Notes under the pieces: model-generated
Told to the model about the DNA's origin: nothing
The model's database searches: none
Seen by the model: the letters and a program-made list of their open reading frames with translations, nothing else
Translations under genes and position numbers: made by a program
NCBI GenBank assembly: GCA_964428725.1
Contig: CAYRYW010000002.1
Coordinates: forward strand, 27,733 to 91,732
Length of the DNA stretch: 64,000 nt
Direction: 5' to 3'
DNA from: an uncultured Dehalococcoidales bacterium
Lineage (GTDB): Bacteria > Chloroflexota > Dehalococcoidia > E44-bin15
Shown here: piece by piece, positions 1-64,000 of the stretch
How the letters are laid out: every line of letters begins with the position of its first letter
Position numbering within the stretch: the first letter of the stretch is position 1

Positions 1-195
1 GCCGTGGACCCGTGGAAATTGCGTGAGGATGGGTCAAACAACTGGAGTGTCCACTACTTTGACCGCATGGGGCGATGGACGGCCAGTGCAACAGGCATGA
101 GCAAGGCCGACGCAAAAAAGAAGGCAGCAAAAAAGCGGCGTAAGGCACGCCAGAAGATTGCCCAAAAACATTCAACCAGGTTAAGCAACGGCTGA
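1..195 (+). CDS. hypothetical protein, 3' end of gene starting upstream of window (basic K/R-rich C-terminus)
   Basis: Frame-1 ORF open from window start to stop at 195; same strand and packing as downstream genes. Confidence 0.35.
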   Translation, partial: AVDPWKLREDGSNNWSVHYFDRMGRWTASATGMSKADAKKKAAKKRRKARQKIAQKHSTRLSNG

Positions 196-210
196 GAGGC
201 TTGAAGGCGA

Positions 211-489
211 ATGAAGAAGAAATACTGGAAAAAGGTAACGCCGGACTGCACCAGGGGCTGGGGACTGAAGAAGCAGGGCCGGTTGTTCAGGAACAAGGAC
301 CGAGTCCGGCTAGAGGTTACCAAGCGACAGATCGGGCCTGGCATGACCTTTGGTGCAATCACAGAGCGATTCGAGTTGCGTGTACACGACAACGTAACGG
401 GGGTTGAATGCGTGATAGAGGATGACTTCCGAAGCGAGATCGAAGCCGTCACCGAGGCCGCCCAGTTGTTCAGGCTGGAGAAGTGGTAA
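211..489 (+). CDS. hypothetical small protein
   Basis: 92-aa ORF, ATG preceded by purine-rich GAAGG; fits gene packing. Confidence 0.4.
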   Translation: MKKKYWKKVTPDCTRGWGLKKQGRLFRNKDRVRLEVTKRQIGPGMTFGAITERFELRVHDNVTGVECVIEDDFRSEIEAVTEAAQLFRLEKW

Positions 490-504
490 GGAATAGAGAA
501 GAAG

Positions 505-987
505 ATGAAAGAAAACAGAGAGTTCAAGATGAGTTGTTACTTGTGCAAGCGGCACGAGCCTAGCATGGGGGCCGACGGTGTTCATTGTCGGGCCAAGGGT
601 TTCGAAATTGACCATGAGCGTGCCGTGAGTATTAGGTGTGAGATGTTCGAGCGCATGGCGGCGTCGGAGTGGCGCTATTGGTGGGTATGGAACAAGGATA
701 AGTACTCCAAGGGGATATACGCGAGCAAGGATGGAACGCCTGATAAGCAAGCCTCTCCATACCAGTTAGAGATAGAGCAGCCCTCATGCCCGGAGAAGCC
801 GGTAGAGCCAGACTGGCCGAATGGTTGGTACTGGGTGAAGGATGAAAACGGGCGAGAGTTGTTCCGTAGAAAAAGCGGCTATCATGCCTACGATAAGTAC
901 AACGGAAGGCGCGAAGAATGGGATTGCTATGAGGTGGTAGCCAGCTTTAATGGAGTCAAGTTCGTCAATGAGGAGGATGACAGATGA
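505..987 (+). CDS. hypothetical protein (Cys/His-containing N-terminus)
   Basis: 160-aa ORF; stop overlaps next start (ATGA at 984). Confidence 0.5.
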   Translation: MKENREFKMSCYLCKRHEPSMGADGVHCRAKGFEIDHERAVSIRCEMFERMAASEWRYWWVWNKDKYSKGIYASKDGTPDKQASPYQLEIEQPSCPEKPVEPDWPNGWYWVKDENGRELFRRKSGYHAYDKYNGRREEWDCYEVVASFNGVKFVNEEDDR

Positions 988-1412
988 TATACAAGAAAAG
1001 ACCGTTAAAGGTAGATGCAGAGCGTTGGTACAAGGTTGAGTACGACAGGCAGGCGGGGCAGAATACGCAGCCGATCTATCACCTAGACGTTGGGCACTTT
1101 CGGGATCCGGAGGTTGACGGCCAGGAGATGTGCGATCTGTGTAACAATGAAATGTACAAACACGGATGGATAGATAAGTACGACGGTAGTGGGCATGTGG
1201 TTTGTCCGGAGGACTGGGTTGTGACCGAGATAGATGGATCCAAGGTTCCGTACAAGCTTCACGATTTCGAAAAGTCCCATGAGCCCAACCTCGCATATGC
1301 TGTTTCGGCGCTCAGGGACAATTTCGAGAGAGACGCCGTTGTCTTGATAGAGAGAGTTGGCTCAGGAATGAGGTTCACCCCGATGGAGGGCGACGAAGAG
1401 ATCATCGGGTAA
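984..1412 (+). CDS. hypothetical protein
   Basis: 142-aa ORF, ATGA overlap with upstream gene. Confidence 0.5.
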   Translation: MIYKKRPLKVDAERWYKVEYDRQAGQNTQPIYHLDVGHFRDPEVDGQEMCDLCNNEMYKHGWIDKYDGSGHVVCPEDWVVTEIDGSKVPYKLHDFEKSHEPNLAYAVSALRDNFERDAVVLIERVGSGMRFTPMEGDEEIIG

Positions 1413-1419
1413 AGGAGGC

Positions 1420-1869
1420 GTGATGCCTGGTACAGATATTGGTTTCTGGTTGTTCCTGGTCAGCCTGATCCCTAGCTTTCTAATGCTTGTGGTTGTTGGG
1501 GTGATCACGTGGATACAAATCAAGTACAAGAATAGGCTATGGGGGGTGAACTGGGTCATTGCTTTCGGGGTCATGCTGATTGTGTTTTGGGCAACCTTTG
1601 GGTCTTACGGGCCGGGGATCGCGCCGGATCTCCCGCCACCGTCTGAGGAGGGGGTCAATGTGAGGATGGAGAGTGTTCCGCCAGAGGATGTAGGAGGCGC
1701 GGCGGCCAAGGCAGAGAGCAAGGTTCCCCCGGTGCTTAAGCAGGTGCGGGAAACCGCTCAGGGCGGGGCCGGGCCAGAGAAGATTGACGAAGACGAGAAG
1801 TTCAAGCGGACTCTTGAGAATGCACTCAGGATCCAAGACAATAAAAAGCGGAGAAAAGCCAAGAAATAG
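1420..1869 (+). CDS. membrane protein (2 TM helices, Pro/Glu-rich tail)
   Basis: AAGGAGG SD 6 nt upstream of ATG; hydrophobic N-terminal segments. Confidence 0.55.
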   Translation: MMPGTDIGFWLFLVSLIPSFLMLVVVGVITWIQIKYKNRLWGVNWVIAFGVMLIVFWATFGSYGPGIAPDLPPPSEEGVNVRMESVPPEDVGGAAAKAESKVPPVLKQVRETAQGGAGPEKIDEDEKFKRTLENALRIQDNKKRRKAKK

Positions 1870-1908
1870 CCCCCCCTTTCTTTCTTTCCGCAAAAGCACT
1901 TCCCCCTG

Positions 1909-1937
1909 TTGACAAACCACTAACGAGGCTGTAAATT
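1909..1937 (+). promoter_or_regulatory. sigma70-like promoter TTGACA-N17-TAAATT
   Basis: ctgTTGACAaa ... 17 nt ... ctgTAAATT, 45 nt upstream of the 1984 gene; same extended consensus recurs at 3446 and 15272. Confidence 0.45.
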
Positions 1938-1983
1938 AGCAATGAGAGCACAGCCCGAAGTTGACCGCTGAAAGGGGTTTCAG

Positions 1984-2643
1984 ATGAATAGTGAATTTAA
2001 AGACAGGGTAGCTTCTGATGTGGAGGCCATCGACAGTAACAACAGTAACAAGGGGATTATGTATTCACTAAACGATATGACTTACCAGTCTCCTCTTAGC
2101 GATCGATACTCTGTTAAATTCTTCAACAAGATATGGGGCAAGAAGTTGATTCTCTCGGCGACCGAGGTTGCCAGGTTGGACGCCAGTGATTCAGACAAGA
2201 TCTCTATTCTTCTTTCTAAGGTTAAAGACGAGGCGGCGATCCTGTGGGCCATTGAGTGTGTGAAGAACTCGGTCTGTCATGTCAATATGGCAAGGGCTGA
2301 GTTTGGGGTAGAGGTAGATAGCCGCTTTGACAGGGCGCTGTGGGCATTGTCTTCGACGGTAGCGTGCGGGAGCGACCACCCCGGCCTGAGCCGGATACGT
2401 GAAGACTGTGCGCGATTCAAGGCCGAGGAGGGGGACTATGAGTCAAGTTGTATAGCGGGGGCAGTGAACGATCTGTTCATCGCTGTCAGGAGACTCCGCG
2501 AGGATGTTGAGGTCGAGGGTGACGGCGCGGATGATACCATAGTCGAGATGGCAGAGAACGCTGCTGCGCTGGCGATGTTCAGTGACGAGGAAGAGAGGTG
2601 GCAATTGAACCTTCTCGTCAAGATGGCAGGAGGCCAGGTATGA
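1984..2643 (+). CDS. hypothetical protein
   Basis: 219-aa ORF downstream of promoter-like element. Confidence 0.5.
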   Translation: MNSEFKDRVASDVEAIDSNNSNKGIMYSLNDMTYQSPLSDRYSVKFFNKIWGKKLILSATEVARLDASDSDKISILLSKVKDEAAILWAIECVKNSVCHVNMARAEFGVEVDSRFDRALWALSSTVACGSDHPGLSRIREDCARFKAEEGDYESSCIAGAVNDLFIAVRRLREDVEVEGDGADDTIVEMAENAAALAMFSDEEERWQLNLLVKMAGGQV

Positions 2644-2724
2644 TCGACTGCCCAGGGGCAAGGGCGGAGACGACAGAAGAGAATGAAGGCAATGTTGCCG
2701 GTTAACAGCTGAAAGGAAACGAAG

Positions 2725-2952
2725 ATGGAAAGCAATCAAGGAATCAATCAAGTTGAGAAAACCACAACCATTCAGCAGACGAGCAAGAGTATCAAGCTGA
2801 TGTCTCTGGCTGGCACTCTAATGTTCTGGGGAGGGCTCGCGTTCACGATATGGGGAGGGGACGTGATGAAGGTTGTGGGATTTCTTTCGGTGGTGTCTGG
2901 GGTGATCATGGTAATCGGAGCCAAGATCTCCAAGTGGTGGTATCACAGCTAG
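2725..2952 (+). CDS. small membrane protein (2 TM)
   Basis: 75-aa ORF with two hydrophobic helices; GGAAACGAAG upstream. Confidence 0.45.
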   Translation: MESNQGINQVEKTTTIQQTSKSIKLMSLAGTLMFWGGLAFTIWGGDVMKVVGFLSVVSGVIMVIGAKISKWWYHS

Positions 2953-2967
2953 AGGTGGGTGGCTTTC

Positions 2968-2986
2968 TCGCGAACTCAAGTTCGCA
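2968..2986 (+). repeat. conserved palindromic hairpin motif GCGAACTCAAGTTCGC (copy 1/12)
   Basis: 6-bp stem GCGAAC/GTTCGC with 4-nt loop, immediately after stop of 2725..2952. Confidence 0.7.
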
Positions 2987-3007
2987 AAATAAGGAGACGA
3001 AGAGTCA

Positions 3008-3403
3008 ATGTTAAAGGGTACATCTGGTCGAGAAGTCGTGTTTCATATCCAGGATGGCAAGCAGCACTTAATCTCTCCTCCTCCAGGTTGGGAGCGCGGA
3101 GAGGTGAGGAGCGATGGTGCTGCTTGGGTTAACAGGAAGAAGTCGATGAGTGTCATTGCGAGCATCTCTGTTGAATCAGATGGCAAGCACTGGCTTCATG
3201 TGTCTTGTGCACATTTTAGAAGGATGCCGACCTATGAAGAGATGGCGATGGTGAAGAATGTTTTTGTCGGCAGAGACAAGTACGCGATCAGCGTGATGCC
3301 TCCAACCGAAAAGCATGTGAATATTCATAGGTACTGCCTTCACTGGTGGTCCTGCATGGATGGGCATCCGCTTCCGGAGTTTTCCTCTGGCGGAACCATC
3401 TGA
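3008..3403 (+). CDS. hypothetical protein (His/Cys-rich)
   Basis: 131-aa ORF; AAGGAGACGAAG SD-like upstream. Confidence 0.5.
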   Translation: MLKGTSGREVVFHIQDGKQHLISPPPGWERGEVRSDGAAWVNRKKSMSVIASISVESDGKHWLHVSCAHFRRMPTYEEMAMVKNVFVGRDKYAISVMPPTEKHVNIHRYCLHWWSCMDGHPLPEFSSGGTI

Positions 3404-3418
3404 ACTCGCCTCTAGTTT

Positions 3419-3435
3419 CGCGAACTCAAGTTCGC
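3419..3435 (+). repeat. palindromic hairpin motif copy 2/12
   Basis: CGCGAACTCAAGTTCGC 15 nt after stop of 3008..3403, directly abutting a promoter. Confidence 0.7.
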
Positions 3436-3445
3436 AATATTCATG

Positions 3446-3474
3446 TTGACAAAAGAATAACACGGTTGTAATTT
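3446..3474 (+). promoter_or_regulatory. sigma70-like promoter TTGACA-N17-TAATTT
   Basis: tgTTGACAaaag...ggttgTAATTT, 10 nt downstream of hairpin motif. Confidence 0.45.
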
Positions 3475-3523
3475 TCGGGCACAGTGTCTCGGGCGATTGA
3501 TGTCCGATTGAAGGGGTGCGTCG

Positions 3524-3931
3524 ATGACCAGTGAAGAATTGTTGATGTTGAAGGAAAGTCCGGGTTTTGCTTACATAGCTGCTCCGTATTCGCATGAATC
3601 ACAGGCGATCACTTTAGGGCGCGTGAGGATCGTCAATGCCGTGTGTGCTGCATTGATGAAAGAGGGCGTTCATCTGTTCTCTCCCATTAGTCACTGTCAT
3701 CCAATTATGAAGGCGGGCAATCTGCCTGGGGACTTCGGTTTCTGGGGTGGTTACAACAGGAAGATGCTCAGTCATTCGGAGCATTTTGTTGTCTTGGAGC
3801 TAAAGGGTTGGAAGGAATCGGATGGTGTTAACGGCGAATCCAAGACGGCCAAGGGGCTCCATGTTCCACGCATAGGAATAAGCTGGGAAGAGATTTGCGA
3901 CAGGTGGCTGGATCAGGCGCTCGGCATTTAG
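3524..3931 (+). CDS. hypothetical protein (possible nucleoside 2-deoxyribosyltransferase-like/DUF1937-like fold; weak)
   Basis: 135-aa ORF; motifs AYIAAPYSH ... LFSPISH reminiscent of that family; from memory only. Confidence 0.4.
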   Translation: MTSEELLMLKESPGFAYIAAPYSHESQAITLGRVRIVNAVCAALMKEGVHLFSPISHCHPIMKAGNLPGDFGFWGGYNRKMLSHSEHFVVLELKGWKESDGVNGESKTAKGLHVPRIGISWEEICDRWLDQALGI

Positions 3932-3992
3932 GGCTCGGTTGAAAGATGTTGTTGTTTACCTGGGCAGGGTGCCCGGTGTTGAGGAGGAAAGA

Positions 3993-4625
3993 ATGTTCGA
4001 GAATGTAGAAATCGGAGACAAGATCGTAGCGTATCGCGGCAATTACACGGATAAGATCCTTGTTACCGTGACCGACATAACCAACAAGTACATTAATACT
4101 CGCTGTGATCGCGGTGATAGAAGTGAGCGGGACGCTCGCTGGCATAAGTCTGATGGAGTTAGGACAAGATCAAGCAATGTAAAAGATGCCAACAAAGAGA
4201 GGATCACAGACGATGAAGAAGTTGTTGCCGAAGTTGAGAGGGTGTGGGCAGACGAGAATGAGCGACAGAGTCTTTTGAGAGAGAACAGAACAACTGCTGC
4301 AATCATACGGTCACTTTGTATTGACTTGGATTTGCCTGGCAATAGGGTTGCTGGCTGTATGCTCGGCAATGTCATAATTGCCTTAAAAGACCTTGGGAGG
4401 GTGGCAGGCGGAGATGAGCCTGCAAAAAGAAGCAATGGGCGTTATCCGCATCCGAAGTGTCCCTCTTGTGGCAAGCCCATGAATAAAACCATGACCAAGG
4501 GGAAGGCTGTAAAGCCGACCGATCCGTGGGCGTTTTGCCGAAACAAAGGATGCAAGCTGCATGGTAAGGATCAGATACTAAGAGGGAAGCTCAGGAAGCT
4601 CAAAAAGAAGAGCAAATCTTCCTAG
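3993..4625 (+). CDS. hypothetical protein with C-terminal zinc ribbon (CPSCG...C..GC)
   Basis: GAGGAGG SD 6 nt before ATG 3993 (ORF open from 3939). Confidence 0.5.
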   Translation: MFENVEIGDKIVAYRGNYTDKILVTVTDITNKYINTRCDRGDRSERDARWHKSDGVRTRSSNVKDANKERITDDEEVVAEVERVWADENERQSLLRENRTTAAIIRSLCIDLDLPGNRVAGCMLGNVIIALKDLGRVAGGDEPAKRSNGRYPHPKCPSCGKPMNKTMTKGKAVKPTDPWAFCRNKGCKLHGKDQILRGKLRKLKKKSKSS

Positions 4626-4645
4626 TCACGGATTGGAGATGACAG

Positions 4646-5056
4646 ATGAGAGTACCAAAGAGGTTCATACCTGGTTTCCCTAGTTGTCGGTTCAAGTGGT
4701 TAGAGAACAAGCTCCGGGATCTGCACTTGAAGCTGTTCCGGGGGTATTACGATGTTTTCATCCCTCCTTCGATGACAAACGGAGGCAAGGGGGTTTATAT
4801 CTGGAATGGCGGCCCTGAGATGACTTCCGATGAGATAGTCAGTGCTCAGCCTTTCACAGGCATGGGAGTGGATTGTCCATGGGAGTTCGTGTCTAGCGAT
4901 GGCACCGAGGAGACCTCGGACGATCTGTGTGTCCAGATAAGCAAGAAATGGCAGGCGTATTTCCTAGCGATTGGACAGCCAGGGGAAGAAGAGCGGTTGG
5001 CCGAGATAAGAGAGATGTCGGATCGGGCGCTCAAGCTCGTGAGGGATCGAGACTGA
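4646..5056 (+). CDS. hypothetical protein
   Basis: 136-aa ORF, TGATG overlap with next gene. Confidence 0.5.
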   Translation: MRVPKRFIPGFPSCRFKWLENKLRDLHLKLFRGYYDVFIPPSMTNGGKGVYIWNGGPEMTSDEIVSAQPFTGMGVDCPWEFVSSDGTEETSDDLCVQISKKWQAYFLAIGQPGEEERLAEIREMSDRALKLVRDRD

Positions 5057-5364
5057 TGGCCTACCGATCTGTTAGGAAGAAAAGGTTACAATCCATCCTC
5101 GGAAACGGCGGAAGCGATCTAGACAGCAGGGATGCGTCTATAAAGTCGATAAGAAAAGCGTTGCGTAAAGGTCTTATAAAAAGGCCGAGCAGGTGTTCGT
5201 ACTGCAAGCGTATCCCAGGTGTCGACGCTAAGGGAAATCCCAAGATAGAGGCTGTGCATCTGAAGGGGTATGCTCCAGAGCACCGTTTTGATTTTGAATG
5301 GTTGTGTGTAAGTTGCAGGTCCAGGGCCGTGTGGGCAAAGAAGAGGAAAGTTCAAAATGGATAG
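5056..5364 (+). CDS. CxxC...H...EHR...CVSCR zinc-ribbon protein (paralog of 11272..11685)
   Basis: Motif C-x2-C-x3-G-D-x2-GN-KI-x-A-H-x-KGY-x2-EHR-D-x2-W-CVSCR shared with 11272 ORF. Confidence 0.5.
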   Translation: MAYRSVRKKRLQSILGNGGSDLDSRDASIKSIRKALRKGLIKRPSRCSYCKRIPGVDAKGNPKIEAVHLKGYAPEHRFDFEWLCVSCRSRAVWAKKRKVQNG

Positions 5365-5536
5365 AGACATAAAGAGGTTCCTGGTTGCGTTGGCAGAATT
5401 CCTAGACGTCCACGACGCGGAGTTCAAGAGCGAGAGCGGAGGCATAAAGGTGTCGATTGGAAGCAATAACTTTGATACCGATCTCACCTTGTCGGCTGAT
5501 GCTGCTCGGTATCTAGTCGAGACGTATGGATCTTGA
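5357..5536 (+). CDS. small hypothetical protein (59 aa)
   Basis: Unlisted ORF ATG 5357 to TGA 5536 filling gap; overlaps neighbours by 8 and 11 nt. Confidence 0.3.
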   Translation: MDRDIKRFLVALAEFLDVHDAEFKSESGGIKVSIGSNNFDTDLTLSADAARYLVETYGS

Positions 5537-5732
5537 TTTTGTTGTCCTTTTGATCCTGGTGGCAGGGTTCGCTTTGCTGATCGTCAAAGGGGTAGCATCG
5601 GAGCGCAGGTTTCGTAGAGGACATCGAGGGTATCGCTGGGGTAGTCATAAGAAGCCTCCGAAGTGGGCGACCTTGAAACGGAGCGGGCGCAAGAAATGGA
5701 AGAAGGTGCTTAGGATGAAGGGTGGAAGATGA
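5526..5732 (+). CDS. small membrane protein with basic tail
   Basis: 68-aa ORF, one TM helix then R/K-rich tail. Confidence 0.4.
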   Translation: MDLDFVVLLILVAGFALLIVKGVASERRFRRGHRGYRWGSHKKPPKWATLKRSGRKKWKKVLRMKGGR

Positions 5733-6187
5733 TCAAATTTGACATTGCGGTCAGGTGCGATATTTGCCCTGAGGACAGATACCGGGCTTTGACAGTGCGG
5801 CTTCCGCCATGTGGGATCGATGAGGAGCCGATAAGGGATCTTCTTTTTTGGGCTAGCAAGGACGCTTGGTTTGGGCTGTGTTGTGATTGCGAGTCGTTGC
5901 CTACATGTGATTATGCTCGCGCTAACTCTACAATGCGCGACTATGACGGCGAGCAATTGCTTCCTGAAACGGTGAAGATTATCAGAGATCTTGGCAATGC
6001 GTTCAACAGTCGAATGCAGCGTTTGGTGGGCTACTATTCCGATGATACCGAGGTGGCTTCGTTGCATATTCTCAGGGACAGGGCCATCGACAGGGGCGAC
6101 ATTGAGGCTGCCATTGAGTGCAGTCGGAGGATGGGCTTTTTGGAAGGGCTAAGGTCTCAGGTTAAGAGTGTGAAATGCGGAAGATAA
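5729..6187 (+). CDS. hypothetical protein (Cys-containing)
   Basis: 152-aa ORF, ATGA overlap. Confidence 0.5.
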   Translation: MIKFDIAVRCDICPEDRYRALTVRLPPCGIDEEPIRDLLFWASKDAWFGLCCDCESLPTCDYARANSTMRDYDGEQLLPETVKIIRDLGNAFNSRMQRLVGYYSDDTEVASLHILRDRAIDRGDIEAAIECSRRMGFLEGLRSQVKSVKCGR

Positions 6188-6471
6188 AGCGAAAGAAAAA
6201 GAAACCCGTGGAAGAATTGCACAGTGGCAGGCTCAACAGGTGTCTGGACTGTGATGCCATGTGGAACAGTGGGAACAAATACTACAAGGGGTTTCCTGTA
6301 AAGAACGAGACTTCTCCTACTGCTACAGATGAGGGGTTCATTCGGTCTTCCGGGCCTTTCGTTTCTTCTGATACAGAGTGCGTTCATTGCGGCTCTGAAA
6401 ATGTGGTAGAGAACGGGAAGGAGAGGGAGAATGAAGGACGGAATGACAGATGCAGTGTCACAGGATTTTAG
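6175..6471 (+). CDS. hypothetical protein (basic N-terminus, CxxC pairs)
   Basis: 98-aa ORF. Confidence 0.4.
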   Translation: MRKIKRKKKKPVEELHSGRLNRCLDCDAMWNSGNKYYKGFPVKNETSPTATDEGFIRSSGPFVSSDTECVHCGSENVVENGKERENEGRNDRCSVTGF

Positions 6472-6679
6472 CGCTAAGTTCGACGCCTTGATAATCAGGG
6501 CGGCGACGATTCGAAGTAAGAGCACATACCCTTTGCCGAAGAGGGCATCGGAGGCGGTCAGGAGGATCGAGGCGGGCATGGAGAGCAGGGATCCGCTGTC
6601 CGTGTTTACAATGATCAGCGACCTTAGCTATTTCATCGGGTACATGGAGGCTCTTACAGATCCCAAGGGTGGCAAGTGA
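6431..6679 (+). CDS. hypothetical protein
   Basis: 82-aa ORF; GGAGAGGGAG SD-like before ATG. Confidence 0.4.
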   Translation: MKDGMTDAVSQDFSAKFDALIIRAATIRSKSTYPLPKRASEAVRRIEAGMESRDPLSVFTMISDLSYFIGYMEALTDPKGGK

Positions 6680-7041
6680 TGTGCAACTGCTTCAAGTGTA
6701 GGCATCACAGGATACGCGGTGATGGTGCATTGATATGCAAAAAGGATGGCGAGTATCTCGATCCGGAGACCCAAGGCAAGTGTATCGAGGAGTGCAAGTG
6801 CATTGGGTTCGAGGAGGATCTGGAATACTCGAACTGCCTTGAGTGTGACCTTTTGTTCGAAATACAGGGACGCAAGGGAATGTACTTGTGCGAAGGCAAT
6901 ACGCGTCGATTCGGAAACGGGTTGGTGGATGTCTCGGAGCCTGGGGTAAGGGCGCTCATGCGTGAAAGGGGGTGTGGCTGTTTTTCCCAAAAAGAGAAGG
7001 CTTCCCAGTCTTCACGGGAAGAAGCAAAGGAGCCAAGATGA
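6676..7041 (+). CDS. Cys-rich hypothetical protein (11 Cys in first 75 aa)
   Basis: 121-aa ORF, ATGA overlap. Confidence 0.5.
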   Translation: MMCNCFKCRHHRIRGDGALICKKDGEYLDPETQGKCIEECKCIGFEEDLEYSNCLECDLLFEIQGRKGMYLCEGNTRRFGNGLVDVSEPGVRALMRERGCGCFSQKEKASQSSREEAKEPR

Positions 7042-7044
7042 GCG

Positions 7045-7437
7045 ATGGGGACCCGAATGTTTGAGGACACAAAAGTCGGAGATACACTGGTCGTGAGGAC
7101 GAGTGGGTTCAAGGAACACGCTTACGAGACGGTCAAGGTGACGAGGATTACCAAGGCATCTGTTTTTACAGTGCTGAAGGATGGAGCGGCTGAGGTTCGG
7201 TGGTTCAGGAGTAACGGACGCCAGTATGGGGGCACTCATGACCGGTGGCATCCTCGCATGTTGTCGGACAATCCGAGGGATCTCACGAGGGCGCGGCGGT
7301 ACAGGAAGATGGATAGGCTATCTAGGCTGTGCAACTACATCTCTAGTCGTGCTGGCGGGTTGACAGATGAGGACTTAGATGCGGTTTTGCGTCAGCTGAG
7401 TGCTATACGTGATCAGTTTTTCATGGACAAGAAGTAG
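7045..7437 (+). CDS. hypothetical protein (paralogous to 14833..15216)
   Basis: 130-aa ORF; shares KVGD...T.T.....DG.....RW N-terminal pattern with 14833 ORF. Confidence 0.5.
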   Translation: MGTRMFEDTKVGDTLVVRTSGFKEHAYETVKVTRITKASVFTVLKDGAAEVRWFRSNGRQYGGTHDRWHPRMLSDNPRDLTRARRYRKMDRLSRLCNYISSRAGGLTDEDLDAVLRQLSAIRDQFFMDKK

Positions 7438-7440
7438 CAT

Positions 7441-7986
7441 ATGGAAAAGGAGGCGGTAATGGACCAGAAATTTATAAGTTTCATGCTTGAAAGACTAGGC
7501 GGGGAAGCGGCTGCACGGGAGGAGTACGAGAAGGCTCGTCCGGTGGAGATTGCCTTTGAGCTACCCGGCGAAGTGGTCACGATGATCGACAAGCAAGCTA
7601 GCGAGAAGGGTGTAGCCAAAAGCGAGGTCGTGGAGACGGCTGTGAGGGCATACGATGCGAGCGACAGAGCGCCTAAGAAGAAAAGACTGAATCTTGCTCC
7701 GGTTGAGAAGGTTATAAACGACGAGTGCGTTCTCAGGGTTTTGACTATCCAGACGGAGGGCGGCGGATCTGTTTTCATGACAGCTGTTCAGGTGGCTGAT
7801 TGCATTGACCACCTCGACAGGAACACCGCGAGGTCAACGCTGGATAGGCTGGTGCACTTCGGTAAAGTCATGCTTGACAAGAGGGGTCGCACGAACGAGT
7901 ACAAGATCAATCCTGAATACGTGAGGACGATTGATGTTCTGAGGGACGTTGTTGCCGGTGTCCTTAATGGAGAAGGTGAGTCCTGA
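7441..7986 (+). CDS. putative transcriptional regulator, ribbon-helix-helix N-terminus + winged-helix C-terminus
   Basis: GEVVTMIDKQASEKGVAKSEVVETAVRAY resembles CopG/Arc RHH; C-term RSTLDRLVHFGKVMLDKRGRTNEYKI wHTH-like. Confidence 0.45.
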   Translation: MEKEAVMDQKFISFMLERLGGEAAAREEYEKARPVEIAFELPGEVVTMIDKQASEKGVAKSEVVETAVRAYDASDRAPKKKRLNLAPVEKVINDECVLRVLTIQTEGGGSVFMTAVQVADCIDHLDRNTARSTLDRLVHFGKVMLDKRGRTNEYKINPEYVRTIDVLRDVVAGVLNGEGES

Positions 7987-8306
7987 TGGCCGACGACATA
8001 CTCTCCGTCAAGGAGTACCCAGGCAGCATTTATATGCGGCGCGGGAAAGAGGGTCTTGATGGGTGGGGGGTTACTCGTGAGACAGGTAGCGATATAGAGT
8101 ACATCCGAGGGGACATCGTGCGGGCCAGCGCGGCGCGTGCTGCGTTTATGTGGCACCACTTGACCGAGCGGGCAGGGTTGGCGCTTGCGGAGCTGAAAGG
8201 CGACTGTGAGGCCAATTGCAGAAACCCAGGGAAGTGCGACGAAGTGGAGCATTGCTACATTCGAAGCGCGATGGATATTCTTAAGAAGATGACAGGAGAG
8301 GGGTAG
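7986..8306 (+). CDS. hypothetical protein
   Basis: 106-aa ORF, TGATG overlap. Confidence 0.45.
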   Translation: MADDILSVKEYPGSIYMRRGKEGLDGWGVTRETGSDIEYIRGDIVRASAARAAFMWHHLTERAGLALAELKGDCEANCRNPGKCDEVEHCYIRSAMDILKKMTGEG

Positions 8307-8309
8307 CAG

Positions 8310-8561
8310 ATGGTGAGCGAAAAAGGTCTCTCAGAAGAAGAAAAGGCCGACCTGGACAAAGCCATTAGGGCGATGCTCAAGAAGGCTCGTGATCGTGGCG
8401 ATATTACGACGGAGCACTTCGTTAGTGTACCTCGCTCTAAGATCGTGGAGAGGCTCGACTCGTTTTGTGCGCATCATTGTCATGGCCGAGACGAGGGGTG
8501 CGATCCAGAGCGATGCCCGGTGGTTCAGGTTGTAGAGATGATAAAGTGGGACAAGGAATAG
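8310..8561 (+). CDS. hypothetical protein (C-terminal HHCHGRDEGCDPERC metal-binding-like)
   Basis: 83-aa ORF. Confidence 0.45.
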   Translation: MVSEKGLSEEEKADLDKAIRAMLKKARDRGDITTEHFVSVPRSKIVERLDSFCAHHCHGRDEGCDPERCPVVQVVEMIKWDKE

Positions 8562-8563
8562 GA

Positions 8564-8779
8564 ATGAAAATCAGCTCTGAATTAAGGTCTCATCTTGAGA
8601 TAGGGGTTCTCTTTCTGGCTCTGGTCTTGTTGATTGTTTGGCTCTCGACGAGGGGAGCTATCTGGGACACTTGCGAGTCGGAGTGCGCCCCGTACACGGT
8701 GGCGTTGTGCAGTCGAAAACTTGCTGTGTGTAAAACTGTTGACGGTTACTCCGTCAGGGAGAAAAAAGGTAAATTCTAA
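8564..8779 (+). CDS. small membrane-anchored Cys-rich protein
   Basis: ATG 8564 after GGAATAGGA; TM helix then CESECAPYTVALCSRKLAVCKTVDG. Confidence 0.4.
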   Translation: MKISSELRSHLEIGVLFLALVLLIVWLSTRGAIWDTCESECAPYTVALCSRKLAVCKTVDGYSVREKKGKF

Positions 8780-8780
8780 G

Positions 8781-8972
8781 ATGAAACAGACATTTTTAGA
8801 TTACACGTGTACACGAGAAACAGAGAAGGCGATCCTTGTCGAAGACGGTGGCGGGGAAGAGACATGGATCCCCAAATCACAGATCGACGACGATAGCGAG
8901 GTCTACAAAATGGGCACGGAGGGCGACCTGGTTATCTCGGAGTTTTTCGCTGGCAAGCTAGGGTGGTTGTAG
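8781..8972 (+). CDS. small acidic hypothetical protein
   Basis: 63-aa ORF from ATG 8781. Confidence 0.3.
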   Translation: MKQTFLDYTCTRETEKAILVEDGGGEETWIPKSQIDDDSEVYKMGTEGDLVISEFFAGKLGWL

Positions 8973-8994
8973 GGCTGCCAGAAAGAGGATTTAG

Positions 8995-9351
8995 ATGAAT
9001 GTTGAAGATGGGTCTTATGCTGATGTTGCGTCCGTTGAAGACTGTATGGTGACCACCACTGGGAAAGATGAGTACCTCACTGGGTATGAGGACGGGTTGG
9101 CCAAGGGCAAGCGGGACGCTAAGTTTAACAGTCAAGCTCTTCATATTGTGTACCTTACTTGCATTGCGTTCCTCTTTATCCTTTACATTGGATCGAGGTC
9201 TTTCAGGGCAATTGGTGAGCACGATGAACAGGTAATAGAGAACAAGTGCCGAGACATGTGTGAGCCATTTCGCATGGAGTCATGCGGCCCCAAGGCTAGG
9301 ACTGCAACGTGCAGGACTGTCGAGGGCTTTGTAGTGAGGAGTAAGGAATAA
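8995..9351 (+). CDS. membrane protein with C-terminal Cys-rich domain
   Basis: 118-aa ORF; TM helix; C-term CRDMCEPF...CGPKARTATCRTVEG similar to 8564 protein tail. Confidence 0.45.
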   Translation: MNVEDGSYADVASVEDCMVTTTGKDEYLTGYEDGLAKGKRDAKFNSQALHIVYLTCIAFLFILYIGSRSFRAIGEHDEQVIENKCRDMCEPFRMESCGPKARTATCRTVEGFVVRSKE

Positions 9352-9352
9352 A

Positions 9353-9583
9353 ATGAGTGAGTATACCTCCGAGCGGACAGTTTGGATAATCGTGGTGGCT
9401 CTTTTGCTTTTAGCGGCTACCTTGATTGAGTCTGGACAACGTGACGTTGCCCAAGAGGACGAAGGGCATGTTGCGCAGTGCGAGTGTGAGGAGTGCGAGC
9501 CGTGCGGAGCGTACTACGCTGAGCCATGCCCGACATTGGATGAACTTGAAGAAATGATTAATCTACTTAGGAGCCAGGAATGA
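9353..9583 (+). CDS. membrane-anchored Cys-rich protein with CPTLDELEE motif
   Basis: N-terminal TM, CECEECEPC...PCPTLDELEEMI. Confidence 0.45.
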   Translation: MSEYTSERTVWIIVVALLLLAATLIESGQRDVAQEDEGHVAQCECEECEPCGAYYAEPCPTLDELEEMINLLRSQE

Positions 9584-9822
9584 AAGACCGTAACGTGCTT
9601 TTTTGGCAGAGTGTCTTTATCGTCGTCTGTGCCGTTTTCATAGCCTTGCTCCTCCTTGATGGCGCCAGCTTCTCGGAGACACCAGAGGCACAGGAAGTCC
9701 TCGAAATACCTCTGCAAGAATGCCCATGCAGCTGCGAGGAAGTCATCAATTGCCTCGAAGACTGCAATGAGAAGCTAGAGGGAATCAACGAACTTCTTAA
9801 ACGCAGGTCAGGGGGCATGTGA
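9580..9822 (+). CDS. membrane-anchored Cys-rich protein
   Basis: TM then CPCSCEEVINCLEDCNEKLEGINELL; ATGA overlap. Confidence 0.45.
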   Translation: MKDRNVLFWQSVFIVVCAVFIALLLLDGASFSETPEAQEVLEIPLQECPCSCEEVINCLEDCNEKLEGINELLKRRSGGM

Positions 9823-10082
9823 TGCGTGATCGACTAGTTGTTTGGTTTGCGGCAGTGATGTCAGTGGTGTCTGTAATCGGGTTAATCGTTCTGTTCTTGA
9901 CATCACTTTATAACAACAGATTCACCCACGATGAGGCCAAGTCATGTCACTGTTACACCTATGAGGAGGCTGTCGGGATTTTTGATGGAACGATGGAGAG
10001 GCGCAATGATGCCTGCTATGGTACTAACAAATGTCCGTCCTTAACAGAGCTTGTGAATACAAAGGGCATGGAGAACTGGTGA
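9819..10082 (+). CDS. membrane-anchored Cys-rich protein with CPSLTEL motif
   Basis: TM then ...CYGTNKCPSLTELVNT. Confidence 0.45.
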   Translation: MMRDRLVVWFAAVMSVVSVIGLIVLFLTSLYNNRFTHDEAKSCHCYTYEEAVGIFDGTMERRNDACYGTNKCPSLTELVNTKGMENW

Positions 10083-10085
10083 AGC

Positions 10086-10370
10086 ATGAAGTCGAAGATT
10101 GTAGTAATGGTTCTAAGTATAATCGCTGCGGTGACGCTGCTGGCATTGGCGGTAACCAATATTTCCGGATGTGGAAAAAAGAAAGAGGAGTGCCCTCCTT
10201 GCCCGACGCTTGATGAGGTGAGAGAGATACTGGCCGGGACAAGACCTGCCCTTCCAAAGGGGTGTGGCCCCGAGTCGCCGAAGTGCCCTTCTATCGATGA
10301 GATGCTTTCAGAGGAAATGTCGCGCAGCTTCCGGATAATAGAGGACTATCGGCTAGGAGGGGCGAGGTGA
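10086..10370 (+). CDS. putative lipoprotein, Cys-rich, CPTLDEV/CPSIDEM motifs
   Basis: Signal peptide + lipobox ISGC; CPPCPTLDEVREI and KCPSIDEMLSEE. Confidence 0.5.
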   Translation: MKSKIVVMVLSIIAAVTLLALAVTNISGCGKKKEECPPCPTLDEVREILAGTRPALPKGCGPESPKCPSIDEMLSEEMSRSFRIIEDYRLGGAR

Positions 10371-10621
10371 TACTCGAAGGGACCGTCAAGAAGAGCAAAG
10401 AGTACTGGTTAGTAGAAGTGCCTGCGATCGATCTTATGACCCAGGGCAAGACTCGGGGCGAGGCGTTGGACATGATAATCGACGCGGTTGAGACCCTGGT
10501 AGATAAACCTGGTTTCAAGGTCGGGATACACGACAGGCGCAAGAACGTGATAGGTGTCTGGTCGGACGATGCTCAGGCTTTTATGGATCTGATGCTTGAG
10601 AGGGGTAAGAAGAGGGAGTAG
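10367..10621 (+). CDS. HicB-like antitoxin-fold protein (UPF0150), orphan
   Basis: GTG start after AGGAGGGG; EYWLVEVPAIDLMTQGKTRGEALDMIIDAVETLV matches HicB N-domain consensus (Y.A.VP.LPGC.TQG.T.EEAL.N..EAI). Confidence 0.5.
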   Translation: MILEGTVKKSKEYWLVEVPAIDLMTQGKTRGEALDMIIDAVETLVDKPGFKVGIHDRRKNVIGVWSDDAQAFMDLMLERGKKRE

Positions 10622-10626
10622 GCTTT

Positions 10627-10643
10627 GCGAACTTGAGTTCGCG
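10627..10643 (+). repeat. palindromic hairpin motif copy 3/12 (TTGA-loop orientation)
   Basis: GCGAACTTGAGTTCGCG 6 nt after stop of HicB-like gene. Confidence 0.7.
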
Positions 10644-10660
10644 AGAGCACGGGGGCTGAT

Positions 10661-10870
10661 ATGATAGAGTGGCCGAGGGTAGAATTTTTTACAGTTAGAC
10701 CTGTAATAGAATGCGGAGAAGAGAAGCGCAGACAGGCCATGGAGGTCCGGTGCAAAAAATGCCCCCACACCGACGAATGCAAGGGATTCCAGTACGGTGA
10801 CAAACTGGGACCTGCGGAAACTGCTGAGTTTTTGCGTATATACAGAGAAGAGTTGACAAACAAAAGATAG
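10661..10870 (+). CDS. hypothetical small protein (CKKCPHTDEC)
   Basis: 69-aa ORF. Confidence 0.4.
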   Translation: MIEWPRVEFFTVRPVIECGEEKRRQAMEVRCKKCPHTDECKGFQYGDKLGPAETAEFLRIYREELTNKR

Positions 10871-10933
10871 CAATGTAAGGGATCTGAGTGAGATGGCGAG
10901 CGACGATGCTCGTCAGAGGCGAAAAGAGGCAAG

Positions 10934-11275
10934 TTGATGGCTGGTTGTAATGGTTGCGAGCACGGGAAAGAAACGTTCAAGGTCGATGTCGTAGGCACGG
11001 TCGTTTATTGCAAGAAAAAGGGCAGGTCCGTGATTCCTGAGTTGTTTAACAATTGCCCTTCTCGTTCTACCATGGAGGGCAAGAAAGTCGCCAGGAGGGT
11101 GTTTCCAGACGAGAATGTGCCGTGCGATAATCCGTTTGATGAAGTGAAGCGTCTTGAGGGTCTTCTCAGGAATGCGAAGCGTGAGAATACCAAATTGCTG
11201 GACATGATAGGCAAGATGCGGGGCGCGAGCGCCGTAGTGATCAAAGCGGCTGATAAGGTATTGGGGGCGGGGTGA
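10934..11275 (+). CDS. hypothetical protein (Cys-containing)
   Basis: 113-aa ORF, GTGA overlap downstream. Confidence 0.45.
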   Translation: MMAGCNGCEHGKETFKVDVVGTVVYCKKKGRSVIPELFNNCPSRSTMEGKKVARRVFPDENVPCDNPFDEVKRLEGLLRNAKRENTKLLDMIGKMRGASAVVIKAADKVLGAG

Positions 11276-11685
11276 GCGAGCACAACAAGAGCGGGGAAAA
11301 ATGGGGAAGGACAGCTACGAAGGCGGCGGCTGTAAAGACGATCTTCGAGGCGGTCAGAACCGGGCGCATTATTCGTCCGGATACCTGTTCACAGTGCGGT
11401 GAAAAGCCGGGACTGGACGCGGTAGGTAATTCAAAGATTCAGGCAATACACACCAAGGGTTATGAGTTCGAGCACAGGATGGACGTGGTCTGGATGTGCG
11501 TGAGCTGTAGGAATAAATTTGCGTGGATAGCCAGGAGAGAGCGAGAGAACGAAAAGTGCGACATCTGCGGGGAGCCGACAAAAAGGGGAGAAGGCGAGCC
11601 CCGGCTGACACAGGTGAACGGAGAGGAACACGACAGTTATCACTCCATCTGTTTCGATTGCTATTTGCCTGGCGGATATGGCTGA
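11272..11685 (+). CDS. CxxC...AIH.KGY.FEHR...CVSCR zinc-ribbon protein (paralog of 5056..5364) plus second CxxC pair
   Basis: Shared motif with 5056 ORF; additional CDICGEP...CFDCY. Confidence 0.5.
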   Translation: MSEHNKSGEKWGRTATKAAAVKTIFEAVRTGRIIRPDTCSQCGEKPGLDAVGNSKIQAIHTKGYEFEHRMDVVWMCVSCRNKFAWIARRERENEKCDICGEPTKRGEGEPRLTQVNGEEHDSYHSICFDCYLPGGYG

Positions 11686-11696
11686 GGAGAAAAGGG

Positions 11697-12107
11697 ATGT
11701 CGGATTACTTTAAGCAGGCGAACGTTGCGTTTTTGATTTTGGCGGCGTTGTCCCTGGAGAAATCACTGGAAATCACGTGGTTCATGACACTGTTTCCGTA
11801 TTTGCTGATAGTGATATGGTGGTTGCTTGATTATCTGGTCCGGCCATGGTTCGGGCTGTCCAGCGAGGACACCTCTGATGACAGCATGGTCAGGGGGCTA
11901 GTGGACGGGACGTTCAATAATGCGAGGGCAGCCAAGTCTGTGTTACGGTACTATTGTGACAGCGTTTGTTCCCAGGATTACGGAGACTCGAAGCATTGTG
12001 AACGGTGTGAGCACATGAGGGCGCGTGAGTTTTTTGAGGCGGTGGATAGCATAGGTGCAAAGATCCGGTCGCGCAAGAGGCTCGAAGGAGAGGGCCGGAA
12101 TGCCTGA
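11697..12107 (+). CDS. membrane protein (2 TM) with Cys-rich C-terminus
   Basis: GAGGAG SD before ATG 11697; ORF track start 11523 overlaps previous gene and is likely spurious extension. Confidence 0.45.
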   Translation: MSDYFKQANVAFLILAALSLEKSLEITWFMTLFPYLLIVIWWLLDYLVRPWFGLSSEDTSDDSMVRGLVDGTFNNARAAKSVLRYYCDSVCSQDYGDSKHCERCEHMRAREFFEAVDSIGAKIRSRKRLEGEGRNA

Positions 12108-12330
12108 AATCGGAGGATCGGTTGCTGAGGTAATCGTGGAGCAGGCTGCGACCATCAAACACCAGGCTGCGGTTATCGAACATCTCAGGAGTGTCATTCT
12201 GGATCTGTGTCCGAGGGTTACGGTGAAGGATGTAGCCGATCTTGTGGCTATAGAGGCGGATCTAAAGAGGGCGGCTGCCAAGCGCAAGGAAATACGAGAG
12301 AAGCACAACATAGGGGGGTCTGATGGCTAA
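12100..12330 (+). CDS. hypothetical small protein
   Basis: GGAGAGGG SD before ATG 12100. Confidence 0.35.
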   Translation: MPEIGGSVAEVIVEQAATIKHQAAVIEHLRSVILDLCPRVTVKDVADLVAIEADLKRAAAKRKEIREKHNIGGSDG

Positions 12331-12733
12331 CTGTCACGAGTGCGAGCACAACGAGGAATTCAATACGAAGTTTGTGTGGTGCGATGCCAAGAAGTGGCAC
12401 GTCGAGCCTCATAACGAGCAGGACTGCAAAGAGTTCAAGAGCACCCTTGGGCGCAAGTTGTCTCCCAGTGAGGCAATCATGGGTTTTGCGCAGTGGCTCT
12501 CTACCCGGAACTATGAAGTTTCGATGTCGTGCCAGTGTGATCGCCGTACGGTCAAGGAGTTGATCGATGCTTATTGCGAATCGAACAATCTGGAGGATCC
12601 GAAGAGCGGGTGGTGGTCCATCTCCAAAGATCCGGGCAGCGATTACATGTCGGAAAGAGAGATAAGAAAATCGAACGAGCTGGGGATACTGGCTCCATTC
12701 AAGAGGGTGAAAAATGGAATGGGTAAAAGATAA
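12323..12733 (+). CDS. Cys/His-rich hypothetical protein
   Basis: 136-aa ORF: CHECEH...C...C...CQCDRR. Confidence 0.5.
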   Translation: MANCHECEHNEEFNTKFVWCDAKKWHVEPHNEQDCKEFKSTLGRKLSPSEAIMGFAQWLSTRNYEVSMSCQCDRRTVKELIDAYCESNNLEDPKSGWWSISKDPGSDYMSEREIRKSNELGILAPFKRVKNGMGKR

Positions 12734-13115
12734 GTTTAAGAATTTCTCTAGCTTGTCCATATGGATGAAGATCCTGACGGTCCTGGCGGCTATCCTGTTC
12801 CCTGTCCTGTTCGTGCTCTGGGTAGTGGGCAAAGTTGCTGGCTACAAAAGAGGATCCATTGCTGACAGAGAGGGTGGGTCGGACGAGGCTCACGAGAGCG
12901 TCGTTGACGTTGCTCTTGACGAGTTGGTTATTGTGGATCTTGGTATAGAGAAAGGCCAGAAAGAGGCAAAGATAAAGAGGCTGATCGCTGAAGAGAAGGT
13001 AATGGAGGAAGACAATGGCCGGAAGGAATTCCATGACAAAGTTGATGCTGCTGCTGACGCTGGTGGCGTCGATACTATTTTACTCTGGAGAGATGATCGC
13101 AGAGGAAAAGACTAG
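12714..13115 (+). CDS. membrane protein
   Basis: 133-aa ORF with N-terminal TM helix. Confidence 0.45.
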   Translation: MEWVKDKFKNFSSLSIWMKILTVLAAILFPVLFVLWVVGKVAGYKRGSIADREGGSDEAHESVVDVALDELVIVDLGIEKGQKEAKIKRLIAEEKVMEEDNGRKEFHDKVDAAADAGGVDTILLWRDDRRGKD

Positions 13116-13542
13116 CGTCGAGTTCGATGCGTTCAGGCTATTGGACTCGGCACCCAAAGCCAGGCGAGAGCTTCCAAGGGGGAAGAAGATAGTAAGAGAC
13201 GGTGTGGAGTACCAGGCTTTCACGGCGCGAGAGCTTGCCGAGATCGTCAAATTGGAAGACGACTATGTGTGGCTCCACAAGCGGTTCTTCCCGCTAGTTC
13301 ACGCGCACGCGCAGGGGCACTTGGAACTCAAGGCGCTGGATAACAGGAAGGCGCTGTGCGATGGTTCGAAGGAGATCCTAACAAGTGATCGCCTGTACTA
13401 CAAAGAGCGACTGAAAGAGAACAAGGCGTATACGCTAAAGCTCTCGAAGAGCGCCAAGGTAGAAAAGGTTTTACTGATAGGTGCTGTATTGATTGAGGCG
13501 GCGATCATAGGGGCGCTGGGCGTCAAGGTTGTTGTTGACTGA
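13015..13542 (+). CDS. secreted/membrane-anchored protein (signal peptide, C-terminal TM)
   Basis: GGAGG SD 6 nt before ATG; hydrophobic N-term LMLLLTLVASILF and C-term LLIGAVLIEAAIIGALG. Confidence 0.5.
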   Translation: MAGRNSMTKLMLLLTLVASILFYSGEMIAEEKTSVEFDAFRLLDSAPKARRELPRGKKIVRDGVEYQAFTARELAEIVKLEDDYVWLHKRFFPLVHAHAQGHLELKALDNRKALCDGSKEILTSDRLYYKERLKENKAYTLKLSKSAKVEKVLLIGAVLIEAAIIGALGVKVVVD

Positions 13543-13556
13543 GAAGGGCGAGAGAG

Positions 13557-13766
13557 ATGAAAGTTGATATTGAGCCGTTCGTTGCGATTGTCATAGTCGT
13601 CGGGATACTGGGGGCCATGTTCATTGGGCAGTACAACTGGAATGTCTGTGAGAAGTGCGATGTTTGCCATGAGGTAGATGTTGACTCTGATGAGCAAGAC
13701 GGCGGAGTCTTTGTTGAGAATGTTCCGTATCAGGTTGTCCCAATAGAGGTTGGAGCTATGCCATGA
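13557..13766 (+). CDS. small membrane protein
   Basis: 69-aa ORF with TM helix and CEKCDVCHE. Confidence 0.4.
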   Translation: MKVDIEPFVAIVIVVGILGAMFIGQYNWNVCEKCDVCHEVDVDSDEQDGGVFVENVPYQVVPIEVGAMP

Positions 13767-13942
13767 CCACGATTCAAGTAATTACAGTTGCTCTTTGTAT
13801 TTTCTCGCTTGCGACTTCATGCTTGGCGTTTGCTCTTACCTTCAGGAAGGCGAGAGGGTCAGAAATAGCCAGGGATAGGACACTCAGGATCTTAGGTGAG
13901 ATAGAGAGAGAAGCTGAAAAGTGGAATAAGGAGATCAGTTGA
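13763..13942 (+). CDS. small membrane protein (59 aa, unlisted)
   Basis: ATG 13763 overlapping upstream TGA; TM helix; stop overlaps next ATG. Confidence 0.3.
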   Translation: MTTIQVITVALCIFSLATSCLAFALTFRKARGSEIARDRTLRILGEIEREAEKWNKEIS

Positions 13943-14250
13943 TGGATTGTTTTGCTTGCGGATATTCAGACACAGGCGGCGACTTCGTGAGGTGCTGGCA
14001 AGGTGACCGAGAGGGGAAGAGGATCAGCAGAGAAGAGTCGATAAAGGGTTGTAAGTATATAGATTGTACTGGTGAAGAGTGGAGGCACCCGATCCAGATT
14101 GCGCCAGCGGAAAAGGGCGTCAAGGGGACTTTGTATGCGCTCTGCAACGATCATACGATCTGGTCTTATGCAGTGGGGGCCAAGGCGTGGTCGCGAATAA
14201 AGGGGATCCCTCAGCGCAAAAAGGGGGAGGAAGTTGATGGAGCGCGTTAA
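13942..14250 (+). CDS. Cys-rich protein with ALCNDHTIW motif (paralog of 15334..15705 C-terminus)
   Basis: 103-aa ORF; GVKGTLYALCNDHTIWSY vs GDKEVVVALCNDGTTWEL. Confidence 0.45.
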   Translation: MDCFACGYSDTGGDFVRCWQGDREGKRISREESIKGCKYIDCTGEEWRHPIQIAPAEKGVKGTLYALCNDHTIWSYAVGAKAWSRIKGIPQRKKGEEVDGAR

Positions 14251-14261
14251 TAGGGAGACAG

Positions 14262-14843
14262 TTGATGCCTGATGATAAATTGAAAGGTTGCCTTACACCC
14301 GTGGAGGTGCTTGAGAAACTGGGATCGGTTAGTTTCGTGAGGCCAGTGACGGATGACACAGAGAGGTACGCTGAGCAGAGTGGGTGGTTAAGATCTCATG
14401 CTGAGGATATTTCCGTCCTTACAATTGAGCATCTAACCGATTTTTGCGCCCTGGATTGCAAAGCGTGCTCTCCTGGCTGCCCCGGCTGCCCGATTGGGTG
14501 CGAGATAGAGATCCGGGCAATGGAGGGCAAAGGGCTCCGCGTTAGGGTGGATGAGAAGGACGGTACTACTTGCATGACCATGATCCACGGCGGGAAAGAG
14601 CCAGAGCCGTTAAGGTTCGACATAGGCCCTGTCGCCGAAGATACGGACGTTATGATGCTGGTCGGAAACGACTTCCGAATTGTGAAGGCCGGGGACTTGG
14701 CTGATCACGTGAACAAGGTCCGGGATGCCAAGGGGGTTAGCAGGGGTCTGGGTTTGAGCGGAGAGGTGGCCAAGGGGCTCAAGGAGAGCGCCGAGCATAT
14801 CAGAAAAATGGAAGCAAAACGCTGGGTGGGCAATGATGAGTGA
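14262..14843 (+). CDS. hypothetical protein (central Cys cluster CKACSPGCPGCPIGC)
   Basis: 193-aa ORF. Confidence 0.5.
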   Translation: MMPDDKLKGCLTPVEVLEKLGSVSFVRPVTDDTERYAEQSGWLRSHAEDISVLTIEHLTDFCALDCKACSPGCPGCPIGCEIEIRAMEGKGLRVRVDEKDGTTCMTMIHGGKEPEPLRFDIGPVAEDTDVMMLVGNDFRIVKAGDLADHVNKVRDAKGVSRGLGLSGEVAKGLKESAEHIRKMEAKRWVGNDE

Positions 14844-15216
14844 CGAGTTGAAAGTTGGAGACGTGGTCTACGGAAAGTCTACAGAATGGGGATGGAGGGG
14901 GATGGTGACCGGTCCCCCTAGAACCATTACCCGTGAGACGAAGACGTTGTGGATAACCGACGAGGGAACGCCGAACGAGCACAGGTGGAAGAAGGCGGGC
15001 ATGGGTTTGAGTCTCTACGATGACAAGGCGAGAGCCGACAGGAAGATCTACCAGGAGAACAAGGAGATCGGGATATTGCTGTACAGGCTGGGAAAGTTCA
15101 GATTCGACAGGCCCAGAGCCTGCACTCCAGAGGTGGCAAATCTTCTGCGGTTGGCTGTTAAGATCCTGTCGGATGAGGAACTGTCAAAGGAAAAGGCAGA
15201 CCTCTCGCCCAAGTGA
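14833..15216 (+). CDS. hypothetical protein (paralog of 7045..7437)
   Basis: 127-aa ORF. Confidence 0.5.
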   Translation: MMSDELKVGDVVYGKSTEWGWRGMVTGPPRTITRETKTLWITDEGTPNEHRWKKAGMGLSLYDDKARADRKIYQENKEIGILLYRLGKFRFDRPRACTPEVANLLRLAVKILSDEELSKEKADLSPK

Positions 15217-15247
15217 ACCATTAGGGGATTCCTGATAGTTGGATGCT

Positions 15248-15264
15248 CGCGAACTTGAGTTCGC
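15248..15264 (+). repeat. palindromic hairpin motif copy 4/12
   Basis: CGCGAACTTGAGTTCGC 32 nt after stop, 7 nt before TTGACA. Confidence 0.7.
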
Positions 15265-15271
15265 AATTCTG

Positions 15272-15300
15272 TTGACAAAGCATCATGCGGCCTGTAAATT
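15272..15300 (+). promoter_or_regulatory. sigma70-like promoter TTGACA-N17-TAAATT
   Basis: ctgTTGACAaag...gcctgTAAATT upstream of 15334 gene. Confidence 0.5.
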
Positions 15301-15333
15301 GCCAGGGTGGAAAGTTGATAGTGGAGGCTGAAA

Positions 15334-15705
15334 ATGAAGATGAAGATTGGCGAGGCAAAAGAGATGATTAAGGTTTGCAGCGATTGTGTTCATGGCCGGG
15401 GTTACTCGGATTTGGTTCACTGTTGCCACCCTAGTGGTAAATTTTCCTTACCCAACATTGACATTAGAACTGCTGAAAAATGCAAATTCTTTCAGGTAAA
15501 GCCGGATTTGGAACGCCCCAGGGTGAGTCCTGTGTCGCGCAAGATTATCGGTATAGCAGGATACGGGGACAAGGAAGTAGTTGTTGCGTTGTGTAACGAC
15601 GGTACGACATGGGAGCTGTGGCGCGAGCTAGTGGATATTCAGAATGGCCAGGCTGAGTACAGGGATTCATGGAGGAAGTTGCCTCCGATTCCACAGGACG
15701 AATAA
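15334..15705 (+). CDS. Cys-containing protein with ALCNDGTTW motif
   Basis: 123-aa ORF downstream of promoter. Confidence 0.5.
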   Translation: MKMKIGEAKEMIKVCSDCVHGRGYSDLVHCCHPSGKFSLPNIDIRTAEKCKFFQVKPDLERPRVSPVSRKIIGIAGYGDKEVVVALCNDGTTWELWRELVDIQNGQAEYRDSWRKLPPIPQDE

Positions 15706-15716
15706 GAAGGTTCAAA

Positions 15717-15956
15717 ATGAATAAAGCAGAGGCAAAAAGAAGGGTCTGCATGGATGTAGCAAGGTATCTGCGTGTCAATGCCGAGCTTGTGTTGGACAGG
15801 CTGGAGGCGCACGCCTTGGATCATAATTCGTTGCCATCGGCGCGAAAAACCGATTCGGAGAGAATGGTGGAGGCTACCTTGGAATTGGCAGCCGAGCTAG
15901 AGCGCCGGGGCACCCGTAGATACAGAGATGAGTCGGGGGACAACCAAGATGTATAA
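15717..15956 (+). CDS. hypothetical small protein
   Basis: ATG 15717 after AAGAAGG. Confidence 0.4.
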   Translation: MNKAEAKRRVCMDVARYLRVNAELVLDRLEAHALDHNSLPSARKTDSERMVEATLELAAELERRGTRRYRDESGDNQDV

Positions 15957-16158
15957 GCCGAACAAGGTTGAGATATTTTTGCCGGATGGAACGAGGCTGT
16001 TCTCGTCCGAGGATAAGCCGCCTGCGAAGAATGCGTACGCCTATCCGCCTCCGGTATCGGGGGTTGTCGGGCTAAAGAGGACGGCCAAGGACGGCGACGA
16101 CTACGATGGCCTAGTTGGTTTTTTGATTGCTGGTAAGGAGAAGGATGATGAGCGTTGA
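15949..16158 (+). CDS. hypothetical small protein
   Basis: ATG 15949; overlaps neighbours. Confidence 0.35.
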   Translation: MYKPNKVEIFLPDGTRLFSSEDKPPAKNAYAYPPPVSGVVGLKRTAKDGDDYDGLVGFLIAGKEKDDER

Positions 16159-17135
16159 TGACAAATAAATCCAAGATAACCTGGACTGACAGAACGTGGA
16201 ACATAATGACAGGATGCACCCAGGTGTCGGACGGTTGCAAATTCTGCTATGCGAAGCGACAGGCTAGGCGGCTGGCGACGATCCCAGGCAGTGGGTACGA
16301 GGGTGACTATGCGCACCCGTTTGACGGCATGGGCTTCGAGGTCCGGCTGAGGCCAGACAGGATGGAGGATCCCAAGGGATGGAGGAAGCCGTCCAAGGTG
16401 TTCGTCTGCTCCATGGGCGATCTGTTTCACGAGGAAGTTCCGTTTGAGTTCATCGGAGAGGCGTTCTATGTAATGGCGCGGACTCCTCAGCATACGTATC
16501 AGGTGCTCACGAAGCGACCGGCACGAATGCTCGAATTCTTTGAGTGGCTGGGCGGCACGAGCGGCGCGGGCTGGATAGCGATGCGTAAGGATTGCGTGTT
16601 CCCTCTCCCTAATGTGTGGCTAGGTGTATCGGTAGAGAACCAGGCGGCGGCGGACGAGCGCATTCCGATATTAGCTAAGGTTCCTGCTGCTGTTCGGTTC
16701 TTGAGCTGCGAGCCATTGCTGGGGTTCGTTAACCTGGGCTTCGGAGGTTCTTTTCCCAGTCATGGCCGATGGGGATGGATGGACAACGAGGTGATTCATC
16801 TCGTAATTGTTGGGGGAGAGAGCGGGCCTGGCGCACGCCCTATGCACCCAGAGTGGGCGATAGATCTGAGGGATCAATGTGTGGGTCACGACGTTCCGTT
16901 CATGTTCAAGCAATGGGGTGAATTCCAGCACGGGAGTGATTTGTCTAGGTCAACTGTGAACAAGATAGTTTTGAACGATGGTCGATATTGCGATACTCCT
17001 GCTGAACTTGGTTTTTCATCATCTGATGCCAGGAAGTGGTACGATCTGGATCCGACCATGATGGGCAAGGTCGGGAAGAAGAAAGCGGGCAGGTTGCTCA
17101 AAGGCAAGCTATGGAACGAGTATCCAAGAGAGTAG
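16155..17135 (+). CDS. phage Gp37/Gp68-family protein (DUF5131-like)
   Basis: TWNIMTGCTQVSDGCKFCYA, FVCSMGDLFHE, RFLSCEPLLG, VIVGGESG...ARPMHPEW, PFMFKQWG blocks match that family as I recall it. Confidence 0.55.
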   Translation: MMTNKSKITWTDRTWNIMTGCTQVSDGCKFCYAKRQARRLATIPGSGYEGDYAHPFDGMGFEVRLRPDRMEDPKGWRKPSKVFVCSMGDLFHEEVPFEFIGEAFYVMARTPQHTYQVLTKRPARMLEFFEWLGGTSGAGWIAMRKDCVFPLPNVWLGVSVENQAAADERIPILAKVPAAVRFLSCEPLLGFVNLGFGGSFPSHGRWGWMDNEVIHLVIVGGESGPGARPMHPEWAIDLRDQCVGHDVPFMFKQWGEFQHGSDLSRSTVNKIVLNDGRYCDTPAELGFSSSDARKWYDLDPTMMGKVGKKKAGRLLKGKLWNEYPRE

Positions 17136-17410
17136 CGAATTGCGAGTTGGAAGAGTTTTATCAGTTGCTCACGCGCGCACAGGGTGCCCTCTCCAAGGGC
17201 ATAGCGGCCATACGAAGGTTCGATAAGAGCAAGCAGGGGAAGGGCGTCATGAGGGACGCAGCGACGCGGGTGCGTGCGCTTGCGATGATCAATGATCGGA
17301 TGGCCGTCCGTCGTCATGAGGTTGGGCGTCAACTAGACAAGAAAAATGCTGCGGTTCTAATGCCGTGGCAGACGAGTACACTCGGGCATTATGACTCGCC
17401 TCCGGCATAG
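17111..17410 (+). CDS. hypothetical protein (start uncertain)
   Basis: ORF open from 17036 overlapping previous gene; first internal ATG 17111. Confidence 0.35.
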   Translation: MERVSKRVANCELEEFYQLLTRAQGALSKGIAAIRRFDKSKQGKGVMRDAATRVRALAMINDRMAVRRHEVGRQLDKKNAAVLMPWQTSTLGHYDSPPA

Positions 17411-17478
17411 GCGATCACGTGCAGAGAGGGTGAACGAAAATGAGAGAATTAATAGAGAGGATAAAAGGAGGCAAGAAA

Positions 17479-17820
17479 ATGGATAGGTACATAGCAGTGG
17501 ACTTGGACGGAACGCTGGCCGAATATCACGGCTGGGTAGGAGTCGATCACATTGGAGAACCGATCCCTAAGATGGTGAATCGAGTGAAAAAGTGGCTGGC
17601 AGAGGGCAAGGATGTCAGAATAATGACGGCCAGGGTTTCTCCTCAGCCGGAGGGAAGAACAGCAACAACGGTTCAAGCAATAGAGCGCTGGTGCTTGGAG
17701 CACATCGGCCAGTTGCTTCCTATAACGCACAGCAAAGACTATGGTATGATTGAGCTGTGGGACGACCGAGCGATCCAGGTTATTGAGAACACCGGAGAGA
17801 GGGCAGACGGCAAAGAGTAA
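17479..17820 (+). CDS. HAD-superfamily-like small phosphatase
   Basis: AAGGAGG SD 8 nt before ATG; IAVDLDGTLAEY (DxDGT motif I). Confidence 0.45.
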   Translation: MDRYIAVDLDGTLAEYHGWVGVDHIGEPIPKMVNRVKKWLAEGKDVRIMTARVSPQPEGRTATTVQAIERWCLEHIGQLLPITHSKDYGMIELWDDRAIQVIENTGERADGKE

Positions 17821-17871
17821 GCCGTCACTGTGGGGACTGGGCCTACTTGAGCCCTTAAACAGGAGGGCAAT

Positions 17872-18426
17872 ATGTGGGCAACTTTCGTTAGTACCATCAA
17901 ATATCTGGGCGTGATAATCAGGCACAAGTTCTTTGTGATCATTGCTGGCTTCAGGGTAAGGGCTCCGCTCATGCGGCTGCTCAGGCATGACATGTCCAAG
18001 TTCAGCCGGGCTGAGTTTCATCATTATAGGCGACAGTTTTGTGGGGACGCCGGGGATCCTGGCGGGTTCAGAGCAGCGTGGCTTCATCATCAGAACTCAA
18101 ACGATCATCATTGGGAGCACTGGATGCTTTCTAGGCGCATGTCTGCTTCTGAGAGCGCGGGCGCTGAAGTGGCTATGCCGATGCCGGAAGGGGCCGTCAG
18201 AGAGATGGTGGCGGACTGGATGGGCGCAACCAGGGCGTACGGCGGGAAGTGGCCCACGGTGGTGGAGTGGGACTGGTTCGTGGACAAGTGGCCCAGTGTT
18301 AGCAGTAAGATGCACCCGTCCACGAGAGCCAGGGTTTTCGCGGTAATGAGAGAGGCCGGTTATCACGATATTTTGAAGCAAACGGCGGAGTCCAAAACGC
18401 CGGTTCGGGAGCAGTCCGAGGTCTAG
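17872..18426 (+). CDS. hypothetical protein (His/Trp-rich)
   Basis: 184-aa ORF; GGAGGGCAAT ATG. Confidence 0.45.
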   Translation: MWATFVSTIKYLGVIIRHKFFVIIAGFRVRAPLMRLLRHDMSKFSRAEFHHYRRQFCGDAGDPGGFRAAWLHHQNSNDHHWEHWMLSRRMSASESAGAEVAMPMPEGAVREMVADWMGATRAYGGKWPTVVEWDWFVDKWPSVSSKMHPSTRARVFAVMREAGYHDILKQTAESKTPVREQSEV

Positions 18427-18535
18427 GATTCTCCGTCATTTAAATCACCTATAGCATTGCGAGATTTTGGTTTAACGTCGTGGTTGACCCGTGGTAGTGT
18501 TGTCGCAATGTTGCATGAATGAAGAGAGGTTGAAG

Positions 18536-19144
18536 ATGAAGTTTGAATACTATGTTGACAATGTTGTGATGAAGCTGGCGAGCGATGCTGGGGCAAGCTC
18601 CGGGCGGCTGGCTGAGTTGATGAGCAGTAGGCAGTTCGTGGATTTCTTACACGGTACAATCGGTATATCCAGTGAGATGGGCGAGCTTTTGGACGCTTAT
18701 AGAAAAGCAGATGCCAAGCCAGGTCCTATGTCCGATGAGCATCGCCGAGAGGTATTGGGAGAGCTTGGGGATATTTTATGGTTCACGGGCCTAGCTAGTC
18801 GGGCTCTGGGCGCGAGCGTTGAGGTGGGACAAGGGGTCGACAGTGGCAGTCGCAAATGGTCCGGGGATGCGGAGCTGGACATGGTCGTGTGTTCAGGGGA
18901 GCTTCTGTCCATAGCCAAGGCTCGGATCTTCTATGGTCGAGAGATAGCCCCAGGGCTGGCGATTTCAATGCTTAGTCGTATTGTGGACGGGGTGCGATCT
19001 TTGGCTCGCAAGGAGAGATGGACTCTTGAGGATGTAATGAGGGCGAATATTGCCAAACTTTCGAAGCGCTATCCCGAGTTAGAGTTCTCGGACGACAGCG
19101 CCAACAACAGGGACACGGACGCAGAATTCGTGGCCATGGAGTAG
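18536..19144 (+). CDS. MazG-like nucleotide pyrophosphohydrolase domain protein
   Basis: ISSEMGELLDAYRK ... HRREVLGELGDILWFTGLA resembles EExGEL / ELGDxLWY MazG motifs. Confidence 0.5.
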   Translation: MKFEYYVDNVVMKLASDAGASSGRLAELMSSRQFVDFLHGTIGISSEMGELLDAYRKADAKPGPMSDEHRREVLGELGDILWFTGLASRALGASVEVGQGVDSGSRKWSGDAELDMVVCSGELLSIAKARIFYGREIAPGLAISMLSRIVDGVRSLARKERWTLEDVMRANIAKLSKRYPELEFSDDSANNRDTDAEFVAME

Positions 19145-19168
19145 GTAGAAAATGGACGACACGGTCTT

Positions 19169-19184
19169 CGCGAACTCAAGTTCG
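19169..19184 (+). repeat. palindromic hairpin motif copy 5/12
   Basis: CGCGAACTCAAGTTCG 25 nt after MazG-like stop. Confidence 0.65.
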
Positions 19185-19287
19185 TGTTCTGTTTGCAAAA
19201 CAGATTTGACCGTAGTACAGGTTGCCCAGTTTTTTAATTGCCAGTTGAACATTGGACAGGGTGAGTTCGATGAAAAGGAGGGCGAGG

Positions 19288-20232
19288 ATGCTCGGAGCCA
19301 CGTGGGTGATTGGACATCGCGACGCAGATGGTTTTATGTCGGGGTATTTAGCGCACAAGAAGCTGAGCGAATTGGGCGTGCGCGATATAAAGATGCACTC
19401 GATCCAGTACGGAGAGAATCTCCCAAAGATCAATTACGACTTTGACGAAGTGTACATGCTTGACTTTTCGTTGCCTGATCAGGAGATGCGCGAGCTTGCT
19501 GACAAGCTCGGCGATCGGCTCATATGGATAGACCATCATAAGACATCGCTTGATACTGAGAAGAAGATGGAACTGTCCACAGTTCGCGGAGTAAGGATCT
19601 CCTCGGACAATGAGAAGGTTGCAGCGTGCGAGTTGTGCTGGGAGTATTTCTGGCCAGGGCGGAAGGTCCCTGGATGTGTGACGCTGGTAGGAGACTGGGA
19701 TACGTTCCGGTGGGTTGATATGTTGGATGGATCCAATGGCAAGAGGTTCGCTAGGTTCTTCGCTCAGTTTATTGATGGGCTAGGTCTGGATCCGTCCCTC
19801 AAAGAGGCGCGTGACCTTATGGAAGGGTCAATCGAGGAGATACCATCGCTGGAGCATGTTGGGGTCCGAATCGGGAAGATGCTGTGCGAAAAGCAAGACG
19901 CTCTCCACGCTGAGATCATGGAGAATTGCTCATTCACTACGGTGATGACAGTTCCAGAGGGTGATCAGCAGCTTACTGCATTGGTGGTAAACCATCGTGG
20001 CAATAGCTTGATGTTTCAGTCCAAGGTTCAGCCTCGGCATGAGATCCTGGTTAGCTACAGGATGAGGGGGAGAGACTGGGTGGAAGCCAGCTTGTACGGG
20101 GCGTCGGATCATGTCCATTGCGGGGAGATTGCGCGTTCGATAAGCAACGGTAAAGGCGGCGGACACAGGGGTGCTGCTGGGTTCACGATGCCCATGAGTG
20201 AGTTCTACGTGCGCATGGGCATGGATAGATGA
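19288..20232 (+). CDS. DHH/DHHA1-family phosphoesterase (NrnA/RecJ-like core)
   Basis: AAGGAGGG SD; VIGHRDADGFMSG (motif I), YMLDFS, IWIDHHKT (DHH), GGGHRGAAGF (DHHA1 GGGH). Confidence 0.65.
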   Translation: MLGATWVIGHRDADGFMSGYLAHKKLSELGVRDIKMHSIQYGENLPKINYDFDEVYMLDFSLPDQEMRELADKLGDRLIWIDHHKTSLDTEKKMELSTVRGVRISSDNEKVAACELCWEYFWPGRKVPGCVTLVGDWDTFRWVDMLDGSNGKRFARFFAQFIDGLGLDPSLKEARDLMEGSIEEIPSLEHVGVRIGKMLCEKQDALHAEIMENCSFTTVMTVPEGDQQLTALVVNHRGNSLMFQSKVQPRHEILVSYRMRGRDWVEASLYGASDHVHCGEIARSISNGKGGGHRGAAGFTMPMSEFYVRMGMDR

Positions 20233-20492
20233 GCGGCATTCTCAGTCTGAGTAAGTTCCTTTCCAAGAGGGGCAAGGCTGATCTATGTGGTCATGACGTC
20301 ATCGTTATCGACCGAGCGAAGCGCATAGTGATATGCGAGAGGTGCCTTGAGGAGCTGGACCCATTGGAGATGCTTGCCAGGTGCGGAGGTTTCAGTGATC
20401 AAGGAGAGATTGCTATTCAGCCGGGATCAGATAACGATAAGGGTGAGCCGACCCCGTATGCGACCGTGCATCGTTTGCGGCCAAAAAGTTAA
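20229..20492 (+). CDS. hypothetical protein (CERC...C)
   Basis: 87-aa ORF, ATGA overlap with DHH gene. Confidence 0.45.
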   Translation: MSGILSLSKFLSKRGKADLCGHDVIVIDRAKRIVICERCLEELDPLEMLARCGGFSDQGEIAIQPGSDNDKGEPTPYATVHRLRPKS

Positions 20493-20619
20493 GCCTGCAT
20501 ACAAGGGGCTCTGCAAGGATCGTTTTTTTCATTGCAAAAAATCTTGGTCGGTGGACCATCGGACGGGGGAGATTACGTTCGCGATGGATAGCGGTATGAA
20601 AGGGGACGAGGATTATTGA
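20458..20619 (+). CDS. small zinc-ribbon-like protein
   Basis: ATG 20458 in frame of ORF 20347..20619; CIVCGQK...C...HC. Confidence 0.3.
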   Translation: MRPCIVCGQKVKPAYKGLCKDRFFHCKKSWSVDHRTGEITFAMDSGMKGDEDY

Positions 20620-20766
20620 AGGTTCTGTCGAGGGCATCAGATCTGTTAGTCCCGACAGGTGGGTTTGACAATAACCTGTTGTAGGTTTCAAACTTGTATG
20701 AGATACAGGTAGAGAGGAAAAAAACAGTGACAGCGGTATAAAGCTAATTACAAGGAGGGGCTGCCC

Positions 20767-20985
20767 ATGGCGAAAAAAGGTGCTGAGAGGCGAAAGAGTA
20801 AAAGGCCGAGTCGGTATAAGATTTTTCGTTCACAGTGCGAGTGTGGAGCCAGGGCGGTTGATTGGTACAAGGAGGAATTCATTTGCCGGGATTGCATGTG
20901 CCCCGAAGTGGAGGGGCAAGAGATCGGCGATTTAGTGAGGGTGGCCAGCTCTCTTGACTGGTGTGTCCTCGGAGACATGAGATAA
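20767..20985 (+). CDS. hypothetical small basic Cys-rich protein
   Basis: AAGGAGGGG SD 7 nt before ATG. Confidence 0.45.
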   Translation: MAKKGAERRKSKRPSRYKIFRSQCECGARAVDWYKEEFICRDCMCPEVEGQEIGDLVRVASSLDWCVLGDMR

Positions 20986-20987
20986 AT

Positions 20988-21281
20988 ATGACCCCAAGTG
21001 TTTTTAAGAAGATCGCCCCAGGCGGGCGAGCGGGACGCGTTGGTGCGGGCATTAGCTGTGACGCTGGTAAGTTCTACTGCGAGATAGACGTTGCTTCCGG
21101 TGTGGGGAGCTTTGTTGCTCGGCTGAGTAACGGCGAAGAGTACAGAAGATCTCTGGATGAGTTAAGGATAGAATACGATGTGGCTGACGGTAGGGTCGAC
21201 GAGCCGGTGTCGGCTGATTCGTATCTCTTGAAGGGGATCGGATGGGTCCTGACTAAGTACAAACTATCCAAGAGTGACTAA
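20988..21281 (+). CDS. hypothetical protein
   Basis: ATG 20988 2 nt after upstream stop. Confidence 0.45.
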   Translation: MTPSVFKKIAPGGRAGRVGAGISCDAGKFYCEIDVASGVGSFVARLSNGEEYRRSLDELRIEYDVADGRVDEPVSADSYLLKGIGWVLTKYKLSKSD

Positions 21282-21384
21282 TTGGTGAGATCTTCGTAAA
21301 GTCGTGATATGTGTTGATGATTCAATGCTGTTCGGAGCGTAGGCTGATGGAGGAAAACTGTGAAATTGGAAGTTGGTGTCTTCA

Positions 21385-22290
21385 ATGGGTAAAGCAGCTA
21401 AACGTCTAAAGGGTAAGCCAACTGGGCGGATTGCTAATCTTAGGTGTTACGAGACTGTCCATGACATGGTGTGCGCAGGCTATCCGCTGACCGCGATTGC
21501 CAACTTGATACAGGACAAAATGCAAGAGTATCTTGATGTGCCTAAGCAGGCTGTTGTGATGGCCCTTCACAGGTACAGGGAGAGTCTTAAGGATAGCGGG
21601 GATTTGGTCCAGGGTGCAATGCCGAGGGTATTTGTAGAGGCCAAGAAGAAGTTCTCCAACAAAATGCAGGAGCTTGAGCGCCTGGAGGATATGATCCTCG
21701 TGCTCCAGTATCGGATTGATTTGGCCCATGGCGTGGAGCGGATAGCGAACGCAGTTGACCCTGGGGTCGACAGGATGACGAGGGAATTCACGAATGTGGT
21801 TGCGCGAATGCACGACATCAAAATGGATCTTGGACTTGTCGGCTCGCGGGACATCGGTACGATCACAGTCTCTGCGGAGAGACTGGAGGAAGTACGACTT
21901 AAGTACGGGGACAATGCAGCTAAGGCATACGCCGATCCTGTATCTCGAAATAGAGTTCTGGCAGCCATTGGTGCGATACGGAAGGTGTCGGGAGATAAGT
22001 CAGTCGAGCGACTTGCTACTGAGATGGGGGTTTCCGATCCTGACGGTGCTGTGATTGACGCTGAGTTTACGGCCAAAGAAGAGTCTGTCGCGATTCCTGT
22101 CGCGAAAGACGCCGGAGATGTCGCGAAAGCCAAGGGCAAGCCAGTGAAGAAGACCGCGAAAAAGCCCGCGAAGAAGAAGGCCAAGATCAAGCCAGCTGAC
22201 AAGCCAGTGGCGAAAGAGGCGCCGGTCGAAAAGCCTGCCCCAGTTTCAGTTCTCCCTCCTGGGCCAGAGAAGCCGAAGATAAAGAGGTGA
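21385..22290 (+). CDS. putative terminase small subunit
   Basis: Immediately upstream of TerL; N-terminal HTH-like segment, coiled-coil middle, K/A/P-rich basic tail; position analogous to T4 gene 16; no motif proof. Confidence 0.4.
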   Translation: MGKAAKRLKGKPTGRIANLRCYETVHDMVCAGYPLTAIANLIQDKMQEYLDVPKQAVVMALHRYRESLKDSGDLVQGAMPRVFVEAKKKFSNKMQELERLEDMILVLQYRIDLAHGVERIANAVDPGVDRMTREFTNVVARMHDIKMDLGLVGSRDIGTITVSAERLEEVRLKYGDNAAKAYADPVSRNRVLAAIGAIRKVSGDKSVERLATEMGVSDPDGAVIDAEFTAKEESVAIPVAKDAGDVAKAKGKPVKKTAKKPAKKKAKIKPADKPVAKEAPVEKPAPVSVLPPGPEKPKIKR

Positions 22291-22298
22291 GCTTAGCT

Positions 22299-22315
22299 CG
22301 CGAACTCAAGTTCGC
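22299..22315 (+). repeat. palindromic hairpin motif copy 6/12
   Basis: CGCGAACTCAAGTTCGC 8 nt after stop of putative TerS. Confidence 0.7.
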
Positions 22316-22330
22316 AGATGGGGATGACTG

Positions 22331-25300
22331 TTGATAGTTACGACACGCAAGGGGAGAAAGAAGTCTGTAATAACCAAGGAGGAGCTGGCGGCCCATGCCG
22401 GTGACATGGTTGACGCCCTGACAGACGCAGAGCTAGAGCTGGTGATGGGCCTGATAGACGAAGATCCGGAGATTCAGATAGAGCACCACAAGACGATGCG
22501 CGGGCACTTGTACCACCGAGAGCCTGTCTCTATGGAGCAATTCATAGAGGATCCACATTACCTGGGCGAGTCTTGCTCGACTCTCTACCCAGAGCTTAAG
22601 AAAGATCTCATAGATCTGTTTGATTATCCATTCAGAGAAGTTGTGCTCACAGGCGGAATTGGAGTTGGCAAATGCCAACGAGGGGTGAACGAGCTTTATG
22701 ATCCGGTCATGGGGAGAAGGCTAACTGTAGAAGATGCTGCATCTTTTGGCAAGTACAAAGCGTGCGCCACGTTCAACAAGGATGAGCGGAAGACAGTGAG
22801 TGGAGGGTGCAAAGTATTCGAAAGCGGAAGAAAGAAGGCGGGGGATCTCGTGCTTGGGAGCGGGAAGAAGATTGGACTAACTCCTGATCACCCTGTCTTG
22901 ACACCGTGGGGATACAAGCCAGTCGGAGAGCTTAAGAAGGGGGATCTTGTTGCGACTTCGCGAGAGATGCCCTTACCTGAGATGCCTTTGGCTATTTCTG
23001 ACAATGAGGTCAAGTGGGTGGGCTACATCTTGGCAGACGGCGGTGTGACAACGTCTCGGATTGTCTTCGTAAAGGGTGTTGATGAAATAATCTCAGAGTT
23101 TTGGTCTCTGTCGGAATCGCTTGGCGGGGATGTGAAGGAAGAGGATGTGGATGCTGATGCGCGGAGGGTTCGTGTCCTGGGGCTTGATCGCTTGAGGGAT
23201 AAATTTGATCTCAAACACAAGTCCAAGGACAAGAGAGTTCCGAGTGAGTTCTACGGGCTAGACAATCGCCAGCTTGCCTTGTTGCTGAATCGCATTTGGT
23301 CGTGTGATGGATGGTTCTGTCGCAGGGATAAGAAAAAGGGCAACTGGGAGATTGGAATATCCTTAGCCAGTGAGCCGTTCGTGAGGGATATTCAACAGCT
23401 CTTGCTTCGTTTTGGGATTCACTCTCGGATGCGTCCGCGTGAGATGGGGTACACGCACAACGGAGAGAGGAAGCATAGCGATGCTTGGTCTTTGCAGGTG
23501 CTGGGTAGGGATGAAGTTATTAGGTTCTTGAATTCGATTGGAAACCTCGTAGGCAAGGAAGAAGATTGCGAGACTGCGCGGCGCGAACTTGAGTTCGTAA
23601 AGGGCAACTCGAACGTGGACATTACCCCCATGAACAGAGAGGTGATGACCAGGGTTCGTAAAGAGATCGGGCCGGTGCCCAAGAAGGCGTACTGGCCGCG
23701 TCCGGCGCAGGGCTCGCAAATGGGCCACGGGGTGTTCTTGAGATTCGCTGAGGCGTATGATCTTCCCGAGTGGTGCTCCTGGTGGGGTGGAGTATTCTGG
23801 GATGAGGTGGAATCGTATGAGTGCGGCGATGAGTTAGAGCCTGTGTATGACATCGAGGTTCCTAAGACGAGGAACTTCTCAGTGCACGGGGTTATCGTTC
23901 ACAATACGTTCGTGCTCTCAATAGCCATATGCAGGGTGCTTTACGAGCTGTCTTGCTTAGTGAATCCCCAGAAGACTTTCGGCCTGTCGTCGGGTACGGA
24001 GATGGTTATTCCGTTGATCTCAAAGAACCTTCCGCTGGCGCGTGCTGTCATGAAGACGGCGGTTGACGACAAGATCAAAGAGTCTCCGTATTTCATGAAC
24101 GAGTTCTCTCCGAAGATCTCCAAGGAAGCCACGCTGTTTCCTCATAACATCCGAGTGATCATAGGGTCGTACGGTAGTGAGCGAGTTCTTGGCTCGAACG
24201 TTTTCTGTGTTGGGCTTGATGAGTGCCTAATACTAGAGGCAGGTTTGACAACGGAAAGAAAAGGTGTTAGGCGATCCATGACAGTTGGAGATCTTCTGGA
24301 AATGAGTCCAGAGGACGCTGAAAACTGCAAGGTTGTAGGTTTTGATCATGCGGAGAATAAGCTCAAGGCTGGATGGTGGAGAATCAAGAAGTCCACGGTT
24401 CAAGAGCTTGTTGAGATCAGGACTGCGCTGGGGTCGGTATCGCCGTCGAGAAAACATCCCGTTCTTGTCCAAAGAGGAGACTGGCTTGTTTACGTTCATG
24501 CGGAGGATGTCGTCCCTGGCGATTTTGTTGTCATGGAGGATCGTGATGCCAGCGAAGGGGCAGACTGTAAGCGAAGAGCAGAAGAAAAAACAATCGGAGA
24601 AGATGAAGGGTCGAGAGTTATCGGAGGAGACGAAAGAGAAGATGAGATCTGCGCAAAAGGCGCGGTACGAGAATGGGTACGTCAATCCGATGAAGGGGAA
24701 GACTCAGTCAGAGGAGACGAAGAAGAAAATCAGCGAGGCCCAAAAGGGGAGGAAGTTCTCCGAGGAACATCGGCGGAAGATCGGAGAGGCGAATCGCAGA
24801 AGGAAGATCTCGAAAGAGACGCGGGAGCGAATGAGCGAGGCTCAAAAGAGCAAGGCACCTGCAAGCGAGGAGCACAGACGGAAGATAAGCGAAGCCAATA
24901 CAGGCAGGAAGCATACGGACGAAGCTCGTGCGAACATGAGCAAGGCTCAGAAGGGTCGCGCCCTGTCAGAGGATCACAAAAAGAAGCTGTCAGAGGCGGC
25001 CAAGAAGCGCACAGGAGAGGCGAATCACTTCTACGGAAAGACTCACTCCGAGGAGGCGCGGAAGAAGATGAGAGAGGGTCAGGCGGGTGTACAGCGGAAG
25101 CCTCACTCCGAAGAGACAAAGAGAAAGATGAGCGAGTCTCAAAAGGGGCGCAAGTTTTCCGAGGAGACGAAGGAGAAGATGAGAAATGCTGCGAAGCGTC
25201 GTGCAGCCGATCCAGAGTGGCGAAAGAAGATGAGCGAGTCGTCGAAGAGGGGCTGGGCAGAGGGCACCATTGGCCAGAACATGCCACCCCGGCACGGAGA

Positions 25301-28300
25301 GGCGAACCCTTTCTACGGGAAGAAGCACACGGAGGAAACGAAGGCGCGTCTGAGCGAGGTTGCAAAGGCGAGAGAACCTCGCGTGCATACGGAGGCGTCG
25401 AAGGATGCGATTTCCGAGGGGAACATGCGGGCTATCAAGGACGGGACGAGGACGTACAAGTTCCGTGCGACGTCTCCGGATGGTGGGGTTGTGCCTTGCC
25501 GGACAGAGGCGGAGAAGAGACTAGCCGATCATCTTTGTTCTCAGGACGGGGTTGTTTCTGTTGTCGGCGAAGACAAGATGCCGTTTGTGGAGTACGATTT
25601 CAACGGCCAATCCAGGATAACGGTTGCGGACTTCATGGTAACAGCAAGCGACGGTCGAATCATTATCGTAGAAGGGAAGGCGCAGGGGTCGCTATACGGA
25701 GAGAGAGAGAGGGCTCGGTTTCTTGCTACATGGGAGCACTGCAAGGCGTGCGGGTTCGACATGATTATATCATTCAACCATGCAAGGGACCCCGATCTGT
25801 CTCTCGGTCCATTTGTGACACAGGAATTTGTGGAGATGGTGAAACAGGGGTTTGTTCCCATGTCACTGCTTTCGGACAATCGTGCCACTGGGGTTGCGGC
25901 AAGGCGAACGGGCTTTGGGCATCACGGGAAAAGAGTAGCTGGAGGAGACAGAAAGTATCTGTTCAGCACTGTGTCTCCGGACGGGGTGATCGTCAATTGC
26001 AGGACAAGGAACAGCCTGCGTGTAGCCGATCATCTTTGCTCTCAGAGCGGGGTTGTTTCTGTTGTAGGCGAAGACAAGATGAGTGCTATTTATCACAAGG
26101 TGAATGGAGAGGGGCGCCAGACGGTTGCAGACTTCATGGTTACTCGCAGCGACGGACATATTATTTTTGTGAATGTAGAGAGCAACACGTTTGCAGAGAG
26201 CAAGGGCCTCTGTCATCGTATGAATGCAATGTGGGACCATTGCAGGGCTGTCGGTTGCAGTTTCATGATGGTATTTGCCGATGCGTCCGTGGATCCAAAT
26301 GTGTGGGAGGGTCCGTTTGTCACGGATGCGTTTGTCGAGCGCGTCATGGGCACAGGGGTGATTCGACAAGGATTAATGGCCGATGCCAGAGTTCCTGCGT
26401 TGACGGTGGCGTCTCCGAGCGGGAGCACGATCCATTGCGCGACAGAGAAGGAGATGAGGCTGGCGGAGTGCCTATGTCAGCAAGAGGGCGTGGAGTCCAT
26501 TTCCTCAACAAAGAGGGAGTGCGTGGCGAGGTTCGAGTTCGAGGGGCGGGCGCGAAGGGCTGTGGCGGACTTTATTGTTCTCATGCGGGACGGGAGAGAG
26601 GTGGTTGTCTATTCCATACATGGGACAAACGCGAGGAGCGTATCATCAAGGAGTGCGCTCATGGCTATGTGGGATCACTGCAAAGAGATGGGCATGAGCA
26701 TGTTGCTAGCCCTCAAGGAAGCGAGGAATCCAGATCTGTCCCTTGGTCCGTTCGTGACGCAGGAGTTCGTGGATGGGTATATGCGCGGAGATGCCAAGAG
26801 GAGTGCGCTCATAGACAAAAGGCCAAAGGGAAGGAGACCATCTCCGTTGAAGGGCAGGAAACTTGGTCCTCGCAAGAAAATGACGAACTTGAGTTCGCAG
26901 GAATCCGCCCCGAAAGAACACATGTCGAAGAAATCCCTGTCGGTCTTTGCCTCGCGGAAGTAGTGTCCGTTTCTGCCCTGCCCGCTGAACAAACATATTC
27001 TCTATGCACGGAGCATCAGACGTTCATCGCTGATGGGTTCGTGGTGCATAATACGAACTTCCCGCCGAACCGTAAGAGCCAGCAGATCACTACAGCTATG
27101 GGCCAGAAGAAGACAAAGGCTCACTTTGATATTGTGGAGAAGGTCTACCGGAACTTGGTCCGGCGAATAAAGTCCAGGTTCCAGGTTGCAGGCGGGGATT
27201 TCCCTGGGATGATCATCTTGGCTTCTTCGGCTGCTACCCTGGACAGTTTCACTGAGCGGAAAATCCGGGAGAGCAGGCTTGATTCCTCTGTCTTCGTCCG
27301 AGATCACACTCAGTGGACGGCCAAGCCTGGGTCTAACTTCTGCGGGGAGAAGTTCTGGGTTCTGTGTTCGGCGTCCTCTATGCGCTCTAGGATAATCGGA
27401 GACGATGAAGTGAAGCACTTCACCGACGAGTGGCTGGAGGAGAACGATTCTTTTTTGATCGACATTCCGGTTGAGTACAAGTCGGACTTCGAGACAGACA
27501 TTGAGAATGCACTAAGGGACCTTGCTGGTATATCTACTCAGGCTATATCGATTTATATCCAGAGGCCCGACGCGGTGGACGCGTGTGTGAGCGAAGAGAT
27601 GGAGCATCCGTTTACTGCGTATGAGTGGACATCCGGGCAGGCCGGGGCGTTCAAGTGGAACATTCTGTGTAACATGTTCGAGCGTCGGCTGCCTGGCGGA
27701 TACACGGAGACAGCGTGGTCCCCCAAGATTAATCCTTCGAAGATGAGATGGTGTCACATTGATACATCTCTCTCGGGGGACTGTACGGGTTTCTGTGTTG
27801 GTCATATAGACAAGTGGGTTGAGGTAGTAAGGCGAGACGGGGACGGGGTTCGTTACACGGACCTGGCACCCTCTTACGTCATTGACGTGATGTTGCGAGT
27901 GAACCCACCGGCTGGAGAGCAAATCTACATGCCGGACTTGCGTCGTTTCATTTACGAACTACAGGCACATGGTTATCAGTTCCTTGGGTTTTCGTCGGAC
28001 ACATACCAGTCGGCGGAGATGCACCAGCAAGTAAAGAGAAGGGGGATTTCTACCCATATCATATCGACGGATACGTCCACGGATCCTTACGATGAGCTGA
28101 AGATGGCGATGTACGAGAACCGGATTACGTACTATCATTATCAGCCATTTATTGAGGAAATCAAAGACTTGGAATATGATCGCAACGTGGGCAAGATCGA
28201 TCATCAGCAGGCCGGGTGTTTTGTCGGAGAGACGCGGATTCCTCTTCTGGATGGAAGCTGCCCTATGATCTCAGAGTTGGATGGGGTGGATACGTGGGTG

Positions 28301-28870
28301 TACTCCTGTACAGAGGGTGGTCGCATTGTTCCGGGCCGAGCAAGGGGTCGATTAACGAAAGAGGTGACCGAGCTTGTGGATGTGGTTCTGGACAGCGGGG
28401 CTGTCGAGAGGTGTACGCATGAGCACCTTTGGATGTTGAGGGACGGGACGTACAAGAAGGCATGCGACTTGGATCCTGGCATTGACCGTTTGATGCCGAT
28501 TGATTTGAATTCTTTTCCGGTTGAGCACAAGGTCAGGCATGTAACTCCTGTTCGCCTTGATAAGCCGGTGGCTGTGTATGACTTAGAGGTTGAGGAGTAT
28601 TCCAACTTCTCGCTTTCTTCTGGAGTGTTCGTCCACAACTCCAAAGACGTTAGTGACGCAGTAGCGGGTGTGGTGTATGGTTTGATGAAGACATCGACCA
28701 AAATCCCTGCGATTGTGGGCGATAGTAAAAGTGCCGCTGTTGAAAACGAATACGACTGGGTCTCACCTATGATCCAGACGGACGGCATAAGCGCCGAAGA
28801 GCTAAGGGACATGAAGGACGCGGGAGATACAGACGTGTCGGAGTATGTCCCTATTGTGTTTGGAGACTGA
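22331..28870 (+). CDS. terL: terminase large subunit precursor interrupted by three inteins
   Basis: 2179-aa stop-free frame. Exteins: Walker A GGIGVGK|T, Walker [10 protein letters not shown]-terminal RNase-H-like nuclease ([21 protein letters not shown]|[10 protein letters not shown]). TTG start assumed and uncertain. Confidence 0.8.
22673..23905 (+). mobile_element. TerL intein 1 (411 aa) in P-loop, LAGLIDADG homing endonuclease domain
   Basis: Starts Cys after GVGK, block [18 protein letters not shown] motifs GYILADGG and [10 protein letters not shown], ends VYDIEV...[11 protein letters not shown]|T. Confidence 0.8.
23581..23597 (+). repeat. palindromic motif copy 7/12, inside intein-1 endonuclease coding region
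   Basis: GCGCGAACTTGAGTTCG encodes ARRELEFV in frame. Confidence 0.6.
24546..26963 (+). CDS. homing-endonuclease-like protein nested in intein 2 in the +1 frame, with own RBS
   Basis: GGAGGA 5 nt before ATG 24546. About 9 tandem NUMOD3 repeats ([22 protein letters not shown]). Then 3 tandem ~140-aa PD-(D/E)xK-like domains, first intact (E.R...VADFMV...IVEGK), two degenerate. Confidence 0.7.
26883..26898 (+). repeat. palindromic motif copy 8/12, at 3' end of nested endonuclease gene
   Basis: ACGAACTTGAGTTCGC; read as NDELEFAG in terminase frame and MTNLSSQ in endonuclease frame. Confidence 0.6.
28217..28639 (+). mobile_element. TerL intein 3 (141-aa mini-intein) in nuclease active-site motif
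   Basis: [13 protein letters not shown]..., block [10 protein letters not shown], ends [24 protein letters not shown]|S. Confidence 0.75.
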
Positions 28871-28871
28871 T

Positions 28872-31718
28872 ATGGGATTTACCGAACTAGTCAAAGGGCT
28901 CTTCAAGAGGGACAGGGATGTCCAGGCAGCAGCTATTGCCAAGGGTACGGCGATTGCTACCAACGTCTCTGTTGACAGTATGGATCCGAGTAGCGGGACA
29001 GAGGGCGTCAATGCCCTTCAGAGCCAGCTAGCCATCGAGCAAGATCTGATTTCTCGTTACATAGATTACGAGAATATGGACGACTATGTTGAAACCAGCG
29101 CAGCTCTAACGGTGTTCGCGGATGACTCTACTATTCCAGATACCCTCCATAGGAAGACCGTGTGGGCTACGTCGGAGGATCGGCTCGTTCGCGATCTTCT
29201 GAACGACATGCTTCACAGGATGATCCGTATCGAGGAGGACGCCTGGGTCACAGTTAGGAGCTTGGCAAAGTACGGGAACTTGTACGGGGAGGTTCTGACC
29301 ACAAAGGGCGGGGTAATAGGTATCAACTGGCTTCCCGCACCGTCGATACGTAGAATAATAAACAGCAAAGGCGTCCTTCTTGGGTTCATCCAAGATGTGT
29401 CTGGGCAGTTCAACTACGATGCGGGGGCGCTTGTAGAGGCTCTAGAGGCTGGCAAGAAGCCCATTCCTGAAAACGAGAACAACTCTGGGATTACCTTCTT
29501 CTACCCTTGGGAGATGGTCCATTGGCGGCTGCGCTCCAAGCGGCTTCGCTCTCCTTACGGGTACGGTGTTCTAGACAGTTCACGGTGGATCTGGAAGCGT
29601 CTCCAGTTGATGGAGGACACAGCCCTGGTTCAAAAGCTGACAAGGGCTCCGGGTCGGTATGCGTTCTACGTGGATACCGGAGACTTGCCGCCTAAAGAAG
29701 CGGTGGCTCTTGTCCGCAAGGTTAAGAGCGGATTCAAGAAGAAGCGTCTGATCGATCCGAGCACAGGCCAGCTGGATCTTCGCAATAACCCGCTGTGCCT
29801 AGCGGGTGACACGGAAGTTCCTCTCCTTGATGGGAGTAAAAAAACGATAGTCGAGATGGCGGAAGCGTTCGACAGGGGCGAGGAGCAGTGGGTTTACGGC
29901 GTTGACAGGAAAAATAACAGCAAGATGGTTCCTGGCAAGGTTGTGTGGGCAGGTCAGACACGTAAAGACGCTGAGCTAGTGCGCGTTACATTAGATAATG
30001 GCGAGTCTTTCAGGGTTACTCCTGATCATAAGTGCATATTGAGAAGCGGAGATCTGAAGGATGCCCAGGACTTGGTTCCTGGCGAATCCTTGATGCCGTT
30101 GCGTAGGACAATCTCTTCTTTTGAGAAGGGAGACACGATGGACGGGTATGAGAAGGTCTACGATCCGTCCAGCAAGAAATATGTGTATACGCACAGGATG
30201 GTTGTGCGGGAACTAGGGATGAAGGAAAAAGGCAAGCTCACTCATCACAACGCAGGGAAGCTGAATAACAATCCTAGTTGCCTTGAGAGCATGACATGGA
30301 GAGAGCACTCGGAGCATCATTGTAAACTGGGGCAAATGGGCGGTGCTAAACTCAGAGAGCTTCGCAAGACGGATAAAGCTCTGGATCAAAAGTTACGAGA
30401 TGCAGCGTCGAGGACGCTTAAAGAGCGTCACGCTGATCCTGAGTGGAAAAAGAGGAATGCTGAGGCAGTGCGTCGGAGTAACATCGAGCGTGATAGTGGT
30501 AGGTACATCCGTGCCTATAACGATTCTGACAAGCATGTAGAAGACAACGCGCAGAGAAGCTCCGCCATGAAGGCGTTCTGGACCGATGATGCCAGGTCTG
30601 AGTATTCGGAAACTAGGACGATCAGCTACTCGGATGTCTTCATTTCGGCGCTAGAGGAATTCGTCAGGAGCAACCCTGGGTCGAGCGCAGACGATGTGGC
30701 AGACTTCGTGTCTAGCGATTCTGTTGCTCTAGGTCTTCTCAATGAGGGAAGTTGCCGCGTGATAAAGAAAGCCCATCGTCATTTGCTTTTAAAGGCGTAT
30801 AGGGCGCATGGCTATTCTAACTTCAGCGAGTTCAAGGAATCTGCGTGTTCCTACAATCACAAAGTTGTGTCTGTTGAGCGTCTTTCCGAGAGAGAGGACA
30901 CGTATACGCTGACTGTTGACTCGTGTCACAACTTTGGCCTTTCTTCTGGGGTTGTAGTTTGCAACTCGCCATCCGAAGATTTTTGGATTCCTACCCGTGG
31001 AGGGAAAGATTCCACAAGGATCGAAGTCATCTCTGGGCCAGATGTTCAGATGATGGACGACGTGGAATACTTCCAAGGCAAGCTGGTTACATCGACGACG
31101 GTTCCGAGGCGCTTCATGGGTCTTGGGGATCCTGGTGACTCTACGAACATGATGGCGTCCCAGGATGACGTGAGATTTGCCCGTGCCTGTATGAGGCTCC
31201 AGCGTGAGTACGTGCAGGGGCTTGAGAAGGTTGCCCGTATACATCTCGCGGCGTTGAACATCGATCCCGATTCTGTGCCTTGGCAAATCAAGATGACGGT
31301 TCCGTCTGCGATCTTCGAGATGCAGCAGATTGAGGTTATGAATGCCCAAGCTGGGCTGGCGTCTTCGCTGTCTGATTACATGAGCAAGCCTTGGATTCTC
31401 CAACGCGTGTTCAACTTCACGAGAGACGATGCCCAGGCTATGATCCAGGCGAAACGCGATGAGGAGTCCGGGGATGTTGTCCGGGAAGCCGAAGCGCAAG
31501 CGAAGGTCATGAAGTTATTCCCCGAGCTTGAGGGCGCACTCGACGACAAAGACGGGGGAGGGAAAGAAGAAAGCGTTTCCCCTAAGAAGGCACCTATAGC
31601 GGAGAACGAGGACAGGAGGCTTCTTCGCTCCTTGAGCAAGAAGGCTAACGCGATTGAGCGTTCTGTCACTCGGATCAATAAAATGTCACGGATCAACGGG
31701 TCCGGAAAGAGGAGTTAG
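28872..31718 (+). CDS. portal protein (T4 gp20-like position) precursor with one intein
   Basis: GGAG SD 7 nt before ATG, 1 nt after TerL stop; ~950 aa follows TerL; extein resumes SPSEDFWIPTRGGKDS... Confidence 0.65.
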   Translation: MGFTELVKGLFKRDRDVQAAAIAKGTAIATNVSVDSMDPSSGTEGVNALQSQLAIEQDLISRYIDYENMDDYVETSAALTVFADDSTIPDTLHRKTVWATSEDRLVRDLLNDMLHRMIRIEEDAWVTVRSLAKYGNLYGEVLTTKGGVIGINWLPAPSIRRIINSKGVLLGFIQDVSGQFNYDAGALVEALEAGKKPIPENENNSGITFFYPWEMVHWRLRSKRLRSPYGYGVLDSSRWIWKRLQLMEDTALVQKLTRAPGRYAFYVDTGDLPPKEAVALVRKVKSGFKKKRLIDPSTGQLDLRNNPLCLAGDTEVPLLDGSKKTIVEMAEAFDRGEEQWVYGVDRKNNSKMVPGKVVWAGQTRKDAELVRVTLDNGESFRVTPDHKCILRSGDLKDAQDLVPGESLMPLRRTISSFEKGDTMDGYEKVYDPSSKKYVYTHRMVVRELGMKEKGKLTHHNAGKLNNNPSCLESMTWREHSEHHCKLGQMGGAKLRELRKTDKALDQKLRDAASRTLKERHADPEWKKRNAEAVRRSNIERDSGRYIRAYNDSDKHVEDNAQRSSAMKAFWTDDARSEYSETRTISYSDVFISALEEFVRSNPGSSADDVADFVSSDSVALGLLNEGSCRVIKKAHRHLLLKAYRAHGYSNFSEFKESACSYNHKVVSVERLSEREDTYTLTVDSCHNFGLSSGVVVCNSPSEDFWIPTRGGKDSTRIEVISGPDVQMMDDVEYFQGKLVTSTTVPRRFMGLGDPGDSTNMMASQDDVRFARACMRLQREYVQGLEKVARIHLAALNIDPDSVPWQIKMTVPSAIFEMQQIEVMNAQAGLASSLSDYMSKPWILQRVFNFTRDDAQAMIQAKRDEESGDVVREAEAQAKVMKLFPELEGALDDKDGGGKEESVSPKKAPIAENEDRRLLRSLSKKANAIERSVTRINKMSRINGSGKRS
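29796..30965 (+). mobile_element. portal intein (390 aa) with HNH endonuclease domain
   Basis: CLAGDTEVPLLDG (block A), TPDHKCIL (block B), HNH region KLTHHNAGKLNNNPSCLESMTWREHSEHH, C-term CHNFGLSSGVVVCN|S (penultimate Cys not His). Confidence 0.7.
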
Positions 31719-31721
31719 CAA

Positions 31722-32579
31722 ATGCCATTTATCCAAGGATCCAAGCTGGACAAGTATTACCGTGGCAGCCTAGCGCACCGGAGTCATGCCGTGGACGTGG
31801 CTGTAGCGGAGCGATTCGAGGGCAAGAAAGCTCAGGTCATGGTAGTCCAGGAAGACTCGGCGGTAGTGGTTATGGATAACAGTCCTGTCCTGATCGTTGG
31901 TTACGAGATGGACGGGGACATTGCCAAGATCACAAAAGAGTCCATATGTAAAGATATACCCGTGATAGAGAGCGGTAACATGGATGCTTTTGTAGCAGGT
32001 GAGCTTAGGGACATTGCGAAGAAGATGGCAATGGGCGAGGACGTTTCACGAACTCAAGTTCGCGAGCTGGCATCTGTGATGGAGCCGGGCGGGGACTATT
32101 GGCTCACTGGCGTTTTGTCCAAAATAGACGAGTCTACTGAGGACTCTGATTGGTTCAAAATGTACGAGGCCAACCAGGAGAAGGTCCGCACTGCCATGCA
32201 CGGTAGTATTAGGGCTATCGAGGGGGCGGTCCCGAGTACAAAATACGCGAGCATTTCCCCTGGAAAGCTCCATGCGTTTGAGGAAGAAATCAGGGAATCC
32301 ATGGGTGTCATATCGTCCGTTATTCAAGGAATAGTTGACGAATGCGACGCGATCATGTTTGATCAAAAGGAAGATGAGTTCTTTGGTGCCACCTGTGAAT
32401 CGTTGAAAGTTGAAGCGCAAGTCCTCACGGGCTTGCTCGGCAAGGCAGAAAAGTTGATGCGTTCTGAAGATATGGAGCGCATGTCCGTGGCACATGACAA
32501 ACTTGCTGGGCGAGCAAAACAAATGGCAGTCGTTGCCGCTTACCTCAAAAAGCGCAGCGCAAACGAAGTGAGGAGCTAG
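31722..32579 (+). CDS. head-module hypothetical protein
   Basis: 285-aa ORF between portal and scaffold-like gene. Confidence 0.5.
   Translation: MPFIQGSKLDKYYRGSLAHRSHAVDVAVAERFEGKKAQVMVVQEDSAVVVMDNSPVLIVGYEMDGDIAKITKESICKDIPVIESGNMDAFVAGELRDIAKKMAMGEDVSRTQVRELASVMEPGGDYWLTGVLSKIDESTEDSDWFKMYEANQEKVRTAMHGSIRAIEGAVPSTKYASISPGKLHAFEEEIRESMGVISSVIQGIVDECDAIMFDQKEDEFFGATCESLKVEAQVLTGLLGKAEKLMRSEDMERMSVAHDKLAGRAKQMAVVAAYLKKRSANEVRS
32047..32064 (+). repeat. palindromic motif copy 9/12, inside coding sequence
   Basis: CACGAACTCAAGTTCGCG encodes SRTQVRE in 31722 frame. Confidence 0.6.
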
Positions 32580-32581
32580 CA

Positions 32582-33649
32582 ATGATCACGCGCAAAGTCA
32601 AAAGTCTAGATGAAGATCTTAGGTCACTCGGTCTAATCGCAGAGGGCGAAGAGGTTAACTCCAGCTTGCTGGGTGAGGAATCCACGGAAGAAGCCGTTGC
32701 AGAAGACGACGATGCTGAAGAATCCGTAGAAGAGGCCAAGAAGCCTGCATGTGAAGGCGACGATTGCCCCAAGGCTGACGACGAAGAAGAGGAAGAGAAG
32801 GAAGAAAAAGACGAGGAGAAAGAGGAAGGCGCCAAGGAAGAGGATGTCGAGGATCTAGAGATCGACATGCTTGACGAGGACGACGCTCTTGACTCTGATA
32901 ACGTTAATATGGAGATGCTCAATGCTATCTCCGAGCTTCCGATTTCCGAGATGGACACAGATGACATAGCGGACGTCTTAGAGGCGCTCAAAGAGAAGAA
33001 TCTCCCAGAAGGTGACGAAGTTCTCGCTGAACGCGCAGAAGAAATCGTTGACGTTCTGGTTGCAGAGGCCGTAGCCAAAAAGACCCGTAGGTCCAAGGCT
33101 GGCTCCATGGCTAAAAAAGCATCCTTCCAGTGTCCTCAAGGCACTCGCAAGGATCCAAAAGATCCCGGTGGCCGTCGTTGTGTAAAAGCGGCGAAAGCTG
33201 CGGGCGGTGCTGGCAAGCTCGCCAAAGAGGGTCGCAAAAAAGCTCGCTGGTCCAAGAGCGGCGGCGGACAGAAGTCCCAGAAGAAATCTGCTCGCTGGGC
33301 AGCACGTCGTGAGGATGTAGAGCTATCCCCATTCGCAGCGGAACTCGCTGGGTTGCTGGAGAACGACGATATTCAAGTCGAGAGCGTAGTGACTATTCGC
33401 GGTGAGATCATTGATCGCATCGGTTCCATCATGGAGATGCTCCACGAGGAATTCCTGGACGAGAATGTCACATCCGTCATGGAAGGCGTCTATGAAGGCG
33501 TCGTTGAGGCTATGGACGAAGGTCGCCTTGACGAGAACACCATGGGCGAAGACGACTTTATTGCAGAGCTTAAAGCTCCTCTCCAGCTTATCGCTAAGTC
33601 TCTCGGTCAAATCGAGCAGAACGAAGGTAGTGAACTGGGAAACGAGTAG
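32582..33649 (+). CDS. highly acidic head protein (scaffold/internal-protein-like) with basic middle segment
   Basis: 355-aa; poly-E/D N-half, K/R-rich 170-230, acidic C-half; location before protease/MCP. Confidence 0.45.
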   Translation: MITRKVKSLDEDLRSLGLIAEGEEVNSSLLGEESTEEAVAEDDDAEESVEEAKKPACEGDDCPKADDEEEEEKEEKDEEKEEGAKEEDVEDLEIDMLDEDDALDSDNVNMEMLNAISELPISEMDTDDIADVLEALKEKNLPEGDEVLAERAEEIVDVLVAEAVAKKTRRSKAGSMAKKASFQCPQGTRKDPKDPGGRRCVKAAKAAGGAGKLAKEGRKKARWSKSGGGQKSQKKSARWAARREDVELSPFAAELAGLLENDDIQVESVVTIRGEIIDRIGSIMEMLHEEFLDENVTSVMEGVYEGVVEAMDEGRLDENTMGEDDFIAELKAPLQLIAKSLGQIEQNEGSELGNE

Positions 33650-33745
33650 GCCGTCGCAAAGGCGGCAAAGAGAGAAGGACGAAGTATTCGTCTGGTCGCA
33701 AGGAGGCAGTAGGTTTTGAGTCACTCAAGAAAAGCGCTCGTCCGG

Positions 33746-35476
33746 ATGGGAAGAAAACTGATAGGAAAGTCTCCCCAGAAGCCAAGCGGAGGCTCAAGCG
33801 AAACCCTCTTAGAAGAATACTCGCACGTCAGAAGGCGTGGTGAAGAAACAGGTGATGGAATGCCCCAGGTGCTAATCGAAGCTAGCCCGGTTCAGATGAC
33901 TCTCACGGAGTCTAAGAACGGGAAATTTGTTGCTCGTGGTGAGTTCGGACGCGTAGGTATCCCAACTCAAAATGGTCGCATCTATCGTAAAGAGCTGATG
34001 AACAGAGAGATCGGCAGACTTTCGGAGGACATCTCTTCTCGTCGGGTACTAGGTGAGCTTGACCATCCATCCGACGGTAAGACTTCGCTAAAGCGGGTTT
34101 CTCATGTGATTACCGATCTGACAGTCAACGATGACGGTCTGATTATCGGAGAGGCAGAGATTCTGGATACCGCAGAGGGTAAGAATCTCAAGGCCCTCAT
34201 CGCTGCCAATGTTCAGATAGGCGTTTCCTCTCGTGGATTCGGGAGCACTCGCCCATCTGACGATCCCAAGGTGGAAGGCGATGTTGTCCAAGATGACTTC
34301 GTTCTGAAGACATGGGATTTCGTAGCTGATCCTGCGGTCAAGACAGCGCTTCCTGAGATCTTCATCGAGGATGTTAACGAGAAAGAGGATGCAGCAGATC
34401 TGTTCTTGGCTGAGTTCCCTGAGATTGCAGGGAAGATCCAAGAGGACGCCAGGGTGAAGGCCCAGGCAGAGATCGACGCTACTGCCAAGGAAGAACTCCG
34501 CAGGGAAATGGCGGAGGGATTCGAGCAGCGTTTAGCGGATGCAATCACTGGTGTGCGTGCGGATCTCACTGAGTCCATCCGTGAAGAGTTCCAGTCCGAT
34601 CCAGAGGTAGGCGGGGCGAAAGGCGTCCTGGCTGCTATCTCTGAGATGGTGTCTGCGTACAACTCGGTTCCAGACGAGGACGCTGTACGCGATTCTCTCC
34701 GAGCTTCCGAGCTAGAGGTATCCGAGGCAAGGCAGCAAGCCAAGGATGCCGAGAAAGCGGCGCTGAGAGCGCAGTGCGAGCTGGTTATCGAGAGGAACAT
34801 CGGCGAGCACCCGATGCGTGATGCGTTTAGGAATATCATCGAGGGTGTAGAATTCACCAGCGTGGATGACGCAGAACGCAAGATTGGCATCATGATCGAG
34901 GAAGCCCCTGACCTGAGTGAGGGGTATGTGTCTGATGCAGAGGCGGAGCTTCGCGAGGAGAACGCCAAGTTAAAAGGTCAAATTTCTCTCCTGTCGGAGA
35001 AGACTGATACGTTGAATGATAAATTGTTGAAAGCTGTAGAAGTGGGTACGGAGGCCAGCGATCAATTACAGGCGGCGCGAAACGCCTTGGAAGAGTTCGA
35101 TGGCAAACTTGAGGCTATGACGGAAGAGCGCGACGAAGCATTAGCCGAGGCGGATAATGCGGAGAAGCGTTCCAGGTTGGAAGCCTACAAGGTCCAAAAG
35201 GTTGCTGGATTGTCTAATGGTAGACAGTTGATGAGCGTAATGGAGGGTGTAACTTCCAAGAGCGCAATTGATACGTTGGTTGAAGAGAGGGGAGTTCAAG
35301 GGATCCCAGGAGGAGATCTGGAGGCTATGCGGGCAAGGTTGTCCCGTGGCCAGGCCATGTCCGAGAGGGAATTGAACGAGTCGCATCAAGCTAAGCCTTC
35401 CGCATCTGGTCGTCCACAGGTCGACGAGTTCGGTAACAACATGAGCGAGATGCAACGCCTAGCCGGTCTGGAGTAA
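33746..35476 (+). CDS. putative prohead protease fused to coiled-coil scaffold-like C-terminal half (start uncertain)
   Basis: N-part ...RVLGELDHPSDGK... resembles prohead protease motif (memory-based); C-part ~350 aa E/A/K-rich coiled-coil; ORF open from 33716 (TTG). Confidence 0.4.
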   Translation: MGRKLIGKSPQKPSGGSSETLLEEYSHVRRRGEETGDGMPQVLIEASPVQMTLTESKNGKFVARGEFGRVGIPTQNGRIYRKELMNREIGRLSEDISSRRVLGELDHPSDGKTSLKRVSHVITDLTVNDDGLIIGEAEILDTAEGKNLKALIAANVQIGVSSRGFGSTRPSDDPKVEGDVVQDDFVLKTWDFVADPAVKTALPEIFIEDVNEKEDAADLFLAEFPEIAGKIQEDARVKAQAEIDATAKEELRREMAEGFEQRLADAITGVRADLTESIREEFQSDPEVGGAKGVLAAISEMVSAYNSVPDEDAVRDSLRASELEVSEARQQAKDAEKAALRAQCELVIERNIGEHPMRDAFRNIIEGVEFTSVDDAERKIGIMIEEAPDLSEGYVSDAEAELREENAKLKGQISLLSEKTDTLNDKLLKAVEVGTEASDQLQAARNALEEFDGKLEAMTEERDEALAEADNAEKRSRLEAYKVQKVAGLSNGRQLMSVMEGVTSKSAIDTLVEERGVQGIPGGDLEAMRARLSRGQAMSERELNESHQAKPSASGRPQVDEFGNNMSEMQRLAGLE

Positions 35477-35505
35477 CTAGAGCGGCCTAACCAACGGAGA
35501 AATTG

Positions 35506-37104
35506 ATGGAAGCTAGAGAACTATTCGAGCAAGCCGGAGCCAAGACTGTTTTTGACGAGTCTTATACTGGTGCATGCGTCCAAAAATGGGGAAAGATGCT
35601 TGGCGGCATCGAGGACACCCATCTGAAGAAAAACACCGCTGTCCTTTTGGAGAATGAGCTTCAACATTTGAAGAGCTTCAATGAGGATACTCTATCCACA
35701 AACGCAGGCGCGTTCACGAAATACGTGTTCCCGATCCTGCGCAGGGTTTTCCCGAATCTGATTGCCAACCAGTTGGTATCGGTTCAGCCCATGACCTCTC
35801 CTGTTTCCGGCATCTTCTACTACGAGAAAAAGTACGAAGATCGCAAAGGAACCAAGATTCCTCAGACACCTATTGCTGATCTTCCGACAGCCATGGGTTA
35901 CGACGGTGAATTGGCAGCAGGCGACAATCTCAATCAGAACTTCGCGAAGTATTACAGCTCTGAGTTCGTAGACTACGACGTAGTTTGCACAGACACAGGA
36001 ACGTCCACAGACGCCCTGACCCAGGCTGGAACCAACTGCCGTGGAGCAGCATGGTCTCCCATCCGTGACAACGGAACAGTCGGACAGCGCACTTTCTACG
36101 TCAAAGCGTACTACCGCTTTGTCGATCCTGATGCTGCATCGGCTCCAACCGAAGCCATCGCCACAATGGATGCTTCTGGCAATCTGATCGACAATACTGC
36201 CACTGGCAACACCGTTGGAACATTCACCATCGCCACAGGCGCATGGGCGATTGATCCTGTCGGTTCCGGTGGTACAGCTGCTGGCGCATTGTTCGTCGAC
36301 AACACCGTCATCTACCTCCAGTATTTCGTGAACTGGGAACTCGTAGGCCAGACTTCTGGTGCCGAGATTCCTTCGATTGGTCTGGACATCACTCTATCGA
36401 CCGTTCAAGCCGAGAGTCGTAAGCTCAAAGCTCGTTGGTCCGTAGAAGCCATGGACGACCTCAAAGCCCTTCACGGCTTGGATGCAGAGACAGAGTTTGT
36501 TTCTACGTTCTCCAACGAGGTTCTTCTGGAGACAGACCGCGAGATCATCACAGACCTCGTGAACAACGCCGGTCACACCGCTGCTTACACCTACAGCTCG
36601 ACTGTTCCTGGTGAAGTAGAGAGCATTCGCCAGCTGCTGACTCAAATCAGTGCAGTGTCCGCTCGCATTCACAAAACAACCACTCGCGCTCCCGCGAACT
36701 TCCTGGTTGTTTCGACTGCGGTCGGTGGACTCCTGGACCAACTCTCGACACACGGCGACTTCGCCTCCATCGAGCAGAATATCCAGAGCCCAAGTTACGG
36801 TCCTGTGACTGCCAACTTCGGCATCACCAGAATCGGAACTCTGCTTCGCAAGTATGCGGTCTACCAAGATCCTTACATGGCGGACGGACAGATCCTCGTC
36901 GGTCTCAAAGGCAACAGCTTCCTGGACGCTGGTTACGTGTACGCACCTTACGTGCCACTACAACTGACACCAACCTTCATGGATCCGAACGACTTCACAT
37001 TCCGTAAGGGTGTCCGCACTCGTTACGCAACTAAGATGTTGCGTCCTGAGTACTACGGAGTGATCAACGTTTCGGGTCTGCCTTCGGTGACAACTAGTCT
37101 CTAA
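35506..37104 (+). CDS. major capsid protein, T4 gp23-like
   Basis: LRRVFPNLIANQLVSVQPMTSPVSGIF parallels T4 gp23 VRRAIPNLIAFDICGVQPMNSPTGQVF; LKARWSVEAMDDLKALHGLDAE and YVYAPYVPLQLTP...RTRYA parallel gp23 C-terminal blocks. Confidence 0.8.
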   Translation: MEARELFEQAGAKTVFDESYTGACVQKWGKMLGGIEDTHLKKNTAVLLENELQHLKSFNEDTLSTNAGAFTKYVFPILRRVFPNLIANQLVSVQPMTSPVSGIFYYEKKYEDRKGTKIPQTPIADLPTAMGYDGELAAGDNLNQNFAKYYSSEFVDYDVVCTDTGTSTDALTQAGTNCRGAAWSPIRDNGTVGQRTFYVKAYYRFVDPDAASAPTEAIATMDASGNLIDNTATGNTVGTFTIATGAWAIDPVGSGGTAAGALFVDNTVIYLQYFVNWELVGQTSGAEIPSIGLDITLSTVQAESRKLKARWSVEAMDDLKALHGLDAETEFVSTFSNEVLLETDREIITDLVNNAGHTAAYTYSSTVPGEVESIRQLLTQISAVSARIHKTTTRAPANFLVVSTAVGGLLDQLSTHGDFASIEQNIQSPSYGPVTANFGITRIGTLLRKYAVYQDPYMADGQILVGLKGNSFLDAGYVYAPYVPLQLTPTFMDPNDFTFRKGVRTRYATKMLRPEYYGVINVSGLPSVTTSL

Positions 37105-37136
37105 GGCTTAGCTCACTAGTTTGATCAGAACCCCCA

Positions 37137-37173
37137 GGGCTGGGTCGGGAAAACCGGCTCGGCCCTTTTTTTT
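37137..37173 (+). terminator. rho-independent terminator after capsid gene
   Basis: GGGCTGGGTCGG-gaaaa-CCGGCTCGGCCC stem (12 bp incl. 3 G-U) followed by TTTTTTTT. Confidence 0.6.
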
Positions 37174-37187
37174 GAAGGAGATTTTTC

Positions 37188-37613
37188 ATGTCTAAAAAAT
37201 ATATGCTCGCAGGATTCCAGACCAAGCCATGTACCCATCACGGGGTTAAGCATGTGGCAGCCGAAGGAAATGCTCCTGCACGCAAGATATTTGTCGATGT
37301 AGCGTTCAAACCGGGCAAGATTACGGAGACGGATCTTGACATGAGCGCAATCGTGGAGGCCGGGTATATTACCGAGGTGCTGATTGCCAAACCGCCAGTC
37401 AAGGCGCCGGAGAAAAAAATTGTTGCTCCCGAAGTGCCGCAGGGTGACAATGAGAAGCAAGATGAGCCTATAAAAGTCGAGATCGGCGATATGGAGGCGA
37501 CCATAGATCCTGGTAAAGACGGTGAGCTTGGCACGAAAGACGATGTCGTAGAGGTCAAGCCGAAGCCCAAGAAGTCCAAAAGGAGGAGCAAGTTATCCTC
37601 TCTGAAGAACTAG
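37188..37613 (+). CDS. hypothetical virion-associated protein (possible capsid decoration)
   Basis: GAAGGAG SD 7 nt before ATG just past terminator; 141 aa. Confidence 0.5.
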   Translation: MSKKYMLAGFQTKPCTHHGVKHVAAEGNAPARKIFVDVAFKPGKITETDLDMSAIVEAGYITEVLIAKPPVKAPEKKIVAPEVPQGDNEKQDEPIKVEIGDMEATIDPGKDGELGTKDDVVEVKPKPKKSKRRSKLSSLKN

Positions 37614-37775
37614 GAATGACAAGGTCGATGAACCTTTCTGTGGAAAAGGCCAGCACAAGCATTGAAGCAGAGGGGTTCGTGGGTCTTCTTCTTGATAAGT
37701 GTCTGAATATTACCCGTTTACAGAGTTCATGGTTGGCGAACCGTCAGCCTGTCTCAACATGGATGAGGTTTTGAA

Positions 37776-38423
37776 ATGAGTATTCTGAATGAGATGCTAG
37801 AGATGGCTGGGGTTTCCGATGCCGATCTTCCTGAGTCCAATGGTTCCAGCGAGGAATTAGCCGAGGCAATGTCCAGGGTCAAGCATACACATGATCCGGG
37901 CAGGCAGAATCTTGTGGTTACTCACCCACAGGATGTTTTCAGGGCTGTCTTATCTCCGCTTGGTGCTTCGCCCATGCCTATGGCTGGTTACTCAGCATCA
38001 GCTCCGGTGGACTCTCCTAATGCGATTCAGATAAGGGCAGCCCTAGAGGAGCGGGGATACAAGAACCATTATCCTGTTCTTGTTCTTTATGCGCTTAGCC
38101 CGGCGACCAACAAAGAGAGCAGGATTGCATCGTTTGAATTCGGCAACAAGGTTCTCTACAGTGATTTAGGGGGCAGGCATAGCGCCTGGACCGTTGAAGG
38201 CGATCCATCTTTTGAACATGTCGGCAAGGCCGAAGCTGCCATTAATGTTGTAGTTTCAAAAGCCTCTAAGTTCATCAAAAATTATGTCAAAGCGGCTCAG
38301 AAGGTTCCAAAGAGCCCTGTTGGAGGAGAGTCTATCGACAGGGCATTGCAGATAAACAAGGAATTGGGTTTAAGGATACCTGAGGCAAAACTCAAGAAGC
38401 TCTTTCACGTACTGGGCAAGTAA
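37776..38423 (+). CDS. hypothetical structural-module protein
   Basis: 215-aa ORF after 160-nt gap. Confidence 0.5.
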   Translation: MSILNEMLEMAGVSDADLPESNGSSEELAEAMSRVKHTHDPGRQNLVVTHPQDVFRAVLSPLGASPMPMAGYSASAPVDSPNAIQIRAALEERGYKNHYPVLVLYALSPATNKESRIASFEFGNKVLYSDLGGRHSAWTVEGDPSFEHVGKAEAAINVVVSKASKFIKNYVKAAQKVPKSPVGGESIDRALQINKELGLRIPEAKLKKLFHVLGK

Positions 38424-38456
38424 TCTCAGATCGCTTCAATTGGAAGGAAAATCAGT

Positions 38457-39131
38457 ATGGCACTGGAACACGAGATGAGAATGAAAAACGTTGTCCCTGT
38501 TGGAGAGCTTTCAACAGGTGACTCGGTTGTTGTCCGGACTCGAATGGGCAAAGAAGTCATGTCGGGGTCTGTCCGGACGGTGACTCCTTTCGGTATCATC
38601 ATGGCGGAGAGCAGCGGGGGAACTAGCTTCTTCCGGAGTTCTCTCTATCTGTTCGCGTCTGAGAAGGCGGAGGAAGAGGTAGAGAATGCCCTCGATTCTC
38701 GTGTTCAGGCCAAGCTGGATGCAATGAGTGAGGCGGGGGATCCTACTGCCTCGGATACCGGGGGAGCAAAGAAGATGTCCTCCAGTATAGCCAAGAAGGA
38801 CAAAGAGGACGAAGAGGACAAGGAAGACGAAGAAGACGAAGAGTCCAAGGACGATAAAGAAGACGACAAGAAAGACGACAAGAAGGGTAAGAAGGATGGG
38901 GACAGCGATTCTGTCGATCCGGAAGACCTTCCGTCGGATATAAAAAGCTCCATTTCGTCGGCTGGCGAGTTCAGCGACGCTGAGGCTAACGAAGTTCTGT
39001 CTGACATAAACGACATAGCTATCAAGACGTTGAAGCGGAATGGCATTCTCGAAAAGGACGTTCTCCGCGTGGCTCAGGCTATCAGCGATGCTGTTGACAA
39101 GGTCTTGGCAGGAGAAGTTTCGAAGGAGTAG
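38457..39131 (+). CDS. hypothetical protein with poly-acidic KEDEEDKEDEEDEESKDDKEDDKKDDKK stretch
   Basis: 224-aa ORF. Confidence 0.5.
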   Translation: MALEHEMRMKNVVPVGELSTGDSVVVRTRMGKEVMSGSVRTVTPFGIIMAESSGGTSFFRSSLYLFASEKAEEEVENALDSRVQAKLDAMSEAGDPTASDTGGAKKMSSSIAKKDKEDEEDKEDEEDEESKDDKEDDKKDDKKGKKDGDSDSVDPEDLPSDIKSSISSAGEFSDAEANEVLSDINDIAIKTLKRNGILEKDVLRVAQAISDAVDKVLAGEVSKE

Positions 39132-39134
39132 CCA

Positions 39135-39854
39135 ATGCGTTTCAACGAGGCTCAAATAAAAGAGTGGATCCAGCGGCGGCTAGGCTTAGGGACAGTAAAG
39201 GTCGAGCTGACTGCGGAGCATCTCAACGACGCCATAACCGACGCTAAAGTATGGTGGCAGTCCTGGGTTGGCCAGGGCAAAGGGACCCTGTTTACGCTGA
39301 CCGGGGCTACCGAGTACGATGTGGATACGATTGCGGACGATGTTGACTCAGTGGTTGATGTTGCATTTGAGGTGTCTGGTCATTCGCTGACTGATTATTT
39401 CAAGTGGGCGGATGTAGAGGTGAACCCATATCAGTGGATTTACGGCGGCGGCGGTGGTGGATACTCGGCACTTCTTCAGTACACTCAATACAGGGAGATG
39501 GCCAAGCAGATTGCAGGTGCTGAGCAGGATTGGGTTTTCGAGCGAGCAAGAAGAGTGTTGGTCCTGACTCCGCAGCCAGATGCGGGGACCACGATACTTG
39601 TGAATTACATCTCTCGGAATGTGGATCTCACGTACCTAGAGAACCATGAGATGTACATTTTCAGGAAATATGCCCTGGCTCAAGCGATGAAGACTTTGGC
39701 TACTATCCGGATGAAATACTCTGGGAAGCCTTCGGCGACCGGGGAGTTCACGATGGATGGAGATGCTCTCTATGCGAATGGAGAGGCTCTAGAGCAAGAC
39801 ACCGAGGAGAAGGCCAGGTTGCTTCAGGCGCCAGTCGGCTTCTTCGCAGAATAA
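39135..39854 (+). CDS. hypothetical structural protein
   Basis: 239-aa ORF. Confidence 0.5.
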   Translation: MRFNEAQIKEWIQRRLGLGTVKVELTAEHLNDAITDAKVWWQSWVGQGKGTLFTLTGATEYDVDTIADDVDSVVDVAFEVSGHSLTDYFKWADVEVNPYQWIYGGGGGGYSALLQYTQYREMAKQIAGAEQDWVFERARRVLVLTPQPDAGTTILVNYISRNVDLTYLENHEMYIFRKYALAQAMKTLATIRMKYSGKPSATGEFTMDGDALYANGEALEQDTEEKARLLQAPVGFFAE

Positions 39855-39857
39855 TTT

Positions 39858-39874
39858 GCGAACTTGAGTTCGCG
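39858..39874 (+). repeat. palindromic hairpin motif copy 10/12
   Basis: GCGAACTTGAGTTCGCG 3 nt after stop, 10 nt before next ATG. Confidence 0.7.
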
Positions 39875-39884
39875 GGAGAAAGAA

Positions 39885-41261
39885 ATGTACCACGACATCA
39901 AGAAGCTGAAAGAGATGCACGAGGACGTCCTGGAGATCCTCAGCGAGGACGACAAGGCCAAGCTCGGGTATAGGAAGTTGGACGAGAGCGCCGTTGTTGA
40001 TCAGATTCATCAAATCGACGAGTCTGACATAGCAATATCCGGTAACCTGGTTCCCCTCATGCGCATGCAAGACCGCAAGGACATCAAGCCTGCGCAGGGC
40101 AAAGAGAGCGATGCAGAGATTTACTTCACATTTGAAGACCTCTCCGACGCGCAGGAGCTGTATGACTTCGTGTTGGACACAGGGATGTTGGAAGCCGGTG
40201 AAGTCAGATTGACCATGGAGTCGGGGCAGAACTCTGTCCATTTTGCTCCACATGTGATCTGGACCAAGCCGGACGTTTTCCAGGCCGTACTCATGGCGTA
40301 TGACGAGTACGTTACCGAGGATAGCGACGAAGCAGTAGACAACTTGACTGAGGCCGTAATGGTTGCCTTAGACGAGAAGTACAAGGTTTCTGGAGCACCC
40401 AAGAAGCGCAAAAAGGGCAACCCGTTCCACGACAAAGAGGGGAAACTTTCTGGTCCAAAGGAGATCGACAAAGCGGACGGTGGATCCTTTTCCTCTGGCA
40501 AGACCAAGCTCAAGTTCACGAAGGCAAAGAAGGCCAAAAGTGGTGACATGGTAGCGAACTTTGCGTCTACCAAGCGTCCCTGTGGAAGAACTGCTCGCGA
40601 AAAAGGTAAAGACATTCGCTGCTGGGACGGTTCAAAAGGCGCAGGGGCCGCTATGGCCAAGGTCCTAAAGAAGAAGCTCAGGAAAGAGGACATCTCTGAC
40701 GATGAACTCCGCACATTCATCGAGGCACTGGACTATCTTGACCGCAGCGTTGCCATGATGGAGGCAGAGCGCGGAGAGGAAAGAGGAGAGACACCCCCTT
40801 TTCAAAGTAAAGACATCGACTTAAGAGAGGCTCAGAAGGCCGACCCTGCATTGGCCATGCCCGACGACGAGAAGAAGGCAAAGCCAGGGGCTTTCAAGAT
40901 TAGCCAGAAGGCGATCAAGCTGTTCAAGTCTGGCATTCCCGAGTGGACACTGGACAAGGCGCTGTTTACAAAGGTCAACAAGGTCATAGACGAGATAGGC
41001 TGGGATGATTGGAACAAGGTGTTTGGTACGGAAGATCGTGCCGAGGCCCAGGATGTTATTGCTCGCTCGCCTAAGAGGGCATTTCAGAAGTTCATGCGAA
41101 ACATTCACAGGCATTCCCCCATGCTTGGTAAGTATATCCGGGCGGTTCCCTCGAACGCTTCGATTATCTTTTACATAGCTGTGTCGAAAATCTCCGGGGT
41201 TGACATGGCAGACATCATTCTGAAGAAATATTTCCTTACCAAAGACGAGACAGAAAAGTAA
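39885..41261 (+). CDS. hypothetical structural protein
   Basis: ATG 39885 after GGGAGAAAGAA; 459 aa. Confidence 0.5.
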   Translation: MYHDIKKLKEMHEDVLEILSEDDKAKLGYRKLDESAVVDQIHQIDESDIAISGNLVPLMRMQDRKDIKPAQGKESDAEIYFTFEDLSDAQELYDFVLDTGMLEAGEVRLTMESGQNSVHFAPHVIWTKPDVFQAVLMAYDEYVTEDSDEAVDNLTEAVMVALDEKYKVSGAPKKRKKGNPFHDKEGKLSGPKEIDKADGGSFSSGKTKLKFTKAKKAKSGDMVANFASTKRPCGRTAREKGKDIRCWDGSKGAGAAMAKVLKKKLRKEDISDDELRTFIEALDYLDRSVAMMEAERGEERGETPPFQSKDIDLREAQKADPALAMPDDEKKAKPGAFKISQKAIKLFKSGIPEWTLDKALFTKVNKVIDEIGWDDWNKVFGTEDRAEAQDVIARSPKRAFQKFMRNIHRHSPMLGKYIRAVPSNASIIFYIAVSKISGVDMADIILKKYFLTKDETEK

Positions 41262-41282
41262 GTCTCTCAGAAGGGTCTAACC

Positions 41283-41837
41283 ATGGCTCGTGTCTACTAC
41301 GACGAAGACGCTACGTATTTGCGTAGCCTTGAGGAGGAGCGGATCGAGCTATCAGGGCCGACCTGCGAATACTTCTCACTGAACAGGGGACAGAACGTCG
41401 ACGCTCTTTACGGGGAGCCGACCAATGATCCCCTGTACGGTGGGTCTTCGCCTCCTGGGACTCCATCTAGGAGCGAGGACGCGTGGAACTTTTACCCTGA
41501 CGCGGAGGCAGAGATACCGGAGCCTGATATTACCTTCCCGTGCGCTATGGAGTTCGTCGAATCTGACGGGCGGACTCCTTCTGTTCGGGAGGGTGGTTTC
41601 GTTGCTGAGTTCGACGGCATCGTATCCATATCCAGGAACCACTGGGAGTGTGCCTACGAGGGGACCACCGTGGAGGGGCGTCTACCCAAAGAAGGTGACG
41701 TGATTTATGTGTTTGATGAGTGGTGGGATGTTGTTAGATCGGGAACTAGCGGTAATGTGTTAGACTCGACGACGTACGTGGGATTCAGGCTAGAAGTGAA
41801 GAAAAGAACTCAGTTTACGCCTGATAAGAAGGACTGA
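41283..41837 (+). CDS. hypothetical structural protein
   Basis: 184-aa ORF. Confidence 0.5.
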   Translation: MARVYYDEDATYLRSLEEERIELSGPTCEYFSLNRGQNVDALYGEPTNDPLYGGSSPPGTPSRSEDAWNFYPDAEAEIPEPDITFPCAMEFVESDGRTPSVREGGFVAEFDGIVSISRNHWECAYEGTTVEGRLPKEGDVIYVFDEWWDVVRSGTSGNVLDSTTYVGFRLEVKKRTQFTPDKKD

Positions 41838-41839
41838 CG

Positions 41840-42220
41840 ATGATTGATGCTGATAGCGCAAACAAAGCTGTTAAAAACGGACTGGTTGCAATGTGCGCTT
41901 GGTGCGAGAGGCTATGGGAATCGTACGACAAAACAGGGTCGTTATCGTGCCGGGAGGACTGCGGCGGACCGGCGTCTAGCCGTGGGTTTCCTCGGTACAA
42001 GGGTCCTTGGAGGCAGGGGCGAGCACGCTTCTGCTTTAGGTGCGGGGGAGAGGCCACCGCAATGGTCGAGTTCAGGGAGCGAGACGGCGAGCGCCACATG
42101 ATCGGGATATGCGAAGAGCATATGGATGAGCTGAAAAGGATCGTGGGCAGTCAAAAGGGTGTAATTGTTAAGGAGAAGAGAATCAGCATAATGGATCTCT
42201 TTGATTCAGAGGCAACATGA
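41840..42220 (+). CDS. zinc-ribbon protein (CAWC...C..C, CFRC...C..H)
   Basis: 126-aa ORF, ATGA overlaps. Confidence 0.5.
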   Translation: MIDADSANKAVKNGLVAMCAWCERLWESYDKTGSLSCREDCGGPASSRGFPRYKGPWRQGRARFCFRCGGEATAMVEFRERDGERHMIGICEEHMDELKRIVGSQKGVIVKEKRISIMDLFDSEAT

Positions 42221-43803
42221 CCAAGATTGCTCGGTTCGGAACAGGCGCAAGCGGTGGCGTTTATATAAACGACATTGAGCCAAACGGAGGAGGGAACGTC
42301 GGGGGCAAGGTCTTTGTGACCGGCTCCAATGACAACATCCTTGAGTCCTGCGTTGCCGATGATCCGAATTTGAGAGTTTACGTTGTTGCCTTGATCGGCG
42401 TGAGCAACCTAAGACCAGCTGTTTCTGTGAACGGAGTGTCCGTAGGCAACTGGGATTATGATGCGTACGAGACAGATAATCGGGTGCTGTTCAGGGGATA
42501 CGCGGACATCGTTCTGAGTGGGACGGTTGTCACGGCTACCCATGAGGACGGGGTGACAGATTCGTGCATAGTGGAAGCGGACCCTCGTCCTGTTATTTCA
42601 TCTGCTGAATTCGTGGGCGTGTATCCGACTGGTCCGACGGGCGTTGTTCAGACACAGGTGAAGGACGGGGATACGTTCTCCGTCTCTGTGGCCACTGACA
42701 TCGATTTTGACAGGGTTGAGTTCGAGGACAGTGGAGCGCTTAGGTCTGGGACGCAGGCGGTCACACAGGGGGTCTCAGCGACCGTGGACGCGACGATAGA
42801 TGCAACAGGGACCAGTACGCAGTCCTTGGGCGGTCGCGTGCGCGTGAGTACACCCTCTGGCTCGTGGAGCGAGTGGTTCAATATTACGAACACCGTGGAC
42901 TGCAATGACACTGTTCCGAGCGTGTCGTTTGGGCTGAAGACGTATCCGGCTGGGCAGAGTGCACTGAAGAACAGCGAGTCGGCTACTGTGGTGAATACCA
43001 TCTCCGGATGGAGCGCTTCTGTGGACGAGGTTACGTATTCGACTCCTGGGCAGCTCGCGATAGTGAACGACACAGTGTACGAGAGTCCTAAGTCGGTAAG
43101 CCGGGCGAGCGGATCGTACAATGTTACCGTGGATAATCTCAGTATTCTGGCTACCAGGATCGCGAATGGGGCGCAGGATACGAGCAGTACAGTCATAAAG
43201 ATCGCCAACGTTCTGCCCGTGATAGATGTCTCGATAGTGGGAGCGACTAGGATGAGGACGGGCGGCAACGATGGGACACCTGTCCAGTCTTACCAAATCC
43301 TCATTGAGTCCTCTCAGGATCTGATTTCGGCGCCCTTGCTTTCCAAGGCTGTTGCCGATGACAACGCGTTTGGTATGTTCTCCGGATCCGGCGACACATG
43401 GACGGCCACGTATGAGGCCGACGATGACAACCCGGTGGGTTCTTTTGCCTGGAATACACTGTCGGCTACGAACCTATCAGGGATGACTCAGACGACGATT
43501 GCGAGCGGTGTGAACTATGAAGTTGGCGGGTTCGTGTCTCGGACGATTGCGATACCTGGAAGCGTCGACAATGGGGAGATAAATGTAAGGATTACAGAGT
43601 GGACATCGAAGATTGTCTTCTCGTGGACGTCTGATGCGACAGTAATCACAAAGGGAACAATCGGAGATACTACACAATACATACAGGACACATGGACCAT
43701 TGATGCGCTGGACACGTATCCGACAAGGATCTTGATACAGGACACGTCTGCTGCGCTTTCATCGACCGACGTAAGTTACGTTACGCTTGAAGAGGAAGAG
43801 TGA
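42217..43803 (+). CDS. virion structural protein (528 aa, Thr/Ser/Val-rich beta-type)
   Basis: Long ORF in structural module. Confidence 0.5.
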   Translation: MTKIARFGTGASGGVYINDIEPNGGGNVGGKVFVTGSNDNILESCVADDPNLRVYVVALIGVSNLRPAVSVNGVSVGNWDYDAYETDNRVLFRGYADIVLSGTVVTATHEDGVTDSCIVEADPRPVISSAEFVGVYPTGPTGVVQTQVKDGDTFSVSVATDIDFDRVEFEDSGALRSGTQAVTQGVSATVDATIDATGTSTQSLGGRVRVSTPSGSWSEWFNITNTVDCNDTVPSVSFGLKTYPAGQSALKNSESATVVNTISGWSASVDEVTYSTPGQLAIVNDTVYESPKSVSRASGSYNVTVDNLSILATRIANGAQDTSSTVIKIANVLPVIDVSIVGATRMRTGGNDGTPVQSYQILIESSQDLISAPLLSKAVADDNAFGMFSGSGDTWTATYEADDDNPVGSFAWNTLSATNLSGMTQTTIASGVNYEVGGFVSRTIAIPGSVDNGEINVRITEWTSKIVFSWTSDATVITKGTIGDTTQYIQDTWTIDALDTYPTRILIQDTSAALSSTDVSYVTLEEEE

Positions 43804-43806
43804 TCC

Positions 43807-44460
43807 TTGGCGACGATTGAGGGAAATGCGTTTGAGATTCAAAGACGTTCGGTTATGTACAACCAGAACACGTCGATGTCTGCTGCCCAGGGCGGCGGAA
43901 CTCTCGGATACAACGGAGATCCCAACCTAGTACCAGTCCCTCCTCTTGGAACTTCAGGGGAGCAGTTAATCTACAACTGTGCGATGGGGTCGGCGTATCA
44001 GCATTCAGACGGCACGATATACGACAAGACAGAGCGGCCAAATACGTGGGTGGTACGCATACAGGCTGGTGAGCCGAGTCTTACCGGGTACGTGGACGTG
44101 GCTTGTCTAACGACGGACGTTGTTGGGTCTCCGGTGTCGATACGGGAGGCTCCGATTAATGGGAAGTGGAGGGTCCAGACAGCGGATCCTACTGATTTCA
44201 CGAAGATGCCGTCTTTAGGGGTGTTAATCTCTAAATCTACCCCTACGGTCGGCGTGGCAAAAATACTTGGTGTGTGTGATGTATTCACAGGTCTTACGCC
44301 TGGCGTTAATTACATGGTTGGAACAAGCGGGGGCCTTTTAGAAGAGGTTCCGATTTCGTCTCCGACCGGAGTGTTCTGGGGCCAACATCTCGGTGTGGCA
44401 GTAAGCGAGAGCATTTTGATGCTAGGAGGAAATGTGAATATGATTGGATATAGTGTATGA
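43807..44460 (+). CDS. hypothetical structural protein (TTG start uncertain)
   Basis: 217-aa ORF. Confidence 0.4.
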   Translation: MATIEGNAFEIQRRSVMYNQNTSMSAAQGGGTLGYNGDPNLVPVPPLGTSGEQLIYNCAMGSAYQHSDGTIYDKTERPNTWVVRIQAGEPSLTGYVDVACLTTDVVGSPVSIREAPINGKWRVQTADPTDFTKMPSLGVLISKSTPTVGVAKILGVCDVFTGLTPGVNYMVGTSGGLLEEVPISSPTGVFWGQHLGVAVSESILMLGGNVNMIGYSV

Positions 44461-44503
44461 TTAATGAAAGTTGAAAGAGATGACTGATGAAGGAGATGGA
44501 ACG

Positions 44504-45010
44504 ATGAGCAAGGGTAAGAACAAAGAGGAAATGGTAAAGGCGGGAAAAGTTGAGGATCTGAGAGTCTTCAAGTTGATGTATTTAGAGAAGAGCGTTAGCG
44601 AGACGAAGCTCATGGCGGAGCTGAAAAGGCGTGCCTTTAATGACCAGATTGAGCAGCTTAAGATCGAGAGACAGTCTCAGGCGAAGGGGTTCGAGCTTCG
44701 CGCAAAAGCCTTAGCCGATGAGATTCTTCAGATTCGTAAGATGTTCGAGGAAGAGTACGAGATTAGCCTAGCGGAGTGGGGGTATGACGACGCAACAGGA
44801 GTGCTAGTTCCTCTTAGCCATGAGGTCCTTGAGAGGATCCATTCTCAGAGAGCGTTGCAGAAGGATATTGATGTTGAGAAATCTGAGGAGAAAAAGAAGA
44901 GAGTGAGAAAGAAACGGAAGCTCAAGCTACCGGTGGGCGATTCTGCTCCAGCCGAAGTCGAGAGCAAAGAAGGCGAACAGAAGCCTCCGACTGCTACAGC
45001 GGAGGCTTAG
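44504..45010 (+). CDS. coiled-coil protein with K-rich C-terminus
   Basis: GAAGGAG SD 8 nt before ATG 44504. Confidence 0.45.
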   Translation: MSKGKNKEEMVKAGKVEDLRVFKLMYLEKSVSETKLMAELKRRAFNDQIEQLKIERQSQAKGFELRAKALADEILQIRKMFEEEYEISLAEWGYDDATGVLVPLSHEVLERIHSQRALQKDIDVEKSEEKKKRVRKKRKLKLPVGDSAPAEVESKEGEQKPPTATAEA

Positions 45011-45041
45011 TTCGGCGCTAGAAGCGTCAGGAGGTTAGGCT

Positions 45042-46895
45042 ATGGCTACTAGGAAGTTCCTTTATGGTGGTGCTAACGGATACCCGCGTGAAGCGGATCC
45101 AGCGGACGACATTCAACTAGGTGGACTGGAGATGTCTGGCGGCATCGACATGAACACCAACAAAGTCACTGAGCTGGCTGCTGCTACAGCTTCTGGTGAT
45201 GCGCTCTCTTTTGGACAGTCTGGCGCTGAGCTAAGCGGGCTGTCTATCACGACTTCAGCTCTTGACATGAACTCGCAGCAGATTACCAATCTAGCTGATG
45301 GTACTGTCAGTCATCACGCGGTCAATCTTTCTCAAATGGAAGATGCGATCACATTGGGTAGAACTTGGAAAGAGTTTCTTCTTTATTCCCGTCAGCTAAA
45401 CAATGCACAAGGTGTATTGGGAGCTTCGGCATTGTACATGTCGGCTAATCCGGTAGCTGGCGATACAATCACAATCACGAACGGGACAGTAACCAGAACG
45501 TACGGCGCGACTTCTGGTGGCGATGCTCAGTACACAATTGGTGCAACTCCAGCCGACACGATGGCAAATCTTGCAGCAGCAATCGAAGCTGACGGGTCTG
45601 CATGGGTGTCGAATTTCGACACTGATCTGGACGCAATCAACTCCGCTGGTGTTGTTGTTATTATGGAGTCGACTACAAGCGCTGGTGATTCTGAGGTTTA
45701 TGGTACGTGGGCAACGCCTGCCAGCATTCAGCTTGTTGATTTCACGGATGAGACCGACTACACGAAGAAGACTTCGTCGAATCTTCCTGGGTCTGCTCCT
45801 GGCGCTACAAACTTCGGTATTCGCAGGACACAAGCAAACCTCATCGCTGGTGAGGTTCACTATGTAGAGAATAACGACAGGTTGTACGGTTGGGATGACG
45901 ATGCCGACGAGTGGAATGCTCTGTCTGGTAGCGTTTCTATCCCTGATGCGACTGCTGCATCTGGTGGTGGGATTAAGGGTAAAATCACAGTAGACAGTGA
46001 TTTTGGTCTTGCCGTAAATACCGGTATCTTGACTATAGATCTCGCATCCAACAGAGGTCTTGGTTTTAGTTCTGGTGAACTTGAAGTCGTAGAGAATACC
46101 GCCGCAGGTATCGAAGTCACATCTTCTGGTATCGGGATTGACCTCGCAGCATCTACTCCAGCTCTGTCATTCGATGGCAGTGGTGATCTGCAAGTAGACG
46201 TTGATACCACAGCTGGTATCGAGAAGACAGCCAATGGTGTTGCGATTGACCTCGCGGCAACCACTCCTGCTCTTGGATTTGACGGATCAGGTGATCTCGA
46301 AGTCACTGTCGTGTCGACAGGCGGCGTAGAGAAAGCGGCTGGTGGGCTCCAAATCAAAATTGACGATACGCCAGACACCTTGGACGTTGATGGCGACGGC
46401 CTTAAAGTTGTCGGTGTTCCTTCGTTGTTCAAAGTTGGTGGCACTGCTGTCAGTGCGAACGTTACTGCCCCTAACCTCGACACCTTGACAGGTGGCGGTG
46501 TTACCACGCTGCATAGTCATGCTGGTTCCGACGAGGCGACTCGTGTAGAGAACGCTTTCACAGCAGGCGAGAACGTCACGATTGGTGATCCAGTTTATCT
46601 GGATGCAACCAACAACCAAGTGGCCAAAGCAGATGCTGGCGACGACAGCAAGTACGAGACAATTGGTGTTGCCAAAGCGACCATCAGTTCCGGCAATCCA
46701 GTCGAAGTTATTACTCTAGGACCAGCTAATGTGCTTACGGGTGCGACTGCTGGAGCGAGGTATTACCTCGATGATACTGGCGGAATGACAACTACTATTC
46801 CAACTGGCCAGAAATGGGTTGTTGTTATAGGGTTTGCTGTTGACGCCGATACGCTGTTTGTGATGCCAAGGGTACTCCACAAGCAATTCGCGTAG
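45042..46895 (+). CDS. tail fiber protein
   Basis: N-terminal tail-fibre repeats (NKVTELAAATASGDALSFGQ, QQITNLADGTVSHHAVNLSQM); GGAGG SD. Confidence 0.6.
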   Translation: MATRKFLYGGANGYPREADPADDIQLGGLEMSGGIDMNTNKVTELAAATASGDALSFGQSGAELSGLSITTSALDMNSQQITNLADGTVSHHAVNLSQMEDAITLGRTWKEFLLYSRQLNNAQGVLGASALYMSANPVAGDTITITNGTVTRTYGATSGGDAQYTIGATPADTMANLAAAIEADGSAWVSNFDTDLDAINSAGVVVIMESTTSAGDSEVYGTWATPASIQLVDFTDETDYTKKTSSNLPGSAPGATNFGIRRTQANLIAGEVHYVENNDRLYGWDDDADEWNALSGSVSIPDATAASGGGIKGKITVDSDFGLAVNTGILTIDLASNRGLGFSSGELEVVENTAAGIEVTSSGIGIDLAASTPALSFDGSGDLQVDVDTTAGIEKTANGVAIDLAATTPALGFDGSGDLEVTVVSTGGVEKAAGGLQIKIDDTPDTLDVDGDGLKVVGVPSLFKVGGTAVSANVTAPNLDTLTGGGVTTLHSHAGSDEATRVENAFTAGENVTIGDPVYLDATNNQVAKADAGDDSKYETIGVAKATISSGNPVEVITLGPANVLTGATAGARYYLDDTGGMTTTIPTGQKWVVVIGFAVDADTLFVMPRVLHKQFA

Positions 46896-46913
46896 TTCTA
46901 GTGTTGTTCTTGT

Positions 46914-46948
46914 CTGGGGGTCATCGGCCCCCAGGCTTTTTCTTCTTT
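46914..46948 (+). terminator. rho-independent terminator
   Basis: CTGGGGG-tcatcgg-CCCCCAG followed by gcTTTTTcTTcTTT. Confidence 0.5.
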
Positions 46949-46961
46949 GAGAGGTCTTCGT

Positions 46962-48314
46962 ATGGCGTTAGACAGGGTCAGAGTACTGAAGATCGAGAAT
47001 CCGTCGACTGGTGGCACGCAGACTGACATTTACCAGACAATGATACGTCCAGAAGAGGACGCGATTGATGTTCGCGGCGTAGTCATTCAAAATGACACGT
47101 CAAACGATGAGACGGTTCTGGTTTCAAGAGATGCGTCAGACAACATGACGTTTCAAGACGGACAAGTTGCAGGTGTAAAGACTTTGGACGACCTGCTCTC
47201 GGCAGGCGGTGATGACGACGATCAAGTGAAGGACAATGTTCCCGTTGGGGAGACATTCATTGTTAAGGAAGAGCATCAGCATATTACCTATGATGAGTTT
47301 ACCGTTGCCGGAGAATATTTGGTAAACGGTGAAGCAGTTGTACTGGGAGGGTATGAAGAAGGTGGAGGGCTTGCAGAACACGCACTTGGTGGGATGTACC
47401 ACACGGAGTCTACTCTAGCGCAGTTGAACGCTCTAGTTTCCGACGCAACCTTGGACACTTCGTCTGCCAGTAGGACGCCGAATGCGCACTCAAGTTCCCA
47501 TGAGAATGGCAATTCTGATGAAATAAGTGTAGCTGGGTTATCGGGAACGCTTGCAGATGATCAACCTCCTGTCGCGCACGCGCTGGGTGGTTCGAAGCAT
47601 ACGTCGGCAACCCTGGCGCAATTGAATGCACTTGTTTCGGATGCAACTTTGGACACTTCGTCTGCTAGCAGAACACCGAGTTCGCATGCCAGTTCCCATC
47701 AGGCTGCCGGTGGAGACGCAATTAAATTAGATGATTTGGCGAGTCCTGACGACAACACGGATTTGAATGCCACAACATCTGCGCATGGGCTCTTGCTCAA
47801 GCTAGGCGGCGGAATAAGTAATTTTTTGCGAGCGGATGGGACGTGGGCACCGCCTACTGCAACACCATCGTTTACTGTGTTTAGTGGTTATGACAGCGCT
47901 GGAGGGACGGCCATTGCAGCTACGTGGATTGATGTGCCTCTTGATACGGAGAATAAAAAAACAAATGGATTTACTCACTCTACGGTGACTAGTCCGGCAG
48001 AAGTGACTATCGATGCAACGGGCACGTATAGGATTGATGTTCAAGTTTCATCTTACATTACGTCAGGAAATGATCGAAGCGAGACAACGATTAGAGTTCT
48101 TGTCGACAGTGGAAGCGGTTTTTCTGAAATAGATGGGACTAGGGCAATTATCTATAATCGCATAGACCCTGAAGGGGGAGGGACGGCTTCTGTTTCACTC
48201 ATTAAGGATTTTACTGAGGATGATATTATCAAGGTGCAAGCGATTAGGAGTGGTGGGACAAGTACCATCAATCTGTTAGCTGATGGCTCAAGGGTTGTTA
48301 TAGAAAAAAGGTGA
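46962..48314 (+). CDS. tail fiber / receptor-binding protein paralog 1
   Basis: Repeats ...LAQLNALVSDATLDTSSASRTP...H.SSH and IKLDDLASPDDNTDLNATTSAHGLLLKLGGGISNFLRADGTWAPP. Confidence 0.55.
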   Translation: MALDRVRVLKIENPSTGGTQTDIYQTMIRPEEDAIDVRGVVIQNDTSNDETVLVSRDASDNMTFQDGQVAGVKTLDDLLSAGGDDDDQVKDNVPVGETFIVKEEHQHITYDEFTVAGEYLVNGEAVVLGGYEEGGGLAEHALGGMYHTESTLAQLNALVSDATLDTSSASRTPNAHSSSHENGNSDEISVAGLSGTLADDQPPVAHALGGSKHTSATLAQLNALVSDATLDTSSASRTPSSHASSHQAAGGDAIKLDDLASPDDNTDLNATTSAHGLLLKLGGGISNFLRADGTWAPPTATPSFTVFSGYDSAGGTAIAATWIDVPLDTENKKTNGFTHSTVTSPAEVTIDATGTYRIDVQVSSYITSGNDRSETTIRVLVDSGSGFSEIDGTRAIIYNRIDPEGGGTASVSLIKDFTEDDIIKVQAIRSGGTSTINLLADGSRVVIEKR

Positions 48315-48318
48315 GCTG

Positions 48319-50178
48319 ATGGGACGATTAGTTTTTGAGCATCAAGACACGCAAGACTCTCCTGCATCTGGAGCGACGGCTATTTATGTCAAGACAGATG
48401 GCGCAGTGTACAAAAAAGACTCGGATGGGAATGAGTCAGGCATAGCGGAAGCATCTGCTCCTCTCGCTCACGTTGAAACGCACCTTGTTGGTGGAGATGA
48501 CGCGTTGCCTGAGTCATCGGCGTCTGTGCCTGGCCTGTTGTGTTGTTCTGACAAAACGAAATTGGACACTGTCGCAGCCAATGCTGATGTCACAGCGTCT
48601 AATGCTCCGAAGGCCCACGCTGCTAGTCATGTGTCCGGATCTAGCGATGCAATCAAGCTCGATGACTTAGCAGCACCGGACGACAACACCGACTTGGACG
48701 CCTCTACTTCGAAGCATGGTTTGTTGAAAAAACTCGGAGGCGGAACGAGCAACTTTTTGCGAGCTGATGGGACATGGGCGGCCCCTCCTGGCGGTGGAGG
48801 TGAGAATGACAAGGTTGGAGTCGACTCGGGTGCAACTGCTGGTTACTTGGGTGCAGCATCTAATGATGGCGTACTGCGTGTCGGTTCGCAGCTTAGCTAT
48901 GTAGATGGGGGAGACCACGTTACGCTGGATGTAGCTGAGGCTAATATCAAACTGGACGATCTTGGAGCCCCAGATGATAACACTGATCTGAATGCCTCTA
49001 CTTCTAAGCACGGTTTGCTTCCCAAATTAGGGGGTGGAACGTCGAATTTTTTGCGAGCGGATGGGACGTGGGCACCGCCTGCTGGAGGGAGCAGTGGGCC
49101 ATCTGAGCTTGTATATGACCGCGTTCGAGGAGAAAGCTGGACCCCCACATGGGCACAGCTTGATTCTGCTGGGGATATGATAGTTGTAAATTCTAGGCTT
49201 ATTTCGGATAACTTTGTAGGCAATGCGACGGTGGCGCAGATTAATGCAATGTCTCCTGTGCAAAACCAAGCTTATGTAGTGACTGATTCAGGAACGATCG
49301 GATTCAACAGTGTGACACCAGGTGCTGTTGTTGTGTACATGGGCATTTTTTGGATAATGGCGACTAGTGGGGTTGAAGGCTATGTTGAGTCAGGGGCTAG
49401 GCTGAGACTCTCCACAACCATAGCACTGGTAAGCCCCTACACAGATGGCACGGACGATGGGAAGTTTATGTCTTTTGATGGGACCAGCTTAACTGGTTCA
49501 GAGGCCACAGAAGACATCACAATCTCGTTGCCTTACTCTGGTGATTTAGAAGACTCTGACCGTTACCGTGGACCTATTGTTGTTCAGCGATTGGGATATG
49601 CGTCTTCGACAGAGGGCAAAATAATTGTACGCCCAGCCTCTCCTTATGTATTCAGGGATGGCTTGGACGCTGTGCATTTGTTGCGAGACTATGAATCGGT
49701 GTCTCTAATTGCATCTCCAGAACTTGGCTGGAGCAGGACCACTAAGCTGGAGAACGTGTTTCAGGCGATCAGAGCTGCTACGTGGGCGCATACAAATTTT
49801 CAAACGGCGGCTGGGATCCCGTGGGACACTACTGCGGAGGCTGGATCTACTGAGATCATGGAGATAGACAGTACCAACACGAACAGGATAAACATCCTGC
49901 ACAGTGGATGGTACGAGATAAGTACGTTTGCACAGGTGAATTCAACAATTGTTGGTCTTGCATATACGGTTGACTCTTATTTAAGGGTGAATGGGACGAC
50001 CGAGCTTACAGAAAGCAGGGTCCAGATTGTGAACTGGGAGGATGAGAACATGTATACGTCTCATTCGTCGTATGTGGCATTTCTTGGTTCTAATACATAT
50101 ATAGAACTTATGTTTTGGAATTCGCAATTGGCTGGTAGCATTGATCATGCAAGAATGACGCTGAGGAGCCTTTATTAG
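48319..50178 (+). CDS. tail fiber / receptor-binding protein paralog 2
   Basis: Two copies of IKLDDL.APDDNTDL.ASTSKHGLL.KLGGGTSNFLRADGTWA.PP motif. Confidence 0.55.
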   Translation: MGRLVFEHQDTQDSPASGATAIYVKTDGAVYKKDSDGNESGIAEASAPLAHVETHLVGGDDALPESSASVPGLLCCSDKTKLDTVAANADVTASNAPKAHAASHVSGSSDAIKLDDLAAPDDNTDLDASTSKHGLLKKLGGGTSNFLRADGTWAAPPGGGGENDKVGVDSGATAGYLGAASNDGVLRVGSQLSYVDGGDHVTLDVAEANIKLDDLGAPDDNTDLNASTSKHGLLPKLGGGTSNFLRADGTWAPPAGGSSGPSELVYDRVRGESWTPTWAQLDSAGDMIVVNSRLISDNFVGNATVAQINAMSPVQNQAYVVTDSGTIGFNSVTPGAVVVYMGIFWIMATSGVEGYVESGARLRLSTTIALVSPYTDGTDDGKFMSFDGTSLTGSEATEDITISLPYSGDLEDSDRYRGPIVVQRLGYASSTEGKIIVRPASPYVFRDGLDAVHLLRDYESVSLIASPELGWSRTTKLENVFQAIRAATWAHTNFQTAAGIPWDTTAEAGSTEIMEIDSTNTNRINILHSGWYEISTFAQVNSTIVGLAYTVDSYLRVNGTTELTESRVQIVNWEDENMYTSHSSYVAFLGSNTYIELMFWNSQLAGSIDHARMTLRSLY

Positions 50179-50189
50179 GAGGGTCTACG

Positions 50190-51746
50190 ATGGGCAGAAT
50201 AACTGTAAAAGAAGAGAATACGCAGACCACTCCGCCGACTGGTTACAACAAGCTTTATCCCAAAGAGGACAGTAAGTGGTATTTCAAGAATGACGCTGGG
50301 ACTGAGACAGCACTTGTGACTGGTGACCATGCTGCAACGCACAAGGGTGGTGGATCCGATGAAATTGACGCTGTTACGACTGGCGTCAATGGCTTGATGT
50401 CTAGCGCTGATAAAACTAAGCTGAACGGCATCGCAACTGGTGCTGACGTGACAGCATCAAATGCTCCGCAGGCGCATAAGGCGTCCCATGAAAACGGCAG
50501 CGGAGACGAGATAAGCGTTGCTGGATTGAGCGGGGTCTTGGCCGATGAACAGGACGCAGGTGCTATTAAGGGTTTCGATGTAGTTCTGACAGATCCAGCA
50601 CGGCGTCATCCGATCGTGTATGACGAGGTAAATAACGAATGGGTCAATGAGTCTTTGTACGCTGTTGCGTATGGAACGGTAATAATTGCAGATTGGTCCC
50701 CTAGTTGGGACGACATGAAAGAGTTCTACAAGTTTATTCCTGTCAACACTAAACCAGCCGTAACTTCGCACGTAGGTAACGGGACTGTTTCCTATTTGAA
50801 TGGAATAACGGGAGTAACAGGTGACACGTACACTGTAACCGATGCTGGTACTTTAACTGCTGGTTCTCTGGCAGTTACGTCTGGCCATGTTGTCATGTGG
50901 TACATTGCGCAATGGATCAGCATTATGCCGCCAACAGATGTTGGGAATGTTGTTGGCGGATTGATGGTCCAGCTGTCTACGACAACTGCTCTGATTAGCC
51001 CTTACACAGACGGGACCGACGATGGGAAGCTGATTGGTTTTCAGAACGACGGGCTCGTTGGAGTGGAAACCAGTCAAGACATTACTATAACGCTGCCAGA
51101 CCCTGCTGGTCTTCCGTATAATGATGGGTCACTTAAGGGGATGTTTTACGTCGGCAAGCTGAGTGACGGAGGTTCAGTTACTGTTGTTTGTGATGGCGTT
51201 GAGGGCAAGTACTTGGATGGGCTTGAAAGCGTTCTACTGACTCAACAAATGCAGCAAACGACGCTTGCTGTTTCAAATGCTTCGTTGGCTAAGATTTGGA
51301 TGCGTATTTCGGCTTTGCCCGATTATTTGCAAGTTCGACGGGCAGCTACGTGGGCAGCTACAAACTTTTCATCGCCCACTGGGTTGCCGTGGGACACAAT
51401 AGACGAAGCTGGGAACCCGGATGTTTCAGAATGGGACACGCCTACAAATACATCCAGGATTTATGCTCGATACAAAAAGAACTACCAAATTGGTGGAACA
51501 ATAAATATCGACACAACGGGCGGTTCAACTTGGATTTTTGAGTGCTGGTTGAGAAAAAACGGAACAACAGAGGTTCCTGGTTCGAGGGTGAGGACAGGCA
51601 ACTACCAGGGCGAGGACATGGCCGTTTCTTTGTTTGGTATCGAGGTTTTGTTGGAGGTTGACGATTACATTGAGTGGATGTGTGAACACACGAGTTTGAC
51701 TGGCCAGGTTTATAGCGCGACTCTAACCATGTCGACGGTTTACTAG
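50190..51746 (+). CDS. tail fiber / receptor-binding protein paralog 3
   Basis: Shares SADKTKL..(I/V)A..ADVTASNAP.AH.ASHE/V.GS.DEISVAGLSG.LAD block with 46962 and 48319 ORFs; C-terminal domain homologous to 48319 ORF. Confidence 0.55.
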   Translation: MGRITVKEENTQTTPPTGYNKLYPKEDSKWYFKNDAGTETALVTGDHAATHKGGGSDEIDAVTTGVNGLMSSADKTKLNGIATGADVTASNAPQAHKASHENGSGDEISVAGLSGVLADEQDAGAIKGFDVVLTDPARRHPIVYDEVNNEWVNESLYAVAYGTVIIADWSPSWDDMKEFYKFIPVNTKPAVTSHVGNGTVSYLNGITGVTGDTYTVTDAGTLTAGSLAVTSGHVVMWYIAQWISIMPPTDVGNVVGGLMVQLSTTTALISPYTDGTDDGKLIGFQNDGLVGVETSQDITITLPDPAGLPYNDGSLKGMFYVGKLSDGGSVTVVCDGVEGKYLDGLESVLLTQQMQQTTLAVSNASLAKIWMRISALPDYLQVRRAATWAATNFSSPTGLPWDTIDEAGNPDVSEWDTPTNTSRIYARYKKNYQIGGTINIDTTGGSTWIFECWLRKNGTTEVPGSRVRTGNYQGEDMAVSLFGIEVLLEVDDYIEWMCEHTSLTGQVYSATLTMSTVY

Positions 51747-51755
51747 GAGGCACGA

Positions 51756-52241
51756 ATGAGTATGAAACAAATCATGGGGCTTCCTGGTAAGCCGGATCAA
51801 GGTTATCTGAAGTTCTTACATGATCGGTCCAGCGTGATGGCTGGATTGTCATGGATAGACATCTCTTATCATCCAGGGGAAAACTGGATAAAAATATGGT
51901 ACGGCGAGGAACTGACAGGGGCACAGGAGGCTGAGCTTGAAGCCTTGGTCTCTGCATGCCAGATCTCAAGCAAGTTCAAGCTACAGGAGGGTGAGGAGTA
52001 TTTTGAGCACAAGGCGGGGAATAAGCGCGGATCGAAACACCGATCTCGCGTTAAGTTTAGGAGTGCTTTTGCGTCTGAGCCGACTATAGAGATTTTTAAT
52101 GCAGAGCTAACCGGACTTGCAAATATGGAGCTTGTAAAGACAACTCTTAATGGGTTTAATTTTTTAGTTGAAGCTAATGGCTCTCGCAAGGGAGACGCCA
52201 TCACAACGATGCAATTTCAATGGAGAGCGTGGACGACATGA
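51756..52241 (+). CDS. hypothetical protein
   Basis: 161-aa ORF. Confidence 0.45.
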   Translation: MSMKQIMGLPGKPDQGYLKFLHDRSSVMAGLSWIDISYHPGENWIKIWYGEELTGAQEAELEALVSACQISSKFKLQEGEEYFEHKAGNKRGSKHRSRVKFRSAFASEPTIEIFNAELTGLANMELVKTTLNGFNFLVEANGSRKGDAITTMQFQWRAWTT

Positions 52242-52831
52242 GCTTGAGTTTTGGAACACAGAAAAACGGGTTGTCAGTTGAGTGCATTCAAGACTCGATT
52301 GGCGTGCATGATTTTGCAGATGAGGGTTCTTGGATTAACGGTACGGCTGACAGTTCGTGGGTTCTAGACCCATCCGATGAAAATGCGCCATCTGATTACA
52401 AGGACAAAGTCGTCAAGATTACTGGCATGCAACTTGATCTTGCAGAAGATGTTGATATGCCTTCGGGTTCTGAGCTTTTGGTGGAGTTTTACGGGTATAT
52501 TCCGCAAGACGGCTACACAACGGAAATGAAGCTAAAGACAGTCACGTACGCGACTATGAAAGATTGGATTTCACGAGCGCACACGAAGACGCCTGTGAAA
52601 AACGAGTCAGGTGCAGTTGGTGACTACACTCAGTATGATATTTCGTTTCCGATACCGCCAACGTTTTGGTCAACAAAAGGGCTTGACGCTGCTGGCGGTC
52701 TGAAGCTTACGAAGATGGTGATTCGAATTGCAGACAACGCTCCATACAAAAAGAAGTCGAATGTGGCAGAGAACGCAACAATCGCGAAGCCTCGTTATTT
52801 TGTTGAGATCTACGAGGATCCAGATCTATGA
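52238..52831 (+). CDS. hypothetical protein
   Basis: ATGA overlap at 52238. Confidence 0.45.
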   Translation: MSLSFGTQKNGLSVECIQDSIGVHDFADEGSWINGTADSSWVLDPSDENAPSDYKDKVVKITGMQLDLAEDVDMPSGSELLVEFYGYIPQDGYTTEMKLKTVTYATMKDWISRAHTKTPVKNESGAVGDYTQYDISFPIPPTFWSTKGLDAAGGLKLTKMVIRIADNAPYKKKSNVAENATIAKPRYFVEIYEDPDL

Positions 52832-53361
52832 GTAATAGAGTCTTGATAGTTCTGGCAAGGTCCAACTCTTGGTATGCGCCATTGATTCGCGCTGTCACTG
52901 ATACTTGGTTCAATCATGTTTTTGTGGTGTACCAGGACAAGGGTTTTGAGGAGTGGATGGCGCTGGACATTCTAGAGGATGGCCCGGTTATTCTTCCGGT
53001 GGATCGGGCAATGAAGCGTTACCAGCGGATCGAATGCTGGGAGTACAAGGGAGATCTGTGGGAAGGCATACGTCTATCAGGAGGGGACCTTGGCGGAGGG
53101 TACGACTGGCTCGGACTATTTACTTCGATCATCAAGCTGCTGCTTTTCAAGATTCTACGTATCAAGAGGCTTAAGCCTATTCATTGGGCCTCTAGGTATA
53201 TGTGCTTTGAGTGGGTGTTGACAGTGATGAAACGGGCAGGGGTTCCCGGAGGGGAGAACCTGGATCCGGTGATAGTCCCTCCTGCTCAGTTTTGCAATTT
53301 CGTGGAAAGGCACGGCGACTTTTTGAAGGTCAACCCTCCGAAGGACGTGTGGGACAACTAG
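52828..53361 (+). CDS. hypothetical protein (possible permuted Cys/His hydrolase; speculative)
   Basis: 177-aa ORF; conserved-looking His (FNHVF) and Cys (YMCFEW). Confidence 0.4.
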   Translation: MSNRVLIVLARSNSWYAPLIRAVTDTWFNHVFVVYQDKGFEEWMALDILEDGPVILPVDRAMKRYQRIECWEYKGDLWEGIRLSGGDLGGGYDWLGLFTSIIKLLLFKILRIKRLKPIHWASRYMCFEWVLTVMKRAGVPGGENLDPVIVPPAQFCNFVERHGDFLKVNPPKDVWDN

Positions 53362-53467
53362 CACGTCTGGGTGGTGGTGCGTCCGCTGCTCAAGTTGAAT
53401 AACTAGAGGGCGGGTTAGATATATGCAATAATGTTCCTGGGTATGACACCGCCTACGGAGGCAAATA

Positions 53468-53938
53468 GTGGTAAAATTACAGAATGTGTCCCAGGTGGAA
53501 CTTCAGGTCGTCGCCCAAGAGTTAGATGGGACCCCTAAGACGAATATAACGACAGCCTTTGTTCGGGTTTACCATATAGTATCAGGCGTTGAGACAGAGG
53601 TCCTGGCCTCGACGGCGCTGGCTCAGGTAGGGACGAGCAGTACGTTTCGGTATACCTGGGCAACCACGGTGTCTCCGGGAACGTATTTCGCTGAATACAC
53701 GCTAACCGATGTGAACTCGAAGCAGAGCACCACGGTTGAAGACGTGGATGTTTTGGATTTGGCGGTCAAGGCAGACATCGATACCATTCGGATTATCGAG
53801 TCTGGGCGCTGGCGCATATTGAATAATCAGATGGTTTTTTATGCAGAGGATGGATTGACACCTTTCATGACTTTCGATCTGTTCGACGAGAACGGGCTCC
53901 CGTCATCCATAGATGTCTCTGAGAGGAGACCTGTTTGA
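53468..53938 (+). CDS. hypothetical beta-rich protein (GTG start)
   Basis: GGAGG SD 7 nt before GTG. Confidence 0.4.
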   Translation: MVKLQNVSQVELQVVAQELDGTPKTNITTAFVRVYHIVSGVETEVLASTALAQVGTSSTFRYTWATTVSPGTYFAEYTLTDVNSKQSTTVEDVDVLDLAVKADIDTIRIIESGRWRILNNQMVFYAEDGLTPFMTFDLFDENGLPSSIDVSERRPV

Positions 53939-54402
53939 ACAAACTGGTCACCAGAGGGCTTGGGCCAGGCCATCTACTGATCACTGGCGGATTTAACGTA
54001 GGCAGATTCCTTGATGAGCTTGTGGAGATTCTCCGCATGACATCAAAGATTGCGACGTCCATGGGTCTTACATCCAAGGTCGTCACGTCCATGGATCTTG
54101 TGTCCAGGACGTTGTCATCTATGGGGATCACGTCGGGTGTTACAGCGTCCATGGATCTTGTGTCGAAGGTAACGGAATCCATGGATCTGGTGTCCAGGGC
54201 GCTGTTGTCCATGGATCTGTCGTCTAAAGTCACAACGTCCATGGGGATTGTGTCCAAGACGTTATCGTCCATGGAGCTTTCATCTAAGACATTGTCGTCC
54301 ATGGATCTTTCATCTAAAGTTGCAACATCTATGGAACTAGTGTCCAAAGTAGTGGCAGCCGTGACCGGAACATCGAAAGTGGACCTAGAGGGAGAAGAAT
54401 AA
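53935..54402 (+). CDS. protein built of ~10 tandem decapeptide repeats TSMDLVSKV(T/V)
   Basis: 155-aa ORF (TTG start); 30-nt tandem repeats 54055-54354. Confidence 0.45.
   Translation: MNKLVTRGLGPGHLLITGGFNVGRFLDELVEILRMTSKIATSMGLTSKVVTSMDLVSRTLSSMGITSGVTASMDLVSKVTESMDLVSRALLSMDLSSKVTTSMGIVSKTLSSMELSSKTLSSMDLSSKVATSMELVSKVVAAVTGTSKVDLEGEE
54055..54354 (+). repeat. 30-nt imperfect tandem repeat x10 (tccatggatcttgtgtccaaggt-like)
   Basis: Repeating tccatggAtctNgtgtcNaNgNtNNNNNNN units visible in lines 54061-54360. Confidence 0.7.
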
Positions 54403-54710
54403 TGACCTGTAGCACTCCATGTGATTGTCCAGGAAAGTACTATGTCGGAGACATCGGGACTATTATCATTATCGATGTTTGCAGCGATATAACTACGGCT
54501 ACCCTCATGGCGTTGGACGTAACCAAACCGGACGGAACCACCGATAGGTGGGTGGGCTCTCTTTCTGGGTCAACGAGTATTCAGTACGTGGTTGACGTGG
54601 ATGACTTCGACCAGGCGGGAGAGTATCGAGTTCAGTCTTATATTGAGATGCCGAACTGGAGTGGGCACGGGGACACTACCCAGTTCACAGTTAGCGAAGT
54701 GTATCAGTAA
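54402..54710 (+). CDS. small Ig-like/beta protein
   Basis: 102-aa ORF, ATGA overlap. Confidence 0.45.
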   Translation: MTCSTPCDCPGKYYVGDIGTIIIIDVCSDITTATLMALDVTKPDGTTDRWVGSLSGSTSIQYVVDVDDFDQAGEYRVQSYIEMPNWSGHGDTTQFTVSEVYQ

Positions 54711-55606
54711 TGAGCGAGAAGACTCTCAGGTATAGGCCGCCAAGGCTTTCCACAGAGTCTCCTGTGCCTGCGATCTTTATGACCCGCAAGCACATCAAGA
54801 TGTACAACGAGATGGTTAGCGATGCGCTGGACAGGGCTGACTGGGGGATGATGCTGTTCCTATTGGAAGTAGCGAATATCGTGAGGAGCAAGGTTCAGCA
54901 ACTGGCGCCAGATCTTCTTGTTGGAAAAGAAAAGGTTTCATACGCGGATGATCTTCGCATTGCCCTTCTCCATGTCGAGAAGAGCAACGTAGCCGTTGCG
55001 ATATATCTCGATTCCAGGTCGTTCAAGGTAAGCGAGAAGGACGTGGATAAACTCGCTTTGTTTTTTCAGCCCAAACATGGGTCGCCGGAGTGGGTTGACG
55101 TGCTGAGGCACTATGGTCCTTGGCCGTCCGACATGCTCCCGTTTTATGTTCCAGAGGGAAAGGCGCGGATTATCTCGCGCCGTGCTCGCGAGGATGAGAT
55201 TGGAGCACTGAAGAGACGGATACTGAAGCAGCGTAAAGCCATACAGAAGGCACTGAGGGCGACCAAGGCTCCGAGCTATGAAATCCAAGAAGACGGTTAC
55301 AACGCTACGTCTGGGAATGCCGTCGGGATTGTGGCTAGAGAAGACATGGGGTACAATGTGCTCAGGGCAGAGTTTGGGTACGACGGGGAGTCGCAAAATG
55401 CTCACTGGAGACCTGCTCTGAGGGCATTGGATGACGAAATCCCTGGCCTAATGAGAAAGTATATCGAGTATGTTGAAACCGGCAGAGAAAGCTCATTTAA
55501 CATACCCAGTGAAGTGCTGGAGATGACCAGTGCTGAATACAGAAAGGGCGATGCGTTTGCGAGAGCGCTTGCGCCGTATGCACCCACGGGGAAAGTTGGA
55601 GGATGA
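54710..55606 (+). CDS. hypothetical protein
   Basis: 298-aa ORF. Confidence 0.5.
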   Translation: MSEKTLRYRPPRLSTESPVPAIFMTRKHIKMYNEMVSDALDRADWGMMLFLLEVANIVRSKVQQLAPDLLVGKEKVSYADDLRIALLHVEKSNVAVAIYLDSRSFKVSEKDVDKLALFFQPKHGSPEWVDVLRHYGPWPSDMLPFYVPEGKARIISRRAREDEIGALKRRILKQRKAIQKALRATKAPSYEIQEDGYNATSGNAVGIVAREDMGYNVLRAEFGYDGESQNAHWRPALRALDDEIPGLMRKYIEYVETGRESSFNIPSEVLEMTSAEYRKGDAFARALAPYAPTGKVGG

Positions 55607-55607
55607 C

Positions 55608-55781
55608 ATGGAAGATAAGCTGAAGGAACTAAACGTAACGTTGAAGGATGTAGAGAACAACCTGATGAGTCGAAAGATTGAGCGCCAGGATGCGACGATC
55701 GACGACGCGTTGGAGATTATCAATATGGCCCAGGAAGCTGGAGCCATCGAAGTAGACGATTGCGCAGCGTGCGGAGACTGA
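55608..55781 (+). CDS. small acidic coiled-coil protein with C-terminal CAACGD
   Basis: GGAGG SD 5 nt before ATG 55608. Confidence 0.4.
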   Translation: MEDKLKELNVTLKDVENNLMSRKIERQDATIDDALEIINMAQEAGAIEVDDCAACGD

Positions 55782-55784
55782 ACT

Positions 55785-55801
55785 CGCGAACTTGAGTTCG
55801 C
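55785..55801 (+). repeat. palindromic hairpin motif copy 11/12
   Basis: CGCGAACTTGAGTTCGC 3 nt after stop. Confidence 0.7.
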
Positions 55802-55813
55802 AAGGGGCAGCAA

Positions 55814-56512
55814 ATGACAGTAATCGGAACAGCGGATATTCGAGACTGGGATGAAGGGTGTATGCAGACTCTCGGCGCCGAGATCACGACATATGTTGTG
55901 GACGGCGATACCCGGAATATTTACGCGTGCGATGTTCCGGGACTTGACTCTGGCTTCCCTGCCATAGATGGAAAAGTTCCGTGTCAATTTGTTGAGCCAG
56001 AGGGAGTGTATCAGCCGTACAGGGTTCCGTGTTTCCAGTTTAGGCGTTCTGATATGACTCCGGCGTTTGATCGCCACCCTTGGTATCAATGGGTTGCAAG
56101 AGGCCCTTCGAAGACAGCCAGGAAGGTCACTCTTGAAGACGGGACAGAGGGTTATACTGAGTATGAGAACCAATGGCGGGGTACTCCGTTTGACATATCT
56201 TACGAGTGCAGCGTCATTGCGAGGCGACAGCAGGACTCAACCCTTATGCTGACATATGCGCTTAGGCACTTTCTTCCGCCGAGCTTCATTTTCAAAATAA
56301 TTGACAGTCTAGGGGACGTGCGGGAATATGATGCTGTAGATGTGTCTATTACGAACGCTTCGGAGCTTGTCGATATTGCGGACAGAGTTGTTGCCTGGTC
56401 GGTGTCCTTTGTTGTTCGTGGCGAGGTTGATCTACATGACTCGCGTGAATTCCCGGCCATGTTGGAACCGAGGATTACGTATGAGCAATTCGTGATAGGC
56501 GAGGAGGATTAG
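55814..56512 (+). CDS. tail-module protein upstream of sheath (possible neck/tail-completion role)
   Basis: 232-aa ORF; position only. Confidence 0.45.
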   Translation: MTVIGTADIRDWDEGCMQTLGAEITTYVVDGDTRNIYACDVPGLDSGFPAIDGKVPCQFVEPEGVYQPYRVPCFQFRRSDMTPAFDRHPWYQWVARGPSKTARKVTLEDGTEGYTEYENQWRGTPFDISYECSVIARRQQDSTLMLTYALRHFLPPSFIFKIIDSLGDVREYDAVDVSITNASELVDIADRVVAWSVSFVVRGEVDLHDSREFPAMLEPRITYEQFVIGEED

Positions 56513-56514
56513 AA

Positions 56515-56952
56515 ATGCCGTGGTTTTACTATTCAGGAACTGTTTCGAGATCTATCCCTGTAAAAAAAGGTTTGAGCGTTGCGGTGCGGCCACATTCGAG
56601 GGTTGAGATTTTCGATGCTCAGGCTCGCGAAGTGCAGAGTTTGATCAAAAAAGGGCAGCTGAAGAGGACCGGCAAGCCCGCAGGCGTTGAGAGCACAATT
56701 AACGCTGAGACAGTGACAGGAAAAGACATTGAGAGTGTGACTCCTCGCTCGGCTATCGCTGATAGCTTTGCGGAAAAAGGAATCTCCACTGGTCCTGACA
56801 AGCCCCCTAAGAAGCTCAAGGGGGCTCCCGAGATGACATCTGCTGAAGTAGGATTAGCTGAGGGTGACAAGCCCGTGGTTGACGAGTTGAAAAGCGTTGA
56901 GAGCAAAAAAGAAAAACAAGGCAAAGGAAAAAGCAAAAAACGCGATGCGTAG
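56515..56952 (+). CDS. hypothetical protein with K-rich tail
   Basis: 145-aa ORF. Confidence 0.45.
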   Translation: MPWFYYSGTVSRSIPVKKGLSVAVRPHSRVEIFDAQAREVQSLIKKGQLKRTGKPAGVESTINAETVTGKDIESVTPRSAIADSFAEKGISTGPDKPPKKLKGAPEMTSAEVGLAEGDKPVVDELKSVESKKEKQGKGKSKKRDA

Positions 56953-56980
56953 GCGCTAAACTCGGCAAACGGAGCTAAAA

Positions 56981-59842
56981 ATGACAGATTACACGTACCC
57001 AGGGGTATATGTGCAGGAGCAGTCGAGCGGTCCAGGACCGATCACTGGCGTCTCCACATCGAACTTAGGATTGCTCGGTTGGACTAACAAGGGTCCAATC
57101 GACGAGCCTACACTGTGCACCAGCTTCTCTGATTTCAAGACGAAGTTCGGGACATTTACCGAAGACGGCCTAACGCCAACAATGGCGTATGCGTTCTTCC
57201 AAAACGGTGGGCAGCGTGCGTACGTCGTGCGTGCGGCTCCGTCCGATGCTGACGAGGCATACTACGACTACGAGTACACGATTCCCTCCGGGAGCGAAGA
57301 GGATCTTGGAAACACAGTCGAGGCGAGTGGCATTTACGAGCTTCAACTTGCACATCCCCCGGTTACGCCGGGTTCGGTGACGATTACCTTCGAGGGTACT
57401 CTCACCAATATCTTTACTGACCCAGGTTCGGACGGAGTGCTTGTCGCTTCTGGAACTGGCGCTGGCGGATCGGGATCTATCGATTACACCACTGGCGAAG
57501 TCAACATTACGCTGACCAACCCTGCTCAGTTCACAGGTAGCTCCTATCACATTGAGGCCGTGTACACTTATCGCGTGTTCCGCTTCCAGATGAAATGGCC
57601 TGGGGCTGCGGGGAATTATTACCGCGTAAGGATCACTCCTGGGTCTGATGACTACCAGGTGTCTGGACAGGCTGAGTGGACTCGGTTCAACGTGTTTGTT
57701 GACGAGGATATTGATGCCGGGGCAACTGGCATTTCCTCATGGGTGGTGGATGAGCAGTTTACCGACTTGGTATTCGACGATCCATCCGATCCGAACTACG
57801 TAGCCACGATTTTGAATGCTGATTACAATGGCTCGGATTTCTTCGAGGTCATTGGATACGGCAACGAAATGAACCCGACTGAGCTGGCTGGTGTTGCCAC
57901 GACAGCAGAGGATTTCTCTGCGACTATGGTACACAGTGACGACTCTTCGGTTGTCACTCCTGACCACTACAACACGAAGTGGAAGGGTTGGACTTACGAC
58001 CTAGCGAACGGAGCATATCCTGCGACGTTCACCGCCAGCTTCACATTTGAAGAGGGTGGGCCTCTCATGGCCAGAAGCGTTGCAGCGGCAGCTACTGCTA
58101 CTGTAGTGGGTCCAGATGTCTTCGATACGACATTGCTACCCATCACCGCTGGGACGGTTCGCATTAGCGCCAAGCTGACAGGTGACGGATTCGTAGACAT
58201 CGTGGACGACGGAGCCGGTAACCTCACAGAGGCAAAGACATCCACAGCCGTGGGTACAATCGATTACACAACCGGTGCCATTGCTGATACGGGTGCTGTA
58301 GCTAACCAACTCAACGTTGGCGGTGTTGGTCTTGCTGACACATTCGCAGTTGGCTCTGACATCCGCTGGTGCAGTGGGACTCAGATCGGAACCGGAGCAG
58401 CTGGTCCTGCGGCTGCGGCGGCTATCGTATCTCCTGGGACGGCTTCTGCTCCTGCGGCAATCACACCTGGCAGCGTTCGCATCTCTGCTACTCTGACTGG
58501 CGACGGAACGGTATCCATCGTTGATGACGGAGCGGGAAGTCTCTCTGAGTCGCTGACGAGCACTGTGGTTGGATCAATCGACTACACAACCGGAATCATC
58601 TCCGACACTGGCGCTACAGCGAATCAGCTGGACGTAGGCGGTGTTGGTCTTGCTGACACGTTCGTAGCGGGTTCTGCGATTTACTTGGAATGCCAGTACG
58701 CAGCCGTGGTCGACGTTTCTGATGATGGAGACGGATACCTCTCGCTGGCTACCACGCAGGCGACTGGTTATCCTCAGAAGTTCGTTCTTGATTCCAACGG
58801 GACCAACGAGATCGATTACACGACTGGCAACTTTACGTTGACCTGGTCGGTGAGTGGGAATCCTGCTCTCAGCATTTCCTCGGCGGTCACTCAGGTAGCC
58901 ACGTACTATACATACCCAAGCACAAGCATTGAAGGGGAGATGGCGCTGGGAAGCAACGGATCTGCGATGACGTCTTCGGACATCGTTGGAGCGTCCTTGG
59001 CTTCTGACCAGAAGGGCCTCTGGGCGTTTGGCAAGGTTGATGAGTTGATGCAGTTAGTTGCATCCGACTTCCAGACCGATGTCACTGTTGCCGACGCGCT
59101 AATCACCTATGCAGAATTGACACAGGACAAGTTCGTTATCCTGACAGTTCCTGCTGGACTGACTCCGCAAGAAGCTCTCACTTGGAAGAAATTCCAGTTG
59201 AACAAGTACACCTCCTACGCTGCTTTATACTACCCGCACATCAAGATCATCGATCCTGTGACGGATGTAGCGACAGACGTTCCTTGTGGTGGTCACGTAG
59301 CAGGCGTCTATGCGCGTACTGATACAGTCCGCAACGTAGGCAAGGCTCCTGCGGGCACCGACGACGGTCGTCTTAACTGGGCAATCGGCCTAGAGCAGGA
59401 TCTAACTCCTGAGCAAGTCGGAACGGTATATCCGAACCGAATCAACTGCTTGGTTCAATGGCCGCACACTGGTCGATGCGTATGGGGTGCTCGCACTCTA
59501 GACATCGCAGGCGGAGAATGGCCGTACATCCAGGGTCGTCGTTTGTTCATGTTCCTGAAGAAGTCCGTGTTCAACGCGACTCATGGTCATGTGTTCAAAA
59601 ACAACGGACCTCAGCTGTGGTCTGCCATCAGAACTCAGGTTTCCAGCTTCATGACAGGTTTGTTCCAGGCCGGTTATTTCGCGGGAACCACTCCGGACGA
59701 GTCGTTCTTCGTAGTATGCGACCGAACGAACAATCCTCAGAACACCGTGGATCAGGGCATTGTATTCTGTGACGTTGGTGCAGCTACCAACAAACCAGCA
59801 GAATATTTGGTATTTAGATTTTCCCAAAGAAGCCTAGCATAA
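56981..59842 (+). CDS. contractile tail sheath protein (953 aa, with internally duplicated insertion domain)
   Basis: N-terminus YTYPGVYVQEQ typical of sheath proteins; conserved C-terminal region; internal repeat 58150-58375 / 58465-58690. Confidence 0.75.
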   Translation: MTDYTYPGVYVQEQSSGPGPITGVSTSNLGLLGWTNKGPIDEPTLCTSFSDFKTKFGTFTEDGLTPTMAYAFFQNGGQRAYVVRAAPSDADEAYYDYEYTIPSGSEEDLGNTVEASGIYELQLAHPPVTPGSVTITFEGTLTNIFTDPGSDGVLVASGTGAGGSGSIDYTTGEVNITLTNPAQFTGSSYHIEAVYTYRVFRFQMKWPGAAGNYYRVRITPGSDDYQVSGQAEWTRFNVFVDEDIDAGATGISSWVVDEQFTDLVFDDPSDPNYVATILNADYNGSDFFEVIGYGNEMNPTELAGVATTAEDFSATMVHSDDSSVVTPDHYNTKWKGWTYDLANGAYPATFTASFTFEEGGPLMARSVAAAATATVVGPDVFDTTLLPITAGTVRISAKLTGDGFVDIVDDGAGNLTEAKTSTAVGTIDYTTGAIADTGAVANQLNVGGVGLADTFAVGSDIRWCSGTQIGTGAAGPAAAAAIVSPGTASAPAAITPGSVRISATLTGDGTVSIVDDGAGSLSESLTSTVVGSIDYTTGIISDTGATANQLDVGGVGLADTFVAGSAIYLECQYAAVVDVSDDGDGYLSLATTQATGYPQKFVLDSNGTNEIDYTTGNFTLTWSVSGNPALSISSAVTQVATYYTYPSTSIEGEMALGSNGSAMTSSDIVGASLASDQKGLWAFGKVDELMQLVASDFQTDVTVADALITYAELTQDKFVILTVPAGLTPQEALTWKKFQLNKYTSYAALYYPHIKIIDPVTDVATDVPCGGHVAGVYARTDTVRNVGKAPAGTDDGRLNWAIGLEQDLTPEQVGTVYPNRINCLVQWPHTGRCVWGARTLDIAGGEWPYIQGRRLFMFLKKSVFNATHGHVFKNNGPQLWSAIRTQVSSFMTGLFQAGYFAGTTPDESFFVVCDRTNNPQNTVDQGIVFCDVGAATNKPAEYLVFRFSQRSLA

Positions 59843-59866
59843 CCGAGGATTTTGACTGTGAATTGT

Positions 59867-59895
59867 TTGACACAGCATTCTGTTTCCAATAGAAG
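59867..59895 (+). promoter_or_regulatory. possible promoter TTGACA-N17-TAGAAG for endonuclease gene
   Basis: gtTTGACAcag... weak -10. Confidence 0.25.
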
Positions 59896-59920
59896 CGCAG
59901 CACATGTTGCTGTGAAAGAA

Positions 59921-60790
59921 ATGGAGACTAATATGGTGTTGTCAAGCGAGGAGCAGTTGGAAGTTGTTAGGCTGTACGAGGGTGACGATATGACGACGAA
60001 GGGCATTGCGAGCAGATTTGGTGTCTCTGATACCACTGTCCGCAATGTTCTCCGTAGTCATGGGATCACTCCTCACAGGGGGAGTAAGGCGATTTTGCCA
60101 GAGGCAGAGGATCGTATGATTTCTCTGTATGAATCTGGCCTCAATGTCCATGATGTCGCCAAGGGGTGCGGTGTTGTTCCGTCCACGGTTCTGAAGGTTC
60201 TGCGTCGCAGAGGGATCGAGCGTCGAGCGAATGTTAAGCGCAAGGTTCTTTCCGATGAGCAACGTTTGGAGCTTGCTCGTAAATACGCGGACGGATCTAC
60301 ATTTAGCGACTTAGAGAGTGAGTACAAGGTGTCTTGCTCGGTGGTCAAGAGTTGCTTGGATGAATTCAATGTTGAGCACCGAACCAGTGGCAGGGCCGGG
60401 TCGATTGAGTACATGGACACCCTTGGTCAAACGTGGATGTTCAAATCGACCTGGGAGCATCTTTACGCGCAGTGGCTGGACAAAGGGGGCTTCAGGTGGT
60501 CGTATGAGCCGCGCAGTTTCGATCTGAGCGAGCGACGGTGCTACACACCAGATTTCTCTGTGGTTGTCGATGGGTCTGTTGAATACCACGAGGTAAAGGG
60601 TTGGCTTAATGAAAAGGCAGAGGATCGCATGCGTGAGTTTGTGTCCATGTATCCGAGCGAGACGCTTGTTCTCGTTGGGCCTTCTGACATGGCGAGACTA
60701 GGATTGGTAGAAGAATGGTATCAGCGGCATTCGATGGCGGATGTCGTCGATGCTTTTAAGGCGTCCCTGGTAGCGAAGGAGGAGAGATGA
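59921..60790 (+). CDS. free-standing homing-endonuclease-like protein: 3 tandem HTH (NUMOD1-like) modules + PD-(D/E)xK nuclease domain
   Basis: Repeats EEQLEVVRLYEG..TKGIASRFGVSDTTVRNVLR x3; nuclease motifs E.L, YTPDF, VEYHEVKGW; start could be 59852 (TTG) or 59933. Confidence 0.55.
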   Translation: METNMVLSSEEQLEVVRLYEGDDMTTKGIASRFGVSDTTVRNVLRSHGITPHRGSKAILPEAEDRMISLYESGLNVHDVAKGCGVVPSTVLKVLRRRGIERRANVKRKVLSDEQRLELARKYADGSTFSDLESEYKVSCSVVKSCLDEFNVEHRTSGRAGSIEYMDTLGQTWMFKSTWEHLYAQWLDKGGFRWSYEPRSFDLSERRCYTPDFSVVVDGSVEYHEVKGWLNEKAEDRMREFVSMYPSETLVLVGPSDMARLGLVEEWYQRHSMADVVDAFKASLVAKEER

Positions 60791-61548
60791 GTACTGAAGT
60801 TATCCCAGCTGTGCAGGTGCACGAGGTCATAACCGGCGTGACATTAGGGGGAGATCCTCCAGATGTAGACGGCACGGACGAGACGCTCTACAGAGGGCGC
60901 ATCCAGGAATGGCTAGGCGCTTCGCAGGGCGGAGAATTCTCGGCTCCGGATGGCATAGGGATGCGAGTCTCTCAGGTCTTCTGGAACTTGGATTGTGCCA
61001 CTGACCCGGATGTCTCCATTTACTTGGTAGACGACGGTGGAATCGAATATCTCGTTAGTACGGAGAGTGCTCTTTCGGGGAGCTACATCCAGACAAACGG
61101 CGGGATACTCGTTCCTCCTTCGTTCAAGCTCCGGGTTAAGGCGAATGTGGCGATTGATTCAGCCACATCGGTAGCCTCTGAAGATACAGGGGTTACAGGG
61201 GATGGAACGACATCAGATTACAGCGTTCAGCTTGCTAATCGTCCTGTTACCACGTCGTCTGTTTCACTGGTCGCTGGTTCTGTCACTTTCACCGATAACG
61301 GCGCAGGCGTTCTAACGGGTGCAGGCGGCGGCGGCGGAACAGGGACTATCAACTATGTGACAGGGGCTGTTGAGATCACGGTGACTACACCTAGTGATTT
61401 CAATGGAACGAATGTGATTGCCACGTATGATTATGACAGCGTGGGTCGTGTGATGGTTTACACGGCGCAGGAATGGGGAACGTTGACAACTTCCTTGTTC
61501 GGCCAAATAGGAACACAAGTATTACCACCGGCCATGCAAAGATCGTAA
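60787..61548 (+). CDS. tail protein paralogous to sheath N-terminal insertion domain
   Basis: NRPVTTSSVSLVAG...DNGAGVLTGAGGGGGTGTINYVTGAVEITVTTPSDF parallels sheath HPPVTPGSVTITF...GSGSIDYTTGEVNITLTNPAQF. Confidence 0.5.
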   Translation: MSTEVIPAVQVHEVITGVTLGGDPPDVDGTDETLYRGRIQEWLGASQGGEFSAPDGIGMRVSQVFWNLDCATDPDVSIYLVDDGGIEYLVSTESALSGSYIQTNGGILVPPSFKLRVKANVAIDSATSVASEDTGVTGDGTTSDYSVQLANRPVTTSSVSLVAGSVTFTDNGAGVLTGAGGGGGTGTINYVTGAVEITVTTPSDFNGTNVIATYDYDSVGRVMVYTAQEWGTLTTSLFGQIGTQVLPPAMQRS

Positions 61549-61566
61549 GGCTGGAAGGAGAGAGTT

Positions 61567-62091
61567 ATGTCACGAGCAGCAGTCGATGATCTTATGCAAG
61601 GATTCCGGTTCCACGTTGTCGCTCAAACGGCAGGCGGAGAGAATCCCCTTGAGTATGCTCGCCAGGGTGAATACCAGGGCGGTGGGCAAGCCGGTTTCAC
61701 GTCGGCAACTCTTCCTGAGCTATCGGTAGAGGTCGCTGAGTACAGAGAAGGCACATTCCAGTGGACTCAGAAGTACGCTGGCGTTCCTACTGTCTCCGAC
61801 GTCTCCTTGATGCGTGGTGTTGCGAAGCAGGATACTGCATTCTTGGACTGGGTAAGAGCCTCAGTTGATGGAGAAGAGTATCGTTGCGACGTAACCATTT
61901 ACCACTACCAACGCACAGAGATGGGTCAAGCAAGCCAGTCTGAGGTTGGAGACGACATCCGTCGCGTGGAATGCAAAAACTGTGTTCCTATTCGTGGTAA
62001 AGCGGCTGGCGATTTCGATTCAACATCTTCCGAAGTCTCTGTTTCTGAAGTTGACTTCGCGTTGGAATCTTTCGAGATCAAAACTTCGTAG
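61567..62091 (+). CDS. tail tube protein
   Basis: 174 aa; N-term LMQGFRFHV; directly after sheath module; paralogous to exteins of next gene. Confidence 0.6.
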   Translation: MSRAAVDDLMQGFRFHVVAQTAGGENPLEYARQGEYQGGGQAGFTSATLPELSVEVAEYREGTFQWTQKYAGVPTVSDVSLMRGVAKQDTAFLDWVRASVDGEEYRCDVTIYHYQRTEMGQASQSEVGDDIRRVECKNCVPIRGKAAGDFDSTSSEVSVSEVDFALESFEIKTS

Positions 62092-62108
62092 AGAGGTGGT
62101 GACGCTCA

Positions 62109-63686
62109 ATGGCCAGGAGTCGCACAGAAGATCTGATGTTAACGCATCGTTTCTGGCTAATGGACGTCGTCCCTAGCGCTACGTTTCCCTTCCTTGTTTT
62201 AGGTACGCCCTTCATGGGTTTCCAGTCGATCACCTCTCCTGAGTACACGGCAGAAATGGTCGAGATCAAAGAGTTGAACTCGATGTACAAGAAGTACGGG
62301 TACGGGGGAGGCTCGGTCTCCCCTATTACTCTTACTCGTGGCGTGCGCGGATACGACGAAACAATGTGGAACTGGATGCAGACGGCTATTCGTGGAAATG
62401 ATATGACGAATCGCCATCTCGTCCTTCTCCATTTCACAAACATGGCCATGCCGGTAGGTGGAGATAGCGATCTCCCGTTTGACGCTTGGGAGACCAGGCC
62501 GTTTTTGCCGGGCAAGGCATGGCTTCTGTGGGATTGCTTAGATGAGGACACTGAGATCCTGACAAGCAAAGGATGGAGGGGAAGCGATGGTGTTAAGGAG
62601 GGCGATCTTGTTTACTCGATGAATGTCGAGACGGAGAAGCTGGAAACAGTCCCAGTTGATGGGTATGTGAAGCGTAGAAGGGCGCCTGATGATGACATGG
62701 TTTCTGTAGCAGGACGACGTTTTAACTTCAGGGTTACGGGTAAACACGGGTTCTACCTCAAGCCTTCCAATGGTGGCGCCATGGTTCGGCATCAGGCTGC
62801 GGATCTTTTGTCGTTAAAAGGAGAGCACTTGATGCCCGTTGCTTCTCGCATGTCTAGCGAACACAAGGGTGTCGATTTGACCGACGATGAGCTTCGTTTT
62901 GTCGCGTGGTTTGTAACGGATGGTCACCTCAAGGAAGGCCAGAGGCTGATCATATCCCAAGCCAAAGAATACCGTAACGACATTAGGGATCTTCTGAGTA
63001 GGATAGGCTTGCACTTCACGGAGCGGGTTATTGAGCGATCCGTGGATGATGGTTCGTATGCGAATGGCAAGCCTCTTCACGAGTTTGGCGTCCCCAAGGG
63101 AACGGGGGGCAAGGGCCTGTCCGGGTGGAGTAGGTACAGCGAGTATCTTGACAAGGATATTTCTGAATTGCTTCACGACATGACCCGTGATCAGTTTATG
63201 GTTTTCTGGAAAGAGCTTGTAAAAGGAAATGGCTTCTTCCTGAATGAAGAAGATGACGATTGGATAAACAATTCTCAGTTGTGGTGTCCCTCCAAGGAGC
63301 AGGCTGACGCCCTTGTGTGGATGGCGACGGTGCGCGGAGTAGCGCTTAGCTGCTATGAGCGGGAGACAGAAAATGGGCATGCTATGTATTGCCTTACGGC
63401 ACGGGACAAAGAGTGGATAATTGTTCGCCCTGGACGCATGGCGGAAAGAGAAAAGCCCCTTATCAAAGAGAGGGTTTTTGTAGATGAATTCGTATGGTGC
63501 GTATCGAATAGGAATCGCAGTATCGTAACAAGAAGAGGCGGAAAGGTCGCTATCATGGGTAATTGCCTCCCGACTCGGTACAAGGCGGCGTCAGACTTCG
63601 ACGCAACCAGTTCGAGCGTCAGTATCTCGGAGCTAGAGATACAACCCCAAGCGGTCACAGAAATGACCCTGCTGGATCCGACGTAG
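62109..63686 (+). CDS. tail tube protein paralog precursor with intein
   Basis: Exteins LMLTHRFWLMDV... and CLPTRYKAASDFDATSSSVSISELE parallel 61567 protein. Confidence 0.65.
   Translation: MARSRTEDLMLTHRFWLMDVVPSATFPFLVLGTPFMGFQSITSPEYTAEMVEIKELNSMYKKYGYGGGSVSPITLTRGVRGYDETMWNWMQTAIRGNDMTNRHLVLLHFTNMAMPVGGDSDLPFDAWETRPFLPGKAWLLWDCLDEDTEILTSKGWRGSDGVKEGDLVYSMNVETEKLETVPVDGYVKRRRAPDDDMVSVAGRRFNFRVTGKHGFYLKPSNGGAMVRHQAADLLSLKGEHLMPVASRMSSEHKGVDLTDDELRFVAWFVTDGHLKEGQRLIISQAKEYRNDIRDLLSRIGLHFTERVIERSVDDGSYANGKPLHEFGVPKGTGGKGLSGWSRYSEYLDKDISELLHDMTRDQFMVFWKELVKGNGFFLNEEDDDWINNSQLWCPSKEQADALVWMATVRGVALSCYERETENGHAMYCLTARDKEWIIVRPGRMAEREKPLIKERVFVDEFVWCVSNRNRSIVTRRGGKVAIMGNCLPTRYKAASDFDATSSSVSISELEIQPQAVTEMTLLDPT
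62535..63563 (+). mobile_element. intein (343 aa) in tail tube paralog, LAGLIDADG-type
   Basis: CLDEDTEILT (block A), RVTGKHGFYL (block B), FVAWFVTDGHL and FWKELVKGNGFF dodecapeptide motifs, C-term FVWCVSNRNRSIV...VAIMGN|C (penultimate Gly). Confidence 0.65.
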
Positions 63687-63691
63687 AAGTG

Positions 63692-63720
63692 TTGACAAAC
63701 AACCCTAAAGGGGTTAAAGA
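63692..63720 (+). promoter_or_regulatory. sigma70-like promoter TTGACA-N17-TAAAGA
   Basis: gtgTTGACAaac ... gggtTAAAGA, followed by hairpin motif then gene. Confidence 0.35.
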
Positions 63721-63728
63721 ACTAGTAC

Positions 63729-63744
63729 ACGAACTTGAGTTCGT
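63729..63744 (+). repeat. palindromic hairpin motif copy 12/12
   Basis: ACGAACTTGAGTTCGT between promoter and AAGGAG SD. Confidence 0.65.
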
Positions 63745-63758
63745 TAAGGAGTGTTGAG

Positions 63759-64000
63759 ATGAAACTTCAAGAGATGGTCGAACAGTACATAGTAGAAGGT
63801 TCGGAATCGGAGGGTGTCATCAAGGCACTCAGGGACACGGACTACAAAGACTCGGACGCGTATTTCAAGATGGTCCAGCTTCTCAAGGGGCTCGCTGTAG
63901 CAAGCGCCGAGGATGAGAAGGCTGCTGCATTTTTGCGCAAGCTCAGTGATGCGCTGACGGATGTTGCCAAGAAGGTTCAAGGCAAGGCCGAAGAGTCAGC
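63759..64000 (+). CDS. hypothetical protein, 5' part (runs off window end)
   Basis: AAGGAG SD 9 nt before ATG 63759; open to end of window. Confidence 0.45.
   Translation, partial: MKLQEMVEQYIVEGSESEGVIKALRDTDYKDSDAYFKMVQLLKGLAVASAEDEKAAAFLRKLSDALTDVAKKVQGKAEES

Follow-up and report, generated by a model that had tools for sequence, protein, structure and literature searches.

Repeated palindromic sites in phages

The closest precedents for the motif discussed here are the dyad repeats of Cluster O mycobacteriophages, the stoperators of Cluster A phages, and the PeSL cassettes of T4-like phages. The motif was analysed in a 64-kb stretch of DNA (the window) from the 157-kb genome of an uncultured T4-like giant phage, and the pattern extends past the window edge. 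Cluster O genomes contain dozens of dispersed 17-bp dyad repeats (TGTTCGG-N3-CCGAACA), whose function the authors leave open while predicting that a dimeric protein binds them (PMC4351075). The motif resembles these repeats in its invariant arms and variable centre, in being orientation-free and mostly intergenic with about one third of the copies in ORFs, and in not being tied to promoters. The Cluster O repeats differ in the order of the arms (GTTCG..CGAAC as opposed to CGAAC..GTTCG) and in their 7-3-7 spacing, and they are found in Mycobacterium siphoviruses, with no known operator family reported for them. Judged by sequence, the motif is a dyad repeat of the Cluster O kind but does not belong to the same family, as the sequences are non-homologous.

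The stoperators of Cluster A phages (L5, Bxb1) are short intergenic sites at which the bound repressor stops elongating RNA polymerase (PMC9283540, PMC6550527). Like the motif, they occur in many copies in short intergenic gaps throughout the genome with a consensus that differs between sub-lineages. Stoperators, however, are asymmetric sites of 13-14 bp that are oriented with transcription and bound by the monomeric immunity repressor of a temperate phage, whereas the motif is symmetric, orientation-free, and found in a T4-like phage. Being palindromic rather than asymmetric and oriented, it departs from a stoperator on this point. No integrase or CI-type repressor was present among the Pfam matches listed for the 82 ORFs of the window (64 of 157 kb).

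PeSL cassettes consist of an intergenic stem-loop and a sigma70-type early promoter and flank accessory ORFs in T4-like genomes (PMC2839356, PMC4122927). A PeSL-like layout is seen at the copies at 3420 and 15249 and at position 19264 of one relative (L386), and more weakly at 19170. In PeSLs, however, conservation extends over ~100 bp including the promoter and the stems are G/C tracts of varying sequence that usually lie within the promoter, whereas here the 16-bp palindrome alone is conserved, most copies lack a promoter, and copies are also found in the structural module and inside genes.

Two further systems are relevant. The SOS or 'Cheo' box of B. subtilis and S. aureus has the consensus CGAACN4GTTCG, and the motif has the identical palindromic 5+4+5 core and half-site spacing (PMC9578287). 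Phage GIL01 carries SOS boxes on its own genome, which are controlled by host LexA together with gp7 and the truncated LexA homologue gp6 (PMC6182141, PMC4551915). The likeness lies in phage SOS boxes combined with a phage LexA homologue that lacks the cleavage domain, but GIL01, a temperate tectivirus of 15 kb, has a few boxes distributed over three promoters, whereas here a dozen boxes are found per 64 kb of a T4-like genome, mostly off promoters, and the LexA-like gene is found in one lineage only.

Number and placement of the copies

The inner 14-mer CGAACT-YR-AGTTCG occurs exactly 12 times in the window, where ~0.2 copies are expected by chance, and is by far its most repeated palindrome and the sole strongly repeated one. 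The exact pattern GCGAACTYRAGTTCGC was found 7 times against an expectation of 0 (100 shuffles), and GCGAAC-N4-GTTCGC with at most one mismatch was found 11 times (expected 0.18, shuffle maximum 2). The copy at 63729 (ACGAAC..GTTCGT) deviates at both outermost positions, yet these still pair as A-T. The 16-mers start at 2970, 3420, 10627, 15249, 19170, 22300, 23583, 26883, 32048, 39858, 55786, and 63729. A possible thirteenth copy at 47484 was rejected; it has two arm-breaking mismatches, lies within a gene, and is at chance level. The central step is CA in five copies and TG in seven, and the two are a single double-stranded sequence read from either side. The initial annotation had reported 12 non-random copies with both loop orientations and had suggested a comparison with shuffled sequence; the count, the orientations, and the excess over shuffles all held up, and the copies are the same ones, although its start positions were off by 0-2 nt.

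Nine of the 12 copies are intergenic, though intergenic DNA makes up only ~3% of the window (binomial P ~5.5e-12), which agrees with the concentration at cistron boundaries described initially. These nine lie 3-42 nt past a stop codon, and six of them (2970, 10627, 22300, 39858, 55786, and 63729) also lie 11-22 nt ahead of the next start codon. The copies are given without a strand. Copy 1 (GCGAACTCAAGTTCGC, 2970..2985), also intergenic, follows the stop of 2725-2952 by 17 nt and precedes the ATG at 3008 by 22 nt, and copy 2 (again GCGAACTCAAGTTCGC, 3420..3435) lies 16 nt past the stop at 3403, so that the two bracket the gene 3008-3403 (DUF7694). Directly downstream of copy 2 is an early sigma70-type promoter read from the sequence (TTGACAAA-N15-TAATTT, 3446..3474, + strand), whose -35 is 10 nt away and with which the copy forms a PeSL-like composite. 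For copy 3 (GCGAACTTGAGTTCGC, 10627..10642), the preceding stop (10621) is 5 nt away and the following ATG (10661) 18 nt. Copy 4 (GCGAACTTGAGTTCGC, 15249..15264) follows the stop at 15216, and directly downstream of it lies an early promoter (TTGACA-17-TAAATT, 15272..15300, + strand) whose -35 is 7 nt away. Copy 5 (GCGAACTCAAGTTCGT, 19170..19185), 25 nt past the stop at 19144, has downstream of it a TTTGCA that weakly resembles a promoter element and, beyond that, a DHH phosphoesterase gene at 19252.

Copy 6 (GCGAACTCAAGTTCGC, 22300..22315) is intergenic; the stop at 22290 lies 9 nt before it, and the large terminase ORF starts 15 nt after it (22331). Two intragenic copies lie in this ORF: copy 7 (GCGAACTTGAGTTCGT, 23583..23598) within its LAGLIDADG intein, and copy 8 (ACGAACTTGAGTTCGC, 26883..26898) at the exact 3' junction of a ~2.3-kb insertion that holds a NUMOD3 homing-endonuclease ORF. 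In a relative without this insertion (L004), the corresponding position of the terminase gene carries an orthologous copy. Copy 9 (ACGAACTCAAGTTCGC, 32048..32063) is the third intragenic copy and encodes the codons R-T-Q-V-R of a 285-aa ORF between the portal and the prohead protease. Copy 10 (GCGAACTTGAGTTCGC, 39858..39873) fills the gap from the stop at 39854 to the SD/ATG (39885) of a 458-aa gene, and copy 11 (GCGAACTTGAGTTCGC, 55786..55801) occupies an intergenic gap, with the ATG at 55814 following after 12 nt and the sheath gene ~1.2 kb farther downstream. Copy 12 (ACGAACTTGAGTTCGT, 63729..63744), whose outer pair is A-T, ends 14 nt before the ATG at 63759; a promoter-like sequence read upstream (TTGACA-17-TAAAGA, of the TTGACAAA type, 63692..63720, + strand) has a predicted start site that abuts it, and the copy begins at about +2. 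This is the only copy that overlaps or abuts a promoter. The copies at 3420, 15249, and 19170 are upstream of a -35, and the remaining copies have no promoter in the gap; the TTGACAAA promoter is adjacent to 3-4 copies and absent at 8-9.

Conservation among related phages

The motif was found in this phage and in all its relatives (MCP identity 63-76%), so that the absence from related genomes named initially as grounds for refutation does not apply. The family set comprises 96 unique CGAAC-N4-GTTCG sites from the window and these relatives, where copies also occur in replication modules and ahead of tRNA genes. The arms R-CGAAC/GTTCG-Y are invariant in 96 of 96 sites and in every lineage. The centre is lineage-specific (TCAA, TCGA, TCCA, CYRG, or ACGT) and near-uniform within each genome: it is TCAA in 12/12 window copies and TCGA in 7/7 copies of another clade, and there are CYRG and ACGT clades.

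Orthologous positions keep the motif across lineages, including one inside a coding gene. Copy 9 is found at the same codons in all 19 relatives with DNA covering the gene, each with the centre of its own lineage. The nucleotides of the motif form an invariant island within this 285-aa ORF, with synonymous positions frozen, and wobble positions 7 and 10 co-vary (ACT CAA / ACC CGG / ACA CGT) in changes that track the other sites of the same lineage. The orthologues of copy 10 have the opposite orientation or a different centre, and that of copy 11 is at equal distance in the TCAA, TCGA, and ACGA lineages. These results demonstrate that orthologous sites change in place and that the motif undergoes concerted evolution.

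Duplex site or stem-loop

In 96/96 sites CGAAC is preceded by a purine, and in 96/96 GTTCG is followed by a pyrimidine. The outer-base combinations (G..C 47, A..C 21, G..T 16, A..T 12) fit independent assortment, and the non-pairing A..C combination is as frequent as this predicts (21/96). Because the outer bases assort without pairing covariation, the constraint is a purine on each half-site and not a base pair. The four central bases are self-complementary in 86/96 sites, and the central step (CA 28, TG 29, CG 25) has no orientation bias relative to transcription. Taken together, the invariant arms, the R/Y rule without pairing, and the lack of orientation bias point to two symmetric half-sites in double-stranded DNA that would be read by a dimer, and the motif most likely offers proteins a docking site on DNA rather than forming an RNA hairpin. 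The near-invariant arms of the 'stem and loop' described initially are confirmed, but its hairpin framing is weakened by the self-complementary loop and by flanks that do not covary.

A possible but doubtful alternative is that the motif acts as a transcript-level hairpin (in mRNA or non-template DNA) with a 6-bp stem and a 4-nt loop. At cistron boundaries such a hairpin would attenuate or terminate transcription, stabilise 3' ends, or mark a processing point, much as the intercistronic hairpins of T4 and T7 or the stem-loops in T4-type PeSL cassettes do. Each copy can indeed fold, at -5 to -10.5 kcal/mol with a predicted stem of 6-9 bp, and the palindromic arms would yield the same RNA stem in both orientations. 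Most intergenic copies lie 0-40 nt past a stop and are followed after 1-6 nt by the next SD or directly by a tRNA 5' end, positions that fit an RNA-level element as well. Three window copies and L386 19264 have a promoter-like -35 hexamer 6-10 nt downstream (three of them TTGACAAA), the terminator-promoter arrangement of PeSLs, whose T4-type stem-loops terminate efficiently in reporter assays (PMC2839356). Elements that conserve structure only, however, allow covariation in the stem, whereas these arms are invariant in 96 sites of all lineages and the flanking R/Y rule is symmetric but non-pairing. None of the 96 sites uses a stable tetraloop type as its four-base centre, conserved copies lie inside ORFs where termination would harm, and no Rfam family matches the motif. 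A T-tract is absent 3' of all 12 window copies, although a lenient terminator scan flagged 15249 and 19170 owing solely to scattered Ts. True terminators with a T-tract (T8) are found at 37105-37187 and 46896-46946, and the phage employs genuine ones downstream of the capsid gene, so it does not depend on the motif for termination. An intrinsic (Rho-independent) terminator, in which a U-tract comes directly after a G+C-rich hairpin, was rejected because the copies lack such a tract, in agreement with the initial annotation. An RNase III substrate needs a duplex of roughly two helical turns (about 20 bp), which in many cases contains an internal loop. The predicted stem is far too short for a T7-type processing site, which makes the RNase III role suggested earlier unlikely.

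The SOS box core and its candidate binders

All 12 window copies and all 96 family sites have the exact 5+4+5 arms and spacing of CGAAC-N4-GTTCG. By sequence, the core of the motif is the canonical Gram-positive SOS (LexA) box, a consensus taken from B. subtilis and S. aureus that may not be that of the host. The SOS-box identity of the core had been missed in the initial annotation. The motif departs from bona fide SOS boxes in three respects: it lies at cistron boundaries or inside genes and mostly without a nearby promoter, whereas LexA regulons sit on damage-inducible promoters that the boxes overlap; its spacer is genome-uniform and lineage-specific, whereas LexA regulons tolerate variable, usually A/T-rich spacers; and it has an additional fixed R/Y position.

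SOS boxes are read by a winged-helix dimer, and a LexA DNA-binding domain is encoded by a relative with the same TCAA motif (IMGVR_UViG_3300017990_000012). Residues 1-57 of this 159-aa LexA-like protein match LexA_DNA_bind (Pfam E 1.7e-20) and LexA DNA-binding domains in the PDB. The protein consists of the DNA-binding domain only, with no S24 cleavage domain, and no full-length homologues of it were found. The gene is missing at the syntenic position in two other lineages, and no LexA-like gene is present in the 64-kb window. The cellular LexAs nearest to the phage domain lie behind boxes of equal ..AC-N4-GTTC.. geometry, which read CTRYAC-N4-GTTCAG and not RCGAAC-N4-GTTCGY. The RHH protein (7441-7986) that had been proposed as the binder is an ORFan for which 5.8 billion proteins yield no homologue beyond its own phage lineage, whereas the motif is family-wide; it would be at most a lineage-specific reader.

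We favour the interpretation, with a probability of about 0.55, that the motif is a two-fold symmetric double-stranded DNA site for a dimeric protein, of the LexA (SOS) box type, that is kept at cistron boundaries. Of the three candidates in the initial annotation, this is closest to its 'operator', since the sequence pattern suggests a symmetric, orientation-free duplex site with invariant arms. The site consists of two R-CGAAC half-sites four bases apart with a flexible pyrimidine-purine step at the dyad, retained at cistron boundaries, before tRNA genes, beside some early promoters, and at a few fixed intragenic points. A LexA-type winged-helix dimer would occupy these sites. Because the LexA-like protein and the RHH protein are both lineage-restricted, host LexA is the simplest family-wide candidate, with the truncated LexA of the phage as a possible further binder in at least one lineage. 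Since almost every site is located away from promoters, within long arrays of co-directional genes, the main effect of the bound protein would be that of a roadblock or insulator against transcribing RNA polymerase, like a symmetric 'stoperator', with a classical +1 operator role at 63729. As a global regulator, it would couple phage expression to the occupancy state of the bound protein.

The motif could instead be the operator of a dedicated phage regulator unrelated to LexA (MerR-like or an unrecognised small protein), with a coincidental SOS-box identity, but this is very unlikely. MerR-family operators are dyads of similar size, and a MerR-like HTH protein of 171-174 aa is conserved beside helicase genes in the replication module of three lineages (L211, L382, and L386). 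A lineage-specific centre with uniform copies is also the pattern of a co-evolving regulator and site, as in Cluster A stoperators. The arms, however, are constant in every lineage despite the highly variable early genes of the phage, MerR sites normally lie within the 19-20 bp spacer of a promoter, which is not the usual context here, and no MerR-like protein is found in the window. Two independent coincidences would also be needed, as the core is an exact SOS box and a relative has a LexA DNA-binding domain.

It is similarly improbable that the motif is a recombination linker or small mobile palindrome, spread or homogenised without a trans-acting reader, that provides micro-homology for the shuffling of gene cassettes (PeSL-like modular exchange, or REP/MITE-like). 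The bracketing of gene 3008-3403 by two copies, the copy exactly at the homing-endonuclease insertion junction in the terminase gene, and the uniform centres per genome, as homogenisation would give, speak for this reading, and PeSLs mediate such exchange in T4-like phages. The mobile element proposed initially is nevertheless contradicted by orthologous sites that switch centre in place across lineages (63-76% protein identity), one of them within a coding frame where insertion is impossible. Drift and conversion would not enforce invariant arms in all lineages, a 16-bp stretch serves poorly in homologous recombination, and nothing beyond these 16 bp is conserved, the copies sharing neither flanks nor target duplications nor a terminal signature. 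The top 25 Pfam families of the 82 window ORFs included no transposase or RAYT-type gene, and there was no Y1 transposase among the Pfam families listed for them. REP/BIME elements are likewise short intergenic palindromes that follow stop codons in many copies and both orientations and are recognised by RAYT transposases, but they are imperfect, 20-40 nt long, and RAYT-linked, with a GTAG head and BIME clusters, none of which is seen here, and a REP/MITE-type palindrome, which would show insertion polymorphism, was rejected for a perfect 16-mer without shared flanks whose orthologous sites evolve in place.

Implications for the phage family

It is conceivable, if rather unlikely, that this uncultured clade of 125-195 kb T4-like phages has its early genes, structural operons, and tRNA genes wired to the host SOS repressor. 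If so, LexA bound to perfect maximal-affinity boxes at cistron boundaries would form roadblocks that silence or throttle the phage across its whole genome, or alternatively the replicating phage genome would soak up LexA and trigger the SOS response. In both cases the giant phage, though nominally lytic, would possess a switch for damage-sensing dormancy or for manipulation of the host. The non-cleavable LexA DNA-binding domain captured by one lineage would then serve as an override, and the lineage-specific centres would track the LexA preferences of different hosts.

Distribution of the palindrome in the phage genome

The exact 16-mer GCGAACTYRAGTTCGC occurs seven times in the window and not at all in shuffled sequence, and when one mismatch is allowed 11 copies are found against an expectation of 0.18. 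A twelfth copy (63729) is altered in both outermost bases, which now form an A-T pair, and the inner sequence CGAACT-YR-AGTTCG is present exactly 12 times in the window, where it is the sole strongly repeated palindrome. These counts bear out the motif as described in the initial annotation, and all of the copies that it listed are present, but its positions are wrong by 0-2 nt. The two "loop orientations" (five copies against seven) are a single duplex sequence that differs only in the direction of reading.

Nine of the 12 copies lie in intergenic DNA, which makes up ~3% of the window (P ~5e-12). The other three are internal to ORFs. [quoted passage not shown] A DUF7694 gene (3008-3403) is flanked on both sides by identical copies (2970-3435), which is the layout expected if the copies sometimes act as recombination linkers for accessory genes. 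About 8 kb past the right end of the window, in locus L389 of the same phage, a thirteenth perfect copy at 19626 lies 3' of the stop of a plus-strand gene; directly after it come two minus-strand genes, the first on that strand to be observed in the phage. In the relative L211 (IMGVR_UViG_3300017990_000012), the copies at 7560 and 12278 are 2-6 nt upstream of tRNA-like genes (called by eye), and the motif therefore appears to mark RNA-gene as well as protein-gene boundaries.

Genomic setting

The window corresponds to bases ~6354-70353 of a metagenomic contig of 157,265 bp (JGI 3300029258, Ga0309772_1000083). All credible genes in the window are on the plus strand, the G+C content is ~52% and there is a strong skew of G over C. 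The right two thirds hold a distant T4-like virion module that includes an intein-interrupted large terminase, a gp20-type portal with an intein (28845-31718), a gp21-type protease, a gp23-type capsid protein, a sheath protein, and a gp19-type tube protein. The left third consists of small early ORFs behind sigma70-type promoters. Two of the encoded proteins are zinc-ribbon paralogues (4927-5364 and 11272-11685) with the common motif KGY-x2-EHR-x-D-x2-W-x-CVSCR, and many other early ORFs encode small Cys-rich proteins. The window has no tRNA.

None of the deposited phages is close, as the capsid protein is at most ~39% identical to theirs, the matches being to uncultured huge phages. A megablast of window positions 1-20000 against 50,697 phage records gave zero matches. 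The capsid query had no match in 185,579 genomes, and thus provides neither a prophage clue nor a host clue. A query with the DUF5131 protein retrieved unrelated phages only, and queries with DnaB and with the protein directly upstream of the large terminase gene (21373-22290) retrieved only themselves.

Selfish elements are unusually numerous in this genome. The large terminase is encoded by a 2179-aa ORF (22331-28870) with several interruptions: a LAGLIDADG intein (aa 161-525), an insertion of ~2.3 kb (aa ~753-1518) that is missing from relatives, and a probable mini-intein (aa ~1963-2103). Across the insertion, a second frame (24342-26963, 873 aa) that encodes a homing endonuclease with five NUMOD3 motifs is open alongside the terminase frame. 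The gp19-like tail tube protein (62109-63686) is also intein-bearing, like the portal, and the gene of a free-standing endonuclease (59852-60790) lies between the sheath and tube genes; its product has three HTH repeats, and the C-terminus is PD-(D/E)xK-like. The HTH_7, HTH_23, and Sigma70_r4 matches in the window were rejected as a regulator, since they are apparently part of this homing endonuclease. The ORF at 53935-54402 encodes a protein of SMDLVSK-like tandem repeats, which probably explains the four occurrences of the 12-mer AGATCCATGGAC in the window.

Conservation and architecture of the site

Relatives were collected with capsid and sheath queries in IMG/VR (~45 loci, protein identity 46-76%). 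The search of related genomes that had been proposed in the initial annotation found CGAAC-N4-GTTCG in all but four of 21 capsid loci. An exact 14-mer scan of IMG/VR was uninformative; among the matches listed, most were single ones on contigs outside the phage family.

The window and its relatives together provide 96 distinct sites, in which the invariance of the arms is built into the search pattern. The base 5' of CGAAC is a purine and the base 3' of GTTCG is a pyrimidine at 96 of 96 sites, neither of which was imposed by the search. The outer bases occur as G..C (47 sites), A..C (21), G..T (16), and A..T (12), which is near the marginal products. The two bases thus assort independently, indicating that there is no selection for pairing, only for equal base class in each half-site. 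In the four-base centre, the outer bases (positions 7 and 10) are complementary at 86 of the 96 sites and the central step is pyrimidine-purine at 84 (CA 28, TG 29, CG 25, TA 2), and neither reading direction is favored relative to transcription. Each lineage has its own centre, which is nearly uniform in each genome: TCAA at all 12 window copies, TCGA at 7/7 sites of a second clade, mostly TCCA in a third, C-YR-G in a fourth, and ACGT or ACGA in a fifth.

The site in the 285-aa ORF is positionally conserved in 19 relatives, which are those whose fetched DNA extends there. Two other sites are also conserved across lineages, namely window 39858, which fills the gap before a 458-aa gene, and window 55786, ~1.2 kb upstream of the sheath gene; a terminase-internal site is common to the window and the relative L004. 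Within the 285-aa ORF, where the rest of the coding region averages 69% column identity, the nucleotides of the motif form an invariant island. Its positions 7 and 10 are codon wobble positions and shift jointly (ACT CAA, ACC CGG, ACA CGT), and the centre tracks the one used elsewhere in the genome of the same lineage. This joint change in place rules out a mobile-element insertion at this site, so that the mobile palindromic element suggested in the initial annotation was rejected, and it shows that the DNA sequence itself is under selection. Orthologous sites can differ in the orientation of the centre (TTGA at window 39858, TCAA in the relative L002).

DNA site or RNA hairpin

From sequence comparison, we favor the motif as a two-fold symmetric duplex site for a dimeric DNA-binding protein, with a probability of roughly 0.55. 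Each copy can also be folded into a predicted hairpin of 6-9 bp (-5 to -10.5 kcal/mol), and a function at the transcript level would suit the location of the copies after a stop codon and ahead of the next Shine-Dalgarno sequence or, in a relative, right before a tRNA gene. The stem-loops of T4-type PeSLs (promoter-early stem-loop cassettes) are experimentally active, which lends the hairpin reading some weight. However, an invariant arm sequence is a poor fit to a structure-only element, the purine/pyrimidine rule is symmetric yet non-pairing, the "loop" is self-complementary, no stable tetraloop type is used, the U-tract is absent, and conserved copies are found inside genes. Independence of orientation alone does not discriminate, because a palindrome yields the identical stem either way. 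Ordinary terminators are used separately by the phage: Rho-independent terminators (a G+C hairpin followed by T5-T8) are present after the capsid gene (37105-37187) and after a 617-aa late gene (46896-46946), where the phage thus uses ordinary host-type termination. A T-tract follows none of the 12 copies, in agreement with the earlier view that the motif is not a classical terminator. Overall, we consider a hairpin acting in the transcript unlikely.

RNase III, which had been named as a candidate, was rejected since the stem does not reach the length that the enzyme needs, and no Rfam family was matched. A homing-endonuclease target and a restriction site were set aside as less likely, as a phage would not retain its own cleavage sites, and so were a parS-like centromere, a cruciform or endonuclease VII hotspot, a nut/boxB-like antitermination site, and a primosome site; the grounds were self-cleavage, site length, copy number, symmetry, or the absence of a supporting gene.

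Candidate binding proteins

In Bacillus subtilis and Staphylococcus aureus the SOS box is CGAACN4GTTCG (PMC9578287), and the invariant core of the motif is identical to it in every letter. The duplex site is most probably a LexA-type DNA operator; that the protein reading it is itself a member of the LexA family is a more tentative proposal. A tblastn search of all fetched DNA with LexA queries gave one clear match, on the contig of L211, a relative with 76% capsid identity and the same TCAA motif as the window. The ORF encodes 159 aa, of which residues 1-57 match Pfam LexA_DNA_bind (E 1.7e-20) and, in the PDB, LexA DNA-binding domains only. Beyond residue 57 neither a homologue nor an S24 cleavage domain was found, and there are no full-length homologues in 5.8 billion proteins. 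The gene is in the replication module, close to DnaB, helicase, and RecA-like genes; two other lineages do not have it at the syntenic position, and it is also missing from the window. In a LexA alignment scan of viral contigs, most of the homologues were on contigs of 20-60 kb that do not belong to the phage family, and a single family member was among them. An S24-peptidase match in the relative L037 was spurious, the protein being a W-rich repeat protein. Phage GIL01, which uses SOS boxes and encodes the truncated LexA homologue gp6 (PMC6182141), is a precedent for the situation in L211.

Two genes of L211 at 8277-10004, beside the LexA-like gene, encode a membrane protein of 376 aa and a partner of ~190 aa. 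Homologues of the 376-aa protein (45-54% identity) are found in many bacterial MAGs, several of them labelled Patescibacteria (Uhrbacteria, Falkowbacteria, Minisyncoccia), and the gene pair is also together in at least one ordinary bacterial contig, which may be a hint of the host.

The arms are constant while the early genes turn over fast, and a conserved host protein would therefore be the simplest family-wide reader, for which LexA is the obvious host candidate by sequence. The uniform lineage-specific centres would then result from selection for top affinity to the LexA of each host. The cellular LexA domains closest to the L211 protein (47-70% identity) are mostly of myxococcal type, and the sequence upstream of those lexA genes is CTRYAC-N4-GTTCAG or similar, which has the AC-N4-GTTC geometry of the phage motif but not its outer bases; of 80 myxococcal lexA genes, whose box is this semi-palindrome, only 4 are preceded by a perfect GAAC-N4-GTTC. 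Alternatively, co-evolution with a phage regulator, as in the stoperators of Cluster A (PMC9283540, PMC6550527), would explain the uniform centres. A MerR-like protein of 171-174 aa that is conserved in three lineages is an alternative candidate reader. The RHH/winged-helix protein (7441-7986) put forward in the initial annotation is an ORFan with homologues within its own lineage only and was dropped.

Promoters and proposed action

Near-identical sigma70-type promoters, TTGACAAA-N13-yTGTAAATT, are present at 1909-1937, 3446-3474, 15272-15300, and 63692-63720, the fourth being in the structural region just ahead of the gene after the tail tube. Copy 63729 is the only one in a classical operator position, as it starts at ~+2 relative to a TTGACA-17-TAAAGA promoter. 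The -35 of an early promoter follows the end of copy 3420 after 10 nt and that of copy 15249 after 7 nt, copy 19170 is upstream of a weak promoter-like sequence, and the same copy-then-promoter arrangement is found at 19264 in the relative L386. The other intergenic copies are in gaps too small for a promoter. The window has 20 matches at ≤1 mismatch to the T4 late-promoter motif TATAAATA against 17 expected, which is no enrichment, and none of them is ahead of a structural gene, so the palindrome cannot be placed relative to late promoters.

With few copies at promoters, gaps that are too short, and no enrichment of T4-type late promoters, the likeliest target is the elongating polymerase. 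The bound protein would most likely act as a roadblock or insulator to it at unit boundaries; as a second option, the replicating phage genome would titrate the binder.

Comparison with known systems

A single palindromic operator dispersed over a replicon is known from plasmid RK2, with its 12 KorB operators, and from phiC31, with its conserved inverted repeats. The nearest phenomenon is found in Cluster O mycobacteriophages, which have more than 30 dyad repeats of 17 bp that are predicted to bind a dimer and whose function is unexplained (PMC4351075). These share with the motif invariant arms, a variable centre, freedom of orientation, a partly intragenic location, and independence from promoters, but the sequences are not homologous. 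Stoperators are similar in distribution and proposed action but differ in being asymmetric sites with a set orientation and a monomeric binder. PeSLs (PMC2839356, PMC4122927) share the T4-like setting, and their composite of stem-loop and early promoter is matched at 3-4 copies, but they are neither limited to a narrow 16-bp conservation nor found in the structural module. The SOS box has the sequence and geometry of the motif, but placement at promoters and a variable spacer belong to the SOS box only. We file the motif with the genome-wide operator-like dyad repeats, from which it is distinguished by its identity to the SOS box, its T4-like giant-phage setting, and its documented concerted evolution in place.

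Significance

The motif is real, non-trivial, and conserved; a terminator, an RNase III site, and a mobile element are all rejected as readings of it. Genome-wide dyad repeats of unexplained function were already known in phages; here the repeat can be linked to the well-understood LexA operator class and to a candidate protein family, so that the question is accessible to direct experiment. Should LexA or a LexA-like protein bind the repeat, it would represent the first case in which SOS-type control extends over structural as well as tRNA genes in a giant T4-like phage, and a symmetric counterpart to stoperator silencing. The paired wobble change in the 285-aa ORF is a clear example from nature of a DNA site that constrains the coding sequence around it. 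Host range or the evolution of specificity in an uncultured phage group can be approached through the lineage-specific centres, and the motif is a useful marker for spotting members of the phage family in metagenomes.

Follow-up and report, generated by a model that had tools for sequence, protein, structure and literature searches.

Small anchored cysteine-rich proteins of two unrelated families in a variable island of an uncultured, distantly T4-like phage

The six small genes at positions 8564 to 10370 of the window, by which we mean the whole 64,000-nucleotide stretch of DNA that was analysed, encode cysteine-rich, anchored proteins, and they stand at a syntenic locus at which genes have been gained and lost among related phages. 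As judged from their sequences, they form two families and one orphan: p1 and p2 make up family A, p3, p5 and p6 make up family B, and p4 belongs to neither. We propose, tentatively and at a probability of about 0.4, that the locus is an accessory island of mini-proteins that are tethered outside the cytoplasm and bind targets in the envelope, the most likely use being superinfection exclusion or protection of the envelope.

All of the genes lie on the forward strand. The short form of family A, p1 (8564–8779; 71 amino acids), has an N-terminal transmembrane (TM) helix at about residues 11–29, a four-cysteine knob at residues 37–65 and a conserved C-terminal K-x-[GS]-K-F, and the long form, p2 (8995–9351; 118 amino acids), has a conserved, predicted cytoplasmic helix (GKDEYLxGYxDGxAKxxRD), a TM helix at about residues 48–66 and the knob at residues 85–115 (window positions 9247–9339). 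In family B, p3 (9353–9583; 76 amino acids) has a TM helix at residues 10–28 followed by an acidic linker, CECEECEPC and CPTLDEL at 9527–9547; p5, which ends at 10082 and is 87 amino acids long from the GTG at 9819 or 86 from the ATG at 9822, has a TM helix at residues 6–24, CHC and CPSLTEL at 10032–10052; and p6 (10086–10370), a lipoprotein of 94 amino acids, has a signal sequence with the lipobox ISGC29, CPPC-PTLDEV at 10200–10220 and CPSIDEM at 10284–10304. The orphan p4 (9580–9822; 80 amino acids) has a TM helix at residues 6–24 and carries CPCSCEEVINCLEDC. The stop codon of p6 overlaps the start of a HicB-like gene (10367–10621; 84 amino acids). This gene matches phrog_5243 and phrog_497, and synteny makes it a conserved boundary on the right of the island, both in the window and in the related loci L005, L009 and L023.

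Each of the six proteins contains a single 19-residue hydrophobic segment with a mean Kyte-Doolittle hydropathy of 2.2–3.0 and has four to six cysteines, which are kept in relatives at 35–79% identity. Thus, the description of these proteins in an earlier, sequence-only reading as small, Cys-rich and membrane- or lipid-anchored was borne out, the lipobox of p6 included. The same reading took the six genes to be consecutive, which strictly they are not: a soluble 63-residue protein, pX (8781–8972), which has no TM segment, matches phrog_8389 (E = 1.7e-8) and lies outside both families, is encoded between p1 and p2. This gene is present in L010 and missing between the p1 and p2 homologues of L005 and L009. 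Small Cys-rich proteins are encoded throughout this phage, so that richness in cysteine is not special by itself, and further membrane proteins are clustered at 13015–13942. Scans of the window for tRNAs and Rfam families gave no match, and promoter- and terminator-like sites were not above shuffle expectation in a scan that covered only the sigma-70-type consensus.

The six are real genes. All were predicted by the gene caller of the source contig, and for every one of them (6/6) the log-likelihood from codon usage is above zero in the stated frame and below zero in both of the others. It is extremely improbable that they, or chiefly p4 and p5, are chance reading frames: a search of 5.8 billion proteins gave no homologue of these two from outside this phage, and L005 lacks them both, but against this stand the coding potential in all six, the tight packing with overlapping stop and start codons, the lack of competing ORFs, the strongly skewed single coding strand, the strong N-terminal TM helix in every protein and the recovery of identical proteins on at least five to six contigs from several sources.

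The division into two families and an orphan rests on z-scores of ectodomain pairs, each scored against 2000 composition-preserving shuffles. The ectodomains of p1 and p2 match at z = 11.3, and within family B the values are 5.1 for p3 and p6, 5.5 for p5 and p6, and 2.1 for p3 and p5. No pair between family A and family B was significant against these shuffles, and neither was the p4 ectodomain paired with any other, so that p4 resembles its neighbours in architecture only; beyond this phage, it has no homologue among the 5.8 billion proteins. A single family of six, as the sequence-only reading had it, is ruled out by these comparisons, and the idea of tandem paralogues holds within p1/p2 and within p3/p5/p6. 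The CP(T/S)LDE motif, which had been thought common to all six, occurs in p3, p5 and p6 (twice in the last) and is absent from p1, p2 and p4, while the CRxxEGFVVRSKE / CKTVDGYSVREKK tails are real, and indeed the strongest shared feature, but are confined to p1 and p2.

Family A consists of a TM helix and an invariant four-cysteine knob, C-x3-C-x-P-[YF]...A-x-C-[KR]-T-x-x-G-[YF], in which the four cysteines and the P, A and G are invariant in 17/17 sequences. Homologues of p1 include P0016, P0019, P0020 and reading frames at 5235–5465 of L005 and 3–176 of L009, and long and short forms occur together in at least five phages. The family is rare, amounting to about 10 clusters among 1.84 billion proteins; a search of that many representatives at E ≤ 1e-3 gave 11 matches, p2 itself and a spurious one included. 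All of the carriers examined are dense, mostly co-directional, phage-like contigs from uncultured sources, and no member was found in 185,579 species-representative cellular genomes. There was likewise no match to p2, p6 or the family A profile in IMG/VR scans, and none to p2 by tblastn against 50,697 cultured phages; of two metagenome scans, the first gave no loci and the second three. The AF2 models of p2 and p6 have mean pLDDT values of 69–71 from alignments of 5–6 sequences and are thus of moderate confidence. In that of p2, a helix is predicted at residues 21–88 and three short strands at residues 93–116, and the knob, as a three-strand mini-domain with a pLDDT of about 86, is the most confident part. 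Foldseek searches with this model gave no match at E < 0.2 in the PDB or BFVD, and SH3-like matches of the knob, which cover 25 residues at E ~1, are not meaningful. A cluster of K/R residues lies directly before the TM helix in p2 and its homologues, from which an N-in/C-out orientation is predicted, and sequence is conserved in p2 on both sides of the membrane.

Family B is defined by CxC or CxxC followed by CP[ST][LI][DT]E, which is predicted to begin a helix. The strict form of the motif, CP[ST][LI][DT]E[LVM], has four occurrences in the six frames of the 64 kb, all of them inside 760 bp, against a mean of 0.005 in mononucleotide shuffles, although the pattern was defined after the data had been seen. 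In leave-one-out HMM searches, p3 and p6 were each other's best non-self match (E = 2e-4 and 8e-3), and their genes share an 18-nt DNA repeat; p5 was not recovered by such motif HMMs (E = 0.3–0.9). In the model of p6, helices at residues 42–50 and 70–89 start exactly at its two motifs. Its lipobox, I-S-G-C29, becomes L-V-G-C29 in a 62%-identical homologue, P0002. With this model, Foldseek returned 0 PDB matches at E ≤ 10, and tblastn of p6 against the 50,697 cultured phages gave only one match, at chance level (E = 0.4). A homologue of p3 (P0007) is found in L005, from which p5 is absent.

The links of family B to similar proteins at more distant loci are probable at the level of sequence, and no more than that because the motif HMMs fall short of significance: a 22-residue motif HMM recovered neither p5 nor the distant proteins at significance, and direct comparisons with the distant loci are weak (p = 0.002–0.02 before correction for 28 tests). 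For instance, the gene directly upstream of the HicB-like gene in L023, which is the positional counterpart of p6, carries CRSCITREEVMEIF, as compared with CPPCPTLDEVREIL in p6 (z = 2.6). This protein and the sequence relatives in L012 and L019 are TM-anchored and have no lipobox; therefore, tethering to the outer membrane would not be a conserved property of the family.

For none of the six proteins did we find a known family, as the sequence-only reading had anticipated. Searches of p1–p6 and their neighbours against Pfam, PHROGs and PADLOC turned up no more than noise below the thresholds, sequence profiles of both families had no PDB match below E = 0.2, the DNA from 7000 to 12000 had no match among the 50,697 cultured phages, and none of the six matched the T4 Imm family (PF14373, Imm_superinfect) at E ≤ 1, although an Imm_superinfect gene (by Pfam) lies elsewhere on the related contigs L016 and L017. 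Like the FeoB-associated Cys-rich membrane proteins, p3 is short and has its TM helix at the N-terminus and a cluster of cysteines at the C-terminus, but we rejected this assignment because the match to PF12669 (16.4 bits, E = 0.011) is below the gathering threshold of 27 bits. A CxxC stands at the N-terminus of a predicted helix in p6 (C36-P-P-C39, then helix 42–50), and further CxxC sequences are found in p3 (CEPC) and at the loci L019 (CPKC) and L023 (CRSC). The thioredoxin fold takes about 80–100 residues in a beta-alpha-beta ... beta-beta-alpha order, and the ectodomains here have 45–65 residues, a predicted structure of helices alone and no Pfam or fold match, so that a thioredoxin-like oxidoreductase was also rejected.

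The island varies among relatives. The stretch that separates the family A genes from the HicB-like gene holds zero to seven small genes, mostly for single-TM proteins: none in L009, three in L005, four in the window and seven in L023, of which six encode TM proteins; the L005 island lacks p4 and p5, and in L010 p2 is followed by an unrelated tail-anchored protein. In two assemblies there is a break 29 nt before the start of p6, and in L005 and L008 copies of TnpB have inserted within the island or close to it. The flanking genes, on the other hand, stay syntenic and are 58–74% identical to those of L005, as expected of a hyperplastic region. The divergence of p1–p6 from their counterparts in L005 (35–62%) is inside the range of the flanking genes (33–74%), so there is no sign of unusually fast evolution, and the notion that these genes evolve faster than those around them is unsupported by this comparison. 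In T4-like phages, variable genes cluster in hyperplastic regions (PMC4122927, PMC2839356). Those regions likewise hold small variable genes between conserved ones, with insertion, deletion and replacement among close relatives, but they have promoter/stem-loop (PeSL) cassettes, whereas the genes of the island abut or overlap, with TnpB nearby; no such cassettes were found above chance, as far as the sigma-70-type consensus is concerned. By sequence, this phage is only distantly T4-like, its major capsid protein reaching no more than 32% identity with any from a cultured phage. The window corresponds to record positions 6354–70353 of a contig of 157 kb, Ga0309772_1000083.

Taken together, we suggest that the island may be a hyperplastic accessory region in the non-structural part of the genome of an uncultured myovirus of about 157 kb with a T4-type head. 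It would combine two unrelated modules, a conserved family A core, usually with one long and one short form, and a more variable set of the family B type. The anchor would be a single N-terminal signal-anchor helix in p1–p5 and a lipid in p6, and short, acidic, Cys-rich C-terminal domains would face the periplasm or extracytoplasmic space, the family A knob being a beta unit of about 30 residues with four cysteines and most likely two disulfides. For family B, the conserved lipobox of p6 and the motif that it has in common with p3 and p5 argue that the domain is exported. The proteins would be produced while the phage infects the cell and inserted N-in/C-out, and the disulfide machinery of the host would oxidise them, after which they may act as tethered mini-binders of host envelope components, most likely so as to protect the infected cell against competing phages or attack on the envelope, in the manner of superinfection exclusion or receptor masking. 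The anatomy, the two families, their confinement to phage-like contigs and the gain and loss of genes are results of the analysis, whereas topology, disulfides, timing of expression, targets and purpose, exclusion and envelope protection among them, are inferred, and no homology evidence for a target or for exclusion emerged from the family and fold searches, every one of which was negative. The suggestion in the sequence-only reading of superinfection exclusion or envelope remodelling would nevertheless seem reasonable in view of the architecture and the gain and loss of genes. There is a slender chance, furthermore, that the island is a modular specificity cassette, an expandable repertoire of membrane-tethered, disulfide-stapled mini-binders for envelope warfare, in which the long and short family A core could be ringed by rapidly exchanged CxxC-helix proteins and could form with them a periplasmic complex that recognises changing envelope targets of the host or of competitors.

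Several known phage proteins can be set beside these, by analogy only. T4 Imm and Sp, which are small and located in the inner membrane, work at the envelope in early infection, and they are comparable with the proteins of the island in being small phage membrane proteins, but they have no counterpart of the Cys-rich knob or the helix-start motifs. The lipoprotein Llp of T5 blocks FhuA (PMC9586334), and the lipoprotein Ltp of phage TP-J34 confers superinfection exclusion (PMC3952083); these two and Cor bind an envelope component and block further infection (PMC9586334, PMC3952083, bioRxiv 10.64898/2026.03.26.714494). Llp (T5), Cor (phi80/N15) and Ltp (S. thermophilus TP-J34) are small phage lipoproteins or tethered proteins located outside the cytoplasm, and p6 is a lipoprotein of 94 residues, the only one of the six with the lipobox of that class. 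Homology of p6 to them was not found in PHROG, Pfam, PDB sequence, Foldseek (against the PDB) or tblastn searches (against cultured phages), and they are encoded by single genes, whereas here there is a cluster of six or more and the relatives of p6 are mostly TM-anchored.

Other explanations would account for part of these observations. The proteins could be host-takeover or anti-defence factors that, instead of excluding phages, bind host proteins in the membrane and disable them; abortive-infection effectors, sensors of envelope stress and the machinery of division and transport are examples of such targets. We regard this as unlikely. It draws on the same anatomy as the mini-binder proposal and on the location of the island among small accessory genes, with a HicB-like antitoxin-fold gene overlapping the end of p6 and, in L011, an Acb2/Tad1-type anti-defence gene two genes downstream of a family A gene; the conservation of p2 on both sides of the membrane would also suit a protein that acts on, or signals through, a membrane complex. 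Yet p1–p6 match no PADLOC or anti-defence family, the link to the neighbourhood is weak because such regions are packed with unrelated small genes, and on the present results this explanation is indistinguishable from exclusion. Spanins were passed over in the sequence-only reading, although the order of a type-II TM protein (p5) and a lipoprotein (p6) also fits a separated layout, in which p5 (or p3) in the inner membrane and p6 in the outer would bridge the periplasm and fuse the two membranes at lysis. For such a pair, p3, p4 and p5 each offer one N-terminal helix with a topology suggested by charge and by homology to p6, and p6 has the lipobox; a gap of 3 nt separates p5 from p6 in the window, and in L005 the p6 homologue overlaps that of p3 by 4 nt. 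Both partners would have periplasmic cysteines, with exactly four in p6, the maximum reported for o-spanins, and their combined periplasmic length of about 113–125 residues is within the published 62–300; p6 has a predicted C-terminal helix and eight prolines in its 66 mature residues, and the other window proteins scanned include no spanin, holin or endolysin PHROG. The spanin genes of T4, pseT.3 and pseT.2, are small (117 and 83 amino acids) and separated, at a distance from those of the holin and endolysin, and a C-terminal helix is present in the T4 o-spanin (PMC6139136). PseT.3/PseT.2 resemble p5/p6 in gene order, periplasmic cysteines and the helix in the lipoprotein, but they have no homology to p1–p6, and the candidates here are paralogues of one another (the ectodomain scores of p5 and p3 with p6 given above). 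In fact, the relatives L005, L009, L012, L019 and L023 do not keep a cognate i/o pair: the partner changes from p5 in the window to p3 in L005, L009 has none of p3–p6 at the locus, and a lipobox is missing from the L012, L019 and L023 counterparts. With a periplasmic cysteine total of 8–9, at or above the published maximum of 8, no match of p1–p6 to a spanin family in PHROG or Pfam, a host that may not be diderm and true lysis genes that may lie elsewhere, as 64 of about 157 kb were examined, we consider a spanin pair improbable, though a serious alternative. A search for T4-style spanins beside pseT also led nowhere, as there is a polynucleotide-kinase PHROG match in the window but it involves 0/10 of the larger ORFs scanned upstream of the cluster (505–7983).

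A role in lysis timing appears quite improbable. In that case the proteins would be bitopic and of a holin/antiholin or RI type, with periplasmic domains by which the moment of lysis is sensed or set. Holin/antiholin pairs have long and short forms, which the forms of family A in at least five phages recall, and small bitopic membrane proteins with periplasmic domains, as well as the further membrane-protein cluster at 13015–13942, would be in line with such a role. However, there is no match to a holin, antiholin or RI family, and the scan for an endolysin in the vicinity was negative. An essential timing function is difficult to square with a gene content that varies, and a single TM helix with a tiny folded knob is unlike the known holin classes. 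Finally, the topology could be inverted, so that the Cys-rich tails are cytoplasmic zinc- or metal-binding knuckles and not disulfide-bonded ectodomains. The many soluble, CxxC-type small Cys-rich proteins encoded by this phage, the sub-threshold PF12669 match of p3 (E = 0.011; 16.4 bits against 27) and the ambiguous flank charges of p3 and p5 lean this way, but the lipobox of p6 implies an exported domain, to which the domains of p3 and p5 are homologous, the K/R cluster of the p2 family stands N-terminal of the TM helix, and the tails are strongly acidic, which fits a location outside the cytoplasm; we therefore hold an inverted topology to be very improbable.

Small phage membrane proteins make up a large and mostly uncharacterised share of viral dark matter, and the examples that have been studied, such as Imm, Sp, Llp, Cor, Ltp, spanins and antiholins, govern entry into the cell or exit from it. 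The sequence families described here are new, whereas the kind of accessory region in which they occur is ordinary and involves no new mechanism. Two compact, phage-only families, one with the four-Cys knob and one with the CxxC/CP-T-x-x-E helix start, can now be searched for in other data. If the proposal of exclusion or envelope binding is true, the knob and helix modules would represent tiny, stable scaffolds for binding bacterial envelope proteins, and the island would be a marker of conflict between phages, or between phages and their hosts, in sediment communities.

The six small open reading frames p1 (8564–8779), p2 (8995–9351), p3 (9353–9583), p4 (9580–9822), p5 (9819–10082) and p6 (10086–10370), all on the + strand, are real genes, as the sequence-only reading had it: the source gene caller calls each of them, starting p5 at ATG 9822 and not at GTG 9819, and, with the large structural genes as training set, the codon-usage log-likelihood is positive in the proposed frame and negative in both others for 6/6. 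The proposal that they are consecutive holds for p2 to p6, which abut or overlap (p3/p4 at ATGA, p4/p5 at GTGATG, p6 and the next gene at GTGA), and fails for p1 and p2, which are separated by a gene for a soluble 63-aa protein (8781–8972, phrog_8389). Each protein has, as predicted, one very hydrophobic 19-residue segment near its N-terminus, which in p2 spans residues 48–66, after a 47-residue N-terminal region, and p6 has a lipobox (ISGC29) that is kept as LVGC29 in a 62%-identical homologue. Promoter- and terminator-like sites show no excess over shuffle expectation, and scans for Rfam families and tRNAs returned nothing.

What did not survive is the idea of one six-member family sharing a CP(T/S)LDE motif. 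When the ectodomains only, with TM helices removed, were aligned locally and compared with 2000 composition-preserving shuffles, p1–p2 gave z = 11.3, p3–p6 5.1, p5–p6 5.5 and p3–p5 2.1, and nothing was significant for p4 against any other ectodomain or for p1/p2 against p3–p6; thus, there are two families, A (p1, p2) and B (p3, p5, p6), and one orphan, p4. The strict motif is found only in family B: CP[ST][LI][DT]E[LVM], a pattern written after the data were seen, occurs four times (once each in p3 and p5, twice in p6) and nowhere else in the six frames of the window, against a shuffle mean of 0.005. Leave-one-out motif HMMs searched against 1,535 ORFs link p3 and p6 both ways (E = 2e-4 and 8e-3) and do not recover p5. 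At the DNA level, p3 and p6 have an 18-nt repeat (EEC-x-PC) in common, and the sequence around CCxTGyCCGAC is conserved in both and in their two homologues on the related contig L005.

Family A is compact and, as far as the searches reach, confined to phages. When 1.84 billion representative proteins were searched exhaustively with a profile, 11 matched at E<=1e-3, p2 itself and one spurious repeat protein among them; 185,579 species-representative genomes, IMG/VR and cultured phages contained none. Homologues of p2 with 56–79% identity lie on three short contigs, and all carriers examined are dense phage-like contigs whose genes lie almost entirely on one strand. The alignment of 17 sequences has the consensus C-x3-C-x-P-[YF]-x5-C-...-A-x-C-[KR]-T-x-x-G-[YF]-x-x-[RK], in which the four Cys and the P, A and G never vary. 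Long, p2-like forms carry a conserved (K/R)DEY[LF]xGY[DE]DG motif, placed in the cytoplasm, and short, p1-like forms finish with K-x-[GS]-K-F. The window, L005, L009, L012 and L013/L023 carry one long and one short form, or two copies. The AlphaFold2 model of p2, built from five sequences (mean pLDDT 69), has a continuous helix through the membrane (residues 21–88) and, as its most confident part, a three-stranded mini-domain (93–116, pLDDT ~86).

For family B and p4 together, a profile that combined all four proteins with the two homologues from L005 returned only those six sequences from 5.8 billion proteins, and p4 and p5 are, to date, known only from this phage. In the AlphaFold2 model of p6 (mean pLDDT 71), helices 42–50 and 70–89 start exactly at the two C-P-[TS]-[LI]-D-E motifs, so the motif may be read as Cys and Pro leading into an S/T-x-x-E helix cap. 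Distant contigs carrying family A also encode small TM proteins whose sequences include C-x(1,2)-C-[PLI]-T-[ILR]-E-E-V, namely, L012 3896–4141 (CQCPTIEEVIEAL), L019 722–931 (CPKCLTIEEVLTEI) and L023 3146–3415 (CRSCITREEVMEIF), for which the corresponding p6 sequence is CPPCPTLDEVREIL. Their kinship with family B is suggestive, with z = 4.3 for p5–L012, 3.8 for p6–L019 and 2.6 for p6–L023 and p6–L012, borderline after correction for 28 comparisons. The relationship between p6 and the L023 protein gains weight from position, as the latter lies directly upstream of, and overlaps, the HicB-like gene that p6 precedes in the window and a p6 homologue precedes in L005.

This HicB-like gene (10367–10621; 84 aa, antitoxin fold), which overlaps the p6 stop and beside which no HicA-like partner was noticed, is a conserved boundary, on the right-hand side, in the window, L005, L009 and L023. 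Between it and the family A genes lie p3 to p6 in the window; a 111-aa soluble protein and homologues of p3 and p6, without p4 and p5, in L005; six single-TM proteins and one soluble protein in L023; and nothing in L009. In L010, an unrelated 62-aa tail-anchored protein follows p2, and two independent assemblies stop 29 nt upstream of p6, which is consistent with strain variation at that point. Amino acid divergence of p1, p2, p3 and p6 from their L005 counterparts (35–62%) is inside the range of flanking genes (33–74%), so the island varies in gene content and not demonstrably in rate, a behavior that matches the hyperplastic regions with variable gene content described in T4-like phages (PMC4122927, PMC2839356).

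Other genes were observed in or near the corresponding islands of relatives. TnpB (OrfB_IS605/Cas12f1-like) genes are inserted in two close relatives: upstream of the island in L005 (3265–4314), and in L008 (3–233) at the start of the p3 homologue, whose 5′ end is truncated. A third single-TM family of 138–159 aa, which combines a Cys-rich linker with the conserved domain GWEGQLW...LGLAVRK...W(G)xC, recurs in these islands (L012 4579–5046, L013 937–1353 and 2007–2486, L016 7761–8195, L022 1044–1460) and is absent from the window. On the 105-kb contig L011, an Acb2/Tad1-hairpin gene (7244–7462), of an anti-CBASS/anti-Thoeris sponge family, lies two genes downstream of a family A gene. At the 5′ end of the 4-kb contig L023, a tryptophan-synthase-beta-like sequence (2–746) directly precedes the phage membrane-protein module; either the assembly is chimeric or the phage carries a fragment of a metabolic gene.

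The window, approximately positions 6354–70353 of a 157,265-bp metagenomic contig (JGI 3300029258, Ga0309772_1000083), is tailed phage DNA, with a T4 gp20-type portal, a gp23-type major capsid protein, a prohead protease and tail sheath proteins. Identical proteins also occur on contigs of JGI, ENA, Logan and NCBI origin. None of 50,697 cultured phage records matches the window at the DNA level, and the identity of the major capsid protein to any of them does not exceed 32%. The + strand carries essentially all genes, GC skew is strongly positive, and p1–p6 fall within a long stretch of small function-unassigned genes upstream of the structural module. An intein that carries an HNH endonuclease splits the portal gene (28845–31718; Pfam Portal_T4 and Intein_splicing, PHROG HNH matches); directly upstream of that gene, an ORF of 2179 aa with 78 Cys (22331–28870) contains at least one LAGLIDADG-containing intein (residues ~161–525), its host protein receiving no Pfam identification. 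Tail-sheath PHROG matches fall in two genes, 42217–43803 and 56981–59842 (phrog_15433 and phrog_23). This phage characteristically encodes many small soluble proteins, probably zinc-binding, in which Cys make up 5% or more of the residues and have CxxC-type spacing (5729–7041, including 12 Cys in 121 aa at 6676–7041; 10661–10870; 12323–12733; 13939–14250; 20347–20985; 41840–42220), and Cys content alone therefore does not distinguish p1–p6. A second membrane-protein cluster (13015–13942), with a possible lysis-related role and no PHROG or Pfam match, encodes a protein of 175 aa that lacks a lipobox, begins with a signal or TM helix and ends with a TM helix; a TM protein of 69 aa whose acidic tail contains Cys; and a TM protein of 59 aa whose C-terminus is basic. 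The window (5526–5732) and the distant contig L019 (498–725) share a conserved protein of 68–75 aa that has a TM helix at its N-terminus and a very basic tail rich in Arg, Lys and Trp.

By the definition of its lipoprotein signal, p6 should be exported, and because p3 and p5 share its domain, the family B domains are predicted to be extracytoplasmic; in p2-type proteins, K/R residues cluster immediately before the TM helix, which predicts N-in/C-out. Each ectodomain has four to five Cys, invariant in family A, which would fit two structural disulfides, with metal binding as another possibility. An inverted topology, with cytoplasmic metal knuckles, is very unlikely. Searches of Pfam, PHROGs, PADLOC, PDB sequences and PDB and BFVD folds were all empty for p1–p6, bearing out the earlier impression that they belong to no recognizable family. 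The best-supported reading, tentative and with a probability of roughly 0.4, makes them tethered extracytoplasmic mini-binders that would act on envelope components. Analogy with Llp, Cor, Ltp, Imm and Sp (PMC9586334, PMC3952083) suggests superinfection exclusion or envelope protection as their likeliest purpose, which is also favored by the genes being accessory and exchangeable. A closely related but less probable alternative is that they bind host membrane proteins for takeover or anti-defence.

That a type-II TM protein and the p6 lipoprotein form a spanin merits consideration but is improbable. The TM gene directly precedes the lipoprotein gene, periplasmic Cys are present and sizes are inside the published range, as in T4 PseT.3/PseT.2, the type case of the "separated" class, likewise set apart from other lysis genes (PMC6139136), and no lysis gene appeared among the other window proteins scanned. 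However, the candidate partners are paralogous to one another, the partner differs between relatives, the set is missing from this locus in L009, p6 relatives are TM-anchored without a lipobox, and the examination covered 64 kb of 157 kb. Less likely than a spanin are regulators of lysis timing, which we doubt strongly, the inverted topology and, with an almost negligible chance given here, ORFs that are non-genes. The initial observation is confirmed in part and its interpretation partly supported. The island is of an ordinary kind, an accessory region in which a phage keeps small membrane ORFans. New here are two compact, phage-only sequence families, now defined, and the syntenic island in which both lie; the novelty is in these and not in a demonstrated mechanism.

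Follow-up and report, generated by a model that had tools for sequence, protein, structure and literature searches.

A myovirus of ~157 kb carries a real, phage-borne gene for a DHH/DHHA1 phosphodiesterase that, judged from its sequence, appears to be catalytically competent. Our leading reading, which we hold tentatively and at a little less than even confidence, is that the enzyme is a metal-dependent nuclease that would cut dinucleotides and short oligonucleotides and so feed nucleotide salvage. The gene lies in the window, by which we mean the whole stretch of DNA that was analysed (64,000 nucleotides). An earlier note on this DNA had taken it for phage DNA, and genes for portal, protease, major head protein and tail sheath were indeed found downstream. 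A megablast search with the 20 kb around the DHH gene against 50,697 phage records yielded no close DNA relative.

The gene and its active site

Counted from a TTG codon, the open reading frame that contains the DHH gene spans 19252-20232 on the forward strand. This longer start was dropped in favour of the ATG at 19288 because of the strong ribosome-binding site AAGGAGG about 8 nt upstream of the ATG and because of the N-termini of the homologues: the three closest ones either start at the equivalent methionine or contain it internally. The JGI gene call gives identical coordinates. The gene is intact, and one homologue (P0001) differs from the window protein in a single residue, A/V at position 297. 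The features of the gene and its surroundings are collected in Table 1.

Table 1. Coordinates of the DHH gene, its motifs and domains, and the neighbouring genes in the window.
Feature	Position	Strand	Evidence
Small HAD-like phosphatase (weak assignment), 126 aa, motif DLDGT	17440..17820	+	PHROG 1238 1.6e-9; PHROG 415 (polynucleotide kinase family) 3e-7; Pfam HAD_PNKP E = 0.08 only
DUF5662 protein	17872..18426	+	Pfam DUF5662 2.4e-29
MazG-like nucleotide pyrophosphohydrolase	18491..19144	+	Pfam MazG 29.9 bits (cut-off 22); PHROG 229 2.7e-26
Shine-Dalgarno sequence AAGGAGG	19274..19280	+	Direct sequence reading; ~8 nt 5' of ATG 19288
DHH/DHHA1 phosphodiesterase gene, 314 aa (predicted)	19288..20232	+	Open reading frame, Pfam, PHROG 4771, AlphaFold2, JGI gene call
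DHH catalytic domain, ~residues 1-145	19288..19722	+	Motif residues invariant (68 homologues); parallel beta-sheet core in the model
Motif I, H10-x-D12-x-D14-G15	19315-19332	+	Alignment of 68 homologues
Motif II, D59	19462-19464	+	Alignment of 68 homologues
Motif III, D82-H83-H84	19531-19539	+	Alignment of 68 homologues
Motif IV, D138, within GDWDTF	19699-19701	+	Alignment of 68 homologues
Ordered helical linker, ~residues 146-214, with long helix 191-214	19723..19929	+	Model, pLDDT >90 throughout
DHHA1 substrate-binding domain, ~residues 215-314	19930..20229	+	Pfam DHHA1 match to residues 265-302; conservation counts
Y270 at the canonical DHHA1 Arg position	20095-20097	+	Profile alignment
GGGH, residues 290-293, DHHA1 domain	20155-20166	+	Invariant in alignment; followed by RGAAGF
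87-aa open reading frame, C-x-H...C-x-x-C pattern	20229..20492	+	ATG overlaps the DHH stop codon (ATGA)

The four motifs quoted in the earlier note are all present (HRDADG at residues 10-15, LDFS at 58-61, IDHHK at 81-85 and GGGH at 290-293), together with a fifth, D138, that it had not mentioned. It had named the loss of a catalytic His or Asp on careful alignment as grounds for rejection; in an alignment of 68 sequences none is lost. Invariant in this alignment are H10, D12, D14, G15, D59, D82, H83, H84, D138, G290-G292, H293, A296 and G298, and the catalytic residues are retained at 75 of the 80 IMG/VR loci as well as at all other loci (13/13). Further residues of the DHHA1 domain, namely N235, S240 and S268, are conserved according to conservation counts. 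The DHH/DHHA1 motif set in the window protein is far above chance.

Profile and structural evidence agrees with the motifs. Pfam DHH (PF01368) matches with 32.3 bits (gathering cut-off 28.1), and PHROG 4771 'DHH phosphoesterase' covers residues 10-306 with E = 5e-30. The match to Pfam DHHA1 (PF02272) is slightly under its cut-off (24.4 versus 25.9 bits), but the DHHA1 fold is seen in a confident AlphaFold2 model (pLDDT 94.7, pTM 0.88) that consists of two domains and a helical linker, and the DHHA1 part matches the corresponding domains of solved enzymes. The core strands of the DHH domain comprise residues 5-10, 34-39, 54-58 and 78-82, and the three helices between the domains (150-164, 172-182 and 191-214) are all ordered. 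There is no room for an extra domain: the protein has 314 aa, with motif I starting at residue 10 and the C-terminus 21 residues past GGGH.

Relation to known DHH families

The best structural matches of the model are viral 'DHH family phosphohydrolases' of jumbo phages and giant viruses, among them those of Ralstonia phage RP12/RP31, Erwinia phage PhiEaH1, Pseudomonas phage PaBG, Acinetobacter phage ME3, Klosneuvirus and Marseillevirus (Foldseek E 1e-19 to 1e-14, TM-scores 0.66-0.73, rmsd 4-5 Å). They have the two-domain architecture and the size in common with the window protein, although sequence identity is only 15-31%; with tblastn ~31% identity to RP12/RP31 was found across the DHH domain. 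Solved DHH/DHHA1 nucleases and phosphodiesterases matched with E ~1e-11 and TM-scores of only 0.4-0.6. The window protein is an ordinary member of a family already widely annotated in viruses.

Among solved proteins the best profile match is Helicobacter pylori 6mtz (E = 3.2e-12), with both domains covered. Its placement in the NrnB branch rests on the names of its homologues, one of which, from C. jejuni (46% identity), is called '3'-to-5' oligoribonuclease B', while 'oligoribonuclease NrnB/cAMP/cGMP phosphodiesterase' is another name among them; the 6mtz sequence was not found in the supplement of Myers et al., which was searched as a test of the H. pylori NrnB identity. The NrnB family has been described by its COG2404 assignment, the DHH domain and the GGGH motif (Myers et al. 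2025), and several homologues of the window protein (25-34% identity) are named COG2404 by JGI. Judged by sequence comparison, the window protein seems to belong to a virus-rich branch remotely related to NrnB (COG2404). Identity to 6mtz, which represents the Campylobacterota clade of NrnB, is ~13-15% at a TM-score of ~0.4, and 6mtz keeps an Arg where the window protein has Y270. The window protein and 6mtz are both stand-alone DHH/DHHA1 proteins in which helices link the domains and the C-terminus is short, as in NrnB clades B and C. The basic C-terminal extension of clade A (>100 aa after DHHA1) is missing from the window protein. The NrnB enzymes that have been assayed are 3'-5' exonucleases acting on 2-mers to short RNAs and on a DNA 5-mer, and they cleave neither c-di-AMP nor pAp (PMC10570053, PMC12709177).

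Other branches are set apart by their architecture. NanoRNase A, CnpB, Pde2 and TM1595 share the fold and the catalytic motifs with the window protein (E 1e-9 to 1e-8 in the DHHA1 region, fold matches at E ~1e-11); however, they carry an RxRxR motif that the window protein lacks, and their linker is short or disordered whereas that of the window protein is ordered and helical. The catalytic domain of GdpP gave a weaker profile match (28.4 bits), and unlike GdpP and the membrane-associated DHH-DHHA1 ring nuclease the window protein has no N-terminal transmembrane, PAS or GGDEF region and no membrane anchor; Pfam matched nothing in it besides DHH and DHHA1. A Pfam search of the window protein found no match to DHHA2, the mark of the pyrophosphatase/exopolyphosphatase/prune branch; family II pyrophosphatase was matched via the DHH domain only (E = 3e-4). 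An ordered helix between the lobes is typical of viral and cellular DHH groups 4 and 5 (10.64898/2026.07.21.739742), and compared by description such a helix is present both in the model of the window protein and in mimivirus R106 and the other viral DHH enzymes of that study.

Gene neighbourhood and a possible role in nucleotide salvage

A long run of small accessory genes ends with the DHH gene, which stands directly downstream of genes for a HAD-like, a DUF5662 and a MazG-like protein. The earlier note had listed the MazG-like and the HAD-like neighbours: the MazG-like gene holds up well, with a JGI gene call that puts its start at ~18536 and synteny in two relatives (L002 and L003), while the HAD-like identity is also recovered but weaker (Table 1). 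The DUF5662 protein has invariant residues H18, H39-D40, K43, E48, H73, N77, H79, E111 and D115, with a His/Asp/Glu pattern that looks HD-like. A profile search of this protein against PDB sequences returned nothing, and Foldseek gave no significant fold match (best E = 1.2; several HD proteins at E 4-9 with TM-scores of ~0.3).

Among viral contigs in IMG/VR, at least 312 carry relatives of the window DHH protein, and the family has cellular as well as viral members. Host assignment gave no result: the best cellular relative is only 29% identical and stems from a Desulfurivibrionaceae MAG contig that itself looks phage-like. The neighbourhoods were surveyed for 92 homologues, grouped into 33 independent clusters, by clustering every open reading frame in a range of 6 kb. 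No general operon partner emerged across these 33 clusters, nor do the neighbourhoods amount to a conserved operon. DUF5662, the most recurrent partner, lies inside the 6-kb range in four of the 33 clusters, and it is the sole neighbour from the window that recurs beside DHH homologues in independent phage lineages; the other top neighbour families are IS200/IS605 transposases. Neighbours seen in at least two independent homologue lineages include dCMP deaminase, ribonucleotide reductase, DNA ligase, RNA ligase, a calcineurin-like phosphoesterase and a DNA methylase, and further homologues adjoin genes for RtcB (an RNA ligase) and SbcC-like and ExoV-like proteins. Known anti-defence genes were found neither among the recurrent neighbours of the homologues nor near the window gene.

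In the salvage reading the protein would act as a soluble stand-alone DHH/DHHA1 phosphodiesterase, and its metal, its substrate, its direction of attack and its physiological role are predicted as follows. Two divalent ions (Mn2+ or Mg2+) would be held in the DHH domain by H10, D12, D14, D59, D82, H83/H84 and D138 and would activate a water molecule for attack on the phosphodiester bond. The DHHA1 domain, swinging on the ordered helical linker, may clamp a small nucleotide against the active site by means of GGGH (290-293), N235, S240, S268 and Y270. The predicted substrates are linear dinucleotides and other very short oligonucleotides of RNA and probably DNA, the last remnants of degraded host and phage nucleic acids, which the enzyme would cut into mononucleotides. 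Together with the HAD-like, DUF5662 and MazG-like proteins the enzyme would form part of a phage nucleotide-phosphohydrolase cluster that recycles nucleotides for replication of the ~157-kb genome.

A precedent for such a step is known from phage T4, whose non-essential exonuclease DexA carries out the last step in breaking oligonucleotides down to mononucleotides, which are then salvaged. The window enzyme could be a DHH-fold counterpart of this oligonucleotidase; the analogy is functional only, as DexA has an unrelated DEDD exonuclease fold. A nanoRNase or nanoDNase would make this myovirus another large phage with its own last step of nucleotide recycling, which would be useful for annotation and unsurprising.

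Immune messengers and other candidate substrates

The earlier note had also considered an anti-CBASS, anti-type-III-CRISPR or anti-Thoeris role. As an eraser of immune signals the enzyme would hydrolyse 3'3'-cGAMP, cA3/cA4/cA6, c-di-AMP and similar messengers from CBASS, type III CRISPR and related systems and so let the phage escape abortive infection; we consider this rather unlikely. The idea of viral DHH enzymes as destroyers of bacterial immune signals is published and not new: for jumbo-phage DHH enzymes an immune-signal role was proposed by Iyer et al. 2021 (PMC7824862), and a preprint of July 2026 that screened viral DHH enzymes reports cGAMP degradation by a mimivirus enzyme and possibly by one phage enzyme (10.64898/2026.07.21.739742). 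The DHH/DHHA1 fold is capable of such hydrolysis. 3'3'-cGAMP is one of many messengers that mimivirus R106 breaks down, and one phage DHH enzyme blocked cGAMP-STING signalling; however, the text on that screen names only two viral DHH enzymes as active against cGAMP, and the mimivirus enzyme was dispensable in its host (10.64898/2026.07.21.739742). The viral nature of the best structural matches, the ordered inter-domain helix as in the virus-rich groups 4/5 of the preprint and the position of the gene at the end of the accessory block are likewise compatible with an anti-defence function, and a virus-enriched Tyr in place of the canonical phosphate-binding Arg could mean a changed substrate.

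Several results speak against it. Neither the DHH, DUF5662, MazG-like and HAD-like proteins nor the 87-aa open reading frame matched any PADLOC model, and there is no known anti-defence gene nearby. The recurrent neighbours are genes of nucleotide and nucleic-acid metabolism, and the nearest characterised branch, NrnB, leaves c-di-AMP uncut. The anti-defence role is therefore not supported, though it is not refuted either: sequence, fold and neighbourhoods give no pointer to cyclic nucleotides over short linear oligonucleotides, the nearest solved relative by profile lies in the NrnB branch, the neighbours are nucleotide and nucleic-acid enzymes, and PADLOC gave no match. Of the two functions put forward in the earlier note, a nanoRNase for nucleotide salvage fits better. 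If degradation of immune messengers were true, a widespread DHH-fold family (at least 312 IMG/VR contigs) would join Acb1, Apyc1 and AcrIII-1 among the anti-CBASS and anti-CRISPR enzymes.

The Tyr at position 270 bears on a more specific version of this idea. In NrnA the RxRxR motif of DHHA1 touches the substrate backbone and the 5'-phosphate (PMC9779919, PMC9757072). The window protein lacks this motif and reads S-L-Y270-G-A-S-D at the respective site, where in a profile alignment both 6mtz and the mycobacterial NrnA-type chain 9wbu_B have an Arg opposite Y270. A Tyr is found at position 270 in 64 of the 68 family members, and it replaces the canonical DHHA1 Arg in 30 of 33 virus-derived clusters whereas chromosomal relatives retain the Arg. 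Since this position contacts the substrate, the choice of substrate may differ from that of all characterised enzymes. It is conceivable, yet distinctly improbable in our estimation, that the S-L-Y270 variant marks a virus-specialised DHH lineage with a retuned pocket, which would give up the grip on the 5'-phosphate and backbone of linear nanoRNA and instead bind cyclic immune messengers such as cGAMP and cA3/cA4 by stacking and hydrolyse them. Such a lineage would amount to a broad-spectrum anti-CBASS/anti-type-III family in hundreds of phages and might act with the HD-like DUF5662 protein. The split between viral Tyr and chromosomal Arg provides a concrete and cheap mutational handle (Y270R) on DHHA1 substrate choice.

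We have little confidence in a small RecJ-like exonuclease that would degrade single-stranded DNA for phage recombination, for repair or for the degradation of host DNA ends, rather than nano-oligonucleotides. The fold search ranked archaeal RecJ/Cdc45-type nucleases near the top (E ~2e-11, TMq up to 0.61), ExoV/Dda-like and SbcC-like genes immediately precede one homologue (L092), and RecJ models are the sole NCBIfam matches. However, these models match no more than the first ~100 residues and score 20-29 bits, far under their cut-offs of 360-550. Compared with RecJ and archaeal RecJ-Cdc45-GAN, the model of the 314-aa window protein comprises the two core domains and lacks an OB-fold, a CID, a DNA-binding extension or other extra domains, and Pfam and PHROG matches revealed no recombination genes beside the DHH gene in the window.

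Least probable, and very much so, is a phosphomonoesterase acting on pAp, on 2',3'-cyclic or 3'-phosphate ends, on polyphosphate or on alarmones for RNA-end healing or stress-signal removal alongside the HAD-like and MazG-like proteins: the methanogen PAP phosphatase 8a8k and NrnA-type bifunctional enzymes turn up in the sequence and fold searches but match no better than nucleases, NrnB has no pAp phosphatase activity, DHHA2 as the mark of the pyrophosphatase/exopolyphosphatase branch is absent, and the RNA ligase/RtcB genes near homologues at several independent loci form an anecdotal association, next to which stand a weak similarity of the HAD-like protein to the PNKP phosphatase domain and the annotation of some Bacillus phage relatives as 'exopolyphosphatase'.

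The 87-aa open reading frame downstream of the DHH gene has weak matches only, to PHROGs without assigned function. The four close relatives L001-L004 all show the identical 4-nt overlap of the DHH gene with a homologous open reading frame, and a homologue is also located near the DHH gene of L013.

Placement of the DHH protein in its superfamily

Within the open reading frame of the DHH gene (19252–20232, + strand), the ATG at 19288 is a better start than 19252, because AAGGAGG lies ∼8 nt upstream of it, the equivalent methionine is the start of the closest homologues and the JGI gene call on the source contig runs exactly from 19288 to 20232. All motifs claimed for the protein in the earlier note (HRDADG, LDFS, IDHHK and GGGH) were found in the 314-aa product, and motif IV (D138) is present as well. 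According to the same note, its reading would be refuted if catalytic His or Asp residues had been lost; careful alignment of 68 homologues (24–81% identity) revealed no such loss, with H10, D12, D14, G15, D59, D82, H83, H84, D138, G290–H293, A296 and G298 invariant. The protein scores 32.3 bits with Pfam DHH (gathering cut-off 28.1) and 24.4 bits with Pfam DHHA1, slightly below the cut-off of 25.9, and residues 10–306 match PHROG 4771 ‘DHH phosphoesterase’ (E = 5e-30).

When the family profile was compared with all PDB sequences, the H. pylori structure 6mtz was the top match (E = 3.2e-12, both domains aligned), followed by NrnA/CnpB/Pde-type proteins, chiefly via DHHA1 (1e-9 to 1e-7), and by GdpP and archaeal RecJ near 1e-5. 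The structure was deposited as ‘uncharacterized’. A homologue of it in C. jejuni (46% identity) is named ‘3′-to-5′ oligoribonuclease B’, others ‘3′,5′-cyclic-nucleotide phosphodiesterase’ or ‘oligoribonuclease NrnB/cAMP/cGMP phosphodiesterase’, and the group corresponds to the NrnB clade that Myers et al. 2025 describe for Campylobacterota. Several proteins homologous to that of the window carry, in the JGI annotation, the COG2404 name that relatives of 6mtz also bear. The NrnA-specific RxRxR motif contacts the substrate backbone and the 5′-phosphate (PMC9779919, PMC9757072), whereas the window protein has S-L-Y270-G-A-S-D at this place. The only NCBIfam models offered were RecJ, at 20–29 bits against cut-offs of 360–550, and neither Pfam, the sequence nor the structural model revealed a DHHA2 domain, an OB fold, a membrane region or a PAS/GGDEF region. 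The missing RxRxR motif, the low RecJ scores and the missing extra domains or DHHA2 speak against identities as NrnA, RecJ, GdpP or a pyrophosphatase. Since 6mtz leads the profile search, homologues bear the COG2404 name and the other assignments fail, we file it as a DHH/DHHA1 protein of an NrnB-related branch and as a candidate member of NrnB proper.

A highly confident AlphaFold2 model built from the 68-homologue alignment (mean pLDDT 94.7, pTM 0.88) comprises an α/β DHH domain (∼residues 1–145), an ordered helical linker (helices 150–164, 172–182 and 191–214) and an α/β DHHA1 domain (∼residues 215–314). In the PDB, Foldseek matched DHH/DHHA1 enzymes alone (E ∼1e-11), including archaeal RecJ/Cdc45, mycobacterial NrnA/CnpB, a methanogen PAP phosphatase, 6mtz, Borrelia DhhP, Thermotoga TM1595 and GdpP. 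NrnA and GdpP, the comparison proposed in the earlier note, are both among these matches. TM-scores against the PDB are no higher than 0.4–0.6, which fits a distant relationship and two domains joined by a hinge. Predicted viral structures match better (E 1e-19 to 1e-14, TM-scores 0.66–0.73, rmsd 4–5 Å); they already carry the annotation ‘DHH family phosphohydrolase’ or ‘phosphoesterase’ and come from jumbo phages (RP12, PhiEaH1, PaBG, ME3 and Y3) and giant viruses (Klosneuvirus, Marseillevirus, Lausannevirus and others).

Residue 270 and the surroundings of homologous genes

At least 312 viral contigs in an IMG/VR scan encode relatives of the DHH gene. Residue 270 is Tyr in 64 of the 68 aligned family members; 6mtz and the mycobacterial NrnA-type chain 9wbu_B, in contrast, have Arg there in the profile alignment, and from its position we infer that it corresponds to the first Arg in the RxRxR motif of NrnA. 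When 92 mostly viral loci and the window were grouped at 60% identity, Tyr was found in 30 of the 33 independent clusters. Loci from cellular genome assemblies carry Arg in 59 of 80 cases, among them the Comamonadaceae genes (13 examined, all in conserved chromosomal surroundings) and a Methanosarcina gene in a chromosomal neighbourhood. Tyr occurs in 18 genome-assembly loci, six of which were sampled for neighbours: three have phage-type neighbours (ExoV/Dda-like and SbcC-like genes, RNA ligase, RtcB), and of the remainder one has an unnamed PHROG match alone and one none. Judged from these sequences, Tyr or Arg at position 270 is a real and simple marker dividing virus-associated from chromosomal members.

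When every ORF lying up to 6 kb from the 92 homologues was clustered, DUF5662 emerged as the sole non-transposon family near DHH genes in four independent lineages (4 of 33 clusters). The family's invariant pattern H...HD...K..E...H..N.H...E...D (H18, H39–D40, K43, E48, H73, N77, H79, E111 and D115) looks like an HD phosphohydrolase or HD-type metal site; the structural model is confident and all-helical, with no significant structural match in the PDB, and we found no mention of the family in the literature searched. Only the virus-associated change from Arg to Tyr in DHHA1 and this recurrent neighbour are modestly new here.

Near DHH genes, dCMP deaminase, ribonucleotide reductase, DNA ligase, RNA ligase, calcineurin-like phosphoesterase, DNA methylase and DUF1643 each recur in two lineages; ribonucleotide reductase and dCMP deaminase also lie near the genes of two homologous proteins, P0012 and P0112. 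The DHH gene thus tends to reside in modules for the metabolism of nucleotides and nucleic acids, without belonging to a fixed operon. RNA ligase or RtcB genes are found no more than a few kb from homologues at several unrelated loci (L049, L103 and L170), and the HAD-like protein of the window weakly resembles the phosphatase domain of PNKP—anecdotal hints of a possible link to RNA-end repair.

Candidate substrates

We predict with high confidence that the window protein is an active two-metal phosphodiesterase. The NrnB enzymes that have been tested (from B. subtilis, H. pylori and other species) act as 3′–5′ exonucleases with a preference for dinucleotides and short RNAs; the B. subtilis enzyme additionally degrades a DNA 5-mer and leaves c-di-AMP and pAp uncleaved (PMC10570053, PMC12709177). 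We tentatively favour short linear oligonucleotides and dinucleotides as substrates and a role in nucleotide salvage, in view of the closest characterised branch, a minimal architecture of two domains, the neighbouring nucleotide hydrolases and the metabolic genes around homologues.

The earlier note had proposed a degrader of nucleotide second messengers. Cleavage of cyclic dinucleotides or cA4 is known from other DHH/DHHA1 enzymes, and a role against the signals of CBASS (SMODS) and type III CRISPR systems was proposed for the DHH enzymes of jumbo phages by Iyer et al. 2021 (PMC7824862). A July 2026 preprint (10.64898/2026.07.21.739742) sorted the viral DHH enzymes of its survey into five groups, of which the virus-rich 4 and 5 have an ordered inter-domain helix; mimivirus R106 degrades 3′3′-cGAMP and many other messengers and one phage enzyme blocks cGAMP–STING signalling, these two being the active viral enzymes named, with no other tested one. 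Genes of this kind and the hypothesis itself have thus been described before. Hydrolysis of immune messengers by the window protein is in our estimate unlikely, though its viral structural affinities, the preprint data and the Tyr270 change speak for it. The proposal is reasonable but lacks specific support: no known anti-defence gene recurs within 6 kb of the 92 homologues and no PADLOC model matches the protein. A RecJ-like single-stranded DNA exonuclease, with archaeal RecJ a fold match and RecJ model scores low, is improbable, and a phosphatase acting on pAp, RNA ends or polyphosphate is slightly more doubtful still.

The phage, the intein-like inserts in its terminase gene and a possible insert in its portal gene

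The window belongs to a myovirus, with genes for large terminase, portal, protease, major head protein and tail sheath, and stems from a 157,265-bp metagenomic contig; no close DNA relative was found among 50,697 phage records. All credible genes lie on the + strand. GC skew is positive in all 2-kb blocks but one, and the cumulative skew climbs steadily over the whole window. The DHH gene is the last of a long block of small accessory genes, mostly without family match, and the group immediately upstream comprises DUF5131, HAD-like, DUF5662 and MazG-like pyrophosphohydrolase genes. The 87-aa ORF that follows, together with its overlap, is kept in the close relatives L001–L004, and L013 has a homologue of this ORF close to its DHH gene. 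The DUF5131 protein also matches the PADLOC candidate defence components PDC-M41B and PDC-M30B (∼1e-78) and, weakly, a ‘radical SAM mobile pair protein A’ model. Apart from a 135-aa ORF at 3524–3931, most ORFs in window 1–16000 have no family match.

Features in the window and at loci carrying homologues of the DHH gene
Feature	Location	Coordinates	Strand	Remark
135-aa ORF	window	3524–3931	+	weak match to PHROG 355 ‘nucleoside 2-deoxyribosyltransferase’, E = 1.4e-5
DUF5131 (Gp37/Gp68) protein	window	16155–17135	+	Pfam 6e-92
Small HAD-like phosphatase	window	17440–17820	+	weak assignment
DUF5662 protein	window	17872–18426	+	upstream neighbour of DHH gene
Codon of residue 270	window	20095–20097	+	Tyr
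87-aa ORF	window	20229–20492	+	C-x-H...C-x-x-C pattern; start overlaps DHH stop codon (ATGA)
Large terminase	window	22331–28870	+	2179 aa
Frame inside second terminase insert	window	24342–26963	+	873 aa
Portal protein	window	28845–31718	+	957 aa
DUF5662	L005	10122–10835
DUF5662	L010, L011	7148–7669
DUF5662	L013	12067–12645
RNA ligase or RtcB	L049	2916–3914
RNA ligase or RtcB	L103	2973–4244
RNA ligase or RtcB	L170	8977–10242

The most striking feature of the window is not the DHH gene but the terminase ORF, which contains three intein-like inserts (Pfam Intein_splicing 4.6e-25, LAGLIDADG_3 4.5e-13). Inside the second, the +1 frame encodes five NUMOD3 motifs (Pfam, E = 1.3e-43) and three repeats of a weakly TnsA-N-like domain. 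Across these 2622 nt the terminase frame has 0 stops and its translation is junk-like; 2000 codon-shuffled controls gave a mean of 53.5 stops (minimum 35) and 2000 synonymous-resampled controls a mean of 64.5 (minimum 42), never zero in either set. The stretch has the look of true dual coding over 2.6 kb, in which a homing-endonuclease-like gene would be overprinted on an intein that has to be read through. The portal protein matches its family in two separate stretches and has an HNH-endonuclease-like segment at ∼residues 430–600, which suggests that another mobile element, an intein or one of HNH type, has been inserted here.
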